Shown piece after piece: positions 1 to 64,000 of a stretch of 64,000 nt of DNA; within the stretch, counting starts at the first letter, position 1, and the number at the start of each line of letters is the position of its first letter. The stretch spans positions 61,379 through 125,378 of the forward strand of contig JABDAH010000001.1 in assembly GCA_013289265.1 (NCBI GenBank), written 5' to 3'. This stretch comes from Alphaproteobacteria bacterium (lineage in GTDB: Bacteria; Pseudomonadota; Alphaproteobacteria; UBA9219). Under the pieces are notes generated by a model. The model had not been told where the DNA came from, did no database searches, and saw nothing but the letters and a program-made list of their open reading frames with translations. The translations under genes were made by a program, and so were the position numbers.

Positions 1-1732
1 CCGTCTCATTCAAAATTGCGGCGGAGTGGAACTGCGCGACATGAAAGAGCAGATGCTCGACAGCATGGATATCGAGCGCGAACGCGGCATTACTATTAAA
101 GCGCAGACTGTGCGCCTGACTTATAAAGCTAAGGACGGCGAGACTTATCAGTTGAACCTTATGGATACGCCCGGCCATGTGGATTTTGCTTACGAAGTCA
201 GCCGCAGCCTCGCGGCGTGCGAAGGCTCTATCCTCGTTGTTGACGCGTCGCAAGGTGTGGAAGCGCAGACGCTTGCCAACGTTTATCAGGCGATTGATAA
301 TCATCATGAGATCGTTCCTGTCCTGAACAAGATCGATTTACCTGCGGCGGAGCCTGACCGCGTCAAGCAACAGATCGAAGATGTCATCGGCCTTGATGCT
401 TCAGATGCCGTGATGATTTCGGCAAAGACCGGCATCGGCATCAATGACGTGCTGGAAGCTATCGTCACGCGTCTGCCGCCGCCGAAGGGCAATCCAACTG
501 CGCCGTTGAAAGCCCTGCTGGTCGATAGTTGGTATGATGCTTATCTCGGCGTCGTTATTCTGGTGCGTGTCGTGGACGGTACTATTCGCAAAGGCCAGAA
601 GGTTCGCTTTATGGTCACTGGCGCAGTGCGTGATGTCGATAATGTCGGTATTTTCACGCCGAAGAAAGTCGCGATGAGCGAATTGGGTCCGGGCGAAATG
701 GGCTTTATCACGGCAGGCATCAAGGTTATTGCCGATACCAAAGTGGGCGATACGATTACCGACGACAGAAATCCTGCCACAGAACTGCTGCCGGGTTTCA
801 AACCGTCCGTCCCGGTGGTTTTCTGCGGACTGTTCCCTATCGATGCCGATAATTTCGAAGATCTGCGCGAATCTTTGGGACGTCTGGCATTGAACGATGC
901 CAGCTTTAAGTTCGAAGCGGAAAGCTCTGTTGCGCTCGGTTTCGGGTTCCGTTGCGGATTCCTCGGGCTGCTCCATCTGGAAATTATTCAGGAACGGCTG
1001 GAACGCGAATTTAATCTGAACCTTATCACCACGGCGCCGTCGGTTATCTATCATGTCTATCTGACGGACGGCTCCATGAAGGAACTGCATAACCCGGCAG
1101 ATATGCCGGACCCCGTGCGTATCGCAAGAATTGAGGAGCCGTGGATCAAGGCCACCATCTTCACGCCGGACGAATATCTCGGCGGCATTCTGGCGCTATG
1201 CAATGACCGTCGCGGCTCGCAGGTTGAACTGACCTATGTCGGCACCCGCGCTATGCTGGTTTACAAATTGCCGCTCAATGAAGTGGTGTTCGATTTCTAT
1301 GACCGGCTGAAATCCATCAGCCGCGGCTATGCCAGCTTCGATTACACGATGGATGAATATATCGAGGGCGACCTTGTGAATATGTCTATCCTCGTTAATG
1401 AGGAACCTGTCGATGCGCTCGGCACCATTGTGCATCGTAGCGTGGCAGAAAAGCGCGGACGCATGCTGTGCGAACGGTTGAAGGAACTGATTCCAAAGCA
1501 ACTGTTTAAAATTGCGATTCAGGCAGCCATTGGCGGTCGCGTGATCGCCCGTGAGACGATTTCAGCGATGCGCAAGGACGTTACAGCCAAATGCTACGGC
1601 GGTGATATCAGTCGTAAACGTAAGCTCCTTGACAAGCAAAAAGAAGGCAAAAAACGCATGCGTCAATATGGTCAGGTAGAAATACCGCAGTCAGCCTTTA
1701 TCGCCGCGCTGAAGATGGATGACCGTGGCTAA
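1..1732 (+). CDS. lepA: Elongation factor 4 (LepA), 5'-truncated by window edge
   Basis: 568-aa ORF with GTPase G2-G5 motifs ([12 protein letters not shown]), EF4-specific C-terminal domain; N-terminal G1 motif missing so true start lies upstream of window. Confidence 0.93.
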
Positions 1733-2345
1733 GCGCCAAGCTCTATTTGTGTTTTTTGCTATGGCGTATTTTGCCATTAATACAAGCTATGCCGCTGTGT
1801 CGACATCCAACTCCAAACTCGAAGCCTGCCTGAAAAAGGCGGAAGATTTACCGGATATTGCTGCCGCTGATGCCGAGCTGTGGTTCAAGCGCGGTGGCGG
1901 GGAGAATGCGCGGTTTTGTCACGCTTCAGCACAGTTTAACCGTGGTGAATATGTTCTGGCAGGCAGGGGTTTTGCATCTCTGGCGGCCACTCACGATAAA
2001 ACGGATGCAAGACACGCGGCGCAACTTCATGCGCGGGCAGGGCTCAGTTTTGCGCGCGCCAATGATAGCAAAGATACTGAAAAGGAATATGGTGCGGCAT
2101 TAAAACTGGAACCTGTCGATTCCGAAATCTGGATGGACCGGGCATCGGCGCGGGCCAGTAGTGAGCATTACTGGGATGCGATCAGCGACCTTAACCACGC
2201 CCTGAAAATAACGCCGGATATGCCGGAAGCTCTGCGTTTGCGTGGCCAATGTTGGACCAAGCTCGGCAATAAGAAGAATGCCGAGGCCGATTTTATCGCG
2301 GCCGAAGATATCGAAGCCGAAGAACAAGCCAAAACGAAACGATGA
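1719..2345 (+). CDS. secreted TPR-repeat protein
   Basis: N-terminal signal peptide (hydrophobic stretch then AAVS), tetratricopeptide-like repeats; 14-nt overlap with lepA end. Confidence 0.6.
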
Positions 2346-3187
2346 TTGTTACCCGCTTTGCGCCGAGCCCGACGGGGCACTTACATCTGGGGCATGCTTA
2401 TTCGGCGTTGTTTGCTTACGAAGCGGCGCAGAAAGAAGGCGGCAGGTTTTTGCTGCGTATCGAGGATATTGACCCCGTGCGCTGCAGGCCAGAATTCACC
2501 GCAGCCATTTTTGAAGATTTGCGCTGGCTTGGCCTGACATGGGAAGAACCCGTGCGCCAGCAGTCGAAACATATGCATCAGTATGCTGCCCTCTTATTCA
2601 AGCTGCGCGATGCGGGCGTTTTGTATCCCTGCTTCTGTACGCGCAGCGATGTTGTGGCCGAGGCAGCAAATGCAGGTCATGCTCCTCATGAAGGGCCTGA
2701 TGGGCCTTTATACCCCGGTACATGCCGGCAACTGTCAGATAAAGAAGCAGCGGATAAACTGGCTGAACATAAAACCGCTAACTGGCGGCTGTATGTTGAA
2801 AAAGCTTTGGAGATCACAGGTCCATTAACCTGGCACGACCGCGCCAAAGGAAAGATTGAAGCGAGGCCGCAGGAGTTTGGCGATGTCGTTATCGCCCGCA
2901 AGGATGTGCCGACGAGCTATCATCTCAGTGTCACAGTGGATGATCATCTGCAGGGGGTAACTCTCGTTACGCGGGGTGAGGATCTGTTTCGCGCCACCGA
3001 TATTCACTGTCTTCTGCAGGCTCTGCTAGGGTATCCGACGCCCGACTATCATCATCATCCTTTAATGCTGGATGCCGAGGGTAAGCGCCACGCCAAGCGC
3101 GATAAGTCCGTTACTTTGCGAGCTTTGAGAGAGAGTGGGATAACGGTGGAGGAAATAAGAAGAAAATTAAGTTTTGGGGGTTCGTAG
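2342..3187 (+). CDS. gluQ: glutamyl-Q tRNA(Asp) synthetase (GluQRS, truncated GluRS paralogue)
   Basis: 281 aa, class I aaRS HIGH motif (PTGHLHLGH), GluRS catalytic-domain similarity without anticodon-binding domain; ATGA overlap with upstream gene. Confidence 0.85.
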   Translation: MIVTRFAPSPTGHLHLGHAYSALFAYEAAQKEGGRFLLRIEDIDPVRCRPEFTAAIFEDLRWLGLTWEEPVRQQSKHMHQYAALLFKLRDAGVLYPCFCTRSDVVAEAANAGHAPHEGPDGPLYPGTCRQLSDKEAADKLAEHKTANWRLYVEKALEITGPLTWHDRAKGKIEARPQEFGDVVIARKDVPTSYHLSVTVDDHLQGVTLVTRGEDLFRATDIHCLLQALLGYPTPDYHHHPLMLDAEGKRHAKRDKSVTLRALRESGITVEEIRRKLSFGGS

Positions 3188-3502
3188 CATTGCTGCTGCC
3201 TGTCTTAACAAAACTTTTTCTCTTGTCGAAGCCCGATTGTATTTCTCAAAATTAATACCGTCTATTTTAACGCCGTCAAAGTGGTTGGCAGAGCCAAGTT
3301 CTCGTGCATGAAGCAGTCCACTTAAATCAAAAACAGGTGTTGTATAGGGATTTAAGTGTACCCTATCGAAAGCTTGCTTGGCAGCATTCCATAATTGCGG
3401 ATTTGTTTTGATGAGGGCGGCAATATCCGCTGGCGGCATCCCGCACAAATCCGGTAAATCTACCTCTTGAGGCGTTTGCGTAATCGTAATCATACTATTC
3501 AT
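3167..3502 (-). CDS. hypothetical protein
   Basis: 111-aa ORF downstream of purF on same strand; no recognisable motif; convergent 21-nt overlap with gluQ. Confidence 0.35.
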   Translation of the reverse strand: MNSMITITQTPQEVDLPDLCGMPPADIAALIKTNPQLWNAAKQAFDRVHLNPYTTPVFDLSGLLHARELGSANHFDGVKIDGINFEKYNRASTREKVLLRQAAAMLRTPKT

Positions 3503-3595
3503 CGAACCTTGATAGAATTTTTGCTGTAACGAGCAGAATATAAACTGCTTTTCGCGCTGTCTACGGAGACATTACTTTCATATCAATTAACTATA

Positions 3596-5056
3596 TTACT
3601 CACTTGCCTTTGCTAAAAATGACATCTCTGCCTGACCTTCGTTGCTGTTCAGGTCGGTCAGCGGAATAGCGTAATCGCCGCTGAAACAGGCATCGCAATA
3701 TTGTGGTGTTTCGGCGTTGCGCTTGGTTTCACCCATGGCGCGGTAGAGGCCGTCCAGCGAGATGAAAGCGAGGCTGTCAGCGCCGATGAAACGGCACATC
3801 TGCTCGACCGTATAATTATGTGCCAGAAGCTTTTCCGGTTGTGGCGTGTCGATACCATAGAAGCAGCTATGCTTGGTCGGTGGGCTGGAAATGCGCATAT
3901 GGACTTCTTTGGCGCCGGCGGCGCGGACCATTTCCACAATCTTGGTGGAGGTCGTGCCGCGGACGATGGAGTCGTCCACCAGAATAACGCGCTTGCCTTC
4001 GATGAAGCGGCGATTGGCGTTGTGCTTTAATTTGACGCCGAGATGGCGGATGCGGTCAGTCGGCTGAATGAAGGTGCGGCCGACATAATGATTGCGGATG
4101 ATGCCGAGATCGAAAGAGATGCCGCTTTCTTCGGCATAGCCGATGGCAGAGGGAACGCCAGAGTCCGGCACAGGCACAACGATGTCCGCCTCGACGCCAG
4201 ACTCGCGCGCCAGTTCAACGCCGATATTCTTGCGCATTTCATAGACCGAGCGGCCTTCCATCGACGAGTCCGGACGCGCGAAATAAATATATTCGAAGAT
4301 GCAGAATTTGCTGTCTGTTGCACCGAAGGGAAACAGGCTTTGGACGGTCTTGCCGTCCAGAATGACCATTTCGCCTGGCTTGATGTCGCGGATAAATTCA
4401 GCGCCGATGATGTCGAGGCCGCAAGTTTCGCTGGACAGAACATACGCATCTTCGAATTTGCCGAGCACGAGCGGCCGCACGCCGTGCGGATCACGCACGC
4501 CGATTACGGTATTCTGATGCAGGCAGACGAGGGAGTAAGCGCCTTCGATCTGACGCATGGCTTCAATCAGACGGTCGATGGGGCTGCCGGCGCGCGCCAT
4601 TGCCATCAAGTGGATGATGACTTCGGTATCGGTTGTGGAGCGGAACAGGCAGCCACGTTTAACCAGCTGTTTGCGCAGTGTATGGGCGTTGGTGAGATTG
4701 CCGTTATGGCCGATAGCAAAGCCGCCGAAATCAAAATCAGCGAACAGCGGTTGCACATTACGCAGGGCGGTCTCGCCCGTGGTGGCATAGCGCGTATGGC
4801 CGATGGAGGCGGAGCCCATTAATTTGCTGATAACAGCTTCGGAATTAAAATTTTCACCGACATGGCCAAGGGCATGATGCGCATGAAAATGTTCGCCGTC
4901 GTAGCTGACGATGCCTGAGGCTTCCTGACCGCGATGTTGCAGTGCATGTAATCCAAGCGCCGTCATGGCGGCGGCTGAATCTTTTCCGGTAATGCCGAAG
5001 ACGCCGCATTCTTCCTTGAACTTGTCGTCATCAAATGGATGTGTGGTGAATGTCAT
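3596..5056 (-). CDS. purF: amidophosphoribosyltransferase
   Basis: 486 aa; N-terminal Cys (MTF..CGVFGI), Ntn glutaminase and PRTase motifs, C-terminal 4Fe-4S cysteines. Confidence 0.95.
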   Translation of the reverse strand: MTFTTHPFDDDKFKEECGVFGITGKDSAAAMTALGLHALQHRGQEASGIVSYDGEHFHAHHALGHVGENFNSEAVISKLMGSASIGHTRYATTGETALRNVQPLFADFDFGGFAIGHNGNLTNAHTLRKQLVKRGCLFRSTTDTEVIIHLMAMARAGSPIDRLIEAMRQIEGAYSLVCLHQNTVIGVRDPHGVRPLVLGKFEDAYVLSSETCGLDIIGAEFIRDIKPGEMVILDGKTVQSLFPFGATDSKFCIFEYIYFARPDSSMEGRSVYEMRKNIGVELARESGVEADIVVPVPDSGVPSAIGYAEESGISFDLGIIRNHYVGRTFIQPTDRIRHLGVKLKHNANRRFIEGKRVILVDDSIVRGTTSTKIVEMVRAAGAKEVHMRISSPPTKHSCFYGIDTPQPEKLLAHNYTVEQMCRFIGADSLAFISLDGLYRAMGETKRNAETPQYCDACFSGDYAIPLTDLNSNEGQAEMSFLAKASE

Positions 5057-5793
5057 GGGGCACTCTTCTGGTTAATAAGTTTGTTTAAACCGTCGCGATT
5101 ATTATTGTCATAAGTTGGTGCTGGAACGTCTTTATTGGCTGGGGTCGGGGTCGAAAGCAGATCCAGCGTTTTCTGGTCGATGATATGCTGGGCGTTGTTT
5201 TTTTGCTCATCCAACTGAAAGGTCGCCGACTTGATGTCTTTGTCAGGAATAAAACTTCTCAAGATCGCCGCACCTTTAGCCATGCTTGCATGCGTCTTTG
5301 CCTGCATGACCCAATCAGGGGGTTGAACAGTATCTTTGGACTGCTCAACCGGCGGTTTATCCATATCCGGCCACCATATGGCTGCGGCAGCTAAATAAAC
5401 TATACAAACCACAAGGGCGCCGCGTAACAAACCAAAAGCAAAGCCCAGTGAACGATCAACGGCGCTCAACGCCTTGCCTCGAACAAGACCTGCAATAAGA
5501 TTGCTGGCCAAGGCACACACAAGCAGAACGATAAGAAAAATACCTATACCCGCTGCCAGCGCAGCTCCTTGTTCGCTTTTTATATGGTGATGAACCCACG
5601 GTTCAGCAAGATAGTGATATTTAACGGCTGCAAAATAAGCGAGGGTCCAGGAGGCAAGGGACAGAACTTCGCGCACAAAGCCACGAAACAGAGCCAGTAT
5701 CCCCGACAGCAAAACGATGCCGAGTACGATAAAATCCAGATTATTCAAACCGGTATGTGGTTCCATGAGCCTGCCAGCAGCAAAGGTTGGCAT
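5053..5793 (-). CDS. cvpA: CvpA family membrane protein (colicin V production protein)
   Basis: multi-TM N-terminus typical of CvpA; conserved cvpA-purF linkage with ATGA overlap; true start may be internal Met (MEPHTG...). Confidence 0.8.
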   Translation of the reverse strand: MPTFAAGRLMEPHTGLNNLDFIVLGIVLLSGILALFRGFVREVLSLASWTLAYFAAVKYHYLAEPWVHHHIKSEQGAALAAGIGIFLIVLLVCALASNLIAGLVRGKALSAVDRSLGFAFGLLRGALVVCIVYLAAAAIWWPDMDKPPVEQSKDTVQPPDWVMQAKTHASMAKGAAILRSFIPDKDIKSATFQLDEQKNNAQHIIDQKTLDLLSTPTPANKDVPAPTYDNNNRDGLNKLINQKSAP

Positions 5794-5860
5794 TATCTAG
5801 CACAAAAATCGGTAAAGTTAATGCTTTCATGCAATAAATTACCGATTGGCGGTAGATTTT

Positions 5861-7270
5861 TTAGGCTCGTTTGGCTTGCTTGGCTTTGGGCGCGTCCTGA
5901 AAAAGCGGCAAAAGCTCAGTTAATTGGCGGATTTCCGTGCGGCGCAGAGCGGCTTCGCCCACCATTTTACGGTTATTATCGATATGCGGCATGATGGATT
6001 GGGTAAAGCCCAGCTTGACCGCTTCCTTCAGGCGCAACTCTGGTTGGCTGACGCGGCGAATCTCTCCCGACAGGCCGATTTCGCCAAAGACTACGCATTC
6101 AGTGGGGACGGGCTCGCCGCTGAGCGAGGATAGCAGGGCAGCAGCCACCGCAAGATCGGCGGCAGGTTCTGAGATCCGGAGGCCGCCTGCGACATTCAGA
6201 TAAATATCGTTCTGGCCAAAGGCCACGCCGCAGCGGGCCTCTAAAACCGCCAGAACCATGGCAAGGCGGGCACTGTCCCAGCCAATAACGGCACGACGCG
6301 GTGTGCCGTAGGATGTCGGCGCCACCAGAGCCTGAATTTCAACCAGTACGGGGCGTGTGCCTTCGAGGCCCGCAAAGACTGCGGCGCCGGATGTATCGCC
6401 GCGACGGTCTGCCAGAAACAGGGCAGATGGATTGGACACTTCCATCAGGCCTTTATCGGTCATTTCAAACACGCCGATTTCATCCGTGGGGCCGAAGCGG
6501 TTTTTAACACCGCGCAGGACGCGGAACTGATGGCCGCGGTCACCTTCCAAATAAAGCACTGTATCGACCATATGTTCCAGCACGCGCGGGCCTGCAATCG
6601 TACCTTCCTTGGTCACATGGCCGACAAGGATCAGTGAGATGTTTCGTTTCTTGGCAATGCGGATTAGTTCCTGCGCGCTGGTGCGCACTTGCGCCACGGT
6701 GCCTGGCGCGCTGTCCAGCGTATCGACATACATGGTTTGAATGGAATCGATTATCAGTACATCCGGTGCTGATGTACTGTCGATCGCCGCGACGATATCG
6801 CGGATGGATGTGGCGCTGGCGAGTTCGCACTGAACGTCGGAAACACCAAGCCTTGCGGCGCGAAGGCGTACCTGATCAATGGCCTCTTCGCCGGAGATAT
6901 ATGCGACGCGTTGTTCTTTTGCCAGCTGGCAGACCACTTGCAAAAGAATAGTGGATTTACCAATGCCGGGATCACCACCTACCAGCGTTGCAGAACCCGG
7001 TACCAGACCACCGCCTACAACGCGGTCAAATTCGCCGATATGTGACAGGCGACGGGGTAGGGGCTTCTCCACGCCTTTCAGCGGAACGAATTCAACTCTA
7101 TTGCCTTTATTTTTTCCGTAGCTGCCGCTGGTGAGGCCTTTGGGCGGGCCGCTGGATATCGTTTCTTCGACGAGGGAGTTCCAGTTACCGCAAGCCTCGC
7201 ACCGACCGCCCCATTTGGGGTAGCTGGAGCCGCAGCTCTGACAAACAAAGTGAGAAGTTGTTTTCGCCAT
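5861..7270 (-). CDS. radA: DNA repair protein RadA (Sms)
   Basis: 469 aa; N-terminal C4 zinc finger (CQSCGSSYPKWGGRCEACGNW), Walker A GDPGIGKST, C-terminal Lon-like domain. Confidence 0.95.
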   Translation of the reverse strand: MAKTTSHFVCQSCGSSYPKWGGRCEACGNWNSLVEETISSGPPKGLTSGSYGKNKGNRVEFVPLKGVEKPLPRRLSHIGEFDRVVGGGLVPGSATLVGGDPGIGKSTILLQVVCQLAKEQRVAYISGEEAIDQVRLRAARLGVSDVQCELASATSIRDIVAAIDSTSAPDVLIIDSIQTMYVDTLDSAPGTVAQVRTSAQELIRIAKKRNISLILVGHVTKEGTIAGPRVLEHMVDTVLYLEGDRGHQFRVLRGVKNRFGPTDEIGVFEMTDKGLMEVSNPSALFLADRRGDTSGAAVFAGLEGTRPVLVEIQALVAPTSYGTPRRAVIGWDSARLAMVLAVLEARCGVAFGQNDIYLNVAGGLRISEPAADLAVAAALLSSLSGEPVPTECVVFGEIGLSGEIRRVSQPELRLKEAVKLGFTQSIMPHIDNNRKMVGEAALRRTEIRQLTELLPLFQDAPKAKQAKRA

Positions 7271-7414
7271 GTAATTGAATGTTCCTTATTTGTTCTCATT
7301 TGTCAAGCCATTGTTTCTCAATGATTCTTGTATGAAACTATTTTCGTTGAATTACTTTCATAATTATGGTAAGTTCACTTCATATTTTCGCTAAATTTTG
7401 ACTGAATTCTTTTA

Positions 7415-7837
7415 ATGAATTTTAGGGGAGGTTTTATGGTTGGTGGTGCTCTTCATCAGGTCAGATCTGTCCTCTTGTCACTGGCCGTTGCCGCCGTTCC
7501 ACAAATGACTTCTGCCGAAGAAATAACCTCCGCCAAACCTATTTTTATGGAAACCTGCCTTATGGGTTCGCATGGCGACACATACTTGCAAACCGATCCA
7601 CGCAACGCCTTCAGCGAAGCTATCGTTCTGAAAAAACCACTTAAGCTAAATGGCCGAATGATTCCCGAAGGCAGTGTTGTGTTCAATACGGCGGGGACGG
7701 CTGTCGTTATCGATCCGCAGGACAAGTTCTCGGTCATGCCAATCGACGGGCATAAAGTAAGCCCGAGCGCCGTCAGCAAAACTGCTGATTTGAAAGCCGC
7801 CGCCGAATATCTGCGTGCGAGAACGGCGCAAGCCTAA
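7415..7837 (+). CDS. hypothetical secreted protein
   Basis: 140-aa ORF with signal peptide (LLSLAVAAVPQMTSAEE); start possibly at internal Met 7436. Confidence 0.45.
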   Translation: MNFRGGFMVGGALHQVRSVLLSLAVAAVPQMTSAEEITSAKPIFMETCLMGSHGDTYLQTDPRNAFSEAIVLKKPLKLNGRMIPEGSVVFNTAGTAVVIDPQDKFSVMPIDGHKVSPSAVSKTADLKAAAEYLRARTAQA

Positions 7838-7856
7838 GCTCCACAAAAAATCAAAA

Positions 7857-8636
7857 TTAAAACCGGCGGACCTGCATCCGGATGGGGCCTTCGGCGCGGC
7901 CATGGATGAATTGATCTACATAGGGATTGCCGGAATGGTCGATATCCCGTTTTGGCCCTTGCCAGATAATGCGACCTTCATGAAGCATGGCGATACGATC
8001 GGCGATCTTGCGGGCACTGGCCATATCATGCGTGATGCTGAGTGTCGTAGCACCCAACTCATGAACGCACTTCACAATCAATTCATTGATCACGTCGGCC
8101 ATAATGGGATCAAGACCAGTGGTCGGTTCGTCAAAGAAAATGATTTCCGGTTTAGCGGCGATAGCGCGGGCGAGAGCAACGCGTTTTTGCATGCCCCCGG
8201 AAAGCTCTGCCGGGTATAAATCGCCAACTGCGGGGCTTAGGCCGACGGATGCCAACGTGGCAATCGCGCGTTCTCTCGCTTCCTTATGCGGCATATGATG
8301 CGCCTGCAGCAGCTTAAACGCGACATTGCGCCAGACGGGTAGCGAGTCAAACAGAGCCGATCCCTGAAACAACATGCCGAATTTATCTAGATGCTCGTCG
8401 CGCTCCGTGCCCGACATTTTCTTGATGTCCTGACCGTCGACTTTGATTGTGCCTTTGTCATGCTGCAGCAGGCCAAGGATGCATTTCAGGGTAACAGATT
8501 TGCCGGTGCCGGAGCCGCCAATGATGACAACGGATTCGCCCTTGGCGATTGTCAGATCAAGGCCGCGTAAAACATGCTTGTCGTCGAAGGATTTGGTAAC
8601 GCCCGTCAGTTCGATCTTGGGTTGATTATCGCTCAT
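7857..8636 (-). CDS. ABC transporter ATP-binding protein, MlaF-like
   Basis: Walker A GGSGTGKS, ABC signature LSGGMQKR, Walker B; 259 aa typical of MlaF/Ttg2A. Confidence 0.88.
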   Translation of the reverse strand: MSDNQPKIELTGVTKSFDDKHVLRGLDLTIAKGESVVIIGGSGTGKSVTLKCILGLLQHDKGTIKVDGQDIKKMSGTERDEHLDKFGMLFQGSALFDSLPVWRNVAFKLLQAHHMPHKEARERAIATLASVGLSPAVGDLYPAELSGGMQKRVALARAIAAKPEIIFFDEPTTGLDPIMADVINELIVKCVHELGATTLSITHDMASARKIADRIAMLHEGRIIWQGPKRDIDHSGNPYVDQFIHGRAEGPIRMQVRRF

Positions 8637-8637
8637 C

Positions 8638-9414
8638 TTATTTTCCGGCGAATAAAATGCCGGTCAGCAGATAGTTGCTGACCAGAATGAGGATCGATGC
8701 CGTGACGACGGCATTGGTGGTTGCTGTGCCGACGCCTTGCGCACCGCCCTTGGAATTAAAGCCGTTATAGCAGCCCATCAGGGCGATGATGAAACCGAAT
8801 GCCGCCGCTTTCCATAGACCGGATGTCACGTCGCGGTGTTCCAGATATTGCCAGCTTTGCGAGATGTAATTAGCGGCGTTAAAATGCAGGCGCGCGACGC
8901 AAACCAGAAAGCCGCCGAACACGCCGATGATATCGGCCACCAGAACCAGTAAAGGTAACACCAGAGTTCCGGCGATTAGGCGCGGCACAATCAGGTATTT
9001 GTAGGGGTTTGTTGAGAGAGTGGTTAAAGCGTCGATCTGTTCCGTGACGCGCATCGTGCCGAGCTCAGCAGCAATCGCGGCACCGATGCGACCTGCGACC
9101 ATCAGGCCCGCCATCACGGGGCCGAGTTCGCGGGTGATGGAAAGAACAACTACGGTTGGAATGGCGCTCTCGGCATCGAAGCGTGAAAAACCGCTGTGGC
9201 TTTGCAATGCCAGCACCATGCCGGTGAATAGGGCAGTTAGTCCGACGACAGGCAGAGAGAAATAACCGATATCCAGTAATTGCTTACCGATCTGGCGGAA
9301 ATAGAAGGGGCGGCGGAAGCAATGCGAAGTGGCGCGCGCCGTAAAATAGCCGAGCCTTCCTGTCGCCTGCAGGAATTCCAGAAAAGTATGGCCGATAAGG
9401 GCGAGGGGATTCAT
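8638..9414 (-). CDS. ABC transporter permease, MlaE-like
   Basis: 258-aa polytopic membrane protein with MlaE/Ttg2B-like sequence; adjacent to MlaF-like ATPase. Confidence 0.85.
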   Translation of the reverse strand: MNPLALIGHTFLEFLQATGRLGYFTARATSHCFRRPFYFRQIGKQLLDIGYFSLPVVGLTALFTGMVLALQSHSGFSRFDAESAIPTVVVLSITRELGPVMAGLMVAGRIGAAIAAELGTMRVTEQIDALTTLSTNPYKYLIVPRLIAGTLVLPLLVLVADIIGVFGGFLVCVARLHFNAANYISQSWQYLEHRDVTSGLWKAAAFGFIIALMGCYNGFNSKGGAQGVGTATTNAVVTASILILVSNYLLTGILFAGK

Positions 9415-9606
9415 GGTTAAGGGCAGCCGGAGACATGAAAAAGCAGAAGTCGCAACCTATCCAAGGGCGGCAGGGGTGTCAAATACGGTCTTTAAGGCTT
9501 TTAGGAAGCAGTTTCCCTCTTGCCAGATTCGCAATTCCGGTTCTAGGCTGGGTGCTATATTTCCTCAGTATATGGGGATAGCGCATTCATTTAGGGAGTA
9601 AATAAA

Positions 9607-10044
9607 ATGACGGACTCAAATCCTACCATACCGAATAAAAGAGAAATTGTTTGGGCAGGCTCTGTCGATACCATACCGAATAAAAGAGTTATTGATTGGG
9701 CAGGCTCCGCTATTGAGTTTTGTGGTTTTGCTGCTGTTGGTAGTGTTGTGTTAAAGGAACCGCACGTAATGGAGGCTATACAGCACGCATCTGATTCCGT
9801 GGGAAATGTAATATCGAAAGATACTTATTGTGTTGTTGCAGAAGTATTGGCTTTTGCAGCTATCCTAACTGCTGCAGTCATCAGAACAAGAAACTCTCAA
9901 TCAATAAAGCATGGCGAAGAAACATTTTCACGAGGTAGTTTAGATGAAAAAACCCCGGTGATTGATGTGGATCATAAGCATAGGGTATCTCGTTTCTTGC
10001 GTGTTTCTGTTCCCTTACCGTTGCTGTACCACCATCCGCGTTGA
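9607..10044 (+). CDS. hypothetical small membrane protein with tandem 15-aa repeat
   Basis: 145-aa ORF in AT-richer intergenic-like region; contains TIPNKREIVWAGSVD / TIPNKRVIDWAGSAI repeat and two hydrophobic segments; coding status uncertain. Confidence 0.35.
   Translation: MTDSNPTIPNKREIVWAGSVDTIPNKRVIDWAGSAIEFCGFAAVGSVVLKEPHVMEAIQHASDSVGNVISKDTYCVVAEVLAFAAILTAAVIRTRNSQSIKHGEETFSRGSLDEKTPVIDVDHKHRVSRFLRVSVPLPLLYHHPR
9626..9715. repeat. 45-bp tandem direct repeat (2 copies, approx 85 percent identical)
   Basis: ccataccgaataaaagag[aaattgtt/ttattgat]tgggcaggctc... repeated head-to-tail. Confidence 0.8.
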
Positions 10045-10123
10045 TTTAAAAATCCTAGGAAAGTTTTTAGGAAGCCGTTACATAGGGGTAGGTTAATTAT
10101 CGCCTGCCTTTAGAGCTTTCCGC

Positions 10124-11371
10124 ATGCATCCTTATCAAATCTTTCGTCACCGCGCTTTTGCCCTTTTCTGGTTGGGCAAACTGCTGACTATCATGGCGAC
10201 GACGGCGCAAAGCGTCGCTATCGGCTGGCAGGTTTATAATGTCGCCCGCCTTACGCGCAGTGTCGAGGAAAGCTCGTTGCTGGTGGGCATGGTCGGGCTG
10301 GTGCAGTTCCTGCCCTTGTTTGCGCTGGCGCTGCTGGCGGGTGAATCGGCGGATCGTTATGACCGCCGTAAAATTCTGCTGGCTTGTTCAGGGTTGCAGC
10401 TTATCAGTTCTGTCATGCTGGTGCTGGTTTCGCTGCAGGATCAGACATCACTGACTATCCTTTTTGCAATCGCCGGAATGTTTGGCGTATCGCGCGCCTT
10501 TTCCGGACCTGCAAGTTCAGCACTTTCCCCTACGTTGGTTCCAAAAGAAATTCTGCCACATGCCGTAGCGTGGAGCACGCTTAGCGTTCAGGGTGGGATG
10601 GTTTTGGGGCCGTGGCTCGGCGGCATGTTGTGCGCGATTGATCCGCTTTGGGCTTATGCCTTTTCTGGTGCGCTTTATTTTATCGCGATTGTGACTTGCC
10701 TTGCCTTGCTCGCAATGAAGATCAATGCCAAGGCGACGCACAAAAGTGGCGCGCGCATGACGATGATTAAAGAAGGTCTGGCTTATCTTTGGTCTAGCAA
10801 GATTGTATTGGGCGCTATTTCGCTGGATTTGTTCGCGGTATTTCTTGGCGGCGTCACAGCGTTATTGCCCGTCTATGCCCGTGATATTCTGGACGTCGGC
10901 GCATCGGGTTTCGGTTTGTTGCGCTCTGGACCAGCTCTCGGCGGTGGTCTCGTAACATTAGTGCTGAGCGTACGACCCATTCGTCGTCATGCGGGGCCAT
11001 GGATGCTTTGGGCCGTGGTTGTTTACGGCATAGCCACAATTATTTTTGCAGAATCGAAGACTGTATGGTTGTCGATGGGAATGCTGGTGTTGTTGGGCGC
11101 CGCGGATTCTGTTTCGGTTTTTGTGCGCCAGAGCCTCGTGCAAATTGTGACCCCGGATCATATGCGTGGACGTGTATCGGCAGTATCCGGCCTGTTCATC
11201 AGTGCCTCCAACGAATTTGGTGAGTTTGAAAGTGGCGTTGCCGCCCGCTTGCTGGGGCCTATCGGGGCTGTGCTGTTTGGCGGCATTGGTTCTATCGTCA
11301 TTACGGGGCTATGGGCCAAAATTTTCCCGGCCTTACGCAAAGCCGATAAACTGGTTGCGCCGGAGTTGTGA
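10124..11371 (+). CDS. MFS transporter
   Basis: 415 aa, 12 predicted TM segments, MFS-like motif region (GxLaDRyDRRKIL). Confidence 0.85.
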   Translation: MHPYQIFRHRAFALFWLGKLLTIMATTAQSVAIGWQVYNVARLTRSVEESSLLVGMVGLVQFLPLFALALLAGESADRYDRRKILLACSGLQLISSVMLVLVSLQDQTSLTILFAIAGMFGVSRAFSGPASSALSPTLVPKEILPHAVAWSTLSVQGGMVLGPWLGGMLCAIDPLWAYAFSGALYFIAIVTCLALLAMKINAKATHKSGARMTMIKEGLAYLWSSKIVLGAISLDLFAVFLGGVTALLPVYARDILDVGASGFGLLRSGPALGGGLVTLVLSVRPIRRHAGPWMLWAVVVYGIATIIFAESKTVWLSMGMLVLLGAADSVSVFVRQSLVQIVTPDHMRGRVSAVSGLFISASNEFGEFESGVAARLLGPIGAVLFGGIGSIVITGLWAKIFPALRKADKLVAPEL

Positions 11372-12549
11372 TGGATTTCTCCGGCTTCAATCTTGTTGTT
11401 GTCGGAGCCGGTTTTTACGGCCTCACGATCGCGCATCAGGCGGCAACCAAGCTTGGCCTGAAGGTTTTGGTCCTAGAGAAACGCGATCATCTCGGCGGCA
11501 ATGCCCACAGCGCTATCGATCCCGATACGGGCATAGAAGCGCATCTGTATGGTTCGCATCTGTTTCATTGTAATTCCGAGGAAATATGGAATTACCTGAA
11601 TGGCTTTACGCCGTTTACTGATTACCGCCACCATGTGCTGACTAATCACGGCGGTAAAATCTATCCGATGCCGATTAATCTTGGCACCATTTGCAGTTAC
11701 TTTGGCAAAGCTTTTACACCGGATGAAGCGCGGGCGCTCATCGCCTCGCAACGCGCCGAGGCAAAGACTGACGCCGCCAGTAATCTTGAAGAAAAAGCGA
11801 TATCACTGATTGGTCGTCCTTTATATGAGGCATTCATCCGCGGCTATACCGCCAAGCAATGGCAAACCAATCCACGTGAATTGCCGGCAGATATAGTCAC
11901 GCGCCTGCCGGTGCGTTTTACCTTTAACGCGCGCTATTTCGATGACCGTTTCGAAGGACTGCCTTCCGAGGGGTATTTCACGCTTTTCAAACGCATGGTG
12001 GATCATCCCAATATCCAGGTGATGCTGAAAACAGATTTCTTTCAGTTGCGAAGCCAGTTGCCTGCTGCAGCGCCAATTATCTATACCGGTCCGATTGACC
12101 GCTACTTCGATTTTAAACTGGGCGAGCTCTCATGGCGCACGCTCGATTTCGAACGCGAAGTCATGCCGACCGGCGATTATCAGGGGACATCGGTCATGAA
12201 TTATGCGGATGAAACCGTGCCTTTCACACGCATACATGAATTTCGGCATCTGCATCCGGAGCGGGATTATCAGCGCGAAAAGACGCTTATCTTCCGTGAA
12301 TATTCCCGCTTTGCGCAAAAGCAGGACGAACCCTATTACCCTGTCAATACGCCAAAGGATAAAGATTTGTTTGCCGCTTACCGTAAGCTGGTGGAGCAGG
12401 AAAAGAATGTAATCTTCGGTGGCCGGTTAGGGACTTATCGCTATCTCGATATGCATCAGGCGATTGGTGCGGCGTTTAAATTGTTTGAGAATAAGCTGAA
12501 GCCGCATTTTACAGAAAATTGTGCGCTGATACCGGGTGCTGGCGATTAG
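11368..12549 (+). CDS. glf: UDP-galactopyranose mutase
   Basis: N-terminal FAD-binding GAGFYG motif, full-length similarity to Glf (approx 390 aa). Confidence 0.88.
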
Positions 12550-13478
12550 CCCTGCAAATCGGCGAACAGGGCCGTGCTGAGGTAACGCTCGCCGAATGAA
12601 GGGATGATTGTAATAATCATCTTGTCTTTGTTTTCAGGGCGCGCTGCCACCTGCATCGCGGCCCATAAGGCTGCGCCTGATGATATGCCAACCAGCAGGC
12701 CTTCTTCCTTGGCTGCGCGGCGGGCGATAGCAAAAGCATCCTCATTTTTAACGCGGATGATTTCGTCGTAAATTTTCGTATTCAAAATATCAGGCACAAA
12801 ACCGGCGCCAATGCCCTGAATAGGGTGCGGGCCCTTAACGCCGCCTGACAGAACGGGCGAGGCATCTGGCTCAACCGCAACAACTTGAAAGCCCGGTTTG
12901 CGCGATTTCAAAACTTCACCGACGCCCGTAATCGTGCCACCCGTGCCGACGCCGGAAATTAAAATATCGGCCTTGCCGTCTGTATCGCGCCAGATTTCTT
13001 CGGCGGTGGTCTTGCGGTGGATTTCAGGATTGGCCGGGTTTTTGAATTGTTGTGGCATGAAAGAATGTGGCGTAGAGGCAATCAGTTCTTCCGCTTTCCT
13101 GATCGCACCGCCCATGCCGTCCGGCCCGGGCGTAAGAACCAGCTCCGCGCCGTAAGCTTGTAGCAACAAACGGCGTTCCTTGCTCATTGTCTCCGGCATT
13201 GTCAGGATACAGCGGTAGCCGCGCGCGGCGCATATCATAGCGAGGGCGATGCCGGTATTGCCGCTAGTGGGCTCAATAATCACACTGTCTTTATTGATTT
13301 TGCCAGCCTGTTCTGCAGCCGTGATCATAGCCACACCGATACGGTCTTTGACGCTATGGGCCGGGCTGTAAAATTCCAGTTTGGCTAGAATTTCTGCGCC
13401 AAGACCCTGGCCTAGTTTATCGATGCGGACCAGCGGTGTGTTGCCGACCAGTTCCGTTACATTTGCGGCGATTTTCAT
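12546..13478 (-). CDS. cysK: cysteine synthase A (O-acetylserine sulfhydrylase)
   Basis: PLP lysine motif SVKDR, GNTG loop, 310 aa. Confidence 0.93.
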
Positions 13479-13492
13479 AGCGACCTCGAGAG

Positions 13493-14275
13493 TTAAATTG
13501 AAAAGCCTGCATCCATATGTTTGAGAGTCTGCTGCCTTGTCTGGTAATCGGGGATATAGTTCGCGACGTAGTTCCAGAAATGCACCGAATGGTTTTTATG
13601 CCGGATATGTGCCAACTCATGCACGATAAGATAATCGATCACAAATAAAGGCGCCATCATGACGCGCCAGTTGAGGCGAATGTCATTCTGGGCACTGCAG
13701 CTGCCCCATTGCCGCGTCGGGCTAGTGATCTTTATGCTGCGATATTTCAGGCCCATCTGCGTGGCCCATAATTCCGTTCGCTCTTTCAAGATATTTCGCG
13801 CCTGCTTTTTGTACCAAAGGATAATCTCCAACCGAATTTCTTCCTGAAGTTCTGCGTCTGAAACAGCAGCAGATTGCGGCAGATTGATCTCAAGCCAACC
13901 GTCCTTAATGCGGCAGGTTTGTTTCGTCGTATCGTTGGTCACGGTCAGCTGATAGGCATCACCGAGATAATAAACCGTTGCGCCTTCGTTTAAGGTTTGC
14001 GGGAAATGCGGGGCTGAATTCTTTTGCACCTCAGCCAACTTGCCGGCAAGCCAGTCCTGGCTATGTAGCAAAAATTGATCGATCGTTTGCATGCGGGTGC
14101 GTAGCGGTGCATTCAGCCGCAGCTTGCCCGACGGCTCGATATAAAGCGTGATCCGCCGTCGTCCTTTTTTGCGGTGAAGGGTATAGAGGACTTGCCGCTG
14201 ATGAATAGTTATATGGCCTTCCTCAACCAGAGGCGGTGTCTTGCGGGTGGTGAGGAATTTAAGGCTGAGCATCAA
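13493..14275 (-). CDS. YgjP-like (DUF45) zinc metallohydrolase
   Basis: C-terminal HEXXH ([11 protein letters not shown]) in DUF45/SprT-like context. Confidence 0.75.
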
Positions 14276-14365
14276 TGCAGGTTAACATGTGGCCAAAGTC
14301 GTGCAAATCCTTGTTTTTCGTTGATTATTATGCCTTTGCAAAAAAGGCGGCTTTTACGCTACAAA

Positions 14366-15262
14366 ATGTCCATGACTTACAACGTTGCTGCCCTTTATCA
14401 ATTTGTTGCCATTCCGGACACAGCCGCTTTACGCCTGTCGTTGAAGGAAGCTTTCGCACCTCTGGATATATGCGGCACTTTGCTAGTGGCGCCTGAGGGC
14501 ATTAACGGCACTCTGGCAGGCAGGGGCGACGCGATTGAAAAAATGCTCGCTATCCTGAATGAGAAAACTGGCTTACCTCGCGATGCGGTCAAATTCTCGA
14601 CCGCGCCGGAAAAGCCATTTAACCGTCTTAAAATTCGCCTGAAACGGGAACTGATCACTTTTAACCAACCGCACGCCGACCCGAACACTCTGGCGGGCAC
14701 CTATGTCGAGGCGCAGGACTGGAATAAATTGATCAGCGATCCGGATGTGGTGGTGCTGGATACTCGCAACCGTTATGAAACAGTAATCGGTGTGTTTGAT
14801 AAAGCGCTCGATCCGCAAATCGATAAATTCACGGATTTCGCCGAATATGTGAAGCAAAATCTGGACGCGACCAAGCATAAAAAGATCGCGATGTATTGCA
14901 CCGGTGGTATCCGCTGCGAAAAAGCATCCGCCTATATGCGCGCCGAAGGGTTCGAGGAAGTTTATCACCTTAAAGGGGGCATTCTAAAATATCTGGAAAC
15001 TATTCCGGCGGATGAAAGCAAATGGCAGGGCGAATGCTATGTGTTCGATAAACGTATGGCCGTTGGCCACGGCCTTACCACTGGTAACTATTCCATGTGC
15101 TTTTGCTGTGGGTACCCCTTATCCGCCGAAGATAAAAAACATCCTGCTTTCGAAGAAGGCGTTTCCTGTGCGCATTGCCATGCAGACAGCAGCGAAGAAG
15201 ACAAGCAACGTTTCCGTGCCCGCCATCAGCGGATGACGGGACCGGAACAAGCTGCGCAATAG
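14366..15262 (+). CDS. trhO: rhodanese-domain tRNA uridine(34) hydroxylase (UPF0176/YceA)
   Basis: UPF0176 N-domain, rhodanese active Cys (CTGGIRCEKA), C-terminal Cys cluster; track ORF starts at 14174 but ATG 14366 (MSMTYNV) avoids overlap with divergent gene. Confidence 0.82.
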   Translation: MSMTYNVAALYQFVAIPDTAALRLSLKEAFAPLDICGTLLVAPEGINGTLAGRGDAIEKMLAILNEKTGLPRDAVKFSTAPEKPFNRLKIRLKRELITFNQPHADPNTLAGTYVEAQDWNKLISDPDVVVLDTRNRYETVIGVFDKALDPQIDKFTDFAEYVKQNLDATKHKKIAMYCTGGIRCEKASAYMRAEGFEEVYHLKGGILKYLETIPADESKWQGECYVFDKRMAVGHGLTTGNYSMCFCCGYPLSAEDKKHPAFEEGVSCAHCHADSSEEDKQRFRARHQRMTGPEQAAQ

Positions 15263-15313
15263 TCAGCTGCGTCATTCTTTGAATCAGAAAAACACCTATG
15301 CTATCCCTAAGCG

Positions 15314-16189
15314 GTGATTCCTTTAGCCTCTCCCACTGATACCGGCCTGCCAGCTGACGCGCGTATTATTCCGCTGCGCGGTTTTTCCGGTTGCCATGTG
15401 CTGTTAGTGAGCAGTAATCAAAGCACTTATGTGCGTAAATTGTCGCGCGATGCTGATTACAATAAACGGCTTTTACAGCAAGCCGAGAAGCAAAAGAATT
15501 TTACCGGCAATGACTTCTTTCATCCGGTGAAGGTCAGAGCGTCCGGGCAATTGCCATCCGGCATTGCGTATATCGATATGGATTATGTGCCGGGCGTAAC
15601 GGCTGCCGAAATTCTTACGACGCTGCCGCTTGCGGATATTCAACGCTGGTCAGGGATGTTGTTGCGTTTTGCCAGTGCGCCCGAGCAGGGAACGATTGAC
15701 TCAACAATCTTCAAAAACAAAATCGTCGAGCTGCAAACTATTTTGCAGGAGCGCAATCTTACAACACCGGCAGTTGCGGAAACTTTGGCGCGTCTCCGCA
15801 GCCGCCCATGGACCGGTGTTCCGCATTCACCTTGTCACGGCGATCTGACGCTGGAGAATATTCTGGCGCATGACGGGCAGCTTTACCTGATCGATTTTCT
15901 CGATAGTTTTGCCGACAGCTGGTACATGGATATGGCCAAGCTGATGCAGGACCTTATCGGCGGCTGGAGCTTTCGTTATCTGGAAGCTGACCGGAACCTT
16001 GTGCTGCGCCTTGCTAGTCTGCGCCACAGTATTGAATCTGCTTTGGAAGAAAAGCGCAGCGGTTGCGTTGCTACCATACATGACTTGTACGCGCTGAGCC
16101 TTTTGCGTATTCTTCCCTATAGTTCTGCTCAAGAAGAACAACGCTATATAGAGGGCCGTCTATCCGCGGCCCTGAACGATTTTTTATGA
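15314..16189 (+). CDS. APH/choline-kinase-family phosphotransferase (LicA-like)
   Basis: Brenner motif CHGDLTLENIL and downstream IDFLDS (DFG-equivalent). Confidence 0.7.
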   Translation: MIPLASPTDTGLPADARIIPLRGFSGCHVLLVSSNQSTYVRKLSRDADYNKRLLQQAEKQKNFTGNDFFHPVKVRASGQLPSGIAYIDMDYVPGVTAAEILTTLPLADIQRWSGMLLRFASAPEQGTIDSTIFKNKIVELQTILQERNLTTPAVAETLARLRSRPWTGVPHSPCHGDLTLENILAHDGQLYLIDFLDSFADSWYMDMAKLMQDLIGGWSFRYLEADRNLVLRLASLRHSIESALEEKRSGCVATIHDLYALSLLRILPYSSAQEEQRYIEGRLSAALNDFL

Positions 16190-16199
16190 GGGTGCTGCC

Positions 16200-17276
16200 A
16201 TGACAACGCTAATCGTGCCTTGTGCCGGACGTTCGACGCGCTTTCCCGATATGCGCCCCAAATGGCTGCTGACCCATCCTGACGGCAAGCTGATGGTCGA
16301 TAAGGCCTTGGAAGGTTGCGGTATCGAACGGTTTGAGCGTGTGGTTTTCGTCGTTACCAAAGCGCATGACGATGAATTTGAGGCCACGCTTATTCTTAAG
16401 CAGGCTTTTACCGAACGGCTTGGTGAGCGGCTGCATATCGTTATTCTGCCGGAATTTACTTCCGGTCAGGCGGAGACTGTTTCTCAGGCAATCACTGCCG
16501 CAAAAATTACGGGCCCGCTGCTTATCAAGGATTCCGATAATTATTTGGCATGGGACGACGGCAACGATGTTTTGAATTTTGTCGTGGTCGGTAATCTTGC
16601 GCGGTTGAGGGACACTACAAATGTCGCCGCCAAAAGCTATGCTGTGCTCGATAAAAACGGCATCGTGCAGGATATCGTTGAGAAGCGGATCATCTCAAGT
16701 ACTTTCTGTGCAGGCGCATATCAATTCGCCTCGGCTGAGGCATTTCAGAAAGCCTTTACTGATATGTCGTCCAATGCGGGTCTGGAAAAAGAGACTTACG
16801 TCAGCCATGTCATTGCCTGGATGATGGCGCGCGAAGGCCAGATCTTTCGCGGCTATGAAGCTACGAGCTATGAAGATTGGGGAACTCTCCGTGAATGGCG
16901 TGCCAAACAAAAAAGGTTTTCAACCTTGTTCTGTGACCTAGACGGCGTGCTGGTAAAAAATGTTGGTCGTTACGGTACGCGCCGTTGGGAAAATAGTTTG
17001 GAGCCCATTCCGGAAAATTTGCAGGCCCTGAAAACAGCTTACACGAACGGTGCGCAGATTATTATCGTCACAGCACGTAGCGAGGATTTTCATTTGCGTA
17101 TCACCGCTCTGCTGAAGGAATATGGCATCGATGCGCATGCCATCATTACCGGTTGCAATCATAGTCACCGCGTTTTGATCAATGATTACGCGCCGACCAA
17201 TTCGTACCCGAGTTGTAGTGCCGTATCTGTGCCGCGCGATAATCTAATTGCGCCCTTCCTGCAGGAATATCTGTGA
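16200..17276 (+). CDS. bifunctional nucleotidyltransferase (LicC/MobA-like) and HAD-family phosphatase
   Basis: N-terminal LIVPCAGRSTRF (GxG-type NTP-transferase P-loop); C-terminal HAD motif I DLDGVL and motif II IIIVTAR. Confidence 0.65.
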   Translation: MTTLIVPCAGRSTRFPDMRPKWLLTHPDGKLMVDKALEGCGIERFERVVFVVTKAHDDEFEATLILKQAFTERLGERLHIVILPEFTSGQAETVSQAITAAKITGPLLIKDSDNYLAWDDGNDVLNFVVVGNLARLRDTTNVAAKSYAVLDKNGIVQDIVEKRIISSTFCAGAYQFASAEAFQKAFTDMSSNAGLEKETYVSHVIAWMMAREGQIFRGYEATSYEDWGTLREWRAKQKRFSTLFCDLDGVLVKNVGRYGTRRWENSLEPIPENLQALKTAYTNGAQIIIVTARSEDFHLRITALLKEYGIDAHAIITGCNHSHRVLINDYAPTNSYPSCSAVSVPRDNLIAPFLQEYL

Positions 17277-18112
17277 ACGCTAAACCGCGCATAGCTCTGA
17301 TGCTATCGGGGCTCACGCGGCAATGGCGTCGGTGCCTGCCAAGCCAGCTTGCATTGCTTCGCGATTATCCGGTCGACGTGTTCTTTTATTTTTGGGATAC
17401 AATTGACGCCAAAGAAAAGCAGGAAATTGTCGATCTGCTTAAGCCGCGCGCCTATGCATTTGCGCCGCCGCAGGATTTCTCGGCCCTCGATAGTGACCCG
17501 ACCATAAATCCTGACCTCATCAATGTTCCGTCGCGGATGTTCTCACAATATACCGGTTGGCGGAATGTCGGGAAGTTAGTCGAGCCTTACCGAAATGAGT
17601 ATCAACTTGGTATGCGCAGCCGTGCCGATCTGCAATTTGTTTATACCATTGACCATATTATCCCGATGCTGAAGCCCAACGATATTTTGATACCGTGGTG
17701 GGAGGAGGGGAAGTTATTGTCCGATATATTCGCGATCGGCGCTATTGAGCCGATCCTTTATTACCACACGCTCATCGATCATGTGCGCGAATATACCAAA
17801 ACGCGGCAGTTCAATTCCGAGCTAATGCTCACGGCGCATTTCGAGCAGCGGCGCGATATCCATGTCTACACCGATGCGGCGAAATATTTCTTTGTGCGTC
17901 GTCCACATATGGAAAATTACACGGTTGAACAGGCGATGCTGGAAGATCCCGGCTGCAATAAATGGCTTGATCCGGAGGTCGTGCAGGCGCACAGCGATTA
18001 TCATCAGCAGCAAAAAGGAGAGGAAGGTGCGCTCTATGTCAAAGACTTCCGCCACGTTCACTTGAATAAACTTGTTGAAGATGTAAAACAAAAACTCAGC
18101 GAGAAAAAATAA
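17273..18112 (+). CDS. hypothetical protein (possible transferase of the LicA/LicC-like module)
   Basis: 279-aa ORF translationally coupled (ATGA/GTGA-type overlap) to preceding gene; no recognised motif. Confidence 0.5.
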   Translation: MNAKPRIALMLSGLTRQWRRCLPSQLALLRDYPVDVFFYFWDTIDAKEKQEIVDLLKPRAYAFAPPQDFSALDSDPTINPDLINVPSRMFSQYTGWRNVGKLVEPYRNEYQLGMRSRADLQFVYTIDHIIPMLKPNDILIPWWEEGKLLSDIFAIGAIEPILYYHTLIDHVREYTKTRQFNSELMLTAHFEQRRDIHVYTDAAKYFFVRRPHMENYTVEQAMLEDPGCNKWLDPEVVQAHSDYHQQQKGEEGALYVKDFRHVHLNKLVEDVKQKLSEKK

Positions 18113-18114
18113 TT

Positions 18115-19230
18115 CTAGGCTTGCTTTAGGGTTTCGATCTTGCAGTTTTCTATCTGCGCGGCCTCTTGCAACAGGTTTTGTAAGTTTTGATCTTTATGTT
18201 TCGTGGTCATAATAAAATGACGGAGGCCCGCCTTCACGGCATGTTCCGGCGTTAATACAGGGATACCCGAAAAAGAATGTTTGGAAATTTCCGGATGTTC
18301 TTCAATCAAGGCCGATACAGAGATGCCCATTTTGTGTGCCAGTGCTAGAGCGAGAACTCCGTGAAAACGGGTAGATACAATTGCCAGAGAATCCCAGCCC
18401 GACTCTTTCGCTTGTTGAAGTAACTTTTGCGTTGGCGCGATCAGCGGTGCAAAAGCCTGATTGTCAGTTGCCGCTTTGATAACGGCCAGCGCCACAAACA
18501 GGGCAACTTTATCATTGCCCGTGTGATGCCACAGAATTTGTTCCAAAACACGCAGGCAATCGGCCTGGCGATTTTCGCGCTGAAACTGAAAAGCCAGCTG
18601 CAGCGTATCCGTTACTGATTTGCTAAGCCCGATCTGCTTTGGTGTCAGCAGTAGGTACCCTTCATTTTCATAAAAGCGTTTGATGTTGTGTGTTCCGTCA
18701 AAGAACTGAGAGACAAAATTGACGTTGCGGCGTTCCGGCGGCAGGCCGCAATGCTCAGCCGGGCATGGCCCGCTGCCGAAGGAACCTTCCTCGTAAATGC
18801 GCAAATCATCAATGATAATAACGTCATTAGCATTCGGGCGATGCGTACTGATGAGCTGTAGTTCACGTTCCAGCGGTAGGCGCAAATCCTCGTTCCGTTC
18901 ATCGGTATAACCGCGTTTGGTGTAATCGGCACCAGGAAAATGCGCATCAAGCCAGAAGATAGTGGATTGATCTGGCGGTAATGACGGCAGGATGCTCTGC
19001 AACATGTCTTCGCTGGTCTTGGTGTGGATGTGTATGCGTGGATCGTCCTGAAACAACGACTGCACCGCTTTGGCCAGATCCGGCTCGCATTCGCAGGTAT
19101 GAAGGATAGCAAAAGGAAAAGTAGCGGCGTAATGCAGGCTGATACCAATACCGGTGCCAGTCTCGACAAAATTGCGGCAGCCGTAATTCTCGATCAGATC
19201 TTTGAGGTTAAATTGGTCGAGAACGCCCAC
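18115..19230 (-). CDS. hypothetical protein, N-terminal class I SAM-methyltransferase-like and C-terminal DUF218(YdcF/ElyC)-like regions
   Basis: NFVETGTGIG glycine-rich loop; C-terminal KVALFVALAV ... LAIVSTRFHG resembles DUF218 core; assignment tentative. Confidence 0.5.
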   Translation of the reverse strand: MGVLDQFNLKDLIENYGCRNFVETGTGIGISLHYAATFPFAILHTCECEPDLAKAVQSLFQDDPRIHIHTKTSEDMLQSILPSLPPDQSTIFWLDAHFPGADYTKRGYTDERNEDLRLPLERELQLISTHRPNANDVIIIDDLRIYEEGSFGSGPCPAEHCGLPPERRNVNFVSQFFDGTHNIKRFYENEGYLLLTPKQIGLSKSVTDTLQLAFQFQRENRQADCLRVLEQILWHHTGNDKVALFVALAVIKAATDNQAFAPLIAPTQKLLQQAKESGWDSLAIVSTRFHGVLALALAHKMGISVSALIEEHPEISKHSFSGIPVLTPEHAVKAGLRHFIMTTKHKDQNLQNLLQEAAQIENCKIETLKQA

Positions 19231-19248
19231 AAAAACCCTCAGAACTTG

Positions 19249-19833
19249 TTAGCGGGGGAAAGAAAGCAGCGCGCCGTAGAGGTCGTCAACGTAGTCATCG
19301 GCCAGATTGGATAACAGTTCCTCTGGTCCCTCAGTATCTGAATCTAAAAGGGTATAAATACTTGAGGCCGAGGGCCCTTTGGATTCAAGAAAATTGGAGG
19401 AAATCGTTCTTCCACTGATTGCGTCAATAATCGATATTTTAACACCCACTTGAGTGGCAGTCTTGGACCAATTGGCGCCACCATATGTCCAGGAAACTAC
19501 AGTTGGAATGATAATGTATTTGTAATCATTTTTTGCGATGATATCTTTAATTTCATTCAATGAATGATACTCGGTAGGATAGATGTCTACGAGCCGGGCA
19601 TATCTCGAAAATGCCGCATCTATTGTATGAGCGACAACAGCTCCCGATCCACCATATGACTTCCTGCCATTTCCGCCATCCTTTGGCATCATAACTAATA
19701 CGGCAGCGGATTCGTCAAGGCGTGTATGGGTGCGCTCTGTGCCGCCCATCTCTACGCGATTATATGTGTTAGCGCAGCCAGTAACAAAAAGAAGGGCTAG
19801 GATGGCTAGGCCATGTTGTATTTTGGGTAGCAT
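19249..19833 (-). CDS. lipoprotein, unknown function
   Basis: signal peptide plus lipobox LFVTGC. Confidence 0.6.
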   Translation of the reverse strand: MLPKIQHGLAILALLFVTGCANTYNRVEMGGTERTHTRLDESAAVLVMMPKDGGNGRKSYGGSGAVVAHTIDAAFSRYARLVDIYPTEYHSLNEIKDIIAKNDYKYIIIPTVVSWTYGGANWSKTATQVGVKISIIDAISGRTISSNFLESKGPSASSIYTLLDSDTEGPEELLSNLADDYVDDLYGALLSFPR

Positions 19834-19910
19834 GATTGACCTGTTTTCGCGTGCTGAGAACTGCGCGTGTACTCGTGCTAGGAGGTGTTTGGCTTTTGGG
19901 ACGTGTATTT

Positions 19911-20294
19911 TTACGGTCGTAAAAGATCGATAGTGACAGGGCTGGCATATTTGTTATCGGCACCGGTCACAGAGTCAAAACCCCATCCGACGGGACCGCC
20001 TACGAGAATGTAGGCCCAATTATATTCCGGATATTCGGACTTATTAAGATAGGTTGTTTCCCGATAGCCGGCTTTGTCGCACTTAATAGAAATATCGTCT
20101 TTGGTTTTTTCTACATGTAGCGTGCCTGGTGTCGAACTGACGGTGCCAAGCGGTGCGCCATTGCGTAGGAGGGTGCAGCTCGCGCCTTGAGGCGCAGTGT
20201 TTACGACAACGTCCTGAGATTCGCCTTCAATGACCGAAGCGCATCCAGAAAGTAATACAAAACAAGACAGCAAGATAAAGCGTTTGTGATTCAT
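19911..20294 (-). CDS. lipoprotein, unknown function
   Basis: signal peptide plus lipobox LLSGC. Confidence 0.6.
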   Translation of the reverse strand: MNHKRFILLSCFVLLSGCASVIEGESQDVVVNTAPQGASCTLLRNGAPLGTVSSTPGTLHVEKTKDDISIKCDKAGYRETTYLNKSEYPEYNWAYILVGGPVGWGFDSVTGADNKYASPVTIDLLRP

Positions 20295-20382
20295 ATTATG
20301 CCCCTATAAGTGACGTCATCGCTGGTATTCTATGTGTGAAACTATATATGAAGCGACAAAAATTGTCACTTATTTCTCTGGA

Positions 20383-20919
20383 TCATTTATACTCGACCGG
20401 AAAATATTCAGAAATGAGCATTATCGGCACATTTGCCGAAATGACGCGGTAAGTGCGAACCAGTAACATGTTGGACTTGGCGCAATTAAAGTGATCGCAC
20501 AGTCCATTCGCCTGTACATGCTTTACTTCCAGTAATTCCTTAAATGTTTCCAGTTTATGCTCCAGCCATAACCGGCCAAGCGAAGTGTCAGAATTAACCA
20601 GCGCGTTGCGAAATGTGGGGTGTAAGCGGTCGAGTGCAATTGTGGATTCTGCATAGACATAATTCTTGTTCGATTTTTCTCCGCGTAACAGTATTCTTCT
20701 TTCCACAATGCTTGCGCCTGCATTGAGGGTGAGATGCGGGGGAGAAGGAGTAGCGGAAATCGTTTGCTGTGAAATTTTGACTAAATGAATGCGTTCAAAA
20801 AAGGTGGCCTCTAAAATCTCAGTGAGAGTTCCATCTGTAATGATGAGAACTCGCTGCAATGGATTTAAGGTGCCAGCATCGATCCCTTGCAGTTTTTTGA
20901 GAATGTCGAGTGCGGACAT
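20383..20919 (-). CDS. chorismate pyruvate-lyase (4-hydroxybenzoate synthase), Rv2949c/DUF98 family
   Basis: 178 aa; shared blocks with Rv2949c-type lyases: TDGTLT, LLRGE, YAESTIALDRL, ETFKE, YRVIS..PIM..EYF. Confidence 0.75.
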   Translation of the reverse strand: MSALDILKKLQGIDAGTLNPLQRVLIITDGTLTEILEATFFERIHLVKISQQTISATPSPPHLTLNAGASIVERRILLRGEKSNKNYVYAESTIALDRLHPTFRNALVNSDTSLGRLWLEHKLETFKELLEVKHVQANGLCDHFNCAKSNMLLVRTYRVISANVPIMLISEYFPVEYK

Positions 20920-20931
20920 ATATAATTCCGA

Positions 20932-22155
20932 TCAAATTCTTTTAAAGATAAGCGATGTATTGATCCCGCCAAAAGCGAAGTTATTTGACATCAGATATTC
21001 TGTCTGCAATTGGCGTGGGGTCTTGATGATGTAGTCTAACTGGGCGCAACGTTCATCAACGTTTTCCAGATTGGCCGTTGGGCAGAACCAGCCTTCACGC
21101 ATCATTTCGATGCCAAGCCACGCCTCAATCGCGCCGCAAGCTCCAAGCGTATGACCAAAATGCCCTTTGAGAGAATGCATGGGAACTTGTGACCCAAGCG
21201 CTTTATGAGTGGCTTCACTTTCAGCTATATCACCCCATTCGGTTGCCGTGCCATGAGCACTAACGAAGCCAATGGCCTCAGGCGGCAATTCTGCATCCTC
21301 AATGGCAAGACGCAGGCATTGCTGCATAGTGGATGCTTGAGGCGTCGTGATGTGATTGCCATCAGAGTTGCATCCAAAACCCACAATCTCAGCATAGATA
21401 GGAGCACCGCGGGCACGCGCGTGTTCGTATTCTTCCAGTATTAGTGTGCCGGCACCCTCTCCAACAACTAACCCGTCGCGGTCCCGATCAAAAGGTCGCG
21501 GAGTTGTTTCCGGTTGATCGTTTTTGGTACTGGTCGCATAGAGCGTATCGAAAGTTGCGGAATCCGTAATATCCAGTTCCTCGGCACCGCCTGCGATCAT
21601 CATATCGGCTTTGTTCCAGCGAATAGCTTCATATGCATACCCGATACCTTGGCTGCCGGAAGTACAGGCGCTAGAGGTTGGAATAATTCTTCCTGTTATG
21701 CCGAAGAAAACGCTGATATTCACCACCGTGGTTTGTCCCATCATGCGAATGTAATTCGTGGCATTGAGGTGTTTGGATGTTCCATTCATTTTGAGTTCAT
21801 AAAAACCTAGAACAGCATCGGGACTACCGAAGGAAGAACCGTAGGCTACGCCCATACGTCCCGATTGGATGAGGGGGCTATTCAACAGTCCCGCGTCCGT
21901 TAAAGCGCGTTCCGTGGCATAAACTGCCATGCGGGATACCATTCCCATTGTCCGCAGCTTTTTTCGGGGATAACGATCTTCGACAGAAAAACCAATTACT
22001 GGGGCCGCGAGACGCGTATTGACGTCAGTGAAACGGCCCCATTCTTCCATAAAGCGGATGCCTGTGCGCCCAGCGGCAAAGGCGTCGCGAATAGTTGGCC
22101 AATCTTCGCCAAGCGAGGTGATGCCGCCCATACCAGTGACAACGACGCGACGCAT
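20932..22155 (-). CDS. beta-ketoacyl-ACP synthase (FabB/FabF-like; APE-cluster ApeR-like)
   Basis: 407 aa, active-site Cys in SSACTSG, His/His motifs (SAHGTAT, GHTLGACG). Confidence 0.88.
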   Translation of the reverse strand: MRRVVVTGMGGITSLGEDWPTIRDAFAAGRTGIRFMEEWGRFTDVNTRLAAPVIGFSVEDRYPRKKLRTMGMVSRMAVYATERALTDAGLLNSPLIQSGRMGVAYGSSFGSPDAVLGFYELKMNGTSKHLNATNYIRMMGQTTVVNISVFFGITGRIIPTSSACTSGSQGIGYAYEAIRWNKADMMIAGGAEELDITDSATFDTLYATSTKNDQPETTPRPFDRDRDGLVVGEGAGTLILEEYEHARARGAPIYAEIVGFGCNSDGNHITTPQASTMQQCLRLAIEDAELPPEAIGFVSAHGTATEWGDIAESEATHKALGSQVPMHSLKGHFGHTLGACGAIEAWLGIEMMREGWFCPTANLENVDERCAQLDYIIKTPRQLQTEYLMSNNFAFGGINTSLIFKRI

Positions 22156-22880
22156 TAGACCATCCCACCATTTACTGAAATGACCTGACGCGTGATGTAG
22201 CTGGCCTCGTCAGAGCATAGGAAGGCGACGGCGGCGGCAACTTCATCTGGTTGCCCCATACGGCGCATAGGTATTAATTGCGCCACGTCATCGGGTGTTA
22301 GGCCTGAAGTCATCTGTGTTTCAATAATGCCGGGAGCCACGCAGTTCACGGTGATGGAGCGTTTGGCCAGTTCAATAGCCAGGGCTTTGGTCGCTCCAAT
22401 AATGCCAGCCTTGGCGGCACTGTAGTTCACCTGACCGCGATTGCCTACTTCGCCGGATACAGAAGACAGGGTGACGATCCGGCCACCTTTCCGTGCCGAT
22501 ACCATCGGCATCACCAGTGGCCGTAACACATTATAAAAACCGTCAAGATTTGTGCTCAATACGGAATCCCATTCCTCATCTTCCATGGCGGGGAAAGCGT
22601 TGTCTCGCGCAATACCTGCATTGAGCACGACACCGTAATAGGAACCATGTTCTGCTATGTCAGCTTCCAGTACTTTGCGGCAAGTGGCGCGATCGGAGAT
22701 ATCGAAAGTAATTAAGCGTCCTTGCGACCCTGCCTCCTGAACGGCTTGCAAGGTTTTTTCCGCGCCTTCCTTATCTTTTCCATAATGAACGACGATCTGA
22801 AACCCTTCGCGTGCGAGACGGACTGCGATAGCGTGACCTATGCCCTTACTGGCGCCTGTAACCAAGATGGTTTTATCCAT
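22155..22880 (-). CDS. 3-oxoacyl-ACP reductase (FabG-like; APE ApeQ-like)
   Basis: SDR Rossmann TGASKGIG, catalytic YSAAK. Confidence 0.88.
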
Positions 22881-22886
22881 AATATA

Positions 22887-23399
22887 TTATTCCTTTGATG
22901 AATGACTGAAAGCGTCGGACGCATCTTGAGGTTGATATAAATTTAACTGGGCCGAGGCGAGTTCAACATCTCCATGAATTATGCGGCAATCGAATACACC
23001 CATTGTATCCTGTCGATATACTTCTTTTGCTTCGACGACAAGCTGTTGCCCAAGGTTAAACCAACCTGTTGAAGCATGAAAATTTCTTGTTCCCAGCAAG
23101 AATCCAAGGCGCACAGGTTGACCGTGGTTGCGTCCTTCAATACCAGCATATATGCCACAGGTTTGGGCCATATATTCAAGACCGACATAAGACGGAACGC
23201 CGTTATTTTCTATAAAAAATGGGCTGTCAGAACGAATGGTGATTGTAGCAATAACCTGCCCCGCATCCCAGCCAAGCACTTGATCAAGCAACACCATAGG
23301 CGGCGCATGGGGCAACAGATCGGCAATGGGATAGGAACAACTATGCACCGTATTATGCCCTTCCAAGAATGAGGGAGGCATTGCTGCCTCCAAAACCAA
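22887..23399 (-). CDS. hotdog-fold 3-hydroxyacyl-ACP dehydratase (FabA/FabZ-like; APE ApeP-like)
   Basis: LLPHAPPMVLLD motif, hotdog size; start probably internal Met (MPPSFLE). Confidence 0.75.
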   Translation of the reverse strand: MVLEAAMPPSFLEGHNTVHSCSYPIADLLPHAPPMVLLDQVLGWDAGQVIATITIRSDSPFFIENNGVPSYVGLEYMAQTCGIYAGIEGRNHGQPVRLGFLLGTRNFHASTGWFNLGQQLVVEAKEVYRQDTMGVFDCRIIHGDVELASAQLNLYQPQDASDAFSHSSKE

Positions 23400-24546
23400 A
23401 GGAATTACTTAGCATGGCAAGCTGCTTGCCCTCAGGCAGCGGTGTTCCCATCGCCACGAAATTGAGAACGGGCAAATTCGGATCATGGATGCCATCCCAT
23501 AAATGGGGTGGTAAAAGTGCGGGGCTGGTTGCGGCATTCAAGGCAAGCCACAAAAAGGCGGCTTCGCAACCGCCCGTAGCCCCCAACATATGACCTGTCA
23601 TACCCTTGGTGGAGCTGCATGGTGTCTGCGAACCAAAGATGGAAGAAACGGCGCGAGCTTCCATAGCATCGTTCAAAGATGTGGCTGTGCCATGCAGATT
23701 AATATAGGCGATATCGGCAGCTGTAAGTCCTGCATCATCGAGGGCCTGTAGCATGGCTTGACAGGCGCCATTGCCTTCCGGATCAGGAGCTGTGAGATGA
23801 TAGGCGTCTGAAGTTTCTCCGATCCCAAGAAACTGTACCGGCCCGTCGTCCGCGCTTAATAAAAAGGCCGCAGCACCCTCGCCAATGGTTATACCGTCCC
23901 TGTTTGCGCTGAAAGGATTACATTTTTCTTTTGCTAACAATTCCAGAGCGTCAAAACCGTTAAGCGTCATGCGGCACAGCGTATCGGAACCACCTACAAT
24001 GGCGGCATCGGCCAACCCTGCGCGAATTAATCGCCGCGCTGAAGCGAAGACCTTGGCGCTGGATGAGCAAGCTGTTGCCACAGTATATGTGGGGCCAGTT
24101 AAACCCAAAAAACATGCGGCGAAAGTGGAAAGGCCGCTTATTTCCTGTTTGTGATAATGATAATCAGTTGGCCAAGAACCTGTATTTTGGCGAATGACCA
24201 TGGCTTCTTCACTTGAAGATGTTCCTGATGTGCTTGTGCCCAAGACAACGGCGATGCGGTCGCGGCCATAACGTTTAATGGCTTTCTCAACTGCTGGAGT
24301 GATCTCCATGAGAGCCATCTGCATTAAACGATTATTGCGGCAATCGAAATCACGCAAGGCCGCAGGGGGCGTAGGGAGATCATCTCGAACTGCCCCTACA
24401 TAGACTTGTTTGTTGGGCACAAGATCATCACGGAGACTTATTCCATTATTATCTCCCGCAAACAGTGCGCAAGCAACGGCGGTTTTACCATTCCCAAGAG
24501 GAGTAACAATTCCACAATCTTCCAGAAACAGGGGGCGTGCGCTCAC
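23353..24546 (-). CDS. beta-ketoacyl synthase (APE ApeO-like)
   Basis: 397 aa, active Cys TVATACSSS, HGTATSLND and GHMLGATG motifs. Confidence 0.85.
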   Translation of the reverse strand: MSARPLFLEDCGIVTPLGNGKTAVACALFAGDNNGISLRDDLVPNKQVYVGAVRDDLPTPPAALRDFDCRNNRLMQMALMEITPAVEKAIKRYGRDRIAVVLGTSTSGTSSSEEAMVIRQNTGSWPTDYHYHKQEISGLSTFAACFLGLTGPTYTVATACSSSAKVFASARRLIRAGLADAAIVGGSDTLCRMTLNGFDALELLAKEKCNPFSANRDGITIGEGAAAFLLSADDGPVQFLGIGETSDAYHLTAPDPEGNGACQAMLQALDDAGLTAADIAYINLHGTATSLNDAMEARAVSSIFGSQTPCSSTKGMTGHMLGATGGCEAAFLWLALNAATSPALLPPHLWDGIHDPNLPVLNFVAMGTPLPEGKQLAMLSNSFGFGGSNASLILGRA

Positions 24547-25145
24547 GGATTTGTCTCCGTTGACTGCACGTTGAATTCATAACCCCAAGCGATGTTGCGG
24601 TAATGCAATTGCCCAGACCACAAATCGTGCTTGGTATTCATTTGATAATTCGCCTGCCACACTTTTTTGTGTCCAGACATTATCGTGCGACTATATCTGT
24701 CAGCAACCAGTTTGACTAATGAACCCACCAAGCCCTTCTTTACGATGGTCTCCGGCCAATAGAGCAGGACAATATCGGCGAGAATATTTTTAGCCCGCAG
24801 TTGTGAGGGAACCCAAGGTGCTGTTTCAAAATCCGTCCCTTCTTTTGTCCAATTAATAGTCATTATCTTTCGCCCCATAAGATCGAGGCCGATCAATAAA
24901 AAATGTTCCGGCGTTACGCTGATGTGTGCTTCAAATGCAAAATTCTGATCCCCGTAATGTGCTGTCACGAGCTGGACAGCTTCAACGGAATGACCAAGGT
25001 CGGCCGGGTTGGGCATGGTTAAAGCCACGTCAGGCGCGATTTGTACAATTTCTGGAACGTTTGCATCCGATGATGCTTTATCGGTTGAGTTATGGGCACA
25101 AGCGCAAAGAAGCAAGATGAGCGCAAAGGGGATTATGTTTCGCAT
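24543..25145 (-). CDS. lipoprotein (DUF3261-like; APE ApeN-like)
   Basis: lipobox LLLCAC; position between KS and MMPL exporter as in APE clusters. Confidence 0.65.
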   Translation of the reverse strand: MRNIIPFALILLLCACAHNSTDKASSDANVPEIVQIAPDVALTMPNPADLGHSVEAVQLVTAHYGDQNFAFEAHISVTPEHFLLIGLDLMGRKIMTINWTKEGTDFETAPWVPSQLRAKNILADIVLLYWPETIVKKGLVGSLVKLVADRYSRTIMSGHKKVWQANYQMNTKHDLWSGQLHYRNIAWGYEFNVQSTETNP

Positions 25146-25148
25146 CGA

Positions 25149-27476
25149 CTATCCCTGATGTTTTTTGCTTGCTGAGCAAGCCATAGGTGCAAACAGGAAT
25201 GATAGTAATATTCCAGTCGTCATGGTTGCGCCGAAATTATGTACCGCCATTACCCGGCTCAATGCCAGAAGGCCAAAGGACAGCAACGCTGTGCATGCGG
25301 CCATTGTTACCGCCAGTATGGTTACAACTTTGCGTTTTCCCGATGTTTCGGCGCAGAACACAGCATAATCAACGCCAATGGACAGGACAAGGACAAGCGC
25401 CATGGCATCAAAGAATGTAAATGTACCGCCGGCAAGGCACCGTAAGGACGGTGCCAAAATAACGGCCAATGAAGGTGGAACCATAATCCATAAACCTTTG
25501 CGGAAGCCATAACGCCAGATTAACAGAGGTGTCATTAAGGCAGCGGACAAAGCTAAAAGAGCAATTGCGCGGTTACGGTATTTTCCCAAAAGACGGCTAA
25601 AATCACCTGTGGGATCGACCAGATGTATCCCTGTTATACCTTCTGCGGCGGCGGTGACAGCTTCCGGGTGAACGACCCCATCCAGGGCAACCATATGTGT
25701 AACTTCGCCTTGCCCTTTATCCAAAAGCAGTGTCGATAAAAATCCGAGCGGTTTGCCCGATTTGCTTGCTTCAGCAAGAGTTAAAACAGGGCTTTGTTCA
25801 CTTGGCATTGCCGGTGTTGTCGCCAGATCAAGTTTCAGCGTTTGTTGCGCCAGCAATGGTTTATAAAGTTGTTCTCCTTGCAATAACCGGTTTTCTTTCT
25901 GCCTCGCCGCCGAAGGAATATACTGGGATGGTGATTGGAAGCCGGTCAAATCGCCAGCAGCAATCAGCGGGCGCAATCTTTCGGTCAATTTTTCTTCGCT
26001 TTGTAAAGCTGTTTCGTCATCAGGGGCTTGAACAAGAAAGAACTGATTGCTTGCGCTTGCGCCGATGAGTTTCTGAATCGTTTCTTGCTGCGTCACTAAG
26101 CTGGAAGATAATGACTGCATATGCCGCACATTGTCGTCGATGTGAAAGCGCAGAAAACCAATAATCCCGAGAACAACAAGCAAGGCCACCAAGCTTTTGC
26201 GTAGCCGGTGGTATTTGGACGTTTCCCAAAAAGCCAGAAATTCTTTTGCTATAGTCAGCATGGGCTGCTTGCGAGACAATACTGTATGACGGTCAAGCAA
26301 GGGCAGCCACAGCACAACTGTTACCCATGCCGCGAGAAGTCCAACCGCCGAAAAGAGTGCGATCTGATGCAAACCGGGGAAGGGGGCGAGGTAGAGGGTC
26401 AAGTACCCAATAACTGTCGTTGCTGTGCCGAGCGTAATACCAGCCAGAACCCGTTTCAGGCGTTCCTGTGGTGTGCCTATGTGTGGTGAAAAAACCTCAC
26501 TACAATATTGCAGGCTGTAATCAACACAAACGCCGATTAGGCTGATGCCGAATAAAAGCGCTCCCACATGCAACTCACCGAAAATCAGCAAGCTAATGGA
26601 AAGAGCTGTCATAATCCCCACACCTATGACAAGTAAACTCACGATCAGAGGGCGGATGGCACGAAACATAATCATTACTAAAAGAATTGTGCCGATAGTT
26701 GAAGCAATGCCTATTGTGGAGGTTTCCCCCATCGCTTCTTCGGCTCCAGCCTTTGCAAAAAAGACCGCCCCCAAATGCAGAACTTGAATATCAGGATAAA
26801 TGGTGCGTTGAGAGTTAACCGCACGGTCAAAAAAATCTGAAACTTGTTTTTGCACGTCTAGTGCGAAGGGTTCTCCTTCGACCTGCCCAGCAATCATAAC
26901 CCACGTAGTGTCCTTATCCTGTAAGGACAACATGCCATCATCGAGAGATAGGCGCGATAGGGGAAGGGGTAAACTTGTTAGGAAACTCGGCATCAACAAA
27001 AAAGGATCGCTATGGAGTAATTGCCCATTGGCCAGGCCAACGACCCCGTAAACTTGCGACAAGGCGCGGCCAGCAATTGCCTGCCCATGGCCTGCTTTCA
27101 GATTGTCGTAATCTTCATCTGACAAAAGCCCAAAGCGGTAAGGGTAATAGAATGTGCCGATTTGGCGGAGCCGGTCTTTATCAAAACCACTGGTCGTCAT
27201 ATCAAACAAACCGGAAGTTGCGAGCTGATGCGCTATTTCTTTCGCAGCGGCGTAGACTGCGGCTTTGTCTTTATGGCCAACCATAATGACAACACGATGT
27301 GATAAGGCTCGCGTTGCCACGTCATTGGCATGTTGCAGGGCAGGGTTTTGATCTTCTCGCGGCAGTAAGGCCATGAGGTCAGTATGGAAGTTTAAGCCGT
27401 GATTAACCCGGGCCAGCAAATATCCGCCAGCGCTAAGAACCGCTATAAGCCACAGAAATGCGAACAAACGCATCAT
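25149..27476 (-). CDS. MMPL/RND-superfamily predicted exporter (APE ApeM-like)
   Basis: 775 aa with two 6-TM bundles and large periplasmic loops; ATGA coupling with upstream LolA-like gene. Confidence 0.82.
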   Translation of the reverse strand: MMRLFAFLWLIAVLSAGGYLLARVNHGLNFHTDLMALLPREDQNPALQHANDVATRALSHRVVIMVGHKDKAAVYAAAKEIAHQLATSGLFDMTTSGFDKDRLRQIGTFYYPYRFGLLSDEDYDNLKAGHGQAIAGRALSQVYGVVGLANGQLLHSDPFLLMPSFLTSLPLPLSRLSLDDGMLSLQDKDTTWVMIAGQVEGEPFALDVQKQVSDFFDRAVNSQRTIYPDIQVLHLGAVFFAKAGAEEAMGETSTIGIASTIGTILLVMIMFRAIRPLIVSLLVIGVGIMTALSISLLIFGELHVGALLFGISLIGVCVDYSLQYCSEVFSPHIGTPQERLKRVLAGITLGTATTVIGYLTLYLAPFPGLHQIALFSAVGLLAAWVTVVLWLPLLDRHTVLSRKQPMLTIAKEFLAFWETSKYHRLRKSLVALLVVLGIIGFLRFHIDDNVRHMQSLSSSLVTQQETIQKLIGASASNQFFLVQAPDDETALQSEEKLTERLRPLIAAGDLTGFQSPSQYIPSAARQKENRLLQGEQLYKPLLAQQTLKLDLATTPAMPSEQSPVLTLAEASKSGKPLGFLSTLLLDKGQGEVTHMVALDGVVHPEAVTAAAEGITGIHLVDPTGDFSRLLGKYRNRAIALLALSAALMTPLLIWRYGFRKGLWIMVPPSLAVILAPSLRCLAGGTFTFFDAMALVLVLSIGVDYAVFCAETSGKRKVVTILAVTMAACTALLSFGLLALSRVMAVHNFGATMTTGILLSFLFAPMACSASKKHQG

Positions 27477-28093
27477 GGATGCACGGAATTGAAGGCCAGT
27501 TTTTCAGCTGCCGAGGGCGGCTTCGACGACAGTGCTTCATTAAGAAAAGTCAATGTATCAGAATCACCGTCCGGTTTTAACAAAACAACATTCTCAACAA
27601 ACTGATGCCCGCTAACCGTAATTGAACTGAAAGGCATTGCTGGGTTATCAGTACGGCGAGGCAGAAGCAGGACTTGCCAATTTTGATCATCTCCGCTTCT
27701 GGCAACTGTAAAATCTGTTTCTAGCGCCTTCCAATTACCTGCGAGAACGCCTCCCAGCATGTCGTAAAGATGAAGCATAAAGGGAATTTTCTGTGCAGGC
27801 AGGCGCATGACATTAATGCCACCAACGCTTTGCACTAATCCGGAAGGAGTAATAACGGTCGTTGTAGGAAATGGCTTCTCCACGCCCCAAATAACTCCAT
27901 GCTCTGGAGCCACCACAAAATGCCCTTCGGAATTCATAGGCCCGTTGAAGCCCTTTAAATTTCTTTCTTCAATAAAGCGACCCCTTAGAATATCGCTGTT
28001 GCCCATCACAACTTGACCTGCATTCGCGTTGGCGGCGAATGCGATTGAAGATGGAAACAAAAAAAGGAAGGCCAATAAGAAGTGGCGTGTCAT
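27473..28093 (-). CDS. LolA-like outer-membrane lipoprotein carrier protein (APE ApeL-like)
   Basis: signal peptide, LolA-size periplasmic protein; ATGA overlap with thioesterase gene. Confidence 0.7.
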   Translation of the reverse strand: MTRHFLLAFLFLFPSSIAFAANANAGQVVMGNSDILRGRFIEERNLKGFNGPMNSEGHFVVAPEHGVIWGVEKPFPTTTVITPSGLVQSVGGINVMRLPAQKIPFMLHLYDMLGGVLAGNWKALETDFTVARSGDDQNWQVLLLPRRTDNPAMPFSSITVSGHQFVENVVLLKPDGDSDTLTFLNEALSSKPPSAAEKLAFNSVHP

Positions 28094-28512
28094 GAGAGGT
28101 CTTTCAATTTATCGGTTAAGGCAGTTGGTGACTCCAGACAAAGCTCGTTTGTTGAGACCTCAACCGCAACTTGAGTGGTGGTCGCTTTCGTTAAAACCTC
28201 ACCGCTAGCGTGGTCACGAATAATATATTCGATCTTCAGGCGGTTTGCAGATTCCAGAATTGTAGCGGAGATAACAAATTTTTGATGAAATCGTATGGGA
28301 CGTATAAATTTCATCTGCATATCAACAATCGGCCAGATATAGCCTGATGCCTGCATTTCGGCGTAGTTATAGCCTATATTATCAAGCAGCTGGCAGCGTA
28401 CTTGTTCCAGAAAACGGGCATAGTTGCCGTGCCACACAACCCCCATGGGGTCGAGATCATAGAATTGTGCCGTGAGTGTTATTTCCGTAGAGACCATGAC
28501 TAGCGCGCCCAA
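28090..28512 (-). CDS. 4HBT-type acyl-CoA/ACP thioesterase (APE ApeK-like)
   Basis: hotdog thioesterase YbgC-like pattern (YDLDPMGVVWHGNY). Confidence 0.75.
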   Translation of the reverse strand: MGALVMVSTEITLTAQFYDLDPMGVVWHGNYARFLEQVRCQLLDNIGYNYAEMQASGYIWPIVDMQMKFIRPIRFHQKFVISATILESANRLKIEYIIRDHASGEVLTKATTTQVAVEVSTNELCLESPTALTDKLKDLS

Positions 28513-30137
28513 AAATCGAAGAAGTTATACCATTGGAAAGGTGCCGAGGCACTGTAATGTTCGAGGCGCGAAGCATATCTTGCCACACAGGCACGTATAC
28601 CTTCTTCGCGCGCGCCACGCGATAATCGAATGTTTTCTGCAAAAGGCTCCATCGTTAGACGATAGCGTCTACCATCCTGCAAACAAAATAACAGATATAT
28701 CGGACAATCAAGTAGGGCGCCAAGTAACCACGGTCCTTGCGGAAAAGCGGCGTCAGCACCAAAAAAAGGCACGAAAACACTATGTTCTTTGCTTAGAACC
28801 GACGTGCGATCACCTGCTATAACAACCCATTCGCCGCGCTCGACGCGTTGCTGAAGATCTATAATAGTTTCTGGCCCTATTTCTGTTACCTGTAATGTAT
28901 TCATGGAAGCTTCAGGGCGGAGCTTGCGCAGCAGGCGATTATAGTTTTCAGCGTGCCGTGTGTGCACCAATATCGTTATTCGTTCCTGCGTTTTTTTATC
29001 GAGAACGGCGCGCGCAACATCTACATTGCCAAGGTGTGCAACAACAATAAGACCGCCGCGTGGATCGTTAGAAAATTCGGCAAGCTGATCGGGATCAGTT
29101 GGCTCAACTGTTATTGCTTTAACATCATCTGTCCATGCAATGAAAACGTCCAGCGACCGCATGGCGAAGTTCATTTGGTGGCGATAACCTTCACCAAAAG
29201 TGGGGGAATGTTTCAAAACTCGCTTTAAGAATTGCCGTGAAGCAAGGCGCTGTTTGTTGCCAAAGAGGTAAAAATACAAAACAATAGGAGCCATGATTAT
29301 TTTGCAGCCTTCACGGCCCAGCAGACGATAGGCGCTTATACAAAATTTTAATCCCCAATAACCCCCACGCTCGGCAAGATCGGCCCAATGTTTTGAAATT
29401 ACCAATTTTGGTGGACGATGAGAAAAAATGGACGGCAACCGCATCAACATAGTTAGGAAAAGACGCGTGTGCATTTTTGTAATTCGCCAGTTGTCGCGCC
29501 AAAGACGGAAGTTGGACGTATTGTCAGCTGGATAAATCACTTTTAATGGCAGCATAACGGGCGCAACGCCGCGCCAAAATAACCGCACCATAATATCCGT
29601 ATCGAATTCCATATGCTGGCCGATTTTCTCTTCGGCCAGAAGCTTCTGCACGGGGGCGAGGGGATAGACACGAAACCCGCACATACTATCTGTTATGCGG
29701 AAGGACAAAGTTTCAATCCATACCCATATATGTGTAATCCAACGGCCAATTTTTCGGCCTGTGGGGATGGAGTTATCATAAACCGGTTGACCACTGATAA
29801 GTGCATCTGGATGCTTTGCGGCTAGTGCCAACATGTGGTGCAAGGCATTCAGATCATGCTGACCATCCGCATCAATTTGTAGCGCATTGGTAAACCCCGC
29901 TGCCTGTGCCAGTTGGAACCCTTTCGTGACGGCGGCTCCCTTACCTTGATTGTTGCTCAGTCGGTGCACAACAATTTTGTTGGCGTCGTCATGCAATGCA
30001 GCGATTACGGAACAAGCTGGTTCGGTGCTGCCATCATCAATAATGAAGACCGGCAAATTGGCTTCGCGCAGTCGCTGAACGACGAGGCCAATCATTTTGT
30101 GATGATTATAACTGGGAACTATTGCGCAAATGTTCAC
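28500..30137 (-). CDS. fused family-2 glycosyltransferase and LpxL/HtrB-type lipid A acyltransferase (APE ApeJ-like)
   Basis: GT2 N-domain (VPSYNHH, FIIDDGS, DADGQHD) plus C-terminal lauroyl-acyltransferase-like domain; track ORF starts 30260 but GTG 30137 overlaps upstream stop (GTGA). Confidence 0.75.
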   Translation of the reverse strand: MNICAIVPSYNHHKMIGLVVQRLREANLPVFIIDDGSTEPACSVIAALHDDANKIVVHRLSNNQGKGAAVTKGFQLAQAAGFTNALQIDADGQHDLNALHHMLALAAKHPDALISGQPVYDNSIPTGRKIGRWITHIWVWIETLSFRITDSMCGFRVYPLAPVQKLLAEEKIGQHMEFDTDIMVRLFWRGVAPVMLPLKVIYPADNTSNFRLWRDNWRITKMHTRLFLTMLMRLPSIFSHRPPKLVISKHWADLAERGGYWGLKFCISAYRLLGREGCKIIMAPIVLYFYLFGNKQRLASRQFLKRVLKHSPTFGEGYRHQMNFAMRSLDVFIAWTDDVKAITVEPTDPDQLAEFSNDPRGGLIVVAHLGNVDVARAVLDKKTQERITILVHTRHAENYNRLLRKLRPEASMNTLQVTEIGPETIIDLQQRVERGEWVVIAGDRTSVLSKEHSVFVPFFGADAAFPQGPWLLGALLDCPIYLLFCLQDGRRYRLTMEPFAENIRLSRGAREEGIRACVARYASRLEHYSASAPFQWYNFFDFWAR

Positions 30138-30484
30138 GTTCGTGTCCCCAGCTTTAATTGACCAGAAGACATAAGGACATCCTTTGATTGGTACGCGAAT
30201 GAAAGTCGCTTTTTTAAATTGTCCAGTTTCAGCGTAAGGGAAATTGGCACGCCGGGACAAATAATATTGCGAAATTTTACCTGAAAGTCGTGCACAGGCG
30301 GCTCCTTAATACCAAGATGAATGGCGGCAAAACGCACTGCCCAATCAATCTGCACGACACCGGGCAAAATGGGATTGTCAGGAAAATGACCGCGAAAAGC
30401 TTCTAACTCAGGCGACATGTCTATAGCGAGAATGACTTCGTTTTCCTTTGATTTATCAGTGGTAAGAACGACAGGAAGTTTCAT
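30134..30484 (-). CDS. hotdog 3-hydroxyacyl-ACP dehydratase (FabZ-like; APE ApeI-like)
   Basis: HFPDNPILPGV motif; start at MKLPVV immediately after ligase stop. Confidence 0.75.
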   Translation of the reverse strand: MKLPVVLTTDKSKENEVILAIDMSPELEAFRGHFPDNPILPGVVQIDWAVRFAAIHLGIKEPPVHDFQVKFRNIICPGVPISLTLKLDNLKKRLSFAYQSKDVLMSSGQLKLGTRT

Positions 30485-31800
30485 GTGCCCTCGTTGAATA
30501 AAGCACATATATCGGCATCATTGCGCTTGCCTAATGCCTTTGCGGGTAATTCATTTACGAAACGCCATCGACGCGGAATGCCGGCGGCTTCAAGTGTAGC
30601 GCAAAGATTGCTTCGCAAAAGCCGGCCAAATCTAAATTTGCCAATTTCAGCGAGAGTTTTTTGCCCTTTCTCGTTTGGAACGACTGCGGCAACCAGACGG
30701 ATAGGTTTGCCTTGCAATACGGCAACCGCTGCGGCCTTTACAAAAGGAAGTTGCGTCAATGATTGTTCGACCGCAGCGAGCGCAATACGCTTGCCTTCAA
30801 TCTTGGCAATGCGATCGGCGCGGCCAAGGAAACGAAAGCCATCGGCAAGCGGCTCAATAAGATCAGCCGTCGTTAGCCACTCGTTACCGATAAAAGGTGA
30901 ATCGAGAACAAGGCATCCATTCTCGTCACAACGTATCGACATGTTGGGGAGCAATTTCCAGGGCTCATCACCAATTTCCTGAGAGCGCGTCGCGAAGGCA
31001 CCTGTTTCGGTACTGCCAAAAATTTCTGTGGGACGGCATCCGAAAACCCGTTCAGCCTGTTGACTGGCCGCAAGAGACAGAGGTGCGCCTGCCGAAAAAA
31101 TACGTCGAGGTTTTTGGTTTTCCGGAATTAGGGCTATGCCGCCCATGCGCTCTAGATGCGCAGGGCTGCTGACAATAACAGAATCCGGGTGAAGTTCTGC
31201 AAAAAGGCTTTCCCATAATGTATGTGTTGTGGCTGAGAAAGGGCGGCCTGCCATAAGTGGCCAAAGTAATTTGAAAGTCAGCCCATACACATGTTGGTGT
31301 GATACTGTGTCGAAGACAGGCCCACATCCTGAATTGCTTCCCCACAAAGCATCCAATGTCATAATCTCACGTTCCAGCATCGCCAGATTTTTCGAGACTT
31401 TCTTAGGCGCCCCTGTTGAGCCGGAGGTTAAGAAATTCAGAGAGAAGCGTTCAGCATCAATCGGTTTCAACTCAATAGCTTTGCCTTGGCCATTTTCAAT
31501 AAGAGAGTCATCGATAAGAAGATCAAATTCTTCTGTTCCCGTTTGCGTAAATCCCGCTTTACTGTTCGGGAGCATCACGACATTTGCTCCAGCATGGAGC
31601 AATCCGTAGAATCCGACAATAAAATTGTAACTATCCTGACAAACAAGAGCGGCCCGACGGCAATCCTTAAAATGGACAGCGGCATCCATAACATCACGAC
31701 GAAAACGGCCAAAATGAATTGGCTGACCGTTCCGCAAAGCCACAGTATGGTCGTCTGGTCGTCCTTCGACCAACAAGCGTGATAAAGGTATAAGCGTCAC
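30481..31800 (-). CDS. AMP-dependent synthetase/ligase, aryl-acid:ACP ligase (APE ApeH-like)
   Basis: adenylate-forming motifs (TSGSTGAPKKV, GSTETG); probable GTG start at 31800 overlapping membrane-protein stop (GTGA); track ATG 31956 would overlap upstream gene by 160 nt. Confidence 0.75.
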   Translation of the reverse strand: MTLIPLSRLLVEGRPDDHTVALRNGQPIHFGRFRRDVMDAAVHFKDCRRAALVCQDSYNFIVGFYGLLHAGANVVMLPNSKAGFTQTGTEEFDLLIDDSLIENGQGKAIELKPIDAERFSLNFLTSGSTGAPKKVSKNLAMLEREIMTLDALWGSNSGCGPVFDTVSHQHVYGLTFKLLWPLMAGRPFSATTHTLWESLFAELHPDSVIVSSPAHLERMGGIALIPENQKPRRIFSAGAPLSLAASQQAERVFGCRPTEIFGSTETGAFATRSQEIGDEPWKLLPNMSIRCDENGCLVLDSPFIGNEWLTTADLIEPLADGFRFLGRADRIAKIEGKRIALAAVEQSLTQLPFVKAAAVAVLQGKPIRLVAAVVPNEKGQKTLAEIGKFRFGRLLRSNLCATLEAAGIPRRWRFVNELPAKALGKRNDADICALFNEGT

Positions 31801-32399
31801 CGGCGCACCATGCGTCGAACTATAACTTCGCCCATAAAAAGTGTTCCCATAAGTAGATACGACACTAGACCATTCCATAATGTCCACTGGGCTAATGTTC
31901 CCCACAAGGCAGTCGCGGCTGAGATGAGCGCATTGGCCAGAAGAAAGAGGGTCCATATTATCGTCACCCGGCGCGTATAGATGACCCCGCTTAAAGGTAA
32001 GTTTGGTTCTGTTAGACGGGCGAAGCGTTCCACGAGTGGAGGAGGGTATAATAAAGACAGACCAAAAACGGCAGCCACGGATAAGCTAACAATGACAGGA
32101 TAAGCGCGAACGGCGAGATGGGAATTCAGAAAGAGCATCACGATTAATCCGGCGGCGGTAATAAGAAAAGCTATTTTCCATATTTTGCTATCGGGTTGTT
32201 GTCGCAACGCCAGAAGTCTCAGGCCTATCAAGGCTAGCCCGACTAAAACGAAACTCATAGAAGGCAAAATACCCATACCAAAATAAACGAGCGGCGGATA
32301 AAGCAGGCCACCCGCAAATGCTATAATGAGCCACGGGTTAGGGTTAAGCCGGTTCATTCTCTTTGAGGAGCTTTTCAACGCAGTCAAGTACATCACCAA
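31797..32399 (-). CDS. COG4648-type integral membrane protein (APE ApeG-like)
   Basis: 200 aa, 5-6 TM; alternative start MNRLNP at 32357. Confidence 0.65.
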   Translation of the reverse strand: MVMYLTALKSSSKRMNRLNPNPWLIIAFAGGLLYPPLVYFGMGILPSMSFVLVGLALIGLRLLALRQQPDSKIWKIAFLITAAGLIVMLFLNSHLAVRAYPVIVSLSVAAVFGLSLLYPPPLVERFARLTEPNLPLSGVIYTRRVTIIWTLFLLANALISAATALWGTLAQWTLWNGLVSYLLMGTLFMGEVIVRRMVRR

Positions 32400-32601
32400 C
32401 TGTGCGAACCATTTTGAAATCTTGGGGTGCTATACGTCGTTTTGTCAGGGCTTGGAGTTTGACTACAAGATCAATGGCATCGATGCTGTCCAGCCCAAGT
32501 TCTTCAAACAGTTTGGCTTCGGGCGTTACTTTTTCCGGGGGAATTTCAAATAATTCCCTGAGGACATCTTTAAGCTTTTGCAGAAGTTCGCCGCGCGTCA
32601 T
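32344..32601 (-). CDS. acyl carrier protein
   Basis: 85 aa, phosphopantetheine site LGLDSIDAIDL. Confidence 0.9.
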   Translation of the reverse strand: MTRGELLQKLKDVLRELFEIPPEKVTPEAKLFEELGLDSIDAIDLVVKLQALTKRRIAPQDFKMVRTVGDVLDCVEKLLKENEPA

Positions 32602-32882
32602 GACACTTGCTCCCGTTGGGATAATATAAAGCGTGCAAGGTTCTGTATGTTGGCGAAATGCACCTTAACTTCATCGGTGACGGTCGCGATCTTAATGCCG
32701 TAACGTTTGCGAAGAATGACGCCAAGTTCAAGGGCATCGATAGAATCCAGTCCCAAACCTTCTCCAAAAAGCGGTTCCGTGCTGTCGATTTGTTCGGGAG
32801 AAATATCCTCCAATTTTAGCGCATCGATGATGAGATGTTTGAGCTCCAGCTCAAGACTGGTTACTTCTGGTTTGAGCTGCAT
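32598..32882 (-). CDS. acyl carrier protein
   Basis: LGLDSIDALEL; start taken at MQLKPEV (track ORF extends to 32951). Confidence 0.85.
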   Translation of the reverse strand: MQLKPEVTSLELELKHLIIDALKLEDISPEQIDSTEPLFGEGLGLDSIDALELGVILRKRYGIKIATVTDEVKVHFANIQNLARFILSQREQVS

Positions 32883-33648
32883 AATAAGATTCCAAAGATT
32901 CCACAAGCTTGCGTGCTGCAATACTGCGCTGATCATATAGAGAGTATGCATTAGCGTCTAGACACTCACCCACGACAATCTGAAAAAACGGCTTTTGTGA
33001 CGGATAATGCCACCAAGGCTCACCTTTAAACAAAAAGGGAGGTGTGCAGGCTATGAAAACCAGCTGTATAGGCGCTTTCGTTAAAGTGGCTATATTGGCA
33101 AAACCCCGTTGAAAGTGGGGCAAAGTTCCTGGCGGTGTACGCGTTCCTTCGGGAAAGATAATTAAGCATAGTCCATCGTCAAGCGATGCTCTGCAGGCAG
33201 TCACCAGCTCCTCAGGATCGAGATCGTTGCGGATATATCCCGCCTGCCGCATGAGAATTCCCAGAAAGCGATGCCGCCATAACTCATGTTTCACGATGCA
33301 CTGTACGCGAGGTATCAAGGCCATCAGGATAACGACATCCAGCAAAGAAGGATGATTGGCTATAATCATTTTGCCGCTACTTTTAAGCAGCTTTTCGGGG
33401 GCTGTAATCTGCAAGCGTATTAGCCCTAGAAATTGCAGCGCCCAGAGATAAAGGCGGAACGATTTATGGACAAGAAATTGTGTTCGTTCGCGCCGGTTGC
33501 CGGGCATAAACACCAGTGATAGAAGAACCATGACGGCCAGTACGCCGCCGCCCACAAAAATAAGGGCCAAGGCCACCAGCTTTCCAAGCAACAGCCATGG
33601 ATATTTAAGCCACCGCATGACGTGTCCACCGCCATTGGACGTTGACAC
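32851..33648 (-). CDS. lysophospholipid (1-acyl-glycerol-3-phosphate-type) acyltransferase (APE ApeD-like)
   Basis: PlsC motifs NHPSLLD (HX4D) and FPEGTR. Confidence 0.8.
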   Translation of the reverse strand: MSTSNGGGHVMRWLKYPWLLLGKLVALALIFVGGGVLAVMVLLSLVFMPGNRRERTQFLVHKSFRLYLWALQFLGLIRLQITAPEKLLKSSGKMIIANHPSLLDVVILMALIPRVQCIVKHELWRHRFLGILMRQAGYIRNDLDPEELVTACRASLDDGLCLIIFPEGTRTPPGTLPHFQRGFANIATLTKAPIQLVFIACTPPFLFKGEPWWHYPSQKPFFQIVVGECLDANAYSLYDQRSIAARKLVESLESYYAAQTRSNQS

Positions 33649-34282
33649 CGACCGAAAGGCCTTCAGTTAAATTGCCGGTCAAAAAATTTAGGAAATCATG
33701 CGAATGAGACGTTGAGGGTTTGTCTTTGTGCTGAGACGCTTCAAAGTCGATCTGAATTAAGTCGCCTTCGCCGGTTGTAGCTAGTGCAAGGGCTATGGCT
33801 ATAGGTTGTTCAGTGGGGTCGTTAAATTGAGAAAAGGCACCAGGTAATGGCTCGTCAAAGTGAATGAGTACAACCGGTTCGTCAGGATTTTCCTTCAAAC
33901 AGGCAATAGCCTCCAACAGGCCATAACAGAAACTTTCTTGACCCGCCGCTATAGCCGTATGGCCTTTGTGATTACCGTGAGCAATGGATAGCAATCCGAT
34001 CAAGGCGTTATGTACCGATAAAGTAAAATCTGCCGGAGACAAGTCGCTTCGGTTTGCGGCCGCTTCCAGCAAAGACAAAGTGCGGCTGAATTCTCCGTGA
34101 CGTGACGAAAGAATAAGGCGTGCATTCGCTGTTTCCGGCAACTCCCACGCGCTACTCAAAGCCTGCCTGCCGAGCGGAGTAACGCGGCGGCGTAAGAGAG
34201 CAGGGACAGCATTGGTGTGTTCCACAACACAATCGGGCGTCCAATATCCCCATCCGCGCAAACGAAAACTGGCGGTTTTCAT
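33605..34282 (-). CDS. ketosynthase-like chain-length-factor protein (APE ApeC-like)
   Basis: 225 aa KS N-terminal-like fold without canonical ACSS active-site Cys. Confidence 0.6.
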   Translation of the reverse strand: MKTASFRLRGWGYWTPDCVVEHTNAVPALLRRRVTPLGRQALSSAWELPETANARLILSSRHGEFSRTLSLLEAAANRSDLSPADFTLSVHNALIGLLSIAHGNHKGHTAIAAGQESFCYGLLEAIACLKENPDEPVVLIHFDEPLPGAFSQFNDPTEQPIAIALALATTGEGDLIQIDFEASQHKDKPSTSHSHDFLNFLTGNLTEGLSVGVNVQWRWTRHAVA

Positions 34283-34286
34283 ATTT

Positions 34287-34700
34287 TTAGTTATAGGCCG
34301 CCTGAGACAGTTTCTTGTCGATCGCGTTCTGAAGGTCGCGGACGCGTTGATTATATTTGCGGTGGATCATGCCGTCTGACTCTTTCAGGTTTTGTGAGGA
34401 GTCCAATTCGATGCTGTACTCTTTATTAGAGTATGTGATATCGGCTGTTGCCGAGTGCTCACGCCATTTAAGGGTGCAATGCAATTGCCCCGGCTTAACT
34501 TCATTTACTGCCCAGCCTTTTTCTATAGCGGTCTTGGCGATCATCTTTCCAATCTGTTCAGAAGAATATTTTTGATGTGTGCCCGCAGGAACGACATCTT
34601 CTTCGACATTGTAAACAGGCTCCACGCGGGCGCAGGAGGCAAATGCCGCGACCATTACGAGTATGATACCGAATTTTCTCCAGACTTGACCCATAACCAT
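34287..34700 (-). CDS. lipoprotein, first gene of APE-type operon
   Basis: signal peptide with lipobox AFASC. Confidence 0.55.
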   Translation of the reverse strand: MVMGQVWRKFGIILVMVAAFASCARVEPVYNVEEDVVPAGTHQKYSSEQIGKMIAKTAIEKGWAVNEVKPGQLHCTLKWREHSATADITYSNKEYSIELDSSQNLKESDGMIHRKYNQRVRDLQNAIDKKLSQAAYN

Positions 34701-34785
34701 CTCCTTGTTAGCGGCTGAATATTTCTATTTCCGATGCGGTGCGGCAAATCTATGACTCATTCTTACAGGCATGCAATAGTCTAAT

Positions 34786-35463
34786 TTGCAGTGGGGTAGA
34801 AAAATGGTGACATTAACGACGGTTTCGAGCGAAAGCCCAATCGCAAAATCATTAATCCATAGATGGGCAACGCCAGAGGATCGCGCACAGGCCAAGCTGC
34901 GCCGAAGTGACGCACGTCAATATGAGTTTCTGCTAACACGGGCAACTTTGCGAGCTTTGTTGACTAGTGTTACGGGGATTGGCGATTGGCGCATCTATCC
35001 AGATGCTAAAGGTAAACCGCAAACCTTGTCCCCGACTGGCAAAACGGGGCCGCACATTTCCTTATCCCATACGCGGGGATTGGTGGCCTGCGCAGTATCT
35101 GAAACGGGGCCCATTGGGGTCGATGTTGAATATTGGTGGATGCGCGATTTTATGGCTCTTGCCAATTATGCTTTCGGCCCACGGGAATGCGCGGAGGTGG
35201 CCCGCAACGGGATCTCCGCATTTTACCGTATATGGACTTTGAGAGAGGCGATATCCAAAGCTAAAGGTATTGGATTAATGGCGACACTTGACGGTAATGA
35301 TAGCGTCGCAGACGCGCCGGTTACCGGCTGTTGGGAAACAAACGCGTGGCAATTATTTCATCTTTCGCCGAAACCCGATTACAGTTTTGCAGTCGCTACC
35401 AAAGATGAAAGCGTGTGGTCAGAGGCATCGCTTACTTGGATTGATATGGAAAAAATTAAGTGA
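34786..35463 (+). CDS. 4'-phosphopantetheinyl transferase (Sfp/EntD type)
   Basis: PPTase motifs GVDVE and WTLREAISKAKG (W/FxxKEA...K); divergent from APE operon. Confidence 0.8.
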   Translation: MQWGRKMVTLTTVSSESPIAKSLIHRWATPEDRAQAKLRRSDARQYEFLLTRATLRALLTSVTGIGDWRIYPDAKGKPQTLSPTGKTGPHISLSHTRGLVACAVSETGPIGVDVEYWWMRDFMALANYAFGPRECAEVARNGISAFYRIWTLREAISKAKGIGLMATLDGNDSVADAPVTGCWETNAWQLFHLSPKPDYSFAVATKDESVWSEASLTWIDMEKIK

Positions 35464-35515
35464 TTTTTCCTTATTTGGGCTGGTTGATTGTCGCTACAGC
35501 CTTAAAAAATAAGGC

Positions 35516-35590
35516 TGGTTGGGGCGGGAGGGATCGAACCTCCGAATGGCGGAATCAAAATCCGCTGCCTTACCGCTTGGCTACGCCCCA
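35516..35590 (-). tRNA. tRNA-Gln (anticodon TTG)
   Basis: cloverleaf read manually: acceptor TGGGGCG/CGCCCCA, anticodon stem GCGGA/TCCGC with loop TTTTGAT, T-loop GGTTCGATCC, encoded CCA. Confidence 0.8.
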
Positions 35591-35765
35591 GTAGCGATTA
35601 TGGTTAACGAAACCATGCCAAATCAGCCCGGAACATAGCCTCAGATTTTAACCTCGGCAATGGGGATTAATGCATCCTTAAGGCTTGATACACTTCTTTT
35701 TAACGATACGGGTGTATTTCGGGGTTGGGGAGACACTTTCAAGACAACTTGCAAAGAGGGCGACT

Positions 35766-36233
35766 ATGAACAAGGCAACCACACTTCTGGACCGTACTTT
35801 TGACGAGAGCGTAGCTCTGACACTGGAAGTGCGCAATTATATCGCCTTCCACGAACAGTCAGATCGCCGCGAATATGATCTGCCGCGCTGCCTGCAGGTT
35901 GGTTATCAACATACCCGCGTTTCAGCGCGTCTTATTCAGGTGATGACATGGCTTCTGGCCATGAAAGCGCTGCTGGCTGGGGAAATCTCGCCGGAACAAT
36001 TTGCGGCACCGCAATATGCTTTGGCCGCTAGTGAAGAATGTCAGAATGACAGCGGCCCGGAACTGGCCGAACTGCCGCCCGGCTTGCGTACATTGCTGGA
36101 GCGCAGCTATGCGCTTTACGCGCGTATCGAAAGGCTGGATGCGATGGTTCGCGCCAAGCTTGCTGCTGGGGAAGTTCCGAATTTCGGTATGATCTCAGGT
36201 CCGAGCATCGTTAGCATCGGCGGCGCAGCATAG
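35766..36233 (+). CDS. DUF1465 family protein
   Basis: alphaproteobacterial conserved protein; start at MNKATT with AGAGGG RBS (track ORF starts 35685). Confidence 0.6.
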   Translation: MNKATTLLDRTFDESVALTLEVRNYIAFHEQSDRREYDLPRCLQVGYQHTRVSARLIQVMTWLLAMKALLAGEISPEQFAAPQYALAASEECQNDSGPELAELPPGLRTLLERSYALYARIERLDAMVRAKLAAGEVPNFGMISGPSIVSIGGAA

Positions 36234-36251
36234 CTGCAGTGATCGGGGAAT

Positions 36252-36300
36252 AAAAAAGTGGCCAGAGAAGATGGGCGATAAGCCCTCTGCCTCTGACCAC
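36252..36300. terminator. bidirectional rho-independent terminator between convergent DUF1465 gene and rpmE
   Basis: hairpin GTGGCCAGAG..(22 nt)..CTCTGACCAC flanked by A6 upstream (T-run for minus strand). Confidence 0.6.
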
Positions 36301-36317
36301 TAATCTCTTTTATCTAA

Positions 36318-36656
36318 TTAAGCTTTTTTCTTCTTGCCTGCCGAAGCAGCTGTGGTTGTCAGCTTGATCTTCGATTCAGGCTTGGCATCAGCTGAAGCGG
36401 CGGCTGCAACTGGTGCTTCCGCGCCTTCGTCCTTTTTGCCCAAACCAGCAAAACGCTTGTTGAATTTCTCCAACTGACCGCCACGGTTGACCATGCGATG
36501 CGTGCCGGTCCAAGCGGGATGCACCTTCGGATCGATATCCAGATGCAGCTTGTCGCCCGCTTTGCCATAAGTGCTACGGGTCACGAATTGCGAACCATCC
36601 GTCATGATGACGGTGATTTCGTGATAATCGGGGTGAATTTCCTGTTTCATGCTCAT
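36318..36656 (-). CDS. rpmE: 50S ribosomal protein L31 (Cys-less type) with long Ala/Lys-rich C-terminal extension
   Basis: [16 protein letters not shown]... typical L31 N-terminus; about 45 extra low-complexity residues at C-terminus. Confidence 0.85.
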
Positions 36657-36716
36657 AATCTTTCTATGCAAAACCGGGCCTGTTTTAGGGAAAGAGCCCG
36701 GAAAATGCAAGCATTA

Positions 36717-37445
36717 CTAACTTGCCGCCGCAATAACCGATAAAAATTGATATAAACGCTCGGTTTGCGGGTTTTTAAGGATGTCTGGGCTGCCACTTTC
36801 GGCCACTTCGCCGTTAGCCATAAAAACCACCTGATCAGCGGCATGTTTAGCAAAACCCAGCAAGTGGGTGATGATGAAAATGCCAATATTCTTCCCACGC
36901 AAACCCTTCAGGTAAGTCAGGATCTTGGCAATTTGCTCGACATCCAATGCCGAGGTGATCTCATCCAGCAATAGATAGCGCGGCTCCAGCATCAGGGCGC
37001 GGGCAAGAGCTACACGCTGCCGCTGGCCTAGCGATGCCTCATTTGGGTAGCTATCAATAAAATCTTTCATATCGAAGGCTTCGATCAGCGCGTTGAGTTC
37101 GCCGTGAATATCGCCGCCTTTACGGCGGCGTACGGGCAGCAAAATATTTTCGCGTAGCGTCATATGCGGCCACAGGAAAAGTTGCTGAAAGACAGTCGTC
37201 AGTTTGGGCCAGGGCGGCGTAAAAGCTTTTCCCGCAGGCCATGGGTAGGTAAAGGTTTCATGATCAATGCTGATCGAACCACTTTGCGGTGGCTCCAGTA
37301 AAGCAAGGCAGCGTAGCAAAGTGGTTTTGCCAGTGCCGCTCGGGCCGATCAAAACCGTGATGCCGCCGGGCGGCACCTGCAGGCTGACATTTTTCAGGAT
37401 GGGTTTGTCACCGTAACTAAAATTGAGATTGCGGGCTTCCAACAT
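36717..37445 (-). CDS. polar amino acid ABC transporter ATP-binding protein
   Basis: Walker A GPSGTGKTT, signature LGQRQRV, HisP/GlnQ-like 242 aa. Confidence 0.85.
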   Translation of the reverse strand: MLEARNLNFSYGDKPILKNVSLQVPPGGITVLIGPSGTGKTTLLRCLALLEPPQSGSISIDHETFTYPWPAGKAFTPPWPKLTTVFQQLFLWPHMTLRENILLPVRRRKGGDIHGELNALIEAFDMKDFIDSYPNEASLGQRQRVALARALMLEPRYLLLDEITSALDVEQIAKILTYLKGLRGKNIGIFIITHLLGFAKHAADQVVFMANGEVAESGSPDILKNPQTERLYQFLSVIAAAS

Positions 37446-37446
37446 C

Positions 37447-38112
37447 TCAGCGCTCCGACATATCGCGCGTGTAGCGCTTTTTAAGGTAGGCCGCGGTCAG
37501 GTTGATCGGCAGGCACACCAGCAGGAAGAAAAAAGCCAAGGCCGTATAAATTTCAACCGGGCGGTAGATTGTGCTGTTGATGCGCTGCGACACGCGGAAT
37601 ATTTCCTCGACCGATATCAGGCTGGCGAACAAAGTCGCATGTAACATGCCGACTTGCAGAACCATCAGACCCGGCAGCAACTGGCGAAACAAAATCGGCA
37701 ATTGAATTTTGGTGACAAGGTCCTGTCGGCTCAGGCCGCAAACTTGGCCTGCAATGATATATTGTTTGGGAAAATCGCTGACAGCCTGCCGCACAATTTC
37801 ACCAACGGCGAAGATATTGACCAGCGATAGCGTTAAGGACGCTGTATAAAACGGATCGATCACGACGTTGAAGACGGCTTGCGCCGGGTAATGCAGCCAG
37901 AACAAAACTACCAGAGTAGGGATGGCCGAGAAGGCAAAAGACATCGCGTGGGTGAAATGGCCCCAACTATTGGGGAAATGCGCGCTGGTGACACCGAGCA
38001 GAACGCCGAGCACAATACCGGATGTCCATATAACGGCGCAGAGTTCCAGCGTTACGCGCAACCCCTGCAGGAACGCCATGTGGTAGTTGATGAGGATATC
38101 AAGGACGCTCAC
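37447..38112 (-). CDS. polar amino acid ABC transporter permease
   Basis: 221 aa, 5 TM, HisM/GlnP-like EAA-loop region. Confidence 0.8.
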   Translation of the reverse strand: MSVLDILINYHMAFLQGLRVTLELCAVIWTSGIVLGVLLGVTSAHFPNSWGHFTHAMSFAFSAIPTLVVLFWLHYPAQAVFNVVIDPFYTASLTLSLVNIFAVGEIVRQAVSDFPKQYIIAGQVCGLSRQDLVTKIQLPILFRQLLPGLMVLQVGMLHATLFASLISVEEIFRVSQRINSTIYRPVEIYTALAFFFLLVCLPINLTAAYLKKRYTRDMSER

Positions 38113-38987
38113 GGAAACGGTTTCAGCGGTTTGATGAACATATCGGGGAAATCGATGTTGGCTTTGTCGAGGATTTTGTCGAGCTGACCGCTATTCATGA
38201 TTTCTTGCTGCCCTGCATTAAGAAGCATCAGGAGGCGTGGATCATCATTATTGATGGCATTCGCATTGCCGAAAATACGCAAAGATTTATTAGGCGCCAG
38301 CCTTTGGATCTTGCCGGGATTAGCCTTATTGAATTGTTGCCATAACCCGGCATTGGCAAAGCAAATATCAGCCTTGCCGGTTAAGACATGCATCATTTCC
38401 TCACTATCTGTGCCATTAAGTGAGCTAAGAGCGATACGTTGTGCGTTCGGGAAATCCTGTCGAGCGATGAAATCCGAATTATCGTTATCGATAATGACAA
38501 TTTTAATGTTGGGGTTATTGATTTTATTTAGATCACCATCAAAGCGATGATCATCAGCACGGGCAAAAGTTTCAATGGATTGGTAAGTGAGAGGTGTAGT
38601 GAATGCGATTTCTTTTGTCTTACTTGCGCTTGTCCACATCCCGGCGCACATGGCGTCAATTTTGTTAGACTTTAACGCAGCGGCAACGTCCGGCCACCCG
38701 ACCTGGCTTGTCCATTCGATTTTAAGGTTGGTGGCGTCGCCGATCGCATTCATCATATCGACCCATGGGCCATAAACCTGATTGGTCTTTTCATTGCGAG
38801 AAACGGCGCCATCCCAATATTCATAGCCACAGCGAAGTGTGCCAGTACGGATCACGCGCTCGTAGGGCGTTTCTTGGTGTTGTAGTTGAGTGTCAGAGGT
38901 TGAAAGCTTTGTAATGGCAAAAGCAGTAAGGGCGCTCAAAATAACCGAAATGACTATCGTGCTGCCCTGTTTCATGAACCGTCCCAT
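38109..38987 (-). CDS. periplasmic amino-acid-binding protein (SBP family 3)
   Basis: signal peptide, SBP_bac_3-like; operon with permease and ATPase. Confidence 0.75.
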   Translation of the reverse strand: MGRFMKQGSTIVISVILSALTAFAITKLSTSDTQLQHQETPYERVIRTGTLRCGYEYWDGAVSRNEKTNQVYGPWVDMMNAIGDATNLKIEWTSQVGWPDVAAALKSNKIDAMCAGMWTSASKTKEIAFTTPLTYQSIETFARADDHRFDGDLNKINNPNIKIVIIDNDNSDFIARQDFPNAQRIALSSLNGTDSEEMMHVLTGKADICFANAGLWQQFNKANPGKIQRLAPNKSLRIFGNANAINNDDPRLLMLLNAGQQEIMNSGQLDKILDKANIDFPDMFIKPLKPFP

Positions 38988-39218
38988 AGAGTTAACTTTT
39001 CACATATTAGGGCAAGACCTGTTCAAAAGGAAGGCTGCATTCTAGGAAAAACGGCCTTTTTTGAAAGCAGAAGCTGGCTGTTTCATTTGACATTTTGTCA
39101 CATATCCGGCTACAAACCCTCATCCAAGCCAACTCGGCAGCGGATACGTCCTCAGTTATAGGGCGTAAAGCCAGTCCTCGCGTTGCGAGCACTGGCTCGT
39201 TTGCGTTTGGCCTTAGAA

Positions 39219-39285
39219 GTGGCCAGAGAAAAGAAGTGGTCAGAGATAAAAGTTGTTTCTCTTTTTTCTCTGACCACTGACCACC
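39219..39285. repeat. cluster of GTGGYCAGAG palindromic repeat units forming an 11-bp-stem hairpin
   Basis: gtggccagag (39219), gtggtcagaga (39236) paired with tctctgaccac (39267), extra tgaccac copy; same motif as 36258-36300. Confidence 0.6.
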
Positions 39286-39307
39286 AAAGTTAGGAAAGTA
39301 AGATCAG

Positions 39308-40687
39308 GTGTTTGAGAACTTAAGTAACCGACTAACAGGAATATTTGACCGGCTTACGCGGCGCGGCAATTTGACGGAAGAAGACGTCAACGAAGCCATG
39401 CGCGAAGTGCGTATTGCGTTGCTGGAAGCCGATGTCGCATTACCTGTCGTCAAAGATTTTATTGCCAAGGTCAAAGAAGGCGCCGTGGGGCAGGATGTCG
39501 CGCGCTCTGTTACGCCGGGTCAGCAAGTTATCAAGATTGTGCATGATCATCTGGTTGATCTGCTCGGCAAGGAAGCGGAGCCACTGAATATCGGCGTCAC
39601 GCCACCTGCCGTGATCATGATGCTTGGTTTGCAGGGTTCCGGCAAAACGACGACTTCCGCCAAGCTTGCCAAGCGGCTGACCGAAACGGATCGTAAAAAA
39701 GTTTTGTTGGCATCGCTAGATGTGCAGCGCCCTGCGGCGCAAGAACAACTGGCCGTGCTCGGTGCGCAAATTGGTGTTACAACTTTACCTGTTATCGCGG
39801 GACAAAAACCTGTCGATATCGCCAAGCGCGCGCTGGATGTCGCACGTAAAGAAGTATTCGATATTGTTATTCTCGATACAGCCGGTCGTCTTGCCATTGA
39901 TGATGAATTGATGAACGAAGCTGCCGCCGTGCGCGATGCGACACAGCCGCATGAACGATTACTGGTCGTAGACGCCATGACTGGTCAAGACGCAGTCAAT
40001 ACAGCGCAACAGTTCGACCAAAAAATCGGTATCTCTGGTATTGTGTTGACCCGTATCGACGGTGATGCTCGCGGTGGCGCGGCGCTTTCCATGCGTGCCG
40101 TCACCGGCAAGCCGATCAAGTTTCTGGGTGTCGGCGAAAAGACTGAAGCGCTGGAAGTTTACCATCCTGACCGCCTTGCCAGCCGTATTCTGGGTATGGG
40201 CGATGTTGTATCGCTGGTTGAAAAAGCGGCGGCGAATATCAATCATGACGATGCGCAGGCGATGGCGGAGAAATTTATCTCTGGCGGCAAGTTTGATTTC
40301 AACGATCTGCAAAAACAATTTCAGCAGATGCGCAGGATGGGCGGCCTCGGCGGCATCATGAATTTGATCCCGGGCCTCGCTAAAATGAAGGCGCAGATGC
40401 AGGACGCGAATATTGACGACAAAGTTGTCAAACGTCAGGAAGCGATCATTCAGTCCATGACGCCTGCAGAGCGCAAAAATGTCGATCTGCTTGGCGCGTC
40501 GCGCAAGCGACGCATCGCGGCTGGCTCAGGCGTACAGGTGGCGGATGTGAACCGCCTTATTAAACAATTCCTCGAAATGCAGAAAATGATGAAGCAGATG
40601 CAGAAGCTCGGCAAAAGCGGATTTATGCGTTCGATGATGCCGAAACTGATGGGCGGTGATATGTCCGGCCTGACCAGTAAGGAATAA
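39308..40687 (+). CDS. ffh: signal recognition particle protein
   Basis: SRP54 N/G domains (GLQGSGKTTT) and Met-rich M domain. Confidence 0.95.
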   Translation: MFENLSNRLTGIFDRLTRRGNLTEEDVNEAMREVRIALLEADVALPVVKDFIAKVKEGAVGQDVARSVTPGQQVIKIVHDHLVDLLGKEAEPLNIGVTPPAVIMMLGLQGSGKTTTSAKLAKRLTETDRKKVLLASLDVQRPAAQEQLAVLGAQIGVTTLPVIAGQKPVDIAKRALDVARKEVFDIVILDTAGRLAIDDELMNEAAAVRDATQPHERLLVVDAMTGQDAVNTAQQFDQKIGISGIVLTRIDGDARGGAALSMRAVTGKPIKFLGVGEKTEALEVYHPDRLASRILGMGDVVSLVEKAAANINHDDAQAMAEKFISGGKFDFNDLQKQFQQMRRMGGLGGIMNLIPGLAKMKAQMQDANIDDKVVKRQEAIIQSMTPAERKNVDLLGASRKRRIAAGSGVQVADVNRLIKQFLEMQKMMKQMQKLGKSGFMRSMMPKLMGGDMSGLTSKE

Positions 40688-40736
40688 AGTTTGAAGTGCT
40701 TACAAAATTATAATCAACCAACCAAGGAGAAGACAA

Positions 40737-41150
40737 ATGTTAGCAATGCGTATGACAAGACATGGCACCAAGAAGCGCCCTTACTACCACATCGTTGTGG
40801 CGGATAGCCGCTCACCGCGCGATGGCCGTTTTATCGAAAAAATCGGCGCTTATAACCCTATGCTGAAGTCCGAAGATCCGAAGCGTGTGACCTTCAACGA
40901 AGAACGCGTCAAACATTGGATGAAGAACGGCGCGCAGCCAAGCGAACGCGTTGCCCGTTTCCTCGCGGCTGCGAAACTCGGCCCAGCAGTCAAATGGAAC
41001 GAAACACCGAAGAAGTCTGCTCCTCGCGCCAAGGCACAGGAACGCATCAAGATGGAAGCCGCCGCAGCTGAAGAAGCCGCCAAGGCAGCAGCAGCTCCTG
41101 CAGCTGAAGCCGCTCCGGAAGCTCCTGCTGAAGAAACGCCAGCTGCTTAA
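40737..41150 (+). CDS. rpsP: 30S ribosomal protein S16 with Ala/Glu/Pro-rich C-terminal tail
   Basis: [34 protein letters not shown]. Confidence 0.92.
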
Positions 41151-41155
41151 GTTGA

Positions 41156-41731
41156 ATGGATCAGAACCGTAAAATCTGCGTTGGTATGATTATGGGTGCG
41201 CACGGTGTGCGTGGCCTGATACGCCTGCGCAGTTTTACGGAAGATCCTGAAACGATAAGAGAGTTCAAGGCACTGACGGATGAAAGTGGAGAGCGCAGTT
41301 TTGCTTTCCGTATCAAAAGCACAGCCAAGGATTTCTTTATCGCTGAAATTGATGGCCTGAAGAATAAGGAAGAAGCGGATGCGCTGGGACGTACCAAACT
41401 ATACGTTCCGCGCACCGCTTTGCCCAAGACCAAAAAAACCGAGTATTACGAAGCTGATTTGCTGGGGCTGAAGGTACAGGACGGCAAAGGTCAAAGCTTT
41501 GGCTCGGTGATGGGGGTCCATAATTATGGTGGCGGGCCGTTTCTTGAAATCGGCAACAGTAAAATCGATAGTTTTATGTTGCCCTTCACTAATGCCCTTG
41601 TGCCGGAGGTTGATGTGAAGGCAGGACTGGTGACTATCGCCCCACCGGAAGGCTGGATGAAGGAAGAAAAGCCGGAAGAATCGGCAGAAGCAACTGAAGC
41701 AGGTAAAAAGCCGAAAAAGGCCAAGGCATGA
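41156..41731 (+). CDS. rimM: ribosome maturation factor RimM
   Basis: [15 protein letters not shown] N-terminal motif, PRC barrel; Lys/Glu-rich tail. Confidence 0.88.
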
Positions 41732-42448
41732 GCAGGCCCTGGCAGGTTCAGGTGTTAACCCTGTTCCCGGAACAATTTCCGGGGATTTTGGGAGCCAGTT
41801 TGCCGGGAAAAGCGTTAAAAGATGGGGTTTGGGCGTTAGAAACACTGGACATTCGGTCATTTGCCAGCGATAAACACGCCTCCGTTGACGATACCCCTTA
41901 TGGGGGCGGCGCGGGAATGGTGATGCGGCCCGATGTTCTGGATGCCGCCATCAAGGGCGCGGAAGCCAAGTTTGGCAAACCCGCTCGAAAGATATATTTG
42001 TCGCCACGCGGCCGGGGGCCTTACCCAGGCGCTGGTGAAAGAGTTGGTGCAGGCCTCGTCGCTTCTGCTGCTTTGTGGCAGGTATGAGGGGGTAGATCAG
42101 CGAGTGATCGATGCGCAAAATCTGGAGGAAATCAGCCTCGGTGATTTTGTGCTGGCAGGCGGCGAAGTGGCTGCCATGACTCTGATCGAAGCGTGCGTGC
42201 GTTTGTTGCCGGGGGTTCTCGGTAATGCAGCGACCACGGATGAAGAAAGTTTTGAAGCGGGGTTACTGGAATATCCGCACTTCACGCGCCCGGCGATTTG
42301 GCAAGGGCTAGCGGTTCCTGAAGTGTTGATGTCCGGGCATCACGAAAAAGTTAGAGCCTGGCGGCAGGCCGAAGCAGAAAAAATAACGCAGGAACGCCGT
42401 CCGGATTTGTATAAACAGTATCAATTGAATCAGACTAAGGAGAAGTAA
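41728..42448 (+). pseudogene. trmD: tRNA (guanine37-N1)-methyltransferase TrmD, reading frame interrupted by apparent +1 insertion in G5 run (approx 42013-42017)
   Basis: track splits it into 41728..42087 and 41933..42448; both halves align contiguously to TrmD (..[10 protein letters not shown] | [21 protein letters not shown]); removing one G restores frame. Confidence 0.8.
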
Positions 42449-42449
42449 G

Positions 42450-42860
42450 ATGAACGTGTTACAGAAATTCAATCAACAGCAAGTCGAAAAGCTGAAAGAA
42501 ACAACCAAGATCGCTGAATTCACGATCGGTGATACCGTTATCGTCAACGTTAAGGTTGTCGAAGGTTCGCGCGAACGTATTCAGGCGTACGAAGGTGTTT
42601 GCATCGCCGTCAAGAATGCCGGTGTGAATTCATCCTTCACTGTCCGTAAGATCAGCTACGGCGAAGGTGTTGAACGTGTATTCCCGCTGTACAGTCCGCG
42701 TGTTGAATCTGTTGAACGCGTTCGTCGCGGCACGGTACGTCGTGCGAAGCTGTACTATCTGCGCGGTCTGCGTGGCAAAGCTGCCCGTATCACGGAACGT
42801 ACCGACTATGTCGCTGCGGCCCCAATCGCTAAGCCAGAAACAGAAGTCAAGAGCGCTTAA
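42450..42860 (+). CDS. rplS: 50S ribosomal protein L19
   Basis: full-length L19 similarity, operon position after trmD. Confidence 0.93.
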
Positions 42861-42885
42861 GTCTAGCTTTCGTTTGTTTTTTAAA

Positions 42886-42920
42886 AAGCCTTGCCGTTAT
42901 GCGGCAGGGCTTTTTCTTTT
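42886..42920. terminator. rho-independent terminator (bidirectional) after rplS / GT4 gene
   Basis: GCCTTGCCG-TTAT-GCGGCAGGGC hairpin followed by TTTTTCTTTT. Confidence 0.7.
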
Positions 42921-44013
42921 AGAAAAGTTGGGTATACAAACCTGCTGCCCGCTCGAACGTGAAGTGTATACCGCGTTGCCGGAGTAATGTGGCATCCTGC
43001 GGATGGTCCAGCGTTTCTAACATCGCAGTAGCCATTGCTGTGTCATCCCCAACGGGGACAAGTTTGCCGTAGCGGCCCGCTTCTAGAATCTCCGGTGGGC
43101 CGCCGCAATTAGTGCTGACAATATTTGTACCGCAGGCCAGCGCTTCAACTACAACATTGCTCATACCCTCATAATGGGAAGACACTGCAACCAGGGCCGC
43201 ATTTCGGATGAAGGGCAGAGGGTTTGGCTGGAATCCAGGCAACAAAACATATTCATCAATGCCAAGCTGTTTGGCCAGTTGCTGCAACTCGCTACGTTTT
43301 GAACCTTCACCCAAAATCACCAGCCGCAAATCTTTGTTTTTCCGTGCAAGTGCGAAAGCTTTGATCAATGTGGTGAAATCTTTTTCTTCCGAAAGACGGC
43401 CTATGCCCAAAATAACAGGCGGCGCGTTTTCTGCGAACCATGGATGCGAATTTTTTTGCCGAGATTTCTCGGCAAAATCGGGCCCGACAATAGGGTTATA
43501 AATGACTGTGATTTTGTCTAGGGGAATATGGGCAGTTTCGGCCAAATCAACCGCAACGGCATTGGATACAGCAACAATACCGTCCGCCCACGGTAGGAAA
43601 ATCCGGTACAGCAAAGGCAGAATTTTATATTGCCAGTTTTTGTGCGCTTTGGTTTCTGCCGACAACAGGCTGTGCTGGCAGCAGAGTAGGCGCATCGGCA
43701 TTTTCGCCAACGTCCGAGCCCACAGACTGATGATATTGCCATGCCCCATATTGGCGATGAAGACATCGGGCTTTGCGCGTTGCATATAGCGCATCAGCGG
43801 CAGAAAGGATAACAGCGAGCGATTGCCACCAAGGGTGGCCACAGCGATGTTTGGGGGAATAGTGTTGACCAATGGGCCGTCTGGCCGCTGCGTCAGAATA
43901 GTCACTTTATGACCGGTTGCCGTGAGTGCCGCCGCCAGATTTATAGTCACGCGTTCTGCACCGCCTGCTGCAAAGGTAGGAATAAAAAGCGTGACGGATT
44001 TGCCGGCACTCAT
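42919..44013 (-). CDS. family 4 glycosyltransferase
   Basis: GT4 C-terminal EX7E-type region (SSHYEGMSNVVVEALACG). Confidence 0.8.
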   Translation of the reverse strand: MSAGKSVTLFIPTFAAGGAERVTINLAAALTATGHKVTILTQRPDGPLVNTIPPNIAVATLGGNRSLLSFLPLMRYMQRAKPDVFIANMGHGNIISLWARTLAKMPMRLLCCQHSLLSAETKAHKNWQYKILPLLYRIFLPWADGIVAVSNAVAVDLAETAHIPLDKITVIYNPIVGPDFAEKSRQKNSHPWFAENAPPVILGIGRLSEEKDFTTLIKAFALARKNKDLRLVILGEGSKRSELQQLAKQLGIDEYVLLPGFQPNPLPFIRNAALVAVSSHYEGMSNVVVEALACGTNIVSTNCGGPPEILEAGRYGKLVPVGDDTAMATAMLETLDHPQDATLLRQRGIHFTFERAAGLYTQLF

Positions 44014-45908
44014 GCAGTGCCAAACAGGATGCGTAATTTCGATTTCTCGTTGGGCGCCAGATTGCCCGTAAACACAAGGCGTGTTGTTTGTTGTTTTTTG
44101 CCAAAGCTGGGAGAATAGGATGCATCCGTCCGTATTTTTATTTCCAGCGGCCCTTCGTAATGAAGACGGGCAAAGATGTCTTCAGCTTTTTTGATTGTAA
44201 TTTTACCGTCGTCATTCTGAATTGTTAAATCAGGGTGCAACAGATAGCCAATCTCAGCATAATGTTTTTCTCCCCCTGAAATATAATCCGTTATTACTGC
44301 GCCTGTTTCAGAACTGAATTCAACACGGCGGCGATGCAGCGTTTCATATTTTTGGATATAACCGTCATGTTCGGCCTCAACAAACCAGTTGCTATCACTT
44401 AGTTGCTTATCGACAATTCGTACATTGGCTTTGTGCGACCAATTGAATGCTCCCGAAATAGTGCTGGAGTTTGTATGTTCAAGGCACAAAGTATTATGCG
44501 CTGCTGTGCCGCGGAAGGCGTCGCGCTCTGCGCCGCCAGAGTGATAGAGATAGGTTCCGGCATCAACAAAAACGGGCTGGCCATCAATATGGAGCCATAC
44601 ACTAAGCGCGTCGGCATGTCCGTGGGCGGCAATAGACAGATGGCCTAAATTTCCGTGATCAAAAGCGAGCATAATATCGCGACCATTAATATAGTGTCTG
44701 CCAATCGTATAGCCGCCATATTCAAAACATTTTACACCTAACGGCGCGGGGGTCAGCGTCACTGTTGGCCCAAGCAATAACTGTCGCAGGTGTGATGATT
44801 GTGGCTGCTCGGCATTTAGGCAGCCCAGAACTGAACTTACATAATTCGCGTCATGTAATCCGATGACGCAGCCATTATCATCATCGCCGATATGGGGTTG
44901 GTTGCCCTTGGTGTCGGTTATCCAGCGCAAAAATTCACCGCCACGCGCCATCCGTTGGCGATACCGCTGTGGTACTTTCACGCCGTGCGTTTGTGCCAGA
45001 AACGCCGACAGAGCAAATAGTTCCAGCACAAAGGCGCCGTAGGATACGGCTTGTTCTGCACCAACACCGTCGGGCCGAATTTGTTTGTCGACATTATCGC
45101 AAAGAATGGACCAGCCTGTTTCTTTCCACCATGCCGCTTCCGGCAATTGCGGGCATAAGCAGCCGATGAAGAACAACCCCGCGCCTTCTGCTACGCGGTG
45201 ATTATTGGCCGAGCTATAAAGCGACGGATAGCGTGCGAGCCACCGGCCATGGATTTCCAGCGTATTCCAGATTTTGGCACGCTGCGCAGTTTCCAGATAT
45301 TCACCGACAAGACTTACAACAACCAGAATGCTAATAGTGCGAAGGGCAAGTTCAATCCCAGACAGCCAGTTGATACCGCGATAAGGTGGATTGCTGTCAA
45401 TCCAACTCTCAATTTCATTTAGACAAAAGCGGCCCATTTCGGGGTCGCGTTTTTTAAATGCCAGCGCCGCTATGGGTTGCAGATATTGCAGGCGGTTAAG
45501 TTCCCAGACATATTTTACATCGCCCATGTCGGAATTATGACGGTAGTTGATATCGAAGCTATAGAGATCGTGCGGCCAGAATTTTTCAGTTACAGGATCA
45601 AGATGCCAGCGTTTGTTTTTTGCGCAGGGCGGCCAAGGTTGATTGAGAAACTGAAATTCACCTTTCTTTGCGTCGTCATAGATTTTTTGCCACGAAGTAA
45701 GTAATTCGTTTGAGATCGAGGCCGCATCCAGTTTTTCGTGTAATTTAGAAGAAACGGTGAAAGGGCCGTAATCCTGAGGTGTTGGAAGCGTTGCGGCTTT
45801 GTCCTGATAGCGCTTGATAGCTTCTTCGAGGCGGTACAAAGCTTCCGATGTTGACATCGACGCCAGGCGACGCTGATACCACAAAGCTTTTTCCAGTAAG
45901 GGTTTCAT
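44010..45908 (-). CDS. heparinase II/III-like protein (polysaccharide lyase/modification family)
   Basis: 632 aa; conserved WELNR, INWLSGIELALR blocks typical of Heparinase_II_III-like proteins in EPS loci. Confidence 0.6.
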   Translation of the reverse strand: MKPLLEKALWYQRRLASMSTSEALYRLEEAIKRYQDKAATLPTPQDYGPFTVSSKLHEKLDAASISNELLTSWQKIYDDAKKGEFQFLNQPWPPCAKNKRWHLDPVTEKFWPHDLYSFDINYRHNSDMGDVKYVWELNRLQYLQPIAALAFKKRDPEMGRFCLNEIESWIDSNPPYRGINWLSGIELALRTISILVVVSLVGEYLETAQRAKIWNTLEIHGRWLARYPSLYSSANNHRVAEGAGLFFIGCLCPQLPEAAWWKETGWSILCDNVDKQIRPDGVGAEQAVSYGAFVLELFALSAFLAQTHGVKVPQRYRQRMARGGEFLRWITDTKGNQPHIGDDDNGCVIGLHDANYVSSVLGCLNAEQPQSSHLRQLLLGPTVTLTPAPLGVKCFEYGGYTIGRHYINGRDIMLAFDHGNLGHLSIAAHGHADALSVWLHIDGQPVFVDAGTYLYHSGGAERDAFRGTAAHNTLCLEHTNSSTISGAFNWSHKANVRIVDKQLSDSNWFVEAEHDGYIQKYETLHRRRVEFSSETGAVITDYISGGEKHYAEIGYLLHPDLTIQNDDGKITIKKAEDIFARLHYEGPLEIKIRTDASYSPSFGKKQQTTRLVFTGNLAPNEKSKLRILFGTA

Positions 45909-47113
45909 TATTTTACCTCAGTAAAAAGTGCATCGTAAGCGGCAAGCAGTTTTGGAGCTTCGTAACTCCATGCCAATTCTTTTTCAATGCGATTGCGGCC
46001 AAAGGCTCCCATGCGTTCGCGTTGCTCAGGCTTATCAAGCAATTCGACAATTTTTTCTGCCATATCGACGGCATCATTCGGCTTGGCATAGAGAGATGCT
46101 TCGCCGGCCGAAAATTTTCCTTCCGTAACATCGAACTGCACTATCGGTTTACCGAGCGCCATATATTCCATTATTTTGTTCATGGTAGATTTATCATTCA
46201 TCGCATTGACGGTGTCGGGATTAACGCAGACATCTGCGGTGTTGAGAATTTCCAGCATTTCTTTATCAGGAACACGCCCGGTAAAGGTCACGTAACTGTC
46301 AAGATTATAGCTACGGCATAGATCGCGCATTTCATCTAGTGCGGGGCCACCGCCTACCAAGGTAAAATGAATGTCGGTGCGCTGCAAATGGTAAACAATA
46401 TGTCGCACCGCGTCCAATAAATAGGGAATACCTTCTTGCTGTCCCATCACGCCAACATAGCCAACCAAGAATTTCTTTCCCATTTTTAAGACAAGCGAAG
46501 AAGGTAGAATTTTCAATCTCGATAAATCAGGGCCGGATCGTACGACGAAAACTTTTTCGGGACGCATTTTATTGCGTTCAATGGCAATCTGACGGTAGCT
46601 GTTATTGGTGGCTATTGATATGTCTGCAACCGCAAATGTCAGTCTTTCCGACCACAACATGAGTTTGTAGAAAAAATCGCGCCGTCCGAATTTAGCTTCG
46701 TAAAGCTCTGGGTTTATATCATGATGATCGAATAAAAATTTTTTGCCAAAGAAGTATTTAAAAAATCCACCGATCAGAAAAATATTATCAGGCGGATTGC
46801 AGGCGTGAATAACATCAAAGTCCTGCATGAGGAATATTTTACAGGCCAGAAAGAACTCCCAGAACAGGGATGTTGTGTATTCAATGAGGTATCCAAATGC
46901 GCCTTTAGCTTCAAGTGGCAATGGATGACGGTAAATAGTGATGCCGTCGATAATTTCGTGACCGGCAGTATAATCACGTGCTTTCGGGCATATGACTGAA
47001 ACCTTATAGCCGCTTTGCGCCAATGTAGTGGCTTCCTGCCAAACGCGACGGTCAAAGGGAACTGGCAGGTTTTGCACGATGATCAGAACGCGCCGCGCCA
47101 TATTCACCAGCAA
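45908..47113 (-). CDS. family 4 glycosyltransferase (WbuB-like)
   Basis: 401 aa GT4 with N-terminal Glyco_trans_4-like and C-terminal GT1 core. Confidence 0.78.
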   Translation of the reverse strand: MLVNMARRVLIIVQNLPVPFDRRVWQEATTLAQSGYKVSVICPKARDYTAGHEIIDGITIYRHPLPLEAKGAFGYLIEYTTSLFWEFFLACKIFLMQDFDVIHACNPPDNIFLIGGFFKYFFGKKFLFDHHDINPELYEAKFGRRDFFYKLMLWSERLTFAVADISIATNNSYRQIAIERNKMRPEKVFVVRSGPDLSRLKILPSSLVLKMGKKFLVGYVGVMGQQEGIPYLLDAVRHIVYHLQRTDIHFTLVGGGPALDEMRDLCRSYNLDSYVTFTGRVPDKEMLEILNTADVCVNPDTVNAMNDKSTMNKIMEYMALGKPIVQFDVTEGKFSAGEASLYAKPNDAVDMAEKIVELLDKPEQRERMGAFGRNRIEKELAWSYEAPKLLAAYDALFTEVK

Positions 47114-48414
47114 ATGCCGTTATAATGCTGATGTTTTTCCAATGTTGGAATGCGAACAAAATCAACAATCTGCTGTTCGGGGCGCAGCCATTCACCGATT
47201 TGTGCAAATTCCGGCGCGTTGTGGCCTATCACAATGACTTCGCTGGGGGCCAAAACCTCCTGAACATCATTTGCCATTAACCGCTCGATATGCGGAATAG
47301 CTTTCATAATGTAATCACGGTTGGCGCCGACCAGTTTGGCGATGTTGACGGATTGGTCATACAGTTTCAGGTCATAGCCTTTACCAATCAGGCGCTCGAT
47401 AATTTGCACCATTGGGCTTTCGCGCAGATCATCTGTTCCGGCCTTAAAACTGAAACCTAGAATGCCGATGCTTTTTTTACCGTGAGATGTGATGGTCTCC
47501 AGTGCCTGCTCAATCTGAACCTGATTGGACGTCAGGATCGAATGCAGCAGAGGAAGTTGAAGATCTTGATTGCGCGCTTTATGTGTCAGGGCGCGCAAAT
47601 CTTTTGGCAGGCATGAGCCACCGAAAGCAAAACCGGGTTTCAGGTAGGCGCGAGAGATATTGAGCCTGTCGTCCTGACAAAAAACGTCCATTACTTGGTG
47701 GCTGTCGATATTATTGGCTTTGCAGAAGGCGCCGATCTCGTTAGCAAATGTAATCTTGTTGGCATGCCATGCATTGTCCGTATATTTAATCATTTCGCCG
47801 GTTTCAATGGCGCAGTGAATAATCTGACCCGGCAGGCCTTGATACAACTCCGCAACCATGTTGCCGGAGCGAGAATCTGTAGAACCGATTACGGTCTTAG
47901 CTGGGTGATTAAAATCATCAATGGCTGTGCCTTCGCGTAAAAATTCGGGATTGTTGCAAACGCCAAAATCCTTGCCTGCTGTCCATCCTGTCACATTTTC
48001 TAGAATGGGAATGACAATATTGCGCATTGTGCCGGGTAGAAGCGTGGAACGAATGGCGACGGTATGGAAAGAGTTTTTCTTGGCGAGCGCCTGCCCAATA
48101 TCTCTGCATGCATTTTCCAGATGGCGCGTATCGATACTGCCATTGTTGTTGCTCGGCGTGCCGACGCAGACAAAGGAGATATCGGTTTTAAAAATAGCGT
48201 TTTCGGTATCGATCGTCGCTGTTAAATAGTTATTGTTAACAGCGTGTTCGATCAATTCACTAAGCTGCGGTTCGATTATGGGCGAGCGGCCCGATTTGAT
48301 CATATCGACCTTAACGGGGTTAGTATCCACACCAATAACATGATGTTTCCGCTCCGCAAAACATGCGGCGGATACGGAACCAACATAGCCAAGTCCGAAT
48401 ATACTGACTCTCAT
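47104..48414 (-). CDS. GDP-mannose 6-dehydrogenase (AlgD-like nucleotide-sugar dehydrogenase)
   Basis: 436 aa; near-collinear with P. aeruginosa AlgD from MRxSIFGLGYVG through catalytic GFAFGGSCLPKD to C-terminal GICW. Confidence 0.8.
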   Translation of the reverse strand: MRVSIFGLGYVGSVSAACFAERKHHVIGVDTNPVKVDMIKSGRSPIIEPQLSELIEHAVNNNYLTATIDTENAIFKTDISFVCVGTPSNNNGSIDTRHLENACRDIGQALAKKNSFHTVAIRSTLLPGTMRNIVIPILENVTGWTAGKDFGVCNNPEFLREGTAIDDFNHPAKTVIGSTDSRSGNMVAELYQGLPGQIIHCAIETGEMIKYTDNAWHANKITFANEIGAFCKANNIDSHQVMDVFCQDDRLNISRAYLKPGFAFGGSCLPKDLRALTHKARNQDLQLPLLHSILTSNQVQIEQALETITSHGKKSIGILGFSFKAGTDDLRESPMVQIIERLIGKGYDLKLYDQSVNIAKLVGANRDYIMKAIPHIERLMANDVQEVLAPSEVIVIGHNAPEFAQIGEWLRPEQQIVDFVRIPTLEKHQHYNGICW

Positions 48415-48514
48415 AAGGCTTCTTGGGTTTTGAACAGCGGCGCCGCGACAGGTTGCCTAGCGCAAAAGGAGGGAATTCGGCTTTAGCATAGAGATTTGAG
48501 GCGGCAAAGGCTTT

Positions 48515-49606
48515 TTAACCTGCCGGATGCCCACCATATTTTTTACGAACAGCAATCATAGGTTTTTCAATTAGTTGGTTGGATGCCGCCGATAAAATAA
48601 GTGTCAACAGGAAGTAGCTGGCTAAGGCCGTCGGACTGGTAAGGCCAGTTCCTGTGTGGTGGGTCGCCATATCGACCAAGGCCAACGCGCCATAATGAAA
48701 TAGATAGAGCGAGTATGACATGCGTCCGATGAGAAGGAGAATGGAATGGGATAAAATAGTTTTTGGCCCACCCCATTGGCCAAAAAGGATATTCAGCATC
48801 ACCACGGCGATGGACATTGACTGCAGGGTGAAGCGCAGAGTTTCGCGGAACAAATCATTCCGGTAAATCAGGCTGAACAGCAAAATAATTGCTGCGAGCA
48901 TAAAGCTGGTGGGGTTGATAAAAAAACGGCGCACGCGGTCTTGCCAATAATGCATGCCGATTGCGGTGATGCTACCGTAAAGAATGCAGTCGAAAATAGT
49001 ATCTGTGCCAAAAAAACGTTCTTTGCCTGTTAAACCGCATAGCGCCCACGGCGTTTCTTGGCAGGAGGTAAACAGTGCGTATCGCCAAATCAAGACGGCG
49101 GTAACGGCTATAAATAGCCACGGCATAATACCCTGCAGGTTTTTTCGAAAAACGACCAATGCAAGCGGAAACAAAAGATAAAAATGTTCCTCCACCGAAA
49201 GCGACCATAAAATCGGCATCGGGCTATGGTCTGGATAGCCGACAAAAATATGATAGTAGTTGGCGAAATAAGATAGACCGCTGAGAATATGCACCCATGT
49301 AATAGGCGAGCCCATCAGAAGCAGAATGGGGCATATCAGCCCGAGATAGAACAATAGGGCAGGGGCCAACCGCAGAAATCGCCGCAGGTAAAATCTGGAA
49401 ATATTTAACTGGCCGGTTTTTTCGATTTCATTGATCATTTGCCGCGTCAGCAGAAAGCCGCTGATGACAAAGAAAATGCCGACGCCTAGGCCGCCGGGCA
49501 CAATATGTTCAAACCCGGCATGCGAGAAGATAACCAGCAGGATGGCTACGGCGCGCAGGCCATCAAGTACAGGAAGATAGTCATGAGATTTAGGAGGCGC
49601 TGTCAA
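48515..49606 (-). CDS. acyltransferase family 3 membrane protein (polysaccharide O-acetyltransferase-like)
   Basis: 363 aa, 10 TM, N-terminal LDGLRAVAILLVIFSH motif. Confidence 0.78.
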   Translation of the reverse strand: MTAPPKSHDYLPVLDGLRAVAILLVIFSHAGFEHIVPGGLGVGIFFVISGFLLTRQMINEIEKTGQLNISRFYLRRFLRLAPALLFYLGLICPILLLMGSPITWVHILSGLSYFANYYHIFVGYPDHSPMPILWSLSVEEHFYLLFPLALVVFRKNLQGIMPWLFIAVTAVLIWRYALFTSCQETPWALCGLTGKERFFGTDTIFDCILYGSITAIGMHYWQDRVRRFFINPTSFMLAAIILLFSLIYRNDLFRETLRFTLQSMSIAVVMLNILFGQWGGPKTILSHSILLLIGRMSYSLYLFHYGALALVDMATHHTGTGLTSPTALASYFLLTLILSAASNQLIEKPMIAVRKKYGGHPAG

Positions 49607-49612
49607 ACAGCC

Positions 49613-50296
49613 TTACGGCATAGCCGCAATGATATCGGCGACGGCTTTGGAATCGGAATGCGCCGTGCGGTCAACCAGAATGCTTTCTGGTGTCGCTTCG
49701 GTTCCGTAGAGCTGCTGGTTCCATGTTTCGCGCGGCGCGATAACGGAACCTTCCAGCGAGACGCCAACAAATAAACCTTCGGAACGGGCGAAAGCGTACA
49801 TGTCAGCCTTGCTATCCAATCCGGTTGAAGCATTGGCACCCTTACCGAGCTCACCGATAGCGATACCGGCATCGGCACCTAAAGTGACTTCACGCTTCAG
49901 GATAGCGTTCAGGCCCTTTTCGGTCATAACGGTAATTACAAGCTCTGATGTCTGGCCGCCAAACTGTAAGCCCCAGCTAATACCGCCCAGAGTATAAAAA
50001 GCAGGTGCGCTCCATTTGCCGTCTTCATGCCGGACCAGCATGACGGCATTGCCGCCGCGGCCGCCGAAGAAGAAAGCAGCGCGAATAAGATTAGGGACAA
50101 TAATAATGGCTTTGGCGCGGGTTGCCAGATTAACAAGGCTTGGATACTGGTTATCCGACATCATGCTCTGCATAGAGCCGCGCGAGCGATCAACCAATTG
50201 CTCCGCCTCACTGCCGAACTCACCGGAGCTACGGCAGCTCGCCAGCGCGATCAGCATTGTGAAAATCAGCAGAAAACGGTTTCGAATCGTACGCAT
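49613..50296 (-). CDS. SYLF (Ysc84/DUF500) domain lipoprotein
   Basis: lipobox LIALASC after MRTIRNRFLL start (track ORF begins 50380); SYLF core FFFGGRGG...GLQFGGQ. Confidence 0.7.
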   Translation of the reverse strand: MRTIRNRFLLIFTMLIALASCRSSGEFGSEAEQLVDRSRGSMQSMMSDNQYPSLVNLATRAKAIIIVPNLIRAAFFFGGRGGNAVMLVRHEDGKWSAPAFYTLGGISWGLQFGGQTSELVITVMTEKGLNAILKREVTLGADAGIAIGELGKGANASTGLDSKADMYAFARSEGLFVGVSLEGSVIAPRETWNQQLYGTEATPESILVDRTAHSDSKAVADIIAAMP

Positions 50297-50360
50297 TAGT
50301 GGCGCTCCCAAGTCTATGGGATACCTATGCCGTCGCATCATGTCAAATTTGTGATTAGTT

Positions 50361-51191
50361 TCACTGAATCGCCAGAACAATGCCCAAAATCGTGATTTCG
50401 ACCACTTGCTGCAGGGTGCCGAGCAAAGGGCCGTTATAGCCGCGCAGGTGATTAGCCCCTATCAGCGCGACAATAAGGCCTGCAATGGTACCTGCCGTCA
50501 GGACCATCGCCGTATCTTCCCCCAGCATCGTAAAGGCGATGATGGCTCCGAGGCCAAGGGCTATGGCTACGCGCAACCCCGGGGGTTGGACAAAATGATC
50601 GGCGACAGGGTCGCCGGGCAGGGGGCGCAGCCAGGCAGCAGCCACGACCATCAAGGCACGTGACCAGCTGGCAGCAACAATCAACGCCTGAAATACAACC
50701 GCATTATCGGCAAAGCTGGCAATCGCACCGATTTTCATGATGATAATCATGATGATGCCGATAGTGCCGTAGCGCACTGACCGCTCCTCGCGCAGCCAAC
50801 CAATCTTCTTTTCCTTATCCAGTTCCAGCCCGTATTGATTGACGAGGGTGGCGAATTCTTCTTCATGCAGTGCGCGAGTGATCCACAGCATACCAATCAC
50901 AGCAAAAGTCGCGGTGATAGCGCCCGGCATGCGCATCTGTGTCATGATCCAGTCGATAGTGGCGCCGAACATGCCGATAGCCGCGCCGATGAGCGGGAAC
51001 CAGCCCATGGCCTTGCGGATCATGCGAGGCTTGGGTTCTTCCTGAAAGGACAGATTAAAGCGGGTCAGGTAGTTGATGGCGATTGACAGTTCCGCCCACA
51101 TATTTTCCGGGCAAGGCGGCTTGATGGTCAGCGCAGGAGCCGGTGGCGGTGAAGAAGGGGTAGGAATAGAATTTTCACTATTATCGCTCAT
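50361..51191 (-). CDS. CobS/CobV-family membrane protein with degenerate catalytic motifs
   Basis: alignable to cobalamin-5-phosphate synthase (LTRF..., LWITRALHEEEFATLVN vs LWLTGAFHEDGLADTADG; RGYNGP vs GGQTGD); Pro-rich 30-aa N-extension. Confidence 0.55.
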   Translation of the reverse strand: MSDNSENSIPTPSSPPPAPALTIKPPCPENMWAELSIAINYLTRFNLSFQEEPKPRMIRKAMGWFPLIGAAIGMFGATIDWIMTQMRMPGAITATFAVIGMLWITRALHEEEFATLVNQYGLELDKEKKIGWLREERSVRYGTIGIIMIIIMKIGAIASFADNAVVFQALIVAASWSRALMVVAAAWLRPLPGDPVADHFVQPPGLRVAIALGLGAIIAFTMLGEDTAMVLTAGTIAGLIVALIGANHLRGYNGPLLGTLQQVVEITILGIVLAIQ

Positions 51192-51273
51192 AGATTTGTT
51201 ATAAGCGGATAAGGCAGAAACGGCAATGGGGACGGCAGGTTTTATTTAGCAAATCCTGTAGATAGATAACGAC

Positions 51274-53094
51274 ATGAACGACACGACGAAAACAATCCCC
51301 CAAAAGCCTCTGGCCTTTATGCTTTATATGCTGAGGCCCTACAGGCTTCGTGTGGCGGTGCTTCTTATATGCGTTTTTGTCGGCGCATCGACGGAAAGCC
51401 TACAGCCTTATGTCATCAAACTACTGGTTGATAGTTTAAGCGGCGGCGCAGACATTCATTCGGATATTTTTCTGCATCGTGCCTGTATGGCAGGTTTGGT
51501 TTTCGCCGCCTTACGTATTCTTATTCCGTCGGCTTGGTGGATGTTTAACACGCTTTACCGGCGTATTTCTCCAGCCATCGAGACAACAATAAGACGGGAT
51601 TTGCTGGAACGACTTTTGCGCCACCCCTATCCGTGGTTCCTGAACGGTTTCGCGGGCCGCACGGGGCAACGCATCGATACGGTGGTTCGTTCTTTCCGGG
51701 AGTTTTTCTTATTGGCTACGGACGACATGTTTTATGTTTTTGTCCGTGGCGTAACGTTACTGGTCATGCTCGGCAGTACGGATTTATATCTGGGGCTTGG
51801 CATGTTGATCTGGGCAGCCGCTACCGCACCCATCCATATTAAACTGAGTTCTATAAATGAGAAAAAAGTTTATGTCTGGATTGGAAAAGTGGGCCAGTTC
51901 ACTGAGCGTATCGTTGATATATGCATCAATATCTTCAGCGTGCGGTCGAATGGCGGTGCGATCCTTCGCGAACAGCAGGATTGCCGCGGTTTTGCCGAAG
52001 ATATTCAGCGACAGGAAATGCAAGTCGTCAAGACATGGCGGCTGATCAGCGCAACGCGTACTAATTTGAATACGTTGCTTTATGCAGTTTTATTCATCAC
52101 CGGTTTTTGCCGTTGGCGCACAGGCCACATTACAGTGGGTGATCTGGCTATGACTTTATCTTCCGGCATTCTCATGGTCGATATCATGGACAATTTCCTG
52201 AAGAAAAATCAGCAGGTCGCACAGGTGTTCGGCAATTTACGGGAGTCTCTGGAAGGGTTGCTCGGTGACTTGCCGCCACCGCCGAAATTCTTGCCGGTTT
52301 TTCAGCCGCACAAAGGCGCAATCGATTTCAACGCGATTTCTTTTGGGTACTTGGCGGATAAAAAAGTTTTGCATGGTTTTTCCCTAAATATCAAAGCGGG
52401 CGAGAAAGTGGCATTAGTAGGCCCATCTGGCGCTGGTAAATCCACGCTGATTTCCCTGTTGCTTGGTTTATGGGATGCGCAAGAGGGACAAATTCTGGTC
52501 GATGGTCAGGACATTACACACATTGACCGTGAAAGCCTGCTGCGCCAAATCGCCGTTATCCCGCAGGATACATCGCTGTTTCATCGCACATTGTACGACA
52601 ACATAGCCTATGGCAGTGACAAGGCTGACCATGCTTCGATAGAAGCCGCAGCAAAGGCGGCGCATATCCATGATTTTATTATGGCGCAGCCCCTTGGTTA
52701 CCAGACAATGGTTGGCGAGCGCGGGCTAAAACTTTCCGGCGGGCAGCGGCAACGCATTGCCGTGGCCAGAGCCATTTACAAAAACGCCCCAATTCTTTTG
52801 TTGGATGAAGCGACATCAGCGCTCGATAGTGAATCTGAACAGGCTATTCAGGATGCGCTGCATAAGTTGATCCCGGAAAAAACGGTTCTGGCTATCGCGC
52901 ATCGTCTGTCGACTATTGCTGATGTCGACCGGATTGTGGTTCTGGAAGCAGGACGTATAGTCGAGCAAGGTAGTCACGCCGAATTGCTAGCGGCCAAGGG
53001 CCGTTATGCCCGACTTTGGGCGATGCAGTCAGGGGGATATTTACCGGAACCACCTGCGTATGAATGGGATACGCCTGCATCTGCGTTATCCTGA
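51274..53094 (+). CDS. ABC exporter, fused permease/ATPase (MsbA-like)
   Basis: 6-TM domain plus Walker A GPSGAGKST, signature LSGGQRQR. Confidence 0.88.
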   Translation: MNDTTKTIPQKPLAFMLYMLRPYRLRVAVLLICVFVGASTESLQPYVIKLLVDSLSGGADIHSDIFLHRACMAGLVFAALRILIPSAWWMFNTLYRRISPAIETTIRRDLLERLLRHPYPWFLNGFAGRTGQRIDTVVRSFREFFLLATDDMFYVFVRGVTLLVMLGSTDLYLGLGMLIWAAATAPIHIKLSSINEKKVYVWIGKVGQFTERIVDICINIFSVRSNGGAILREQQDCRGFAEDIQRQEMQVVKTWRLISATRTNLNTLLYAVLFITGFCRWRTGHITVGDLAMTLSSGILMVDIMDNFLKKNQQVAQVFGNLRESLEGLLGDLPPPPKFLPVFQPHKGAIDFNAISFGYLADKKVLHGFSLNIKAGEKVALVGPSGAGKSTLISLLLGLWDAQEGQILVDGQDITHIDRESLLRQIAVIPQDTSLFHRTLYDNIAYGSDKADHASIEAAAKAAHIHDFIMAQPLGYQTMVGERGLKLSGGQRQRIAVARAIYKNAPILLLDEATSALDSESEQAIQDALHKLIPEKTVLAIAHRLSTIADVDRIVVLEAGRIVEQGSHAELLAAKGRYARLWAMQSGGYLPEPPAYEWDTPASALS

Positions 53095-53153
53095 TCGGTA
53101 GCTTAAACTGGCAAAATTTGTTATACTGCCAAACCAACTAACGAAAGTTTCTC

Positions 53154-54587
53154 ATGTCCTCTATCACACGTACCGATGATTTATTTTTTACCCAGACCGG
53201 TATGGACCGCGCCAATGTTGAGCGTACGGTCAATGATGCTCTGTCGGGCGCTGACGATGGTGAGCTATTTCTGGAATATAACCAGTCAGAGAGTATGGTG
53301 TGGGATGATGGCAAGCTGAAAAGCGCAAGCTTCGACACGACGCAGGGTTTTGGTTTGCGGGCGGTGTCGGGTGAGACGACAGGCTATGCTCACGGCGTCA
53401 ATCTGGATGAACAGGCAATCAAACGCGCTGCGCAAACGGTGCAGGCCGTGCGCGGCGGGCATGCGGGTGAGATGTCGCTACCGCCGCAAGGAACCAACCG
53501 CCATTTATACGACGAAGCCAATCCACTGCAGGGTAAGGATTTTAGCGACAAAGTAAAACTGCTCCAGCAAATCGACTCCTACATCCGCGAAAAAGATTCG
53601 CGCGTGCATCAGGTTAGCGTTTCGCTATCCGGTAACTGGCAGGCGGTGCAAATCATCCGCGCAGGGGGCTGGCGCGCGTCTGATATTCGCCCACTGGTTC
53701 GCTTGAATATCTCTGTCGTAACACGCAACGGCGAACGTATCGAAGCAGGCGGTACCGGCGGCGGCGGTCGCCTTGAATATGCGCGCTGGTTTGATCCTGC
53801 CGAATGGCGGCATCTGGCCGATGAAGCTTTGCGTAAATCCCTTGTCAATCAGGAAGCGGTGGAATCCCCCGCTGGTGAAATGACAGTAGTGCTTGGGCCC
53901 GGCTGGCCTGCCGTTATGTTGCATGAAGCTATCGGCCACGGGTTGGAAGGCGATTTTAATCGCAAAAAAACATCGGCTTTCTCCGAACTCATGGGGCAGC
54001 AGATTGCAGCCAAAGGTGTGACGATTGTCGATGACGGCACGATTGATCAGCGCCGCGGTTCCATCAGCATCGACGATGAAGGCACGCCATCGCAATGCAC
54101 GACCCTGATTGAGGACGGTGTTCTGGTCGGCTTTATGCAGGACCGGCTCAATGCGCGTTTGATGGGTGTGAAGGCTACCGGCAATGGACGTCGCGAAAGC
54201 TTTGCTTGCCAGCCATTCCCGCGCATGACGAATACGATTATGCGGCCAGGTACGATGACTAACGAAGAAATTATTTCTTCCGTCAAAAAAGGCATCTACG
54301 CGGTCGATTTCGGCGGCGGTCAGGTGGACATTACCTCCGGCAAATTCGTTTTCACCGCTAATGAGGCTTACGAGATTGAAAATGGTAAGGTCGGGCGACC
54401 TATCAAGGGTGCGTCACTGGTGGGTGTCGGCTTCGAAGCGTTGAAGCGCATCAGCATGATCGGTGACGACACGATGCTTGACGGCGGCATCGGCACCTGT
54501 GGCAAAAACGGCCAGAGCGTCCCGGTCGGTGTCGGCCAACCCACGATGCGGCTTGAACAAATGACTGTTGGTGGCAAGGGCGGTTAA
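53154..54587 (+). CDS. tldD: metalloprotease TldD
   Basis: 477 aa PmbA/TldD fold with HEAIGHGLE motif. Confidence 0.9.
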   Translation: MSSITRTDDLFFTQTGMDRANVERTVNDALSGADDGELFLEYNQSESMVWDDGKLKSASFDTTQGFGLRAVSGETTGYAHGVNLDEQAIKRAAQTVQAVRGGHAGEMSLPPQGTNRHLYDEANPLQGKDFSDKVKLLQQIDSYIREKDSRVHQVSVSLSGNWQAVQIIRAGGWRASDIRPLVRLNISVVTRNGERIEAGGTGGGGRLEYARWFDPAEWRHLADEALRKSLVNQEAVESPAGEMTVVLGPGWPAVMLHEAIGHGLEGDFNRKKTSAFSELMGQQIAAKGVTIVDDGTIDQRRGSISIDDEGTPSQCTTLIEDGVLVGFMQDRLNARLMGVKATGNGRRESFACQPFPRMTNTIMRPGTMTNEEIISSVKKGIYAVDFGGGQVDITSGKFVFTANEAYEIENGKVGRPIKGASLVGVGFEALKRISMIGDDTMLDGGIGTCGKNGQSVPVGVGQPTMRLEQMTVGGKGG

Positions 54588-55981
54588 CCGTTTTCCCGTA
54601 AGTCCGGCGGCGGAAGCAGGCGGCACATGTTGAAGAGTTTCTGCATGTTGAAATCGTGGAAATAGAATTTCTGCATTAGCAGTTGATCGGCGCGGTTCTG
54701 GCCACTTTCGGTAATGTCGAACAGCACATTCAAATAACGCGCTTCATCAGCGCCGCCATTGAGGCGCTCAGTTCTGTGCCGTAAACCTTGCTGCGCTATA
54801 TGTAGCGTATCTTTCGCGATATCCAGCACCGAACGGCCGCGCACTACTGCTTTAAAGCCGACACGCGGCACGGCCTTGTGCAATTGATCTTTGTCTTCAG
54901 CGGTCCATTCTTTGACAAGGTCGGTCGCTGCGTCCAAAGAGGCTTCGTCATACATCAGGCCGACCCAGTATGCGGGCATGGCCAGCAGCATCTCATTACT
55001 GCCAGCATCGCAGCCGCGCATTTCCAAAACTTTCTTCAGGCGAACATCCGGGAAGATCGTCGTCAGATGGTTGGCCCAGTCGGTCATTGTCGGTTGTTGG
55101 CCGGGCAGGGCGGGCAATTTGCCCTTCATGAAGTCGCGGAAGCTTTGGCCGTAACAATCAATATAGCGATCGTTGCGATAGATGAACTGCATCGGTACAT
55201 TCAGCGCATAGTCCGTATAACGCTCAAACCCAAAACCTTCTTCATAGACAAAAGGTACGGGGCCGGAGCGATGCGGGTCCATATTTTCCCAGACATGCAT
55301 GCGGTAGCTGTTAAAGCCGTTCGGTTCTCCCTCGGTAAAAGGCGACGAGGCGAACAGGGCTGTCGAAATGGGTTGCAGAGCCAGCGAGGTGCGAAATTTC
55401 TTCACCATGTCGGCTTCGCTTGAGAAATCCAGATTAACCTGCACCGTGCAGGTGCGCAGCATCATATCCAGCGCCATCGAACCGAAGGCAGGCATATGCT
55501 TTTGCTGAATTTCGTAACGCGCTTTGGGCACCAGTTTGATATCTTCGCGCTTTGCCGTCGGGTGAAACCCAATGCCAAGGAAACCGATGCCCAGCTTTTC
55601 GGCAACTTCGTTGATTTCGACCATATGCTGATCAATTTCAGCGGAAGTTTCATGCAGGGTGCCGAGCGGCGCGCCGGAAAGTTCCACCTGTCCGCCGGGC
55701 TCAAACGAAATCGCGGCGCCGACTCTGGTAAGGCCGATAATATTGTAGCCTTCGGTCACGGCTTTCCAGCCGAAATTATCCTGCATGCCGACAAGAAAAT
55801 CACGCAGGCCGTTGGGCTCGTCATAACTGACGGGTTTTAATGTCGAGAGGCGATAGGCAAATTTTTCATGCTCGCAGCCAATACGCCATTCCGCTTTCGG
55901 TTTAACCGCGCCGGAAAAATACTCGACCAGCTGCCGCTGATCGGTGATTGGTTGATTGGATTCGTTGACGAGAACAGACAT
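54584..55981 (-). CDS. gshA: glutamate--cysteine ligase, plant/alphaproteobacterial type (GCS2)
   Basis: 465 aa GCS2-family similarity (RIGCEHEKF...). Confidence 0.85.
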   Translation of the reverse strand: MSVLVNESNQPITDQRQLVEYFSGAVKPKAEWRIGCEHEKFAYRLSTLKPVSYDEPNGLRDFLVGMQDNFGWKAVTEGYNIIGLTRVGAAISFEPGGQVELSGAPLGTLHETSAEIDQHMVEINEVAEKLGIGFLGIGFHPTAKREDIKLVPKARYEIQQKHMPAFGSMALDMMLRTCTVQVNLDFSSEADMVKKFRTSLALQPISTALFASSPFTEGEPNGFNSYRMHVWENMDPHRSGPVPFVYEEGFGFERYTDYALNVPMQFIYRNDRYIDCYGQSFRDFMKGKLPALPGQQPTMTDWANHLTTIFPDVRLKKVLEMRGCDAGSNEMLLAMPAYWVGLMYDEASLDAATDLVKEWTAEDKDQLHKAVPRVGFKAVVRGRSVLDIAKDTLHIAQQGLRHRTERLNGGADEARYLNVLFDITESGQNRADQLLMQKFYFHDFNMQKLFNMCRLLPPPDLRENG

Positions 55982-56050
55982 GCGAAGGGCAGGGGCTGGT
56001 TCAAAGGTCAGGGAGCCTAGCCGATAAAATCATCCGCTGTCTAATTTTGA

Positions 56051-56808
56051 TTAGTTTCTTATATCTTGTGTCCAGTCGCCGCATGCAGCTTGCCAGCAGC
56101 TGATAGCGCTGATAGCTGCGGTATCGGCGCGTAAAATGCGCGGACCTAATTGTACAAATACGGCATTGGGAATTGCGTGAAACTTTTGCAACTCATCTTC
56201 CGTGAAACCACCTTCAGGGCCAGTGACGATAGCAACTTTGGATGCTGTTTGCAGGGCAGGGGACTGAAAAGCCTGTTTCAACGGCAATGCCTGGCCGAAT
56301 TCTGCGCAAACAATAAGCGTGCGATCCTGCGGCCAGCCTGTTGATAACTCTGCAAGCGTCACAGGTTTTGCGATTACCGGAATATTCATGCGCTCTGATT
56401 GCTCGGCGGCTTCGGTAGCAATGGAAGTACAACGTTCCACATTCACTTCGCGAATTTGCGTGCGCGATGTGAGAACTGGTTTGATGCGTGCCACGCCAAG
56501 CTCCGTCGCTTTTTCGATCATATAATCAAAATGCGCTTTCTTGATCGGCGCGCAGCATAGCCATAAATCTGGCTCGCCCTTCTGTGGCTTCAACTGTTTT
56601 TGAAGTGTAACTAAAACGGAACGTTTTTTAATTTCGCTGATGACGCCAGCCCATTCACCGTCGCGCCCGTTGAACAGGCGCAAGGCATCGCTCGCCTTCA
56701 GTCGCATTACATGCTGCAGGTAATGCGCCTGATTGGCTTCAATAGTTAATGTTAGTCCCTGCCCCAAATCGTTAATAACGTACAGGCGCGGTGCGTGCTG
56801 AATATCCA
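56051..56808 (-). CDS. rsmE: 16S rRNA (uracil1498-N3)-methyltransferase
   Basis: RsmE/DUF558 PUA plus SPOUT domains; start at MDIQHAPRLYV (track ORF extends to GTG 56905). Confidence 0.8.
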
Positions 56809-56913
56809 TGAGCCGGGTTTTATCACTGAAAGTGATCGCCGGAAATGGATTTAACTGACGGATACATATTGAAGCGGCTACAAACTTCGGTATATGTATC
56901 CCCACCGCTGCAT

Positions 56914-57003
56914 GGATGGGTGTCCGAGTGGTTTAAGGAACCGGTCTTGAAAACCGGCGAGGGTGCAAGCTCTCCGTGGGTTCGAATCCCACCCCATCCG
57001 CCA
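56914..57003 (+). tRNA. tRNA-Ser (anticodon TGA)
   Basis: acceptor GGATGGG/CCCATCC, anticodon loop CTTGAAA, long variable arm, TTCGAATCC T-loop, encoded CCA. Confidence 0.85.
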
Positions 57004-57133
57004 TATACTTCGACGAATTAACGATAATAATGGTTATTTTTAACCTGCATCTTGGTTAAAAGATGAAAGCATTTACAGGGTTTGATTTAAGTTAGGTTTG
57101 GTTACTATAGTCTTCAGGTAATCAATATATCTA

Positions 57134-58171
57134 TTGGTCATTACTGTGATACCAGAATTACACATTAACAGCCCTAAAAGTTTTCTTGATGCCTGCGTTA
57201 TAATAGGCGGATTGGATGCTTGTGAAGTATTAGATGGATTGCAGACATTATATCTTCACTGTCGGGCTCCACTTGATGCCCAAGGGAAAAGAAGTGAGTC
57301 TTATGTTTCGGAGCAAAGCATCCTTATTCTCCGCATGATTGCCAATAGAACTGATATTTACAATAGAAACAGATTCACAATAAGATATTCGGATGCCATC
57401 AAAGCCTCTGTAACCCTTATTATTTCAAACAGACCTCCTATTCCTCTGAATATAGAATCTCCACAGACATTACCGGATATACTGATCAATAAGCCGCATA
57501 GCCCGCGCAAGTTTTTCTCAATTCCACAATCACCTTCCGAAACACTAAAGCCTGGATCAGAAAAAGATAAGCCTTTAAAACCTAAGCCATTCACCTGTGT
57601 ATCTTTGGAATTATCGAAACTTTCTCCAGCCATAATAAAAAGAGCAAATAGTAACTCTAGAATCTGGCGAATACGTATTTCTGATTTTAGTTTAATGCTT
57701 GTCCCTCAGAAAAGTAAAGTAGACTTAAGGGCTGCCTCGGAAGTATTAAGTGCTGACCAGATAGAAATAGATTCCCAATATGGTTATTTTCGGACGCCCG
57801 GTGGGCAAAAAATTCTTAAAGCTTTGCCTCAATATAGAGACTGCGCTCTAAAGGAATTAACGCAGGAAATCGCTGAATGGTTATCATTTCGGGGCCTCAT
57901 ACCCAACATTCGTCAGATTGGGAACGTCAACAAACCCCCTGTTCCTTCGGTGGCGCGACGAATAGAAGGGCAGCTTGCTGCGATCGCTTTGTTGCTTGCT
58001 AAGAATGAGGGGAGCAGTGATTGGAAAAGACGTATAAAGAAATTTTTTGACAGCAAAACAGTGCCTTCAGGGGCCGCAAATGATACCCATGATACCCATG
58101 GTAATATTGTAGCTTCTCATCCGGATTATCTCAGCATAAATATGAAAAGGCATTTCGGTCTTGAAACTTAA
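57134..58171 (+). CDS. hypothetical protein, AT-rich islet, paralogue A
   Basis: 345-aa ORF in approx 38-40 percent GC region directly 3' of tRNA-Ser; shares YxxTxxGxKxLKxAPxx and L(T)xEIxxWLSFxGxIPN blocks with next ORF. Confidence 0.55.
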   Translation: MVITVIPELHINSPKSFLDACVIIGGLDACEVLDGLQTLYLHCRAPLDAQGKRSESYVSEQSILILRMIANRTDIYNRNRFTIRYSDAIKASVTLIISNRPPIPLNIESPQTLPDILINKPHSPRKFFSIPQSPSETLKPGSEKDKPLKPKPFTCVSLELSKLSPAIIKRANSNSRIWRIRISDFSLMLVPQKSKVDLRAASEVLSADQIEIDSQYGYFRTPGGQKILKALPQYRDCALKELTQEIAEWLSFRGLIPNIRQIGNVNKPPVPSVARRIEGQLAAIALLLAKNEGSSDWKRRIKKFFDSKTVPSGAANDTHDTHGNIVASHPDYLSINMKRHFGLET

Positions 58172-58222
58172 ACACGTACTCGCTTTTATATTTTAACCAG
58201 CTTTGTTGCGAACTTTTTTGCT

Positions 58223-58957
58223 ATGAAAATAACTATCGGATTAGTCGGCTTTAAAGTTATGCGAGAAATGACGCTTGGATCGACGTTAAGGCCGGTCCGA
58301 GTTATTGAGTCTCCCCCTCTTTTAAAGAAACAGACGAAAAGTACTCATTTTAAATATCTTAACAGAAGCCTTACGCCTAAAGGTTTTAGATCTCGATCAT
58401 GGACTCGTAATTTCTCAAAACAGCCAATCAGGTTACTAAATAGGCCGGTTACAGACTTATATTTCACCGTAAGGAAGGCTATTACATATCCCTTGTTAGT
58501 TACCGGAATGGGAGAAAAAAGTTGTGCTTTATATCCTTGTTGTCCTTACCTAAAGACAAAAGATGGCCGAAAGCTTTTAAAAATTGCTCCCGAGCTTGCT
58601 GATCTAACAATTGATGGCTTAACGGAGAAGATTATTGCATGGTTGTCATTTAATGGCCATATCCCCAATCTTGCTATGAGCCAGCGACCCGCGCCGATAT
58701 CAGAAAGAAACTTTTTGCAAAAGATCGATAACGCTAGAAATTCTTTGAAAGGGTTGTTGGGCACTGGCAATGGTGAAAATGAACAAAAAAAGTGGGTTTA
58801 CTTTTACGCGCTTCATTTAAATCCAGTCTATATGGCTCAAGCCCCTCTCCAACCTTACAAATATGAATTTTTGTTCCCGTCATATGTAGGTGCCTTTGAT
58901 CCCTATACTGCGGCGAGGCAGAAGGTATCCTTTTACCTAGGCTCTTTGAAACCATAA
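58223..58957 (+). CDS. hypothetical protein, AT-rich islet, paralogue B
   Basis: 244 aa; paralogous to 57134..58171. Confidence 0.55.
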   Translation: MKITIGLVGFKVMREMTLGSTLRPVRVIESPPLLKKQTKSTHFKYLNRSLTPKGFRSRSWTRNFSKQPIRLLNRPVTDLYFTVRKAITYPLLVTGMGEKSCALYPCCPYLKTKDGRKLLKIAPELADLTIDGLTEKIIAWLSFNGHIPNLAMSQRPAPISERNFLQKIDNARNSLKGLLGTGNGENEQKKWVYFYALHLNPVYMAQAPLQPYKYEFLFPSYVGAFDPYTAARQKVSFYLGSLKP

Positions 58958-59291
58958 AAATCCTAAACAAACCCTTGACTAGCCGATCAAATAATCATAA
59001 AAACGCGAGCCTTTTTGGAGTCGGTGGTAGATCCGTGATGCGCTAACCCTTTAAATATCAAGGGCTAAGCGAGGAACGCAATCTAGACGAGGCTCCGGAT
59101 GTTGCAAAAGTTGCATAGCCTGTGTTGACGATTACGGCTGTCGGCGAGGGAAACCTTTTCAGACGTGTCGAGTCATCCGGTGTTAGGTAATAAGTACCCC
59201 ACGCGGAGCGCTGAACCCTATAGCGCTCTGAGGTGGGTTTTGCGTTTTGAAGATAAGTTCGTCTGATCGACATCGATTAAATGGAGTATGG

Positions 59292-59663
59292 ATGCCTACA
59301 ATTAACCAATTGATCCGCAAGAAGCGCCAGCCGCTTAAAACGCGTGACAAGGTTCCGGCCCTGCAGGAAAGCCCGCAAAAGCGCGGCGTCTGCACCCGCG
59401 TTTATACGACTACGCCAAAGAAGCCAAACTCGGCTCTGCGTAAGGTCGCGCGCGTCCGTCTGACCAATGGCCATGAAGTTATCAGCTACATTCCCGGCGA
59501 AGGCCACAACCTGCAAGAACATAGCGTCGTGATGATCCGCGGCGGTCGTGTAAAGGATTTGCCAGGCGTTCGTTACCACATCATCCGCGGCACGCTCGAT
59601 ACGCAAGGCGTGAAAGACCGCAAAAAGCGCCGTTCGATGTACGGCGCGAAACGTCCGAAGTAA
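59292..59663 (+). CDS. rpsL: 30S ribosomal protein S12
   Basis: [10 protein letters not shown]...; GGAGT RBS; track ORF upstream extension rejected. Confidence 0.95.
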
Positions 59664-59675
59664 GAGGTATTTGAA

Positions 59676-60149
59676 ATGGCTCGTCGTCGTCGCGCAGAAC
59701 GTCGTGAAGTTTTACCGGATCCGAAATTCGGAGAAATTTTGCTGACCAAATTTATGAACGTCCTCATGTATGAGGGCAAGAAGTCCGCTGCTGAGCATAT
59801 CCTGTATGGTGCGCTGGAAAAGATTCAGCGTCTCAGCAAGGGCGGCAACGCTCTGGAAACTTTCAAGGCTGCTATCGACAAGGTTCGTCCGCATATCGAA
59901 GTGCGTTCGCGCCGCGTTGGTGGTGCCACCTATCAGGTGCCGGTTGAAGTGCGTACGGACCGTGGCATTGCTCTGGCAATGCGCTGGATCATTACCGCTG
60001 CTCGTGCCCGTTCGGAACACACGATGATGGATCGCCTTGCTGGCGAACTGGTTGCCGCATCGAACGATAACGGCTCCGCCATCAAGAAACGCGAAGACAC
60101 CCACCGTATGGCAGAGGCTAATAAAGCCTTCTCCCATTTCCGCTGGTAA
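59676..60149 (+). CDS. rpsG: 30S ribosomal protein S7
   Basis: full-length S7 similarity. Confidence 0.95.
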
Positions 60150-60161
60150 GGAACAAAAAGT

Positions 60162-62276
60162 ATGTCACGTCAAACGCCCATCGACCTGTACCGCAATATC
60201 GGCATTATGGCTCACATCGACGCCGGTAAAACGACGACGACTGAGCGTATTCTGTATTACACCGGTAAGTCGTACAAAATCGGCGAAGTGCACGAAGGCA
60301 CCGCGACGATGGACTACATGGAGCAGGAACAAGAGCGTGGCATCACGATTACATCAGCTGCGACGACGTGCTTCTGGACGGTTAACGACAAGAAGCACCG
60401 CATCAACATCATCGACACTCCTGGCCACGTTGACTTCACGATTGAAGTTGAGCGTTCCATGCGTGTTTTGGACGGTGCTGTTTGTTTGCTTGACGCGGTA
60501 GCCGGTGTTGAGCCGCAGACTGAAACTGTGTGGCGCCAAGGCGACAAGTATCATGTTTCGCGTATGGTGTTCGTCAACAAAATGGACCGCACTGGTGCCG
60601 ATTTCTATCGTTGCGTCGAAATGATCAAGGTGCAGTTGACGCCGAACCTCATCATTTTACAATTACCGATTGGTAATGGCACCGATTATAAGGGCTTGAT
60701 TGATTTGCGTCGTATGAAAGCCGTGGTTTGGGAAAATGAAGCTCTCGGCGCGAATTTCCATGATGAAGAAATTCCTGAAGATATGAAAGCTCAAGCGCTG
60801 GAATATCGCCAGAAGATGATTGAAACTGCGGTTGAAATGGATGATGCCGCGATGGAAGCCTATCTTGAAGGTAAGGAGCCTTCGGTAGAAGTGCTCGATG
60901 CCTGTATTCGTAAGGGCACAATTGCGGCGAAATTTGTTCCTGTTCTTTGCGGTTCGGCGTTTAAGAATAAGGGTGTGCAGCCTTTACTGGATGCCGTTAT
61001 TGATTATTTGCCTTCGCCTTTGGATATCGGCGCGGTCAGTGGTTACAAGCCTGACGTAACAATTACCGAAGAAAACGAAGCGGCCAACCGCATAACACGC
61101 GAACCCCAAGATGATGCGCCATTCGCTGGCCTCGCATTTAAGGTTATCAAAGATCCGTTCGTAGGTTCATTGACCTTTGTGCGTATTTATTCGGGCACGC
61201 TGCAAACCAGCACATATATTCAGAACAGCATTAAGGGCGAACGTGAACGCGTAGGCCGCATGTTGTTGATGCATGCAAATACACGTGAAGAAATCAAGGA
61301 AGCGCATGCTGGCGATATCGTTGCATTGGCGGCATTGAAAGACACGACGACAGGCCAGACGCTTTGTGATGTCGATCAGCCTATCATTCTGGAGCGTATG
61401 GATTTTCCAGAACCCGTTATCGAAATGTCGATTGAACCTAAGACCAAGGGCGACCAAGACAAAATGACTGGCGCTTTGTTGGATATGGTTCGTGAAGATC
61501 CTTCGTTCCGTTTAGCATCGAACCCAGAAACTGGACAAACGGTTATCAAGGGTATGGGGGAGCTGCATTTGGATATTAAAGTCGATATCCTGCTGCGTAC
61601 CTATAAAGTTGACGTCAATGTTGGTGCGCCACAGGTTGCGTATCGCGAAACTATCACGAAGAAGTTCACTTGCGACTACACCCACAAGAAGCAATCGGGT
61701 GGTTCGGGCCAATTCGCTCGCGTTATTATCGAATTTGAACCAAATGAGCCTGGTGCTGGTTACCAGTTTGAATCAAAGATTGTCGGCGGTTCGGTGCCAA
61801 AGGAATATATTCCTGGTGTTGAAAAAGGTTTGGCGGCTGCCTTGAATTCGGGCGTTATAGCTGGCTTCCCAACTATCGATTTCAAGGCAACTTTGGTTGA
61901 CGGCGCGTATCACGATGTTGACTCGTCGGCGCTGGCATTCGAAATCGCTGCGCGCGCTGCCTTCCGCGAAGGTATGGCAAAAGCTGGCCCGGTTCTTTTA
62001 GAACCGATCATGAATATCGAAGTCACTGTGCCAGATGAATATGTCGGTGATGTGATTGGCGATTTGAGCAGCAAGCGTGCGGTTATTGGCGAGCAGGGAC
62101 AACGTGGCATTGCCCGTACAATTCCAGCCATGGTGCCGCTGGCGATGATGTTCAAATATGTCGGTAAGTTGCGCGGCATGACGAAGGGTCGTGGCAGCTA
62201 TACGATGGAATTCCATCATTACGAGCAGGTTCCGGCAGCAATTGCTGCGGAAGTAAAACTGAAGATGGCGGGTTAA
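60162..62276 (+). CDS. fusA: elongation factor G
   Basis: [13 protein letters not shown]1 motif, 704 aa. Confidence 0.96.
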
Positions 62277-62335
62277 GCCAGCAAGAAGTGTAACCAAAGT
62301 AGTTTTTCAACTTACGGAGAGAGACGGAGAGTAAA

Positions 62336-63523
62336 ATGGCGAAAGAGAAGTTTGATCGTAGTCTGCCTCACTGCAACATCGGAACCATCGGTCACGTTGA
62401 CCATGGTAAAACATCGTTGACAGCGGCTATCACAAAGATTTTGGCGAAAGTCGGTGGTGCTACATTCACCGCGTATGACCAAATTGATAAAGCGCCGGAA
62501 GAACGCGCTCGTGGTATTACGATCTCGACCGCGCACGTCGAATACAAGACGAAGAAGCGTCACTACGCTCACGTTGATTGCCCTGGACACGCCGATTACG
62601 TCAAGAACATGATCACCGGCGCTGCGCAGATGGACGGCGCGATCCTGGTTGTGTCAGCTGCTGACGGCCCAATGCCTCAGACACGCGAACACATCCTACT
62701 CGCTCGCCAGGTTGGCGTTCCTGCCATCGTCGTCTTCATGAACAAGATGGACATGGCCGATCCGGAACTGGCTGAACTGGTCGAAATGGAAATTCGTGAC
62801 CTGCTCACCAAGTATCAGTTCCCCGGTGACAAGATTCCAATCATCCGTGGTTCTGCTCTCTGTGCTCTGGAAGACAAGAATCCAGAACTCGGCGAACAGG
62901 CGATCATGAAGCTGATGGATGCGGTTGACGAATTCATTCCGCAGCCTGAACGTCCGAAGGACAAGGCATTCCTGATGCCGATCGAAGACGTATTCTCGAT
63001 CTCCGGCCGTGGTACCGTTGTTACGGGCCGTGTCGAACGTGGCATCGTCAAAGTGAACGAAGAAGTCGAAATCGTTGGTCTGAAGCCAACCGTCAAGACT
63101 GTCGTAACCGGCGTTGAAATGTTCCGTAAACTGCTCGATCAGGGTGAAGCTGGTGACAACATCGGCGCTCTGCTTCGCGGCACGAAGCGTGAAGACATCG
63201 AACGTGGTCAAGTTTTGGCGAAGCCAGGCAGCATCACGCCGCACACCAAGTTCAAGGCAGAATGCTACATTCTGACCAAGGACGAAGGTGGCCGTCATAC
63301 GCCGTTCTTCACCAACTATCGTCCGCAATTCTACTTCCGCACAACGGACGTAACCGGCGAAGTGATCCTGCCAGCTGGCACGGAAATGGTTATGCCTGGT
63401 GATAACATTTCGGTTGATGTGCATCTGATTGCGCCAATCGCTATGGACGAAGGTCTGCGTTTCGCTATCCGCGAAGGCGGCCGTACCGTCGGCGCCGGCG
63501 TTGTTGCGAAGATCATCGAGTAA
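62336..63523 (+). CDS. tuf: elongation factor Tu
   Basis: [14 protein letters not shown], 395 aa. Confidence 0.97.
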
Positions 63524-63534
63524 TTGAAGTGAAT

Positions 63535-63571
63535 AACTCCCGCGCCTCGGTTACGGGGCGCGGGATCTTTT
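63535..63571 (+). terminator. rho-independent terminator/attenuator between tuf and rpsJ
   Basis: CCCGCGCC-(loop)-GGCGCGGG hairpin followed by ATCTTTT. Confidence 0.65.
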
Positions 63572-63592
63572 AGAAGATTGAGGATTTAGAGT

Positions 63593-63901
63593 ATGGAAAC
63601 GCAAACGATACGTATACGCCTTAAGGCGTTTGATCACCGCACACTGGACCAGTCCGTGGCGGAGATCATCAGCACGGCCAAACGGACCGGCGCGCAGGTG
63701 CGCGGCCCTATTCCGCTGCCCACATGGTTCGAGCGTTTCACCGTCAATCGCGGCCCGCACGTTGATAAGAAGTCACGCGAACAATTTGAAATCCGCACGC
63801 ATCGTCGCTTGCTGGATATTCTGGAACCAACACCGCAGACGATCGACGCTTTGTCGAAGATCGACCTTGCTGCCGGCGTTGATGTCGAGATCAGGGTTTA
63901 A
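63593..63901 (+). CDS. rpsJ: 30S ribosomal protein S10
   Basis: [16 protein letters not shown]... Confidence 0.95.
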
Positions 63902-63912
63902 GGAAGACGGTC

Positions 63913-64000
63913 ATGGCTCAAACAAAAACACAACGCACCGGTCTGCTGACCAGAAAACTCGGCATGACCCGTATATTCAACGAAGCGGGTGAACATATTC
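63913..64000 (+). CDS. rplC: 50S ribosomal protein L3, 3'-truncated by window edge
   Basis: MAQTKTQRTGLLTRKLGMTRIFNEAG. Confidence 0.85.
   Translation, partial: MAQTKTQRTGLLTRKLGMTRIFNEAGEHI

What the first reader, a model, noticed from the sequence alone, without database searches (positions are those of the whole stretch)
15314..18112. LicA/LicC-like head-group activation module: kinase, nucleotidyltransferase-HAD fusion and an unknown coupled ORF
An APH/choline-kinase-family kinase (HGDLTLENIL, IDFLDS) is followed 10 nt later by a protein fusing a LicC/MobA-type nucleotidyltransferase domain to a HAD phosphatase domain (DLDGVL). A 279-aa unknown protein is translationally coupled after that. 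Kinase plus NTP-transferase is the architecture for making CDP/NDP-activated small alcohols or sugars (phosphocholine, aminoethylphosphonate, heptose). The fused HAD domain and the unknown third gene make this an unusual variant whose product (an LPS/EPS or lipid head-group decoration?) is not evident.
Basis: partly seen in the sequence, partly recalled or inferred. Interest (0 to 1): 0.55.

Follow-up and report, generated by a model that had tools for sequence, protein, structure and literature searches.

The report
Three-gene sugar activation and transfer cassette
Three tightly packed genes encode a kinase, a fused nucleotidyltransferase-phosphatase and a previously unrecognised glycosyltransferase that most likely turn a sugar phosphate into a nucleotide sugar and attach it to a cell-envelope glycan; this uncharacterised gene set occurs in many bacterial phyla and resembles a pathway recently found in phages.

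Summary
Three co-directional ORFs sit at 15314-16189, 16200-17276 and 17273-18112, separated by a 10-nt gap and then a 4-nt overlap.

- **ORF1 (K)** is an APH-fold kinase.
- **ORF2 (NH)** fuses a sugar-1-phosphate nucleotidyltransferase (NTase) fold to a small capless HAD phosphatase.
- **ORF3 (U3)** has no sequence-family match but models confidently as a GT-A-fold glycosyltransferase.

The pair K-NH is strongly conserved. The kinase is the upstream neighbour of NH in about 69 of 77 loci from more than ten phyla. NH loci usually also carry a WavE (PF07507) or U3-like gene (55 of 77) and often an SDR nucleotide-sugar epimerase/dehydratase (40 of 77). The exact trio recurs in three other genomes with unrelated flanks. 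Natural fusions exist in which kinase, NTase and HAD form one chain, and in which NTase-HAD is joined to a U3-like domain.

The kinase and HAD domains are distant homologues of phage AfhE/AfhF. Those enzymes make UDP-D-arabinofuranose by 1-phosphorylating arabinose-5-phosphate, removing the 5-phosphate, then adding the nucleotide. *Vibrio cholerae* carries an equivalent HAD/kinase/NTase/WavE operon in its LPS-core cluster.

My reading is a rearranged cellular relative of that route plus its own transferase. The sugar and the acceptor are unknown. It is a new variant of a known kind, of moderate interest.

The parts
15314..16189 (+). K: APH-fold small-molecule kinase (291 aa), proposed anomeric (C1) kinase acting on a sugar phosphate
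   Evidence: Pfam APH at E 3.9e-11, above the cut-off. Family invariants are G23/S25/G26, K42, D177, N182 and D194. A homologue sits directly upstream of NH in about 69 of 77 loci. hhalign against the kinase half of bacterial AfhE homologues gives prob 96.9%, E 1.6e-10; against phage AfhE it gives 72%, E 3.4e-5. In P0405 it is fused to NTase-HAD.
16190..16199 (+). 10-nt intergenic spacer; a GAGGG Shine-Dalgarno-like sequence overlaps the kinase stop codon
   Evidence: Read directly from the sequence. In the nearest relative L003 all three genes overlap by 4 nt.
16200..16913 (+). NH, N-terminal domain (aa 1-238): sugar-1-phosphate nucleotidyltransferase fold
   Evidence: Profile against PDB: 4EVW at E 8.3e-10. 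Foldseek: 4EVW 1.2e-14 (TM 0.81 on the target), then GlmU, inositol-1-P cytidylyltransferase, LicC, RmlA and GalU. Invariant motifs are PCxGxSxRF...PK, KDSDN, EK and EDWGT. hhalign against the V. cholerae 4EVW family gives 97.5%.
16917..17276 (+). NH, C-terminal domain (aa 240-358 plus stop): small capless HAD phosphatase, proposed distal sugar-phosphate phosphatase
   Evidence: HAD motif I D246-x-D248-G is invariant. T291-A-R and N328-D329 are invariant or nearly so. NCBIfam HAD-IIIA scores 2e-5, below its cut-off. hhalign results: free-standing 125-aa HAD (c15) 98.7%, E 4e-16; phage AfhF 89%, E 2.3e-6; V. cholerae 126-aa HAD 92.4%.
17273..18112 (+). U3: GT-A-fold glycosyltransferase-like protein (279 aa) of an unnamed family, proposed user of the nucleotide sugar
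   Evidence: No Pfam, NCBIfam or PDB sequence hit. AlphaFold pLDDT 95.5. Foldseek gives GT6 BoGT6a at 1.9e-7, plus alpha-1,3-GalT, COLGALT1 and glycogenin, with TM about 0.5. It is homologous to neighbour cluster 6 (96.5%, E 1e-9) and to the C-terminal half of cluster 17 (90.5%), both of which lie next to K-NH. P0323 is a natural NH + U3-like fusion (96.3%, E 1.8e-9). The trio is conserved in L003, L092 and L093.

Best explanation
The three genes form one operon that makes a nucleotide-activated sugar and transfers it.

**Proposed steps**
1. The APH-fold kinase phosphorylates the anomeric hydroxyl of a sugar that already carries a distal phosphate, giving a sugar-1,x-bisphosphate.
2. The HAD domain of the second protein removes the distal phosphate, giving a sugar-1-phosphate.
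3. The nucleotidyltransferase domain of the same protein condenses that with an NTP to give an NDP-sugar.
4. The third protein, a cytoplasmic GT-A-fold glycosyltransferase, transfers the sugar to an acceptor. The acceptor is probably an LPS-core, O-antigen or exopolysaccharide intermediate at the inner face of the membrane.

**What is shown:** the three folds, intact catalytic motifs, conserved linkage, natural fusions, and distant homology of the kinase and HAD to the phage AfhE/AfhF enzymes.

**What is inferred:** the order kinase then phosphatase, by analogy with heptose (HldE/GmhB) and with UDP-arabinofuranose (AfhE/AfhF). The identity of the sugar, the nucleotide and the acceptor are also inferred. 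A 5-phosphopentose such as arabinose-5-P or ribose-5-P, which would give a furanose nucleotide sugar, is attractive but unproven.
For: **Folds and motifs**
- Kinase.
- NTase and HAD.
- GT-A.

**Linkage**
- A kinase homologue lies immediately upstream of NH in about 69 of 77 loci from Alphaproteobacteria, Melainabacteria, Firmicutes, Elusimicrobia, Saccharibacteria, Verrucomicrobia, Planctomycetes, Spirochaetes and one archaeon.
- A WavE or U3-like gene lies within 5 genes in 55 of 77 loci, and an SDR NDP-sugar enzyme in 40 of 77.
- The exact K-NH-U3 trio occurs in L003, L092 and L093 with different flanks.

**Rosetta-stone fusions**
- P0405 is kinase-NTase-HAD in one chain.
- P0323 is NTase-HAD joined to a U3-like domain.

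**Homology by parts to a characterised pathway**
- In phage HY126, AfhE is an arabinose-5-P 1-kinase/UDP-arabinose pyrophosphorylase, and AfhF is a Mg-dependent HAD that removes the 5-phosphate of Araf-1,5-P2. This is as summarised in PMC13326640.
- K against bacterial AfhE homologues (c8): 96.9%. c8 against phage AfhE: 100%, E 1.5e-39.
- The NH HAD against AfhF: 89%.

**Same activities with a WavE gene in a defined LPS-core locus**
- V. cholerae and Aeromonas veronii have overlapping genes in the order HAD(126 aa)-AfhE-like(527 aa)-4EVW NTase-WavE.
Against: - No enzyme of the K-NH family has been assayed, so the reaction order, sugar and nucleotide are all inferred.
- The window has no linked sugar-phosphate isomerase. 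Where a KpsF/KdsD-type isomerase lies next to K (7 loci), an AfhE-like gene (c8) is also present. The isomerase may therefore serve that module and not K-NH.
- The NH NTase domain shows no significant profile match to the AfhE NTase domain (0.5%; 42% to c8).
- More distant U3 homologues (51-57% identity) in L083-L085 are not beside K-NH, so U3 is not an obligate partner.
- U3 lacks a canonical DxD motif; it has R-x-D. Its best structural matches have TM only about 0.5.
Confidence: 0.6

Rival explanations
1. Salvage order, as in MupP/AmgK/MurU. The HAD domain first removes the distal phosphate from a sugar phosphate, or the cell imports a free sugar. The kinase then phosphorylates the free sugar at C1, and the NTase makes the NDP-sugar. 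No bisphosphate intermediate is formed. U3 still transfers the sugar.
For: APH-fold anomeric kinases that act on free sugars are known (NahK, AmgK; from my own knowledge). The phage paper's own structure-based table first listed 'dephosphorylates Araf5P to Ara / phosphorylates Ara to Araf1P' as a possible reading. All fold and linkage evidence fits this order equally well.
Against: The closest characterised relatives of the kinase and HAD (AfhE/AfhF) are reported to use the bisphosphate order. Fusing the HAD to the NTase fits hand-over of sugar-1-P from phosphatase to NTase better than a phosphatase acting two steps earlier. That point is inference only.
Confidence: 0.2
2. LicA/LicC-type head-group module. 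The kinase phosphorylates a small alcohol (choline, ethanolamine or similar), the NTase makes the CDP-alcohol, and U3 transfers the phospho-head-group to LPS or a lipid.
For: The best solved-structure sequence match of the kinase family is pneumococcal choline kinase LicA (E 6.1e-5). LicC and inositol-1-P cytidylyltransferase are among the top structural matches of the NTase domain.
Against: No LicB or LicD-type gene was recognised among the neighbour families annotated in the 80 loci. The neighbours are NDP-sugar SDR enzymes, GT2/GT4 and WavE. The kinase is nearer to AfhE-like sugar-phosphate kinases. This scheme leaves the HAD without a role. U3 resembles Leloir GT-A glycosyltransferases, not LicD-type transferases.
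Confidence: 0.08
3. The three proteins are not one pathway. The kinase is an antibiotic or other small-molecule kinase, the HAD is a generic phosphatase or pyrophosphatase that merely pulls the NTase reaction, and U3 is unrelated.
For: Single-sequence Pfam/NCBIfam hits for the NTase and HAD domains are below threshold. Some HAD enzymes are inorganic pyrophosphatases; the NCBIfam model for one appears among the hits of neighbouring beta-PGM-type HADs.
Against: Adjacency across phyla, two kinds of natural fusion and trio conservation argue strongly against independence. Known HAD pyrophosphatases belong to the capped beta-PGM-like group, whereas this domain is capless and PNKP/AfhF-like.
Confidence: 0.04

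Closest known systems
Phage UDP-D-arabinofuranose pathway: arabinose-5-P isomerase + AfhE (NTase-kinase fusion) + AfhF (small HAD), in HY126, RB69, DLP3 and LC53 (PMC13326640 and the work it cites)
   Same: The same three activities are present: an APH-like kinase, a small capless Mg-HAD and a sugar-1-P NTase. The kinase and HAD are distant homologues (hhalign 72-97% and 89-98.7%). RB69ORF053c is a structural match of the NH NTase domain.
   Different: The domains are fused differently: kinase alone plus NTase-HAD here, against NTase-kinase plus HAD alone in phage. There is no linked isomerase in the window. The NTase domains are not detectably related by profile. The product here goes to a GT-A-like transferase in a cellular context, not to DNA glycosyltransferases. 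tblastn finds no RB69-type hit. The sugar may well differ, because both modules co-occur in 11 loci.
Nucleotide-heptose pathway: GmhA, HldE or HldA/HddA kinase, GmhB (HAD-IIIA), HldC/HddC NTase, HldD (SDR)
   Same: The chemical logic is identical: sugar-phosphate, then 1,x-bisphosphate, then 1-phosphate, then NDP-sugar, often followed by an SDR epimerase. The HAD is of the IIIA/capless kind.
   Different: The heptose kinases belong to the ribokinase or GHMP families (established knowledge), not the APH fold. No GmhA was found in the loci. The SDR neighbours score about equally for GalE, LegB, RmlB and HldD models, all below their cut-offs.
Vibrio cholerae / Aeromonas LPS-core (wav) operon: HAD(126 aa)-AfhE-like(527 aa)-NTase 4EVW-WavE
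   Same: It has the same activities plus a dedicated WavE-type protein, with all genes overlapping. 4EVW is the best sequence and structure match of the NH NTase domain.
   Different: The domain arrangement differs: separate HAD, kinase fused to an NTase-like N-domain, and an extra stand-alone NTase. The transferase is WavE (PF07507). U3 does not match that model and is related to it only weakly (38.6%). No function for this operon was found in the papers I could read.
LicA/LicC phosphocholine activation, and AmgK/MurU/MupP MurNAc recycling
   Same: Each pairs an APH-fold kinase with a small NTase. MupP adds a HAD phosphatase. LicA and LicC appear among the PDB matches.
   Different: Similarity is only at fold level. 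There is no LicB/LicD or peptidoglycan-recycling context, and the neighbours are polysaccharide genes.

Membership tests
APH / choline-kinase-like phosphotransferases (Pfam PF01636) | Profile match above the gathering score, with the catalytic HxD(x)4N loop and the Mg-binding Asp | tested here: met
   43.6 bits against a cut-off of 23.2. HGDLTLEN and IDFLDS are present. D177, N182 and D194 are invariant in 33 family members.
LicA/LicC/LicD phosphocholine system | Kinase orthologous to LicA, a LicC cytidylyltransferase, and a LicD transferase and LicB transporter nearby | tested here: not met
   LicA is matched only at E 0.44 with the single sequence and 6e-5 with the profile. No LicB or LicD-like family appears among the neighbour clusters I annotated.
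Sugar-1-phosphate nucleotidyltransferases (RmlA/GlmU/GalU/LicC fold) | N-terminal G-x-G-x-R...K loop, Mg-binding Asp, EK(P) phosphate-binding Lys, and the overall fold | tested here: met
   Foldseek E 1e-14 to 1e-12 with TM up to 0.81 on the target. G10, R14, K21, D111/D113, E161-K162 and D226 are invariant or nearly so. The Pfam models themselves are below threshold at 18 bits.
HAD phosphatase superfamily | Motif I DxDG(T/V), motif II S/T, motif III K/R, motif IV acidic pair | tested here: met
   D246-L-D248-G-V, T291, R293/R324 and N328-D329 are conserved. The family profile hits the Pnkp1 phosphatase domain at 1e-3. hhalign to AfhF gives 89% and to c15 98.7%. Single-sequence Pfam/NCBIfam scores are below their cut-offs.
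AfhE/AfhF UDP-arabinofuranose pathway | Kinase and HAD homologous to AfhE C-domain and AfhF | tested here: met
   The homology is distant. K against c8 gives 96.9%, E 1.6e-10, and c8 against AfhE gives 100%, E 1.5e-39. The NH HAD against AfhF gives 89%, E 2.3e-6.
AfhE/AfhF UDP-arabinofuranose pathway | NTase-kinase fusion architecture and an adjacent arabinose-5-phosphate isomerase | tested here: not met
   Here the kinase is separate and the NTase is fused to the HAD. The genes annotated from 26 to 30260 include no SIS isomerase, and no SIS gene lies next to the cassette. The NTase domains are not related by profile.
AfhE/AfhF UDP-arabinofuranose pathway | Substrate arabinose-5-P and product UDP-D-arabinofuranose | not testable with these tools
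   This needs enzyme assays. The co-occurrence of both modules in 11 loci hints at different sugars.
WavE (Pfam PF07507) | Match of U3 to the WavE profile | tested here: inconclusive
   No Pfam hit even at E<=1. U3 alone against a WavE alignment gives hhalign 1.4%. A broadened U3 + cluster 6 + cluster 17 profile gives 38.6%, E 3.2e-4, with the same motif order.
GT-A fold glycosyltransferases | Rossmann-like GT-A fold with a DxD (or variant) motif | tested here: inconclusive

The most novel reading that the evidence does not exclude
The K-NH family makes a nucleotide sugar not yet described in cells. One candidate is an NDP-pentofuranose or NDP-ketofuranose locked in the furanose form by the 1-kinase/distal-phosphatase route. 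U3, cluster 6 and WavE proteins would then be an unclassified glycosyltransferase superfamily that installs it on LPS or polysaccharides in many phyla. From memory and unverified: the V. cholerae core contains fructofuranose, and its donor has not been identified as far as I know. The equivalent wav operon could then be its source.
Probability: 0.25. Interest if true: 0.7.

Novelty: new variant of a known kind. Interest (0 to 1): 0.5.

Why it matters
If the model is right, a route known only for heptoses, and since 2025-26 for phage UDP-arabinofuranose, is widespread in cellular polysaccharide loci under a different domain arrangement. The NH family has 535 clusters at 50% identity. It is common in gut Alphaproteobacteria, Melainabacteria and Firmicutes, and also occurs in CPR bacteria and giant viruses.

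The model gives a testable function to three unnamed protein families, and by extension to WavE and to the solved but unassigned structure 4EVW. It also points to compact three-gene cassettes that could be expressed directly to find the sugar.

Tried and rejected
**Searches that found nothing useful**
- Single-sequence PDB searches of the three proteins gave no useful matches.
- Literature searches on 'WavE' were swamped by the common word 'wave'.
- Searches for the V. cholerae core structure and the wav genes found nothing usable. Nesper 2002 is not held.
The window's own NH protein is not indexed for context.
- The promoter/terminator scan gave counts no higher than in shuffles.

**Tools unavailable**

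**Ideas tested and dropped**
- *Is the convergent 371-aa ORF (18115-19230) part of the module?* It has no homologue in any related locus and no family or PDB match, so no.
- *Is the adjacent arabinose-5-P isomerase specific to K-NH?* This is weakened, because all 7 such loci also carry an AfhE-like gene.
- *Is U3 always beside K-NH?* No. Three more distant U3 homologues are not, although one of those loci has a stand-alone NH-type NTase next to it.
- *Is there a direct BLAST relation to RB69-type phages?* None was found.
Full report
**1. Observation**

- K, 15314-16189, 291 aa.
- NH, 16200-17276, 358 aa. It starts 10 nt after the K stop, with a GAGGG Shine-Dalgarno-like sequence overlapping that stop.
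- U3, 17273-18112, 279 aa. Its GTG start overlaps the NH stop (GTGA).

The quoted motifs are all present: HGDLTLENIL, IDFLDS and DLDGVL.

- K matches Pfam APH above threshold (E 3.9e-11).
- For NH, the NTase and HAD calls are below threshold on the single sequence. A 25-sequence family profile hits the V. cholerae NDP-sugar pyrophosphorylase 4EVW at E 8.3e-10, and a PNKP-type phosphatase domain at 1e-3.
- The NH AlphaFold model (pLDDT 88) matches 4EVW, GlmU, inositol-1-P cytidylyltransferase, LicC, RmlA and GalU at Foldseek E 1e-14 to 1e-12.
- Family-invariant residues of NH include the NTase loop (G10, R14, K21), D111/D113, E161-K162 and D226. The HAD motifs D246-x-D248, T291 and N328-D329 are also conserved.
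- U3 has no Pfam, NCBIfam or PDB sequence match.

**2. The unknown third protein**

- U3 has only 32 relatives in the 5.8-billion-protein search.
- Its model is very confident (pLDDT 95.5).
- The model resembles GT-A-fold glycosyltransferases of families GT6, GT8 and GT25 (best E 1.9e-7, TM about 0.5).
- It has no signal peptide or obvious membrane span (my reading of the sequence). It ends in long helices.
- The conserved motifs are an N-terminal strand-Gly-Leu-x-Arg, a (H/Y)FWD strand, RSRAD and SD-x-FA-x-G. There is no canonical DxD.

**3. Conservation and context**

The NH fusion is a large, unnamed family.

- 709 hits in the word-indexed search, nearly all about 350 aa and full length.
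- 535 clusters at 50% identity with E<=1e-30 in the exhaustive search.

I fetched 80 loci from a species-representative genome set, plus Treponema primitia and a Bacillus. I called ORFs and clustered the neighbours.

| Feature near NH | Loci out of 77 |
|---|---|
| K homologue as immediate upstream neighbour | about 69 |
| WavE (PF07507) gene | 44 |
| U3-like gene (clusters 6, 17, 73) | 22 |
| WavE or U3-like, always within 5 genes | 55 |
| SDR NDP-sugar epimerase/dehydratase | 40 |

- GT2, GT4, Wzy and ABC-transporter genes are frequent.
- U3 is homologous to cluster 6 (hhalign 96.5%, E 1e-9).
- U3 is also homologous to the C-terminal half of a protein of about 620 aa (cluster 17, 90.5%). That protein flanks K-NH in cultured Alphaproteobacteria such as Neorhizobium galegae and Sphingobium xanthum.
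- A broadened U3 profile aligns with WavE motif by motif, but only at 38.6% probability.
- The exact K-NH-U3 trio recurs in L003 (NH 74% identical), L092 (80%) and L093 (57%), each with unrelated flanking genes. It therefore behaves as a self-contained cassette.
- L094 (64%) has WavE instead of U3.
- More distant U3 homologues are not next to K-NH.

**4. Fusions**

The exhaustive search turned up longer proteins.

- P0405 (647 aa) is kinase-NTase-HAD in one chain. The K profile matches residues 5-261 at 99.4%, E 1.5e-21.
- P0323 (610 aa) is NTase-HAD followed by a U3-like domain (96.3%, E 1.8e-9).

These Rosetta-stone cases tie all three window genes into one function.

**5. Link to a characterised pathway**

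A 2026 paper (PMC13326640) describes how phages RB69, DLP3 and HY126 make UDP-D-arabinofuranose.

1. An arabinose-5-P isomerase supplies arabinose-5-P.
2. AfhE has an N-terminal pyrophosphorylase and a C-terminal kinase. The kinase phosphorylates arabinose-5-P at C1.
3. AfhF, a small Mg-dependent HAD, removes the 5-phosphate.
4. The AfhE NTase domain then forms the UDP-sugar.

I fetched three phage loci and compared profiles.

- NH HAD against AfhF: 89%, E 2.3e-6.
- K against the AfhE kinase domain: 72%, E 3.4e-5.
- NTase domains: not significant.

Eleven of the bacterial loci carry a protein of about 510 aa (c8) that is a clear AfhE homologue (100%, E 1.5e-39).

- Its kinase half matches K at 96.9%, E 1.6e-10.
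- It is usually accompanied by a KpsF/KdsD-type isomerase and a 125-aa HAD (c15).
- That HAD matches the NH HAD at 98.7%.

So K-NH is a domain-rearranged relative of the Afh system. Because the two modules co-occur, they probably act on different sugars. The isomerase linkage therefore cannot be credited to K-NH.

**6. Vibrio**

The best structural and sequence match of the NH NTase, 4EVW, belongs to a family of more than 4,000 proteins named 'capsular biosynthesis protein' or 'GT2'.

- In V. cholerae it lies inside the LPS-core cluster. It is one of four overlapping genes: HAD (126 aa), a 527-aa protein, 4EVW and WavE.
- Aeromonas veronii has the same arrangement.
- The 527-aa protein is AfhE-like (99.7% to c8, 92.8% to AfhE).
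- The HAD is AfhF-like (98.1%).
- 4EVW matches the NH NTase domain at 97.5%.

The same set of activities plus a WavE-type protein is therefore a recurring unit in envelope-glycan loci.

**7. Mechanism proposed**

1. The kinase phosphorylates C1 of a sugar phosphate.
2. The HAD removes the distal phosphate.
3. The NTase makes the NDP-sugar.
4. U3 transfers the sugar.

- Shown: the folds, motifs, linkage, fusions and homology by parts.
- Inferred: the order of steps, and the identity of the sugar, the nucleotide and the acceptor.

A 5-phosphopentose is attractive because the route would fix the furanose ring, but nothing in the window decides it.

Rivals:
- A salvage order with no bisphosphate intermediate, as in MupP/AmgK/MurU.
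It is supported only by fold-level matches. It is contradicted by the gene context and by the unexplained HAD.
- Independence of the three genes, which the conservation and fusions exclude.

**8. Surroundings in the window**

- Upstream are trhO, ygjP, cysK, glf and an MFS gene.
- Downstream is a convergent orphan ORF, then DUF4823, then an aryl-polyene-type cluster.
- None of these is conserved with the cassette.
- The source is probably a Rhodospirillaceae-like alphaproteobacterium, judging from the nearest locus L003. It could not be named.

**9. Verdict**

The module is not a rare oddity. It is a member of a widespread, uncharacterised family whose nearest characterised relatives are the phage AfhE/AfhF enzymes and, by logic, the heptose pathway. 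I rate it a new variant of a known kind, with interest about 0.5.

Noticed in passing
window 19911-30260, minus strand (probably extending further): This looks like an aryl-polyene-type lipid cluster. It encodes a chorismate-lyase-like protein, two ketoacyl synthases, a ketoreductase, an ApeP-type dehydratase, DUF3261, a 775-aa protein without Pfam hits, a LolA-like protein, and a GT2 fused to a lipid A-type acyltransferase.
   Followed up: partly
window 18115-19230, minus strand: A convergent 371-aa ORF whose stop lies 2 nt from the U3 stop. It has no Pfam, NCBIfam or PDB match and no homologue in any of the related loci. By eye, the N-terminus has a methyltransferase-like E-T-G-T-G-I-G motif.
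   Followed up: partly
window 10124-12549, plus strand: An MFS transporter and a UDP-galactopyranose mutase (glf; TIGR00031 at 332 bits, above its cut-off) overlap by 4 nt, so this organism probably makes galactofuranose glycans. They are not conserved with the cassette.
   Followed up: no
L026, L027, L028, L031, L032, L054, L059, L066, L077, L002, L065 (e.g. L026:3283-7149): Bacterial polysaccharide loci carry clear homologues of phage AfhE (about 510 aa; 100%, E 1.5e-39). Most also have a KpsF/KdsD-type isomerase and a 125-aa HAD. This is probably a cellular UDP-arabinofuranose pathway and a possible source of the phage genes.
   Followed up: partly
L090:6050-9685 (V. cholerae wav cluster) and L091:6056-9663 (Aeromonas veronii): Four overlapping genes encode an AfhF-like HAD, an AfhE-like 527-aa protein, the NTase solved as 4EVW, and WavE, inside the LPS-core locus. 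I found no function for them in the papers I could read. From memory, the V. cholerae core contains fructofuranose; I could not verify this.
   Followed up: partly
proteins P0385, P0341, P0390: NH homologues carry an extra N-terminal domain of about 190-250 aa of unknown nature. Giant-virus proteins of 635-716 aa (Indivirus, Bodo saltans virus) align with NH over about 370 columns.
   Followed up: no
phage records MH319741.1 (Marine virus AG-345-E15) and cyanophages S-CAM9, Bellamy and S-PRM1: A marine virus contig carries adjacent K and NH homologues (37% and 33% identity). Several Synechococcus phages encode an NH-type NTase domain annotated as a phosphatase or pyrophosphorylase.
   Followed up: no
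window 9607-10044, plus strand: This 145-aa ORF contains a direct peptide repeat, TIPNKREIVWAGS / TIPNKRVIDWAGS, and has no Pfam hit. It may not be a real gene.
   Followed up: no
window 14174-15262, plus strand: The mechanical start of trhO (GTG 14174) overlaps ygjP by about 100 nt. The NCBIfam TrhO match begins at residue 69-71, so the true start is probably the ATG near 14366-14372.
   Followed up: no

Follow-up and report, generated by a model that had tools for sequence, protein, structure and literature searches.

Gene content and organization

Eighteen co-directional, mostly overlapping genes, delimited from the open reading frame list and from Pfam and NCBIfam searches, occupy the minus strand from position 34700 down to position 20383 of the window (the whole 64-kb stretch of DNA that was analysed). 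Seventeen of them are one-to-one, collinear best matches to ApeA and ApeC–ApeR of Escherichia coli, at 24–63% identity, and the remaining one codes for a chorismate lyase. From apeA to apeR, neighbouring genes overlap or are separated by no more than 6 nt, and the lyase gene follows apeR after 12 nt; the whole series from apeA through the lyase gene is translationally coupled, its genes overlapping or lying within 12 nt of each other. All genes below are on this strand unless stated otherwise.

The polyketide synthase part comprises (i) ApeC (33605..34282; PF13723, 181 bits), a chain-length-factor partner of ApeO that carries no Cys at the active-site position and matches only ApeC of Acinetobacter baumannii (7f28_A) and of Xenorhabdus doucetiae (6qsp_B) in the PDB, (ii) its ketosynthase partner ApeO (23353..24546), with both ketosynthase domains in Pfam, an NCBIfam PRK09185 match of 513 bits and a match to X. 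doucetiae ApeO (6qsp_A) at 2e-105, vs about 1e-48 for FabF, and (iii) ApeR (20932..22155), a FabB-like homodimeric ketosynthase matching NCBIfam PRK09116 with 666 bits and A. baumannii ApeR (7f27_A) at 2e-155. The Cys-His-His triad is intact in ApeO and ApeR. Also encoded are a FabG2-type ketoreductase, ApeQ (22155..22880; TIGR01831, 398 bits, above cut-off; 63% identity to E. coli ApeQ), and two dehydratase subunits, ApeI (30134..30508; PF22818 ApeI-like, 59 bits) and ApeP (22887..23399; PF22817 ApeP-like, 80 bits), whose best PDB matches are the X. doucetiae chains 6qsr_A and 6qsr_B, respectively. Two PP-binding ACPs, the starter ACP ApeE (32598..32951; NCBIfam PRK09184, 86 bits, above cut-off) and the second ACP ApeF (32344..32601; PRK05350, 110 bits), share 48% and 51% identity with their E. 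coli counterparts, and both have the GLDS serine.

The predicted lipid assembly and export genes include a PlsC/LPLAT-type acyltransferase, ApeD (32851..33648; PF01553; 37% identity to E. coli ApeD), a GT2 glycosyltransferase fused to an LpxL-type acyltransferase, ApeJ (28500..30260; PF00535 and PF03279; 41% identity to E. coli ApeJ, E 3e-161), a hotdog (4HBT-type) thioesterase, ApeK (28090..28512; 4HBT_2 and 4HBT; 43% identity to E. coli ApeK), a LolA-like carrier, ApeL (27473..28093; PF19574 LolA_3; 24% identity to E. coli ApeL, E 1e-16), and a DUF3261 (LolB-like) protein, ApeN (24543..25145; PF11659, 88 bits; E. coli ApeN, E 3e-10). Three further members were recognised through their E. coli homologs: a COG4648-type membrane protein in collinear position, ApeG (31797..32399; 47% identity, E 1e-34), without a match in the Pfam and NCBIfam scans; an RND/MMPL-family exporter, ApeM (25149..27476; 30% identity over 782 aa, E 5e-86), with nothing significant in Pfam and weak NCBIfam matches to HpnN/HAE3; and an ApeA-like lipoprotein (34287..34700; 37% identity, E 2e-23), with a Cys after its signal peptide and no match in the Pfam scan. 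The mechanically predicted open reading frames of ApeE, ApeH, ApeJ and ApeP are over-extended at the N-terminus; ApeE probably starts at the ATG at about 32882, and for ApeH the most likely start is a GTG codon at 31800 that shares the sequence GTGA with the stop codon of apeG.

The closest solved structures are thus characterised Ape enzymes of X. doucetiae and A. baumannii (6qsp, 6qsr, 7f27 and 7f28), the catalytic residues are intact (ApeO and ApeR triads, Cys-less ApeC, ACP serines), the Pfam families include ApeI-like, ApeP-like, PF13723 and DUF3261, and FabG2, PRK09116, PRK09185, PRK09184 and PRK05350 score above their NCBIfam cut-offs. On these grounds the region, which belongs to an uncultured alphaproteobacterium, can be placed, with a probability of about 0.85, as a complete, functional-looking operon for making and exporting an aryl polyene lipid (APEL). 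It has the gene architecture known from E. coli and Xenorhabdus (apeA, apeC–apeR) and two helper genes linked to the cluster. The preliminary description had already proposed a complete aryl polyene (APE)-type type II polyketide synthase pigment-lipid cluster with an ApeL/M/N export module, and the collinear E. coli homologs and top PDB matches agree with it. Every gene it had listed was recovered in place, and its two ketosynthases with catalytic Cys and Cys-less chain-length-factor-like protein hold at the residue level; the run is contiguous as described, but contains 18 genes rather than about 17.

This type of cluster, responsible for a yellow membrane pigment-lipid, is very well known. 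What is out of the ordinary here is that a chorismate lyase gene for the 4-hydroxybenzoate (4-HBA) starter is part of the cluster and that the usual head-group methyltransferase is lacking. Which genes are present and in what order, the catalytic residues, the fold of the lyase and the conserved linkage were observed directly.

Predicted starter unit supply and carrier protein priming

The last gene of the run (20383..20919) encodes an Rv2949c-type chorismate pyruvate-lyase (PF01947, 61 bits vs a cut-off of 22), a family that yields 4-HBA specifically and that acts in mycobacteria in the route Rv2949c → FadD22 → Pks15/1. Its AF2 model (pLDDT 88) matches the DUF98 structure 2nwi with a TM score of 0.81 and UbiC (1g1b) with E 1e-5, and its invariant R74 and E171 align with the catalytic R76 and E155 of UbiC; against the NCBIfam cyanobacterial chorismate-lyase equivalog it scores 29.7, far under the cut-off of 175. 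The enzyme is predicted to supply the 4-HBA starter, whereas the E. coli APE cluster draws on the cellular 4-HBA pool (PMC8253772).

Neither an Rv2949c-type nor a UbiC-type lyase was found in any of 76 other APE loci retrieved through ApeJ; the gene is therefore dispensable for the APE family, and APE clusters would normally use the cellular pool. Together with the fact that no second lyase is visible within the window, this leaves room for a different reading, in which the lyase, in the manner of UbiC or cyanobacterial Sll1797, is the general 4-HBA source of the organism (e.g. for ubiquinone) and the APE operon is merely adjacent or shares it. Such a role is nevertheless unlikely. Indeed, apeR and the lyase gene share a strand, with 12 nt between stop codon and ATG, neither ubiA nor other ubi genes were found nearby, and five further contigs, with four different gene arrangements, have a lyase homolog (50–71% identity) next to an APE cluster (loci L078/L086, L080/L090, L084, L085/L120 and L094), which argues for selected linkage; the remaining homologs adjoin another AMP-ligase/ACP system and not ubi genes. 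The recurrence beside APE clusters marks the lyase as a real but rare accessory gene. Its fold, catalytic residues and distribution agree with the earlier claim of a dedicated Rv2949c-type lyase that is not present in every APE cluster, although ubiquinone synthesis may draw on it as well.

The candidate enzyme for starter activation is ApeH (30481..31956; AMP-binding), an adenylate-forming aryl-acid:ACP ligase with TSGSTGAPKK and GSTETG motifs; it shares 33% identity with E. coli ApeH, and 4-HBA is its putative substrate. Its best NCBIfam match is a 4-coumarate–CoA ligase, far under cut-off, the ketoreductase also matches the flexirubin FlxB model (289 bits, under the cut-off of 340), and ApeL weakly matches flexirubin LolA2 in NCBIfam. 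These matches would fit a cluster of another aryl polyene branch (xanthomonadin-like or flexirubin-like) or one using another starter (3-hydroxybenzoate, benzoate or coumarate). This is highly improbable given the collinearity with the E. coli ape operon and the 4-HBA specificity of the lyase family; moreover, Pfam and NCBIfam searches of every open reading frame between 18115 and 36233 revealed no halogenase, tyrosine ammonia-lyase, DarA/DarB or XanB2-type chorismatase.

On the plus strand, a gene transcribed divergently from the ape operon encodes an Sfp-type 4'-phosphopantetheinyl transferase (PPTase; 34786..35463; Pfam ACPS, 39.7 bits vs a cut-off of 25), with NCBIfam HetI and AcpT matches under their equivalog cut-offs, 31% identity to E. 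coli AcpT and the motifs GVDVE and WTLREAISKAKG. It is predicted to convert apo-ApeE and apo-ApeF into their holo forms. In about 20 related loci a homolog precedes apeA/apeC in divergent orientation, and a divergent PPTase is frequent among related clusters; in Enterobacteriaceae, acpT follows apeR on the same strand. E. coli acpT is an established example of a PPTase gene next to an APE cluster. The PPTase had been read as a cluster member that is not always present, and it indeed recurs beside APE clusters elsewhere, in only some of the related loci.

Predicted pathway and head group

The enzymatic activities, the product and its localisation are proposed by homology to characterised systems, with roles drawn from PMC8253772, bioRxiv 10.1101/2020.12.19.423268 and PMC8358021. 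The lyase would convert chorismate into 4-HBA and pyruvate, the PPTase would prime both ACPs, and ApeH would adenylate 4-HBA and load it directly onto holo-ApeE. ApeO–ApeC, assisted by ApeR, would extend the chain by malonyl units, with reduction by ApeQ and dehydration by ApeI–ApeP in each round, leading to a conjugated hexaene- or heptaene-type aryl polyene, while ApeF would carry a second conjugated fatty acyl chain. ApeD, ApeJ and ApeK may join the pigment to a glycerophospholipid–aminosugar anchor, and ApeG, ApeL, ApeM, ApeN and the lipoprotein ApeA may transfer it to the outer membrane.

The APE heads of E. coli and Xenorhabdus are 4-hydroxy-3-methylphenyl or 4-hydroxy-3,5-dimethylphenyl groups formed via ApeB (PMC8253772; bioRxiv 10.1101/2020.12.19.423268), and an X. 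doucetiae ΔapeB mutant produces desmethyl APELs (bioRxiv 10.1101/2020.12.19.423268). The E. coli ape cluster has the same architecture as the present one but includes apeB, whereas here both ApeB and an alternative 264-aa methyltransferase (MT264) are absent from the cluster. The head group is therefore predicted to be a plain 4-hydroxyphenyl, i.e. the product would be a desmethyl APE. The product had previously been called an unmethylated E. coli-type aryl polyene, which is self-contradictory, the E. coli compound being methylated by ApeB.

The accompanying statement that there is no methyltransferase is correct inside the cluster, but three genes downstream on the same strand a Pfam-invisible protein with a methyltransferase fold is encoded (18115-19230; model pLDDT 90), 18 nt after the DUF4823 gene described below. 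If co-transcribed with the operon, this protein might methylate the head group after all and the product would be a methylated APE: in the model, the N-terminal 200 aa resemble O-methyltransferases of the caffeoyl-CoA/catechol type as well as sugar C-methyltransferases, an ETGTGxG motif is present together with invariant acidic residues, and ApeB and MT264 show that methyltransferases from at least two unrelated families are used in related APE clusters. However, none of 157 APE or lyase loci surveyed has a homolog next to it, close homologs occur in sugar/nonulosonate-type glycan contexts (CMP-sugar synthetase, DegT, heptosyltransferase and MptE-like genes), and in many proteins this domain is fused to further methyltransferase domains. 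A methylated head is consequently very unlikely, and the gene is probably unrelated to the APE cluster, for which the desmethyl product is retained.

Downstream lipoproteins

The lyase gene is followed downstream by two conserved genes for lipoproteins (19249-20294), which the preliminary description had overlooked. The first encodes a small lipoprotein of 127 aa (19911..20294; lipobox LLSGC; weak PEGA match, E 0.046); it is absent from 77 loci (L001-L077, i.e. the 76 fetched via ApeJ and the E. coli reference), and in L078 and L084 homologs with 79% and 67% identity, respectively, come after the APE cluster. The second encodes a DUF4823 lipoprotein of 194 aa (19249..19833; lipobox VTGC; PF16105, 57 bits), with homologs downstream of apeR in L001 (55%) and L084 (44%). 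Both are probable accessory members of the cluster and may join in the transfer to the outer membrane.

Gene content and assignment to the aryl-polyene family

ORF listing and Pfam and NCBIfam scans delimit an uninterrupted array of minus-strand genes from 34700 down to 20383, together with a divergent plus-strand gene at 34786-35463. All the components named in the preliminary description of an aryl-polyene (APE) cluster are present, namely a chain-length factor (CLF) (PF13723), a PlsC-type acyltransferase, two acyl carrier proteins (ACPs), an AMP-binding ligase, ApeI-like and ApeP-like hotdog dehydratases (whose Pfam families bear the names of the Ape proteins), a GT2–LpxL fusion, a 4HBT thioesterase, a LolA_3 protein, an RND transporter, a DUF3261 protein, two full ketosynthases (KS), a FabG2 reductase, a PF01947 (Rv2949c-like) chorismate pyruvate-lyase and an Sfp-type phosphopantetheinyl transferase (PPTase). 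From apeA to apeR, neighbouring genes either overlap or are separated by no more than 6 nt, and the ATG of the lyase lies 12 nt past the apeR stop codon. Some of the mechanically called ORFs are over-long at the N-terminus; the start of ApeH is most likely a GTG at 31800, this codon and the stop codon of apeG overlapping in a GTGA.

BLASTP of each window protein against the annotated E. coli ape locus used as reference (L077: apeA, apeB, apeC to apeR, acpT) gave one-to-one, wholly collinear best matches to ApeA and ApeC–ApeR, with 24–63% identity, and the gene order is that of E. coli save for the missing apeB. The genes previously described as COG4648-type and MMPL do have APE-family counterparts, ApeG (47% identity) and ApeM (E 5e-86), both of which are invisible to Pfam and were recognised only through their E. 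coli homologs. The CLF-like gene is likewise an APE-family protein: it matches PF13723, and its sole PDB matches are ApeC from A. baumannii (7f28_A) and from Xenorhabdus doucetiae (6qsp_B). In the same PDB sequence comparisons, ApeO matches 6qsp_A at 2e-105 and FabF only at about 1e-48, ApeR matches 7f27_A at 2e-155, and ApeP and ApeI match 6qsr_B and 6qsr_A, respectively.

[quoted passage not shown] All nine of these genes are encoded in the window, each with its best match to the E. coli counterpart, and they are also backed by family-specific Pfam/NCBIfam matches and by Ape homologs in the PDB; apeB was treated as a variable tailoring gene, not as part of the core. Alignment with the E. coli proteins revealed the catalytic Cys-His-His triad in ApeO and ApeR, with no such Cys in ApeC. 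It also showed the serine for phosphopantetheine attachment in each ACP, the adenylation motifs in ApeH and the expected motifs in the PPTase. ApeO and ApeC are predicted to act as a KS–CLF heterodimer. The genes for lipid attachment (apeD, apeJ, apeK) and for export (apeG, apeL, apeM, apeN) are all present. By analogy with characterised systems, the product is predicted to be a yellow membrane-bound pigment absorbing at about 430 nm.

The flexirubin and xanthomonadin readings were rejected on account of their absent signature genes: no halogenase, XanB2 chorismatase, tyrosine ammonia-lyase or DarA/DarB was detected with Pfam and NCBIfam in any ORF from 18115 to 36233, and the NCBIfam models for flexirubin FlxB and for LolA2 were matched below their cut-offs. 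The cluster is a further member of a very well-known family.

Chorismate lyase and predicted supply of the aryl starter

The protein encoded at 20383-20919 (minus strand) matches PF01947 with 61.2 bits (cut-off 22) over profile positions 2-143 of 149. It reaches only 29.7 bits against NF037993, the NCBIfam equivalog model of the cyanobacterial chorismate lyase (cut-off 175); judged by these scores, it shares a superfamily with that group and is placed outside that orthologous group. Its AlphaFold model is confident (pLDDT 88) and matches the DUF98 structure 2nwi (TM 0.81–0.90) as well as E. coli UbiC with bound product (1g1b, E 1e-5). R74 (in 'RRILL') and E171 (in 'SEYF'), neither of which varies among 35 homologs, align with the 'REILL' and 'TELF' motifs of UbiC and correspond to its catalytic residues R76 and E155. 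The enzyme is predicted, from sequence and modelled structure, to convert chorismate to 4-hydroxybenzoate (4-HBA) and pyruvate. ApeH, in turn, is predicted to adenylate 4-HBA and to load it onto an ACP without a CoA intermediate, given its 33% identity to E. coli ApeH, its adenylation motifs and the adjoining 4-HBA-forming lyase.

Neither a homolog of the lyase (even at E ≤ 1) nor a UbiC-type gene, which could have been an alternative source of 4-HBA in the relatives that lack the lyase, occurs in any of the 77 loci of the first set (76 found through ApeJ, and the E. coli reference). A search seeded with the lyase itself retrieved homologs sharing 50–71% identity that adjoin APE clusters on five further contigs. 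Four arrangements were seen: (i) apeR followed by the lyase, as in the window (L078/L086), (ii) the PPTase followed by the lyase, divergent from apeA (L080/L090 and L085/L120), (iii) the lyase convergent with the PPTase (L094), and (iv) the lyase convergent with the genes after apeR (L084). Such a reshuffled yet persistent adjacency argues for a functional linkage between the lyase and the APE genes.

The majority of the remaining homologs, which derive chiefly from soil and peat, belong to a different cluster with the order AMP-ligase, lyase, O-methyltransferase and glycosyltransferases. An adenylating enzyme thus neighbours the lyase in both contexts. This recurrent, apparently uncharacterised cluster of soil/peat metagenomes (L083, 8439-20591; also L089, L091, L093, L100, L105, L109, L112 and others), possibly from Acidobacteria/Korobacteraceae, encodes in order an ACP, an amidohydrolase, an AMP-ligase, the Rv2949c-type lyase, an O-methyltransferase, a PMT_2 protein, a GT2 glycosyltransferase, an LPG_synthase_TM protein and a FAD oxidase. 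This gene set suggests a second pathway to a 4-HBA-derived (glyco)lipid that uses the same lyase clade.

In the literature searched, no APE cluster was found described with a chorismate lyase of its own, and this accessory feature may be unreported. Even so, the variation is small and has clear precedents. One is the Mycobacterium tuberculosis locus, where Rv2949c is followed by FadD22 and Pks15/1, an arrangement that the window parallels. XanB2 in xanthomonadin clusters is a further precedent for starter supply from within the cluster.

Phosphopantetheinyl transferase and downstream lipoproteins

The PPTase (34786-35463, plus strand) matches PF01648 (ACPS) with 39.7 bits (cut-off 25), and its GVDVE and W..EA..K motifs align with those of E. 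coli AcpT, with which it shares 31% identity. Against the AcpT model NF007676 it scores 41.3 bits, below the cut-off of 174. By position it would fill the role of AcpT, but by the NCBIfam cut-off it is not an AcpT equivalog. A homolog stands divergently upstream of apeA/apeC in about 20 alpha- and 'delta'-proteobacterial loci, whereas in Enterobacteriaceae acpT comes after apeR. A link between acpT and APE is already known (De Lay & Cronan 2006, cited in PMC8253772).

Two genes beyond the lyase were missed in the preliminary inventory of the cluster. They encode a lipoprotein of 127 aa (19911-20294) with the lipobox LLSGC and a weak PEGA match, and a DUF4823 lipoprotein (19249-19833) with the lipobox VTGC. 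Homologs of these lipoproteins directly follow the APE clusters of L078, L084 and L001, and both genes are probably accessory members of the cluster.

Methyltransferases and the head group

The cluster had been described as free of methyltransferases and as directing an 'unmethylated E. coli-type' aryl polyene. As to the first point, tblastn with E. coli ApeB found no ApeB in any of the alphaproteobacterial relatives and none in the window, where the best E was 0.12, and MT264, a class I methyltransferase family of 264 aa that is unrelated to ApeB and flanks 14 related APE clusters, is also absent from the window; the statement holds with the caveat that a gene with a methyltransferase fold lies downstream (18115-19230, minus strand). 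As to the second, the wording is wrong, since the E. coli APE carries a 4-hydroxy-3-methylphenyl head, and it is in the X. doucetiae ΔapeB mutant that the head group is an unsubstituted 4-hydroxyphenyl (bioRxiv 10.1101/2020.12.19.423268). Given the lack of ApeB, the head group of the window product should be the unsubstituted 4-hydroxyphenyl of that mutant, and a desmethyl APE is predicted by this analogy.

The 371-aa protein encoded at 18115-19230 has no sequence-family match: nothing was retrieved from Pfam at E ≤ 10 or from NCBIfam, and nothing meaningful among PDB sequences. Its methyltransferase fold is seen only via the predicted structure (pLDDT 90), which combines an N-terminal class I SAM-methyltransferase fold, resembling caffeoyl-CoA-type O-methyltransferases and the sugar C-methyltransferases TcaB9 and KijD1, with a helical/Rossmann-like C-terminal half. 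The first 200 residues correspond to a widespread standalone family that is often fused to other methyltransferase domains. The protein was treated as lying outside the cluster because its homologs occur in sugar-modification or nonulosonate-type glycan loci and never beside APE genes.

MT264 (about 264 aa, with a VLDIGCGQG motif) was observed at the cluster edges of L010, L014, L016, L018, L019, L021, L023, L024, L025, L027, L028, L031 and L044, and may be an alternative head-group methyltransferase.

Proposed pathway and comparison with known systems

By homology to characterised ape systems (PMC8253772; bioRxiv 10.1101/2020.12.19.423268; PMC8358021), the lyase would form 4-HBA from chorismate, the PPTase would prime ApeE and ApeF, and ApeH would load 4-HBA onto ApeE. 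The conjugated polyene would then be built by ApeO–ApeC with ApeR, ApeQ and ApeI–ApeP, a second conjugated acyl chain would be carried by ApeF, and ApeD, ApeJ and ApeK would put together the aryl-polyene lipid. Export would proceed via ApeG, ApeL, ApeM, ApeN and ApeA, possibly joined by the two extra lipoproteins.

The window shares with the ape clusters of E. coli CFT073 and X. doucetiae the gene set and order (apeA, apeC–apeR; 24–63% protein identity), including the KS–CLF pair with a FabB-like KS, the tandem ACPs, ApeI/ApeP, FabG2, the ApeH ligase, the ApeD/J/K lipid assembly and the ApeG/L/M/N export genes, and its proteins have structural homologs among characterised Ape enzymes (6qsp, 6qsr, 7f27, 7f28). 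It differs from them in lacking apeB, with a desmethyl head group predicted, in carrying an Rv2949c-type chorismate lyase after apeR where E. coli has acpT, in its divergent PPTase at the apeA end (only 31% identical to E. coli AcpT), in two extra downstream lipoprotein genes and in its alphaproteobacterial host. The closest relatives (L001–L033, from Rhodospirillales-type Alphaproteobacteria and 'delta-proteobacterial' MAGs; ApeJ 44–62% identical to that of the window) have an equal gene order, no apeB and often a divergent PPTase. Unlike the window, none of them has the lyase or the 127-aa lipoprotein, DUF4823 is found in L001 only, and fourteen have the 264-aa class I methyltransferase at the cluster edge.

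The M. tuberculosis Rv2949c–fadD22–pks15/1 locus (phenolic glycolipid / p-HBAD) follows a shared logic: a PF01947 lyase stands beside a p-HBA-activating adenylating enzyme, p-HBA is extended by polyketide synthesis into an envelope lipid, and an RND/MMPL exporter and a lipoprotein are encoded nearby. However, that locus uses a type I PKS to make the saturated phenolphthiocerol, whereas a type II polyene system is encoded here, and the two lyases are only distant kin (61 bits for the window protein against the family model). Xanthomonadin (XanB2) and flexirubin (FlxA tyrosine ammonia-lyase) clusters, within the APE superfamily, also encode their own aryl-starter supply. Their starter enzymes are unrelated to the window lyase (a chorismatase that forms 3-/4-HBA, or a tyrosine ammonia-lyase that forms coumarate), and their tailoring differs, by bromination or by a dialkylresorcinol ester.

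We give a probability of about one half to the reading that the window and L078, L080, L084, L085 and L094 represent a distinct, undescribed APE sub-family from an uncultured alphaproteobacterial lineage, which would be self-sufficient for its starter through a recruited lyase, naturally desmethyl and equipped with extra lipoproteins. In this reading, ApeA, the 127-aa PEGA-like protein and the DUF4823 protein would form a lipoprotein set for outer-membrane placement, the lyase clade would also feed the second, uncharacterised cluster (ligase, lyase, O-methyltransferase and glycosyltransferases) common in soil/peat metagenomes, and the whole would mirror, by analogy, the logic of mycobacterial phenolic glycolipids.

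One further APE example adds little, and the value of the cluster is modest. It suggests that in some lineages the supply of 4-HBA is hard-wired into the APE cluster through a lyase of the family found in mycobacterial phenolic glycolipid loci; such lyase-bearing clusters would be portable and UbiC-independent for heterologous expression. It also offers a natural apeB-less architecture, predicting a desmethyl pigment, and two conserved lipoproteins as candidate extra parts of the poorly understood APE export route.

Host, relatives and genomic surroundings

The GC content of about 50% could hint at an enterobacterial origin, which was rejected: the whole region is unmatched in 5,426 E. coli genomes by megablast, and E. 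coli ape genes are matched only by distant blastn (about 67% identity). An ApeJ scan with one genome per species gave 76 loci, the best only 62% identical. The best matches belong to Rhodospirillales-type Alphaproteobacteria (Telmatospirillum, Magnetospirillaceae, Azospirillum, Curvivirga, Sneathiella), and those of Enterobacterales and rumen Treponema are more distant. The window Ffh is 78–84% identical to proteins labelled 'MAG: Alphaproteobacteria bacterium'. Just past a tRNA-Gln, a DUF1465/RcdA-like protease-adaptor gene (35685-36233, plus strand), a marker typical of Alphaproteobacteria, also fits an alphaproteobacterial host.

The 3' end of this tRNA-Gln (35516-35590, minus strand) faces the PPTase end of the cluster, and the mean GC3 of the cluster genes (19249-35463) is 0.47 versus 0.56 in the flanking genes; both features hint at a possible horizontal acquisition. 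No repeat of the tRNA-Gln 3' end (≤3 mismatches) and no integrase were found anywhere in the window, and no tRNA was found at the related loci. Promoter and terminator scans gave counts no higher than in shuffled sequence.

Several further observations were made at the loci compared. In L080 (2866-5772), mobilisation genes (DUF736, relaxase, NikA/MobC-like) directly border the APE cluster on its PPTase–lyase side. In L084 (11612-19348), a beta-lactamase-family gene is inserted after apeR; the same locus encodes a 970-aa protein with DUF3261 that resembles a fusion of ApeM and ApeN. The 3-kb contig L041, assigned to 'Patescibacteria' by binning and bearing apeG–J with 58% identity, is probably mis-binned. 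APE-like clusters also occur in rumen/gut Treponema (Spirochaetes) MAGs (L048, L056-L074), with ApeJ 36–43% identical and, in some, ApeB. Within the window, the housekeeping genes ffh/rimM lie at 39308-41731, and glycan-related genes, encoding UDP-galactopyranose mutase, a GT4 glycosyltransferase and a heparinase II/III-like protein, lie at 11368-12549 (plus strand) and 42919-45908 (minus strand).

Follow-up and report, generated by a model that had tools for sequence, protein, structure and literature searches.

The AT-rich DNA that follows a tRNA-Ser(TGA) gene in this genome raises a question of origin, as it could be foreign DNA that entered at the tRNA or a resident locus whose genes diverge very fast. 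An earlier note on this DNA had pointed to the former, namely horizontally acquired effector, toxin or defence cargo beside a tRNA. The window, i.e., the whole stretch of 64 kb that was analysed, carries the tRNA gene at 56914-57003 on the + strand (ARAGORN; Rfam tRNA model, 58.8 bits). This gene is intact, encodes its CCA and has a GC content of 0.60. It constitutes the left border of the islet, since the GC content drops from the first base 3' of the tRNA. The marked drop that had been described is real: positions 57004-58990 have a GC content of 0.397, versus 0.506 in the remaining window, and the lowest 1-kb value of the whole 64 kb (mean 0.502, sd 0.031) falls there. The left edge given in the note stands, but the right edge does not, since the conserved promoter and leader of rpsL begin at about 58955-58975 rather than after 58990.

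This native rpsL promoter and its structured 5' leader (58976..59291, + strand) were delimited by alignments with the corresponding loci of the relatives L083, L025, L164, L165 and L167, in which the CTTGAC box and about 300 nt of leader are conserved. Folding of the aligned leaders by RNAalifold gives 65 pairs, 11 of them with compensatory changes, and no Rfam family matches the leader at E<=1. As this conserved region lies outside the islet, it sets the right boundary of the AT-rich stretch, which is 1.95 kb long. The conserved left-hand neighbour is rsmE (56051..56809, - strand), which encodes the 16S rRNA m3U1498 methyltransferase (Pfam PF20260 and PF04452 on the called gene) and served as the synteny anchor.

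The stretch contains the two ORFs previously listed and no other. ORF1 (57134-58171, + strand) has 345 codons when read from a TTG start, the JGI, NCBI and Logan gene calls preferring a GTG at 57146, which gives 341 aa. ORF2 (58223-58957, + strand), called in the same three assemblies, encodes 244 aa from an ATG, and its stop codon adjoins the conserved rpsL promoter region. Upstream of ORF1, a non-coding AT-rich spacer of 130 nt (57004..57133, + strand) includes one sigma-70-like site (TTGATT-18-TATAGT, 57082-57111); such sites are not enriched in the region, the promoter scan finding 5 versus 5.6 expected from shuffles. In the 51-nt spacer between the ORFs (58172..58222, + strand), no terminator-like site was detected on the + strand; this would allow co-transcription, which is probable for ORF1 and ORF2.

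It could be asked whether these ORFs are genes at all, or rather non-functional sequence, with pseudogenes in decay, or with ORFs that arose by chance or de novo where AT-rich intergenic DNA had expanded. Their homologues are found nowhere, the intergenic DNA at this place is AT-rich in all relatives, ORF1 requires a TTG or GTG start, and AlphaFold2 models derived from a two-sequence alignment are unusable (pLDDT 33 for ORF1 and 31 for ORF2). Neither ORF is preceded by a strong Shine-Dalgarno motif, but this motif is also missing from 8 of 19 host genes and present in the other 11. Furthermore, the 345 and 244 codons lie on a single strand and occupy 91% of the stretch, with a longest stop-free run of 349 codons, whereas the runs obtained by shuffling average 91 and never exceed 214. 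Both ORFs show the order GC1>GC2>GC3, and their mutual identity at codon positions 1, 2 and 3 is 0.49, 0.56 and 0.34. This concentration at positions 1 and 2 indicates long-term selection at the protein level since the duplication. Between P0003 and P0001, the translation of the start codon is the sole difference, so that there is no population variation for a dN/dS estimate. Taken together, these coding signatures argue that ORF1 and ORF2 are genuine long coding ORFs, and a non-functional origin appears very improbable.

The two proteins are paralogues, as had been noticed, and the motif blocks then quoted are found, although the similarity is confined to one common block of 88 aa with 31% identity (BLASTP, E 5e-10). 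This core corresponds to aa 218-301 of ORF1 (YFRTPGGQKILKALPQ...LTQEIAEWLSFRGLIPN; 57785..58036, + strand) and to aa 109-192 of ORF2 (58547-58798, + strand). Beyond it, the segments that precede and follow the core are not significantly similar, with only a weak echo between the N-terminal regions (p 0.006). ORF1 is a soluble protein of pI 9.5 made of an N-domain (aa 9-75; 57158..57358, + strand; delimited by alignment to aa 3-68 of L169_269, an ORF of a relative described below), a Pro/Ser/Lys-rich linker (about aa 98-160) and the shared core (aa 216-262). ORF2 is also soluble, with a pI of 10.0 and a net charge of +20 over its first 120 residues. According to low-confidence models, the common module of about 45-88 aa may consist of short beta-strands and, after them, an amphipathic helix that contains Trp.

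Neither protein has a signal peptide or a transmembrane segment (maximum 19-residue hydropathy 1.37) and neither matches Pfam or NCBIfam, any family of the PADLOC-DB v2 defence HMMs at E<=1, or PHROGs; the initial description of proteins without signal peptide or recognisable domain is therefore confirmed. Two candidates were regarded as noise. The first is DUF2059 for aa 215-248 of ORF1 (E 0.16; 12.5 bits versus a gathering cut-off of 23.6), for which a 34-residue stretch aligns to part of a 60-position model and which has no match in ORF2. The second is phrog_38415 (PHROGs, E 0.44). With ORF1 and ORF2 as queries, a word-indexed search of 5.8 billion clustered proteins retrieved the two proteins themselves and nothing else, as did an HMMER profile search that covered 1.84 billion representatives exhaustively, and the best E of profile searches against the PDB was not below 0.65. 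In the same way, translated searches (tblastn) of phage (50,697) and plasmid (72,556) records yielded nothing at E<=0.1, and an ORF1/ORF2 profile found nothing in IMG/VR contigs by pattern scan and tblastn. With nothing similar among billions of proteins, the suggestion of a novel family holds, and ORF1 and ORF2, as far as their sequences tell, define a new protein family. They also have the attributes of ORFans, as standard searches detect no homologue outside a narrow lineage, and, compared with core genes, their AT content is higher and their codon adaptation poorer: GC3 is 0.344 for ORF1 and 0.376 for ORF2 versus 0.55 ± 0.06 for host genes, and a CAI-like index is 0.58 versus 0.75 ± 0.04.

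Such values are classic signals of foreign DNA and speak against a resident locus. The islet could thus be what is left of an integrative element that was recently acquired at the 3' end of tRNA-Ser, then lost its integrase and attR and kept two cargo paralogues. This would fit both the GC drop at the first base past the tRNA and the fact that the paralogues are anciently diverged yet equally AT-rich, as if a pre-diverged pair had arrived together. Furthermore, integrative elements are reported to be a major source of ORFans (PMC2718499, PMC13012023). However, the islet carries no integrase or other mobility gene, only two ORFs without Pfam, NCBIfam or PHROG match. The earlier note had itself seen neither an integrase nor an attachment-site duplicate, and the search that it recommended for a direct repeat of the tRNA 3' end gave nothing above the null: local alignment over 57004-59400 reaches a score of 22, versus a shuffle mean of 18.2 and a maximum of 27. 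An 11-mer, CGGTCTTGAAA (56942 and 58156; anticodon arm), considered as a possible att repeat, is at chance level. The phage and plasmid records and IMG/VR contigs, which hold nothing similar to the two proteins, also count against such an element.

The comparison with related genomes also bears on this question. Relatives, annotated as Alphaproteobacteria or Rhodospirillales MAGs, were found by a protein search with RsmE followed by contig look-ups. Their RsmE identity is 62-74%, the nearest relative being only 74% identical, and the host belongs to a group of Alphaproteobacteria that has been little sampled and in which the interval precedes the str operon (rpsL). The comparison covered ten syntenic loci (L025, L083, L164, L165, L166, L167, L168, L169, L171 and L172), and the gene order around the interval is conserved over about 20 kb in L165-L168 and L171. 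In another look-up, P0020, the gene context differs. ARAGORN detects no tRNA between rsmE and rpsL at any of these ten loci. An intact tRNA without the island was thus found at none of these loci, and no attB can be demonstrated. Alignment of the DNA at the left boundary with that of the relatives is uninformative, no repeat, integrase or transposase is present at any relative locus, and traces of the relatives' small ORFs are absent from the window.

In every relative, the GC content of the interval is 3-12 points below that of the surrounding locus, so that the deviant composition of the islet is not peculiar to it. Between rsmE and rpsL, ORFs without a Pfam match, mostly of low GC3, are present in seven of the ten syntenic relatives. 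The interval ORFs of L163 (114 aa), L164 (129 aa), L002 (at least 117 aa), L169 (269 aa), L171 (121 aa) and L172 (160 aa), none with a Pfam match, all have the orientation of rpsL (6/6), and their GC3 is low (0.36-0.48) in five cases and 0.60 in L172. Opposite-strand CSD-like ORFs occur in L167/L168 and L172 (GC3 0.36 and 0.42). The ORF stops no more than about 20-30 nt from the rpsL -35 box, in L164 as in the window. No ORF occupies the interval in L165/L166, L083 and L025, which favours an acquired element and weighs against a resident locus. However, relatives without a tRNA bear mostly low-GC3 orphan ORFs at the same site, one of them homologous to ORF1 (see below), and this, together with the negative PADLOC scans, leaves the proposal of tRNA-targeted effector, toxin or defence cargo unsupported. 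A recent integrative element, although it deserves consideration, appears rather unlikely.

The homologous ORF is L169_269, which has the same place, orientation and architecture as ORF1. The N-domain of ORF1 aligns to aa 3-68 of L169_269 with a Smith-Waterman score of 57 (empirical p 0.0003), and a profile of the N-domains of L169, L163 and L164 detects ORF1 1-130 with p 0.0067. The register is identical in an hhalign alignment of the N-domains, which however lacks significance (P 0.14). A second chained block, with a score of 42, joins residues 218-250 of ORF1 to aa 154-186 of L169_269. For this core, hhalign (A6 vs A7) gives P 0.001 with a probability of only 21%, and the core profile of ORF1 versus L169_269 gives p 0.0023. 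The chained score of 99 is higher than any obtained from 3000 shuffles, which reach 96, or from 1708 real decoys, which reach 94, and when the test was reversed, ORF1 came first among 1051 decoys (99 versus 87). This pair is the sole outstanding one among 16 candidates, with a Bonferroni-corrected p of about 0.005-0.02. When ORF1 and ORF2 were compared with 29,695 ORF segments, the positional ORFs were not significant and were not listed at E<=1, so that the claim of homology rests on the positional prior. With this prior, L169_269 appears detectably homologous to ORF1, through weak similarity in two collinear blocks. ORF1 and L169_269 thus share the features proposed for a family of the rsmE-rpsL interval, namely locus, orientation and a collinear N-domain and core.

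Other relatives have partial architectures, with the N-domain alone in L163 and L164 and the core alone in L171. They are linked to L169 (L169-L163, p 0.0005; L169-L171, p 0.0005) and L163 to L164 (p 0.0005; E 0.01 database-wide). No direct similarity of ORF1 or ORF2 to the ORFs of L163, L164, L171, L172 or L002 was detected, even though L163 and L164 are the two closest relatives by RsmE. ORF2 has no direct match in any relative, and only the core that it shares with ORF1 links it indirectly to them. The positions conserved in ORF1, ORF2, L169_269 and L171_121 are hydrophobic or aromatic (Y/F, F/L, L, I/L, W) and not polar residues of a catalytic type. The earlier note had reasoned that orthologues of similar GC content at the same locus in all relatives would indicate a core region. 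This expectation is partly borne out, through the homology of L169_269 and the low GC of the interval everywhere, but not entirely, since some intervals are empty of ORFs.

A similar distribution could arise if the rsmE-rpsL interval were an insertion hot spot that repeatedly captures mobile orphan genes, ORF1 and L169_269 being members of the same mobile family that landed twice. The contents of the interval indeed vary widely (0-2 ORFs of 114-345 aa), include the opposite-strand CSD-like ORFs of L167 and L172, and in most pairs show no detectable similarity. However, none of the loci has repeats, integrases or transposases, and orientation and end point are the same where these were checked (window and L164). 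The chain of similarities from ORF2 through ORF1 to L169, and then to L163-L164 and L171, also speaks against repeated capture, and copies elsewhere were not found in 15 billion proteins. Such a hot spot is therefore improbable.

On balance, the islet is best read, with moderate confidence, as a resident, clade-restricted and rapidly diverging protein-coding locus located between rsmE and the rpsL promoter, and duplicated in this genome. ORF1 and ORF2 probably belong to a rapidly diverging family that precedes the rpsL operon in related alphaproteobacteria. This family would already have been present at the rsmE-rpsL locus in the common ancestor of lineages whose RsmE proteins are 62-74% identical, and would later have undergone vertical inheritance with very fast sequence turnover, loss or gain of domains and occasional loss. 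A single tandem duplication, in this genome, would have given ORF1 and ORF2. Their low GC content and poor codon adaptation could result from weak constraint and AT-biased mutation, or from an ancient import that was never ameliorated, rather than from a recent transfer. As for the tRNA-Ser, it would have moved in, or stayed, beside the locus in this lineage alone. It should be emphasized that, according to a recent study (PMC13012023), imported genes prevail among the ORFans of E. coli, which runs counter to a resident origin.

The function of this resident locus can be suggested with low confidence only: the proteins could be soluble, basic and non-enzymatic, with a small module that binds proteins or nucleic acids. 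Genes of this type appear to be dispensable accessory genes, as the interval is empty in some relatives. Since no terminator lies ahead of the rpsL promoter, transcripts of the islet may extend into this promoter. A far more speculative proposal, which has very little probability, is that of a clade-wide hypervariable gene coupled to the str operon, whose products would modulate S12, S7, EF-G or translation, or whose read-through would tune the promoter and leader of rpsL. Its diversification would be driven by conflict, for example with phages or with aminoglycoside-like or fusidic-acid-like antagonists of these ribosomal components. The conserved position and orientation at the rpsL -35 box, the lack of an intervening terminator and the rapid divergence allow this proposal.

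If the resident origin is correct, an apparent tRNA-linked foreign island would in fact be a resident gene that diverges too fast for database searches and can be traced only by synteny and weak collinear similarity. It would then call for caution when composition and tRNA adjacency are used to call horizontal transfer, and would bear on the debate about ORFan origins (import, rapid divergence or de novo birth; PMC12315717, PMC13012023). In practice the locus has modest importance, as nothing so far suggests an unusual mechanism.

Among known systems, defence and toxin-antitoxin cassettes resemble this locus in having two small, adjacent and co-oriented genes that evolve fast, have an atypical composition and are dispensable. 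However, ORF1 and ORF2 are paralogues of each other and not a complementary pair of toxin and antidote, and they have neither a PADLOC, Pfam or NCBIfam match nor conserved enzymatic motifs. With tRNA-linked islands, the locus shares its position directly 3' of a tRNA, a sharp drop in GC content and a cargo of unassigned function. It differs from them by its length of only 1.95 kb, by the lack of an integrase and of a repeat of the tRNA 3' end, and by relatives that have no tRNA here yet carry similar orphan ORFs at the site. The locus also resembles ORFan genes that arise by rapid divergence at a conserved place. ORFans, according to PMC3514957 and PMC12315717, are shorter and AT-richer than other genes and for which rapid divergence is one of three proposed origins. 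Like the ORFans described there, ORF1 and ORF2 are found in a narrow clade, are AT-rich and poorly adapted in codon usage, and vary in length and presence. Unlike usual ORFans, they are long (345 and 244 aa), lie in tandem as two paralogues that share an anciently diverged module, and have a positional continuity across genera that is traced only through weak similarity in two blocks.

The GC content drops right after an intact tRNA-Ser(TGA) gene with an encoded CCA (56914-57003, + strand; ARAGORN, Rfam), to 0.397 in 57004-58990 versus 0.506 elsewhere in the window, and the 1-kb GC minimum of the whole window (mean 0.502, sd 0.031) falls within this stretch. The marked fall after the tRNA described in the earlier note is thus confirmed. 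Composition and left edge of its islet (57004-58990) also stand but the right edge actually lies at about 58955-58975, since conservation of the rpsL promoter/leader starts around 58976 and similarity to the relative L164 starts at the stop codon of ORF2.

Two + strand ORFs occupy 91% of 57004-58990: ORF1 (57134-58171; 345 aa from TTG, or 341 aa from GTG 57146, the start chosen by gene callers) and ORF2 (58223-58957; 244 aa). Their lengths, their paralogy and the motif blocks quoted for them were correctly reported: BLASTP aligns 88 residues with 31% identity (E 5e-10), whereas no further relative was found within the 64-kb window. The longest stop-free run of the AT-rich stretch reaches 349 codons versus a mean of 91 and a maximum of 214 in 2000 composition-preserving shuffles. 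Both genes show GC1>GC2>GC3 (0.47/0.41/0.34 for ORF1, 0.42/0.41/0.38 for ORF2), and nucleotide identity in the aligned paralogue block is 0.49/0.56/0.34 at codon positions 1/2/3, which reads as the signature of protein-level constraint since the duplication. Codon usage is clearly atypical, with these GC3 values against 0.55 +/- 0.06 in host genes and a CAI-like value of 0.58 against 0.75 +/- 0.04. Shine-Dalgarno motifs are weak or absent, as they are absent from 8 of 19 host genes. Both proteins are basic (pI 9.5 and 10.0) and predicted to be soluble, lacking any predicted TM segment; ORF1 carries a Pro/Ser/Lys-rich linker and the first 120 residues of ORF2 are strongly basic (net charge +20). 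An 18-nt inverted repeat, 89% complementary, flanks ORF1 (57053-57070 / 58182-58199), which by a rough estimate is near chance for AT-rich DNA. The motif TTTTAACC(T/A)GC precedes both ORFs (57038-57048 / 58191-58201). Repeat or motif could be an operator or promoter element common to both genes and copied with them in the duplication.

The absence of any recognisable domain, noticed from the sequence alone, holds in database searches. Neither protein matches Pfam, NCBIfam, PADLOC or PHROGs. A word-indexed search of 5.8 billion proteins returned only ORF1 and ORF2 themselves, from assemblies of one organism, and profile searching with HMMER, exhaustive over 1.84 billion representatives, found no homologue. 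PDB, IMG/VR (queried with the ORF1/ORF2 profile) and phage and plasmid records (translated searches) likewise gave nothing. The AlphaFold2 models were unusable (pLDDT 33 and 31); in both, the core common to the two proteins (ORF1 aa 218-301; ORF2 aa 109-192) is weakly suggested to form three short strands then a helix. The islet is a genuine feature, and its two proteins form a new family.

RsmE-seeded scans covered GTDB genomes and JGI metagenomes. Among the matches listed, rsmE and rpsL of the distant relatives L025 and L083 are divergent neighbours separated by 402 and 576 bp, which contain neither tRNA nor ORF. The source genome and closer relatives (RsmE 62-74% identical) were not among these matches, so that they alone would have given a misleading picture of synteny; the closer relatives came instead from an RsmE protein search followed by contig look-ups. 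The window, L165/L166, L167/L168 and L171 share about 10-20 kb of gene order: heparinase-like, GT, UDPG-DH, acyltransferase, Ysc84, CobS, TldD, GshA, RsmE, the interval, then rpsL-rpsG-fusA-tuf. The interval is empty in L165/L166 as in L083 and L025, and contains an ORF of 114 aa in L163, 129 aa in L164, at least 117 aa in L002, 269 aa in L169, 121 aa in L171 and 160 aa in L172, all in rpsL orientation and without Pfam match. Most of them have a GC3 of 0.36-0.48 versus a locus GC of 0.47-0.56, except that of L172 (0.60). In every relative, the interval GC is 3-12 points under that of its own locus, so a low GC here is a trait of the clade and not peculiar to the genome of the window. On the opposite strand, that of rsmE, L167/L168 and L172 carry CSD-like ORFs of 185 aa (L167:9355-9912, +) and 233 aa (L172:3615-4316, +), whose cold-shock-domain matches are weak or faint; the two are homologues (phmmer E 7e-8) and unrelated to ORF1/ORF2.

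Gene turnover is common around this locus, since an ABC transporter between CobS and TldD (51274-53094, +; 606 aa, ABC_membrane + ABC_tran) is missing from the syntenic relatives compared (L165, L167) and extra small genes lie between GshA and TldD in L165 (178-aa ORF without Pfam match) and L167 (amidoligase). A polysaccharide cluster (42919-49606, -), syntenic in L167/L168, encodes two GT4 glycosyltransferases, a heparinase II/III-like protein, UDP-glucose dehydrogenase and acyltransferase-3; its GT4 gene 45908-47113 contains the window's second-lowest GC region (0.436, 46001-47000). Another cluster (20383-30260, -), similar to those for aryl-polyene or specialised lipid biosynthesis, contains two beta-ketoacyl synthases, a short-chain dehydrogenase/ketoreductase, a low-GC (0.435) chorismate-pyruvate-lyase-like gene, a 775-aa ORF without Pfam match (25149-27476) and a glycosyltransferase-2/lipid-A-acyltransferase fusion.

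In a 10-sequence comparison, the 269-aa ORF of L169 matches ORF1 exactly on the paralogue core, that segment of the L169 ORF is matched by the 121-aa ORF of L171, and the ORFs of L163 and L164 match each other and the L169 N-terminus. Except for L163-L164 (E 0.01), these links are not significant among 29,695 decoy ORF segments; the ORFs were therefore tested as candidates preselected by position. The core profile hits the L169 protein with an empirical p of 0.0023, and hhalign of {ORF1, ORF2} against {L169, L171} yields a 37-column alignment in the expected register (P 0.001, probability 21%). A second independent block links aa 9-75 of ORF1, its N-domain, to L169 aa 3-68 (Smith-Waterman score 57, p 0.0003), hhalign giving the same register non-significantly (P 0.14). 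Chained in collinear order, the two blocks score 99, a value reached by none of 3000 shuffles (maximum 96) or of 1708 real proteins 220-330 aa long (maximum 94); with the L169 protein as query, ORF1 ranks first among 1051 real decoys (99 versus 87). Of 16 candidate pairs, only this one, which shares an architecture of N-domain, Pro-rich linker and core, stands out (p about 0.005-0.02 after Bonferroni). Homology between ORF1 and the L169 protein is probable, not proven.

The earlier note had read the locus as typical of a tRNA-linked island with acquired cargo. Its composition, the empty interval of some relatives and passages of PMC2718499 and PMC13012023 that favour import as the source of ORFans would all agree with a recently acquired element. 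However, every specific hallmark that could be tested is lacking: as the note itself had remarked, the stretch has no integrase or obvious attachment-site duplicate, and the search that it proposed for a repeat of the tRNA 3' end found none above the shuffled null. The spacing from tRNA-Ser to rpsL, which it proposed to compare, has no counterpart in relatives: the interval varies in occupancy and lacks a tRNA at all 10 syntenic loci. We consider recent acquisition the less likely reading, though one of real weight, and the tRNA-island framing probably wrong; most economically, the tRNA adjacency is lineage-specific and incidental.

Most parsimoniously, a gene confined to this clade would already have lain between rsmE and the rpsL promoter prior to the divergence of these lineages. 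It would evolve very fast, losing domains and sometimes the whole gene, and a tandem duplication in the lineage of the window would have produced ORF1 and ORF2. AT-richness and poor codon adaptation could result from weak constraint or from an ancient import never ameliorated. Positions conserved in ORF1, ORF2 and the L169 and L171 proteins are hydrophobic/aromatic (Y/F, F/L, L, I/L, W), with no conserved polar catalytic-type residue, and pI spans 4.6 to 10.1 across positional ORFs, being basic in this genome. Because of this conservation, predicted solubility and the dispensability of the gene in some relatives, we tentatively favour a small non-enzymatic interaction module, protein- or nucleic-acid-binding.

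Since no + strand terminator was found between ORF1, ORF2 and the rpsL promoter, co-transcription of the two genes and read-through to rpsL are possible. Alignment upstream of rpsL reveals strong conservation of the promoter (CTTGAC) and of a 5' leader about 300 nt long (58976-59291; on the - strand of relatives, L164:144-420, L165:3962-4250, L167:8932-9225, L083:4178-4500). RNAalifold on five sequences predicts a multi-helix structure of 65 pairs, 11 with compensatory changes, and Rfam has no family for it at E<=1. In this alphaproteobacterial clade, it may be an undescribed ribosomal-protein leader of the str operon.

While the family is new, the phenomenon is already known, that of fast-evolving lineage-restricted orphan genes: passages of PMC3514957 and PMC12315717 describe ORFans as typically AT-rich and count rapid divergence among their proposed origins.
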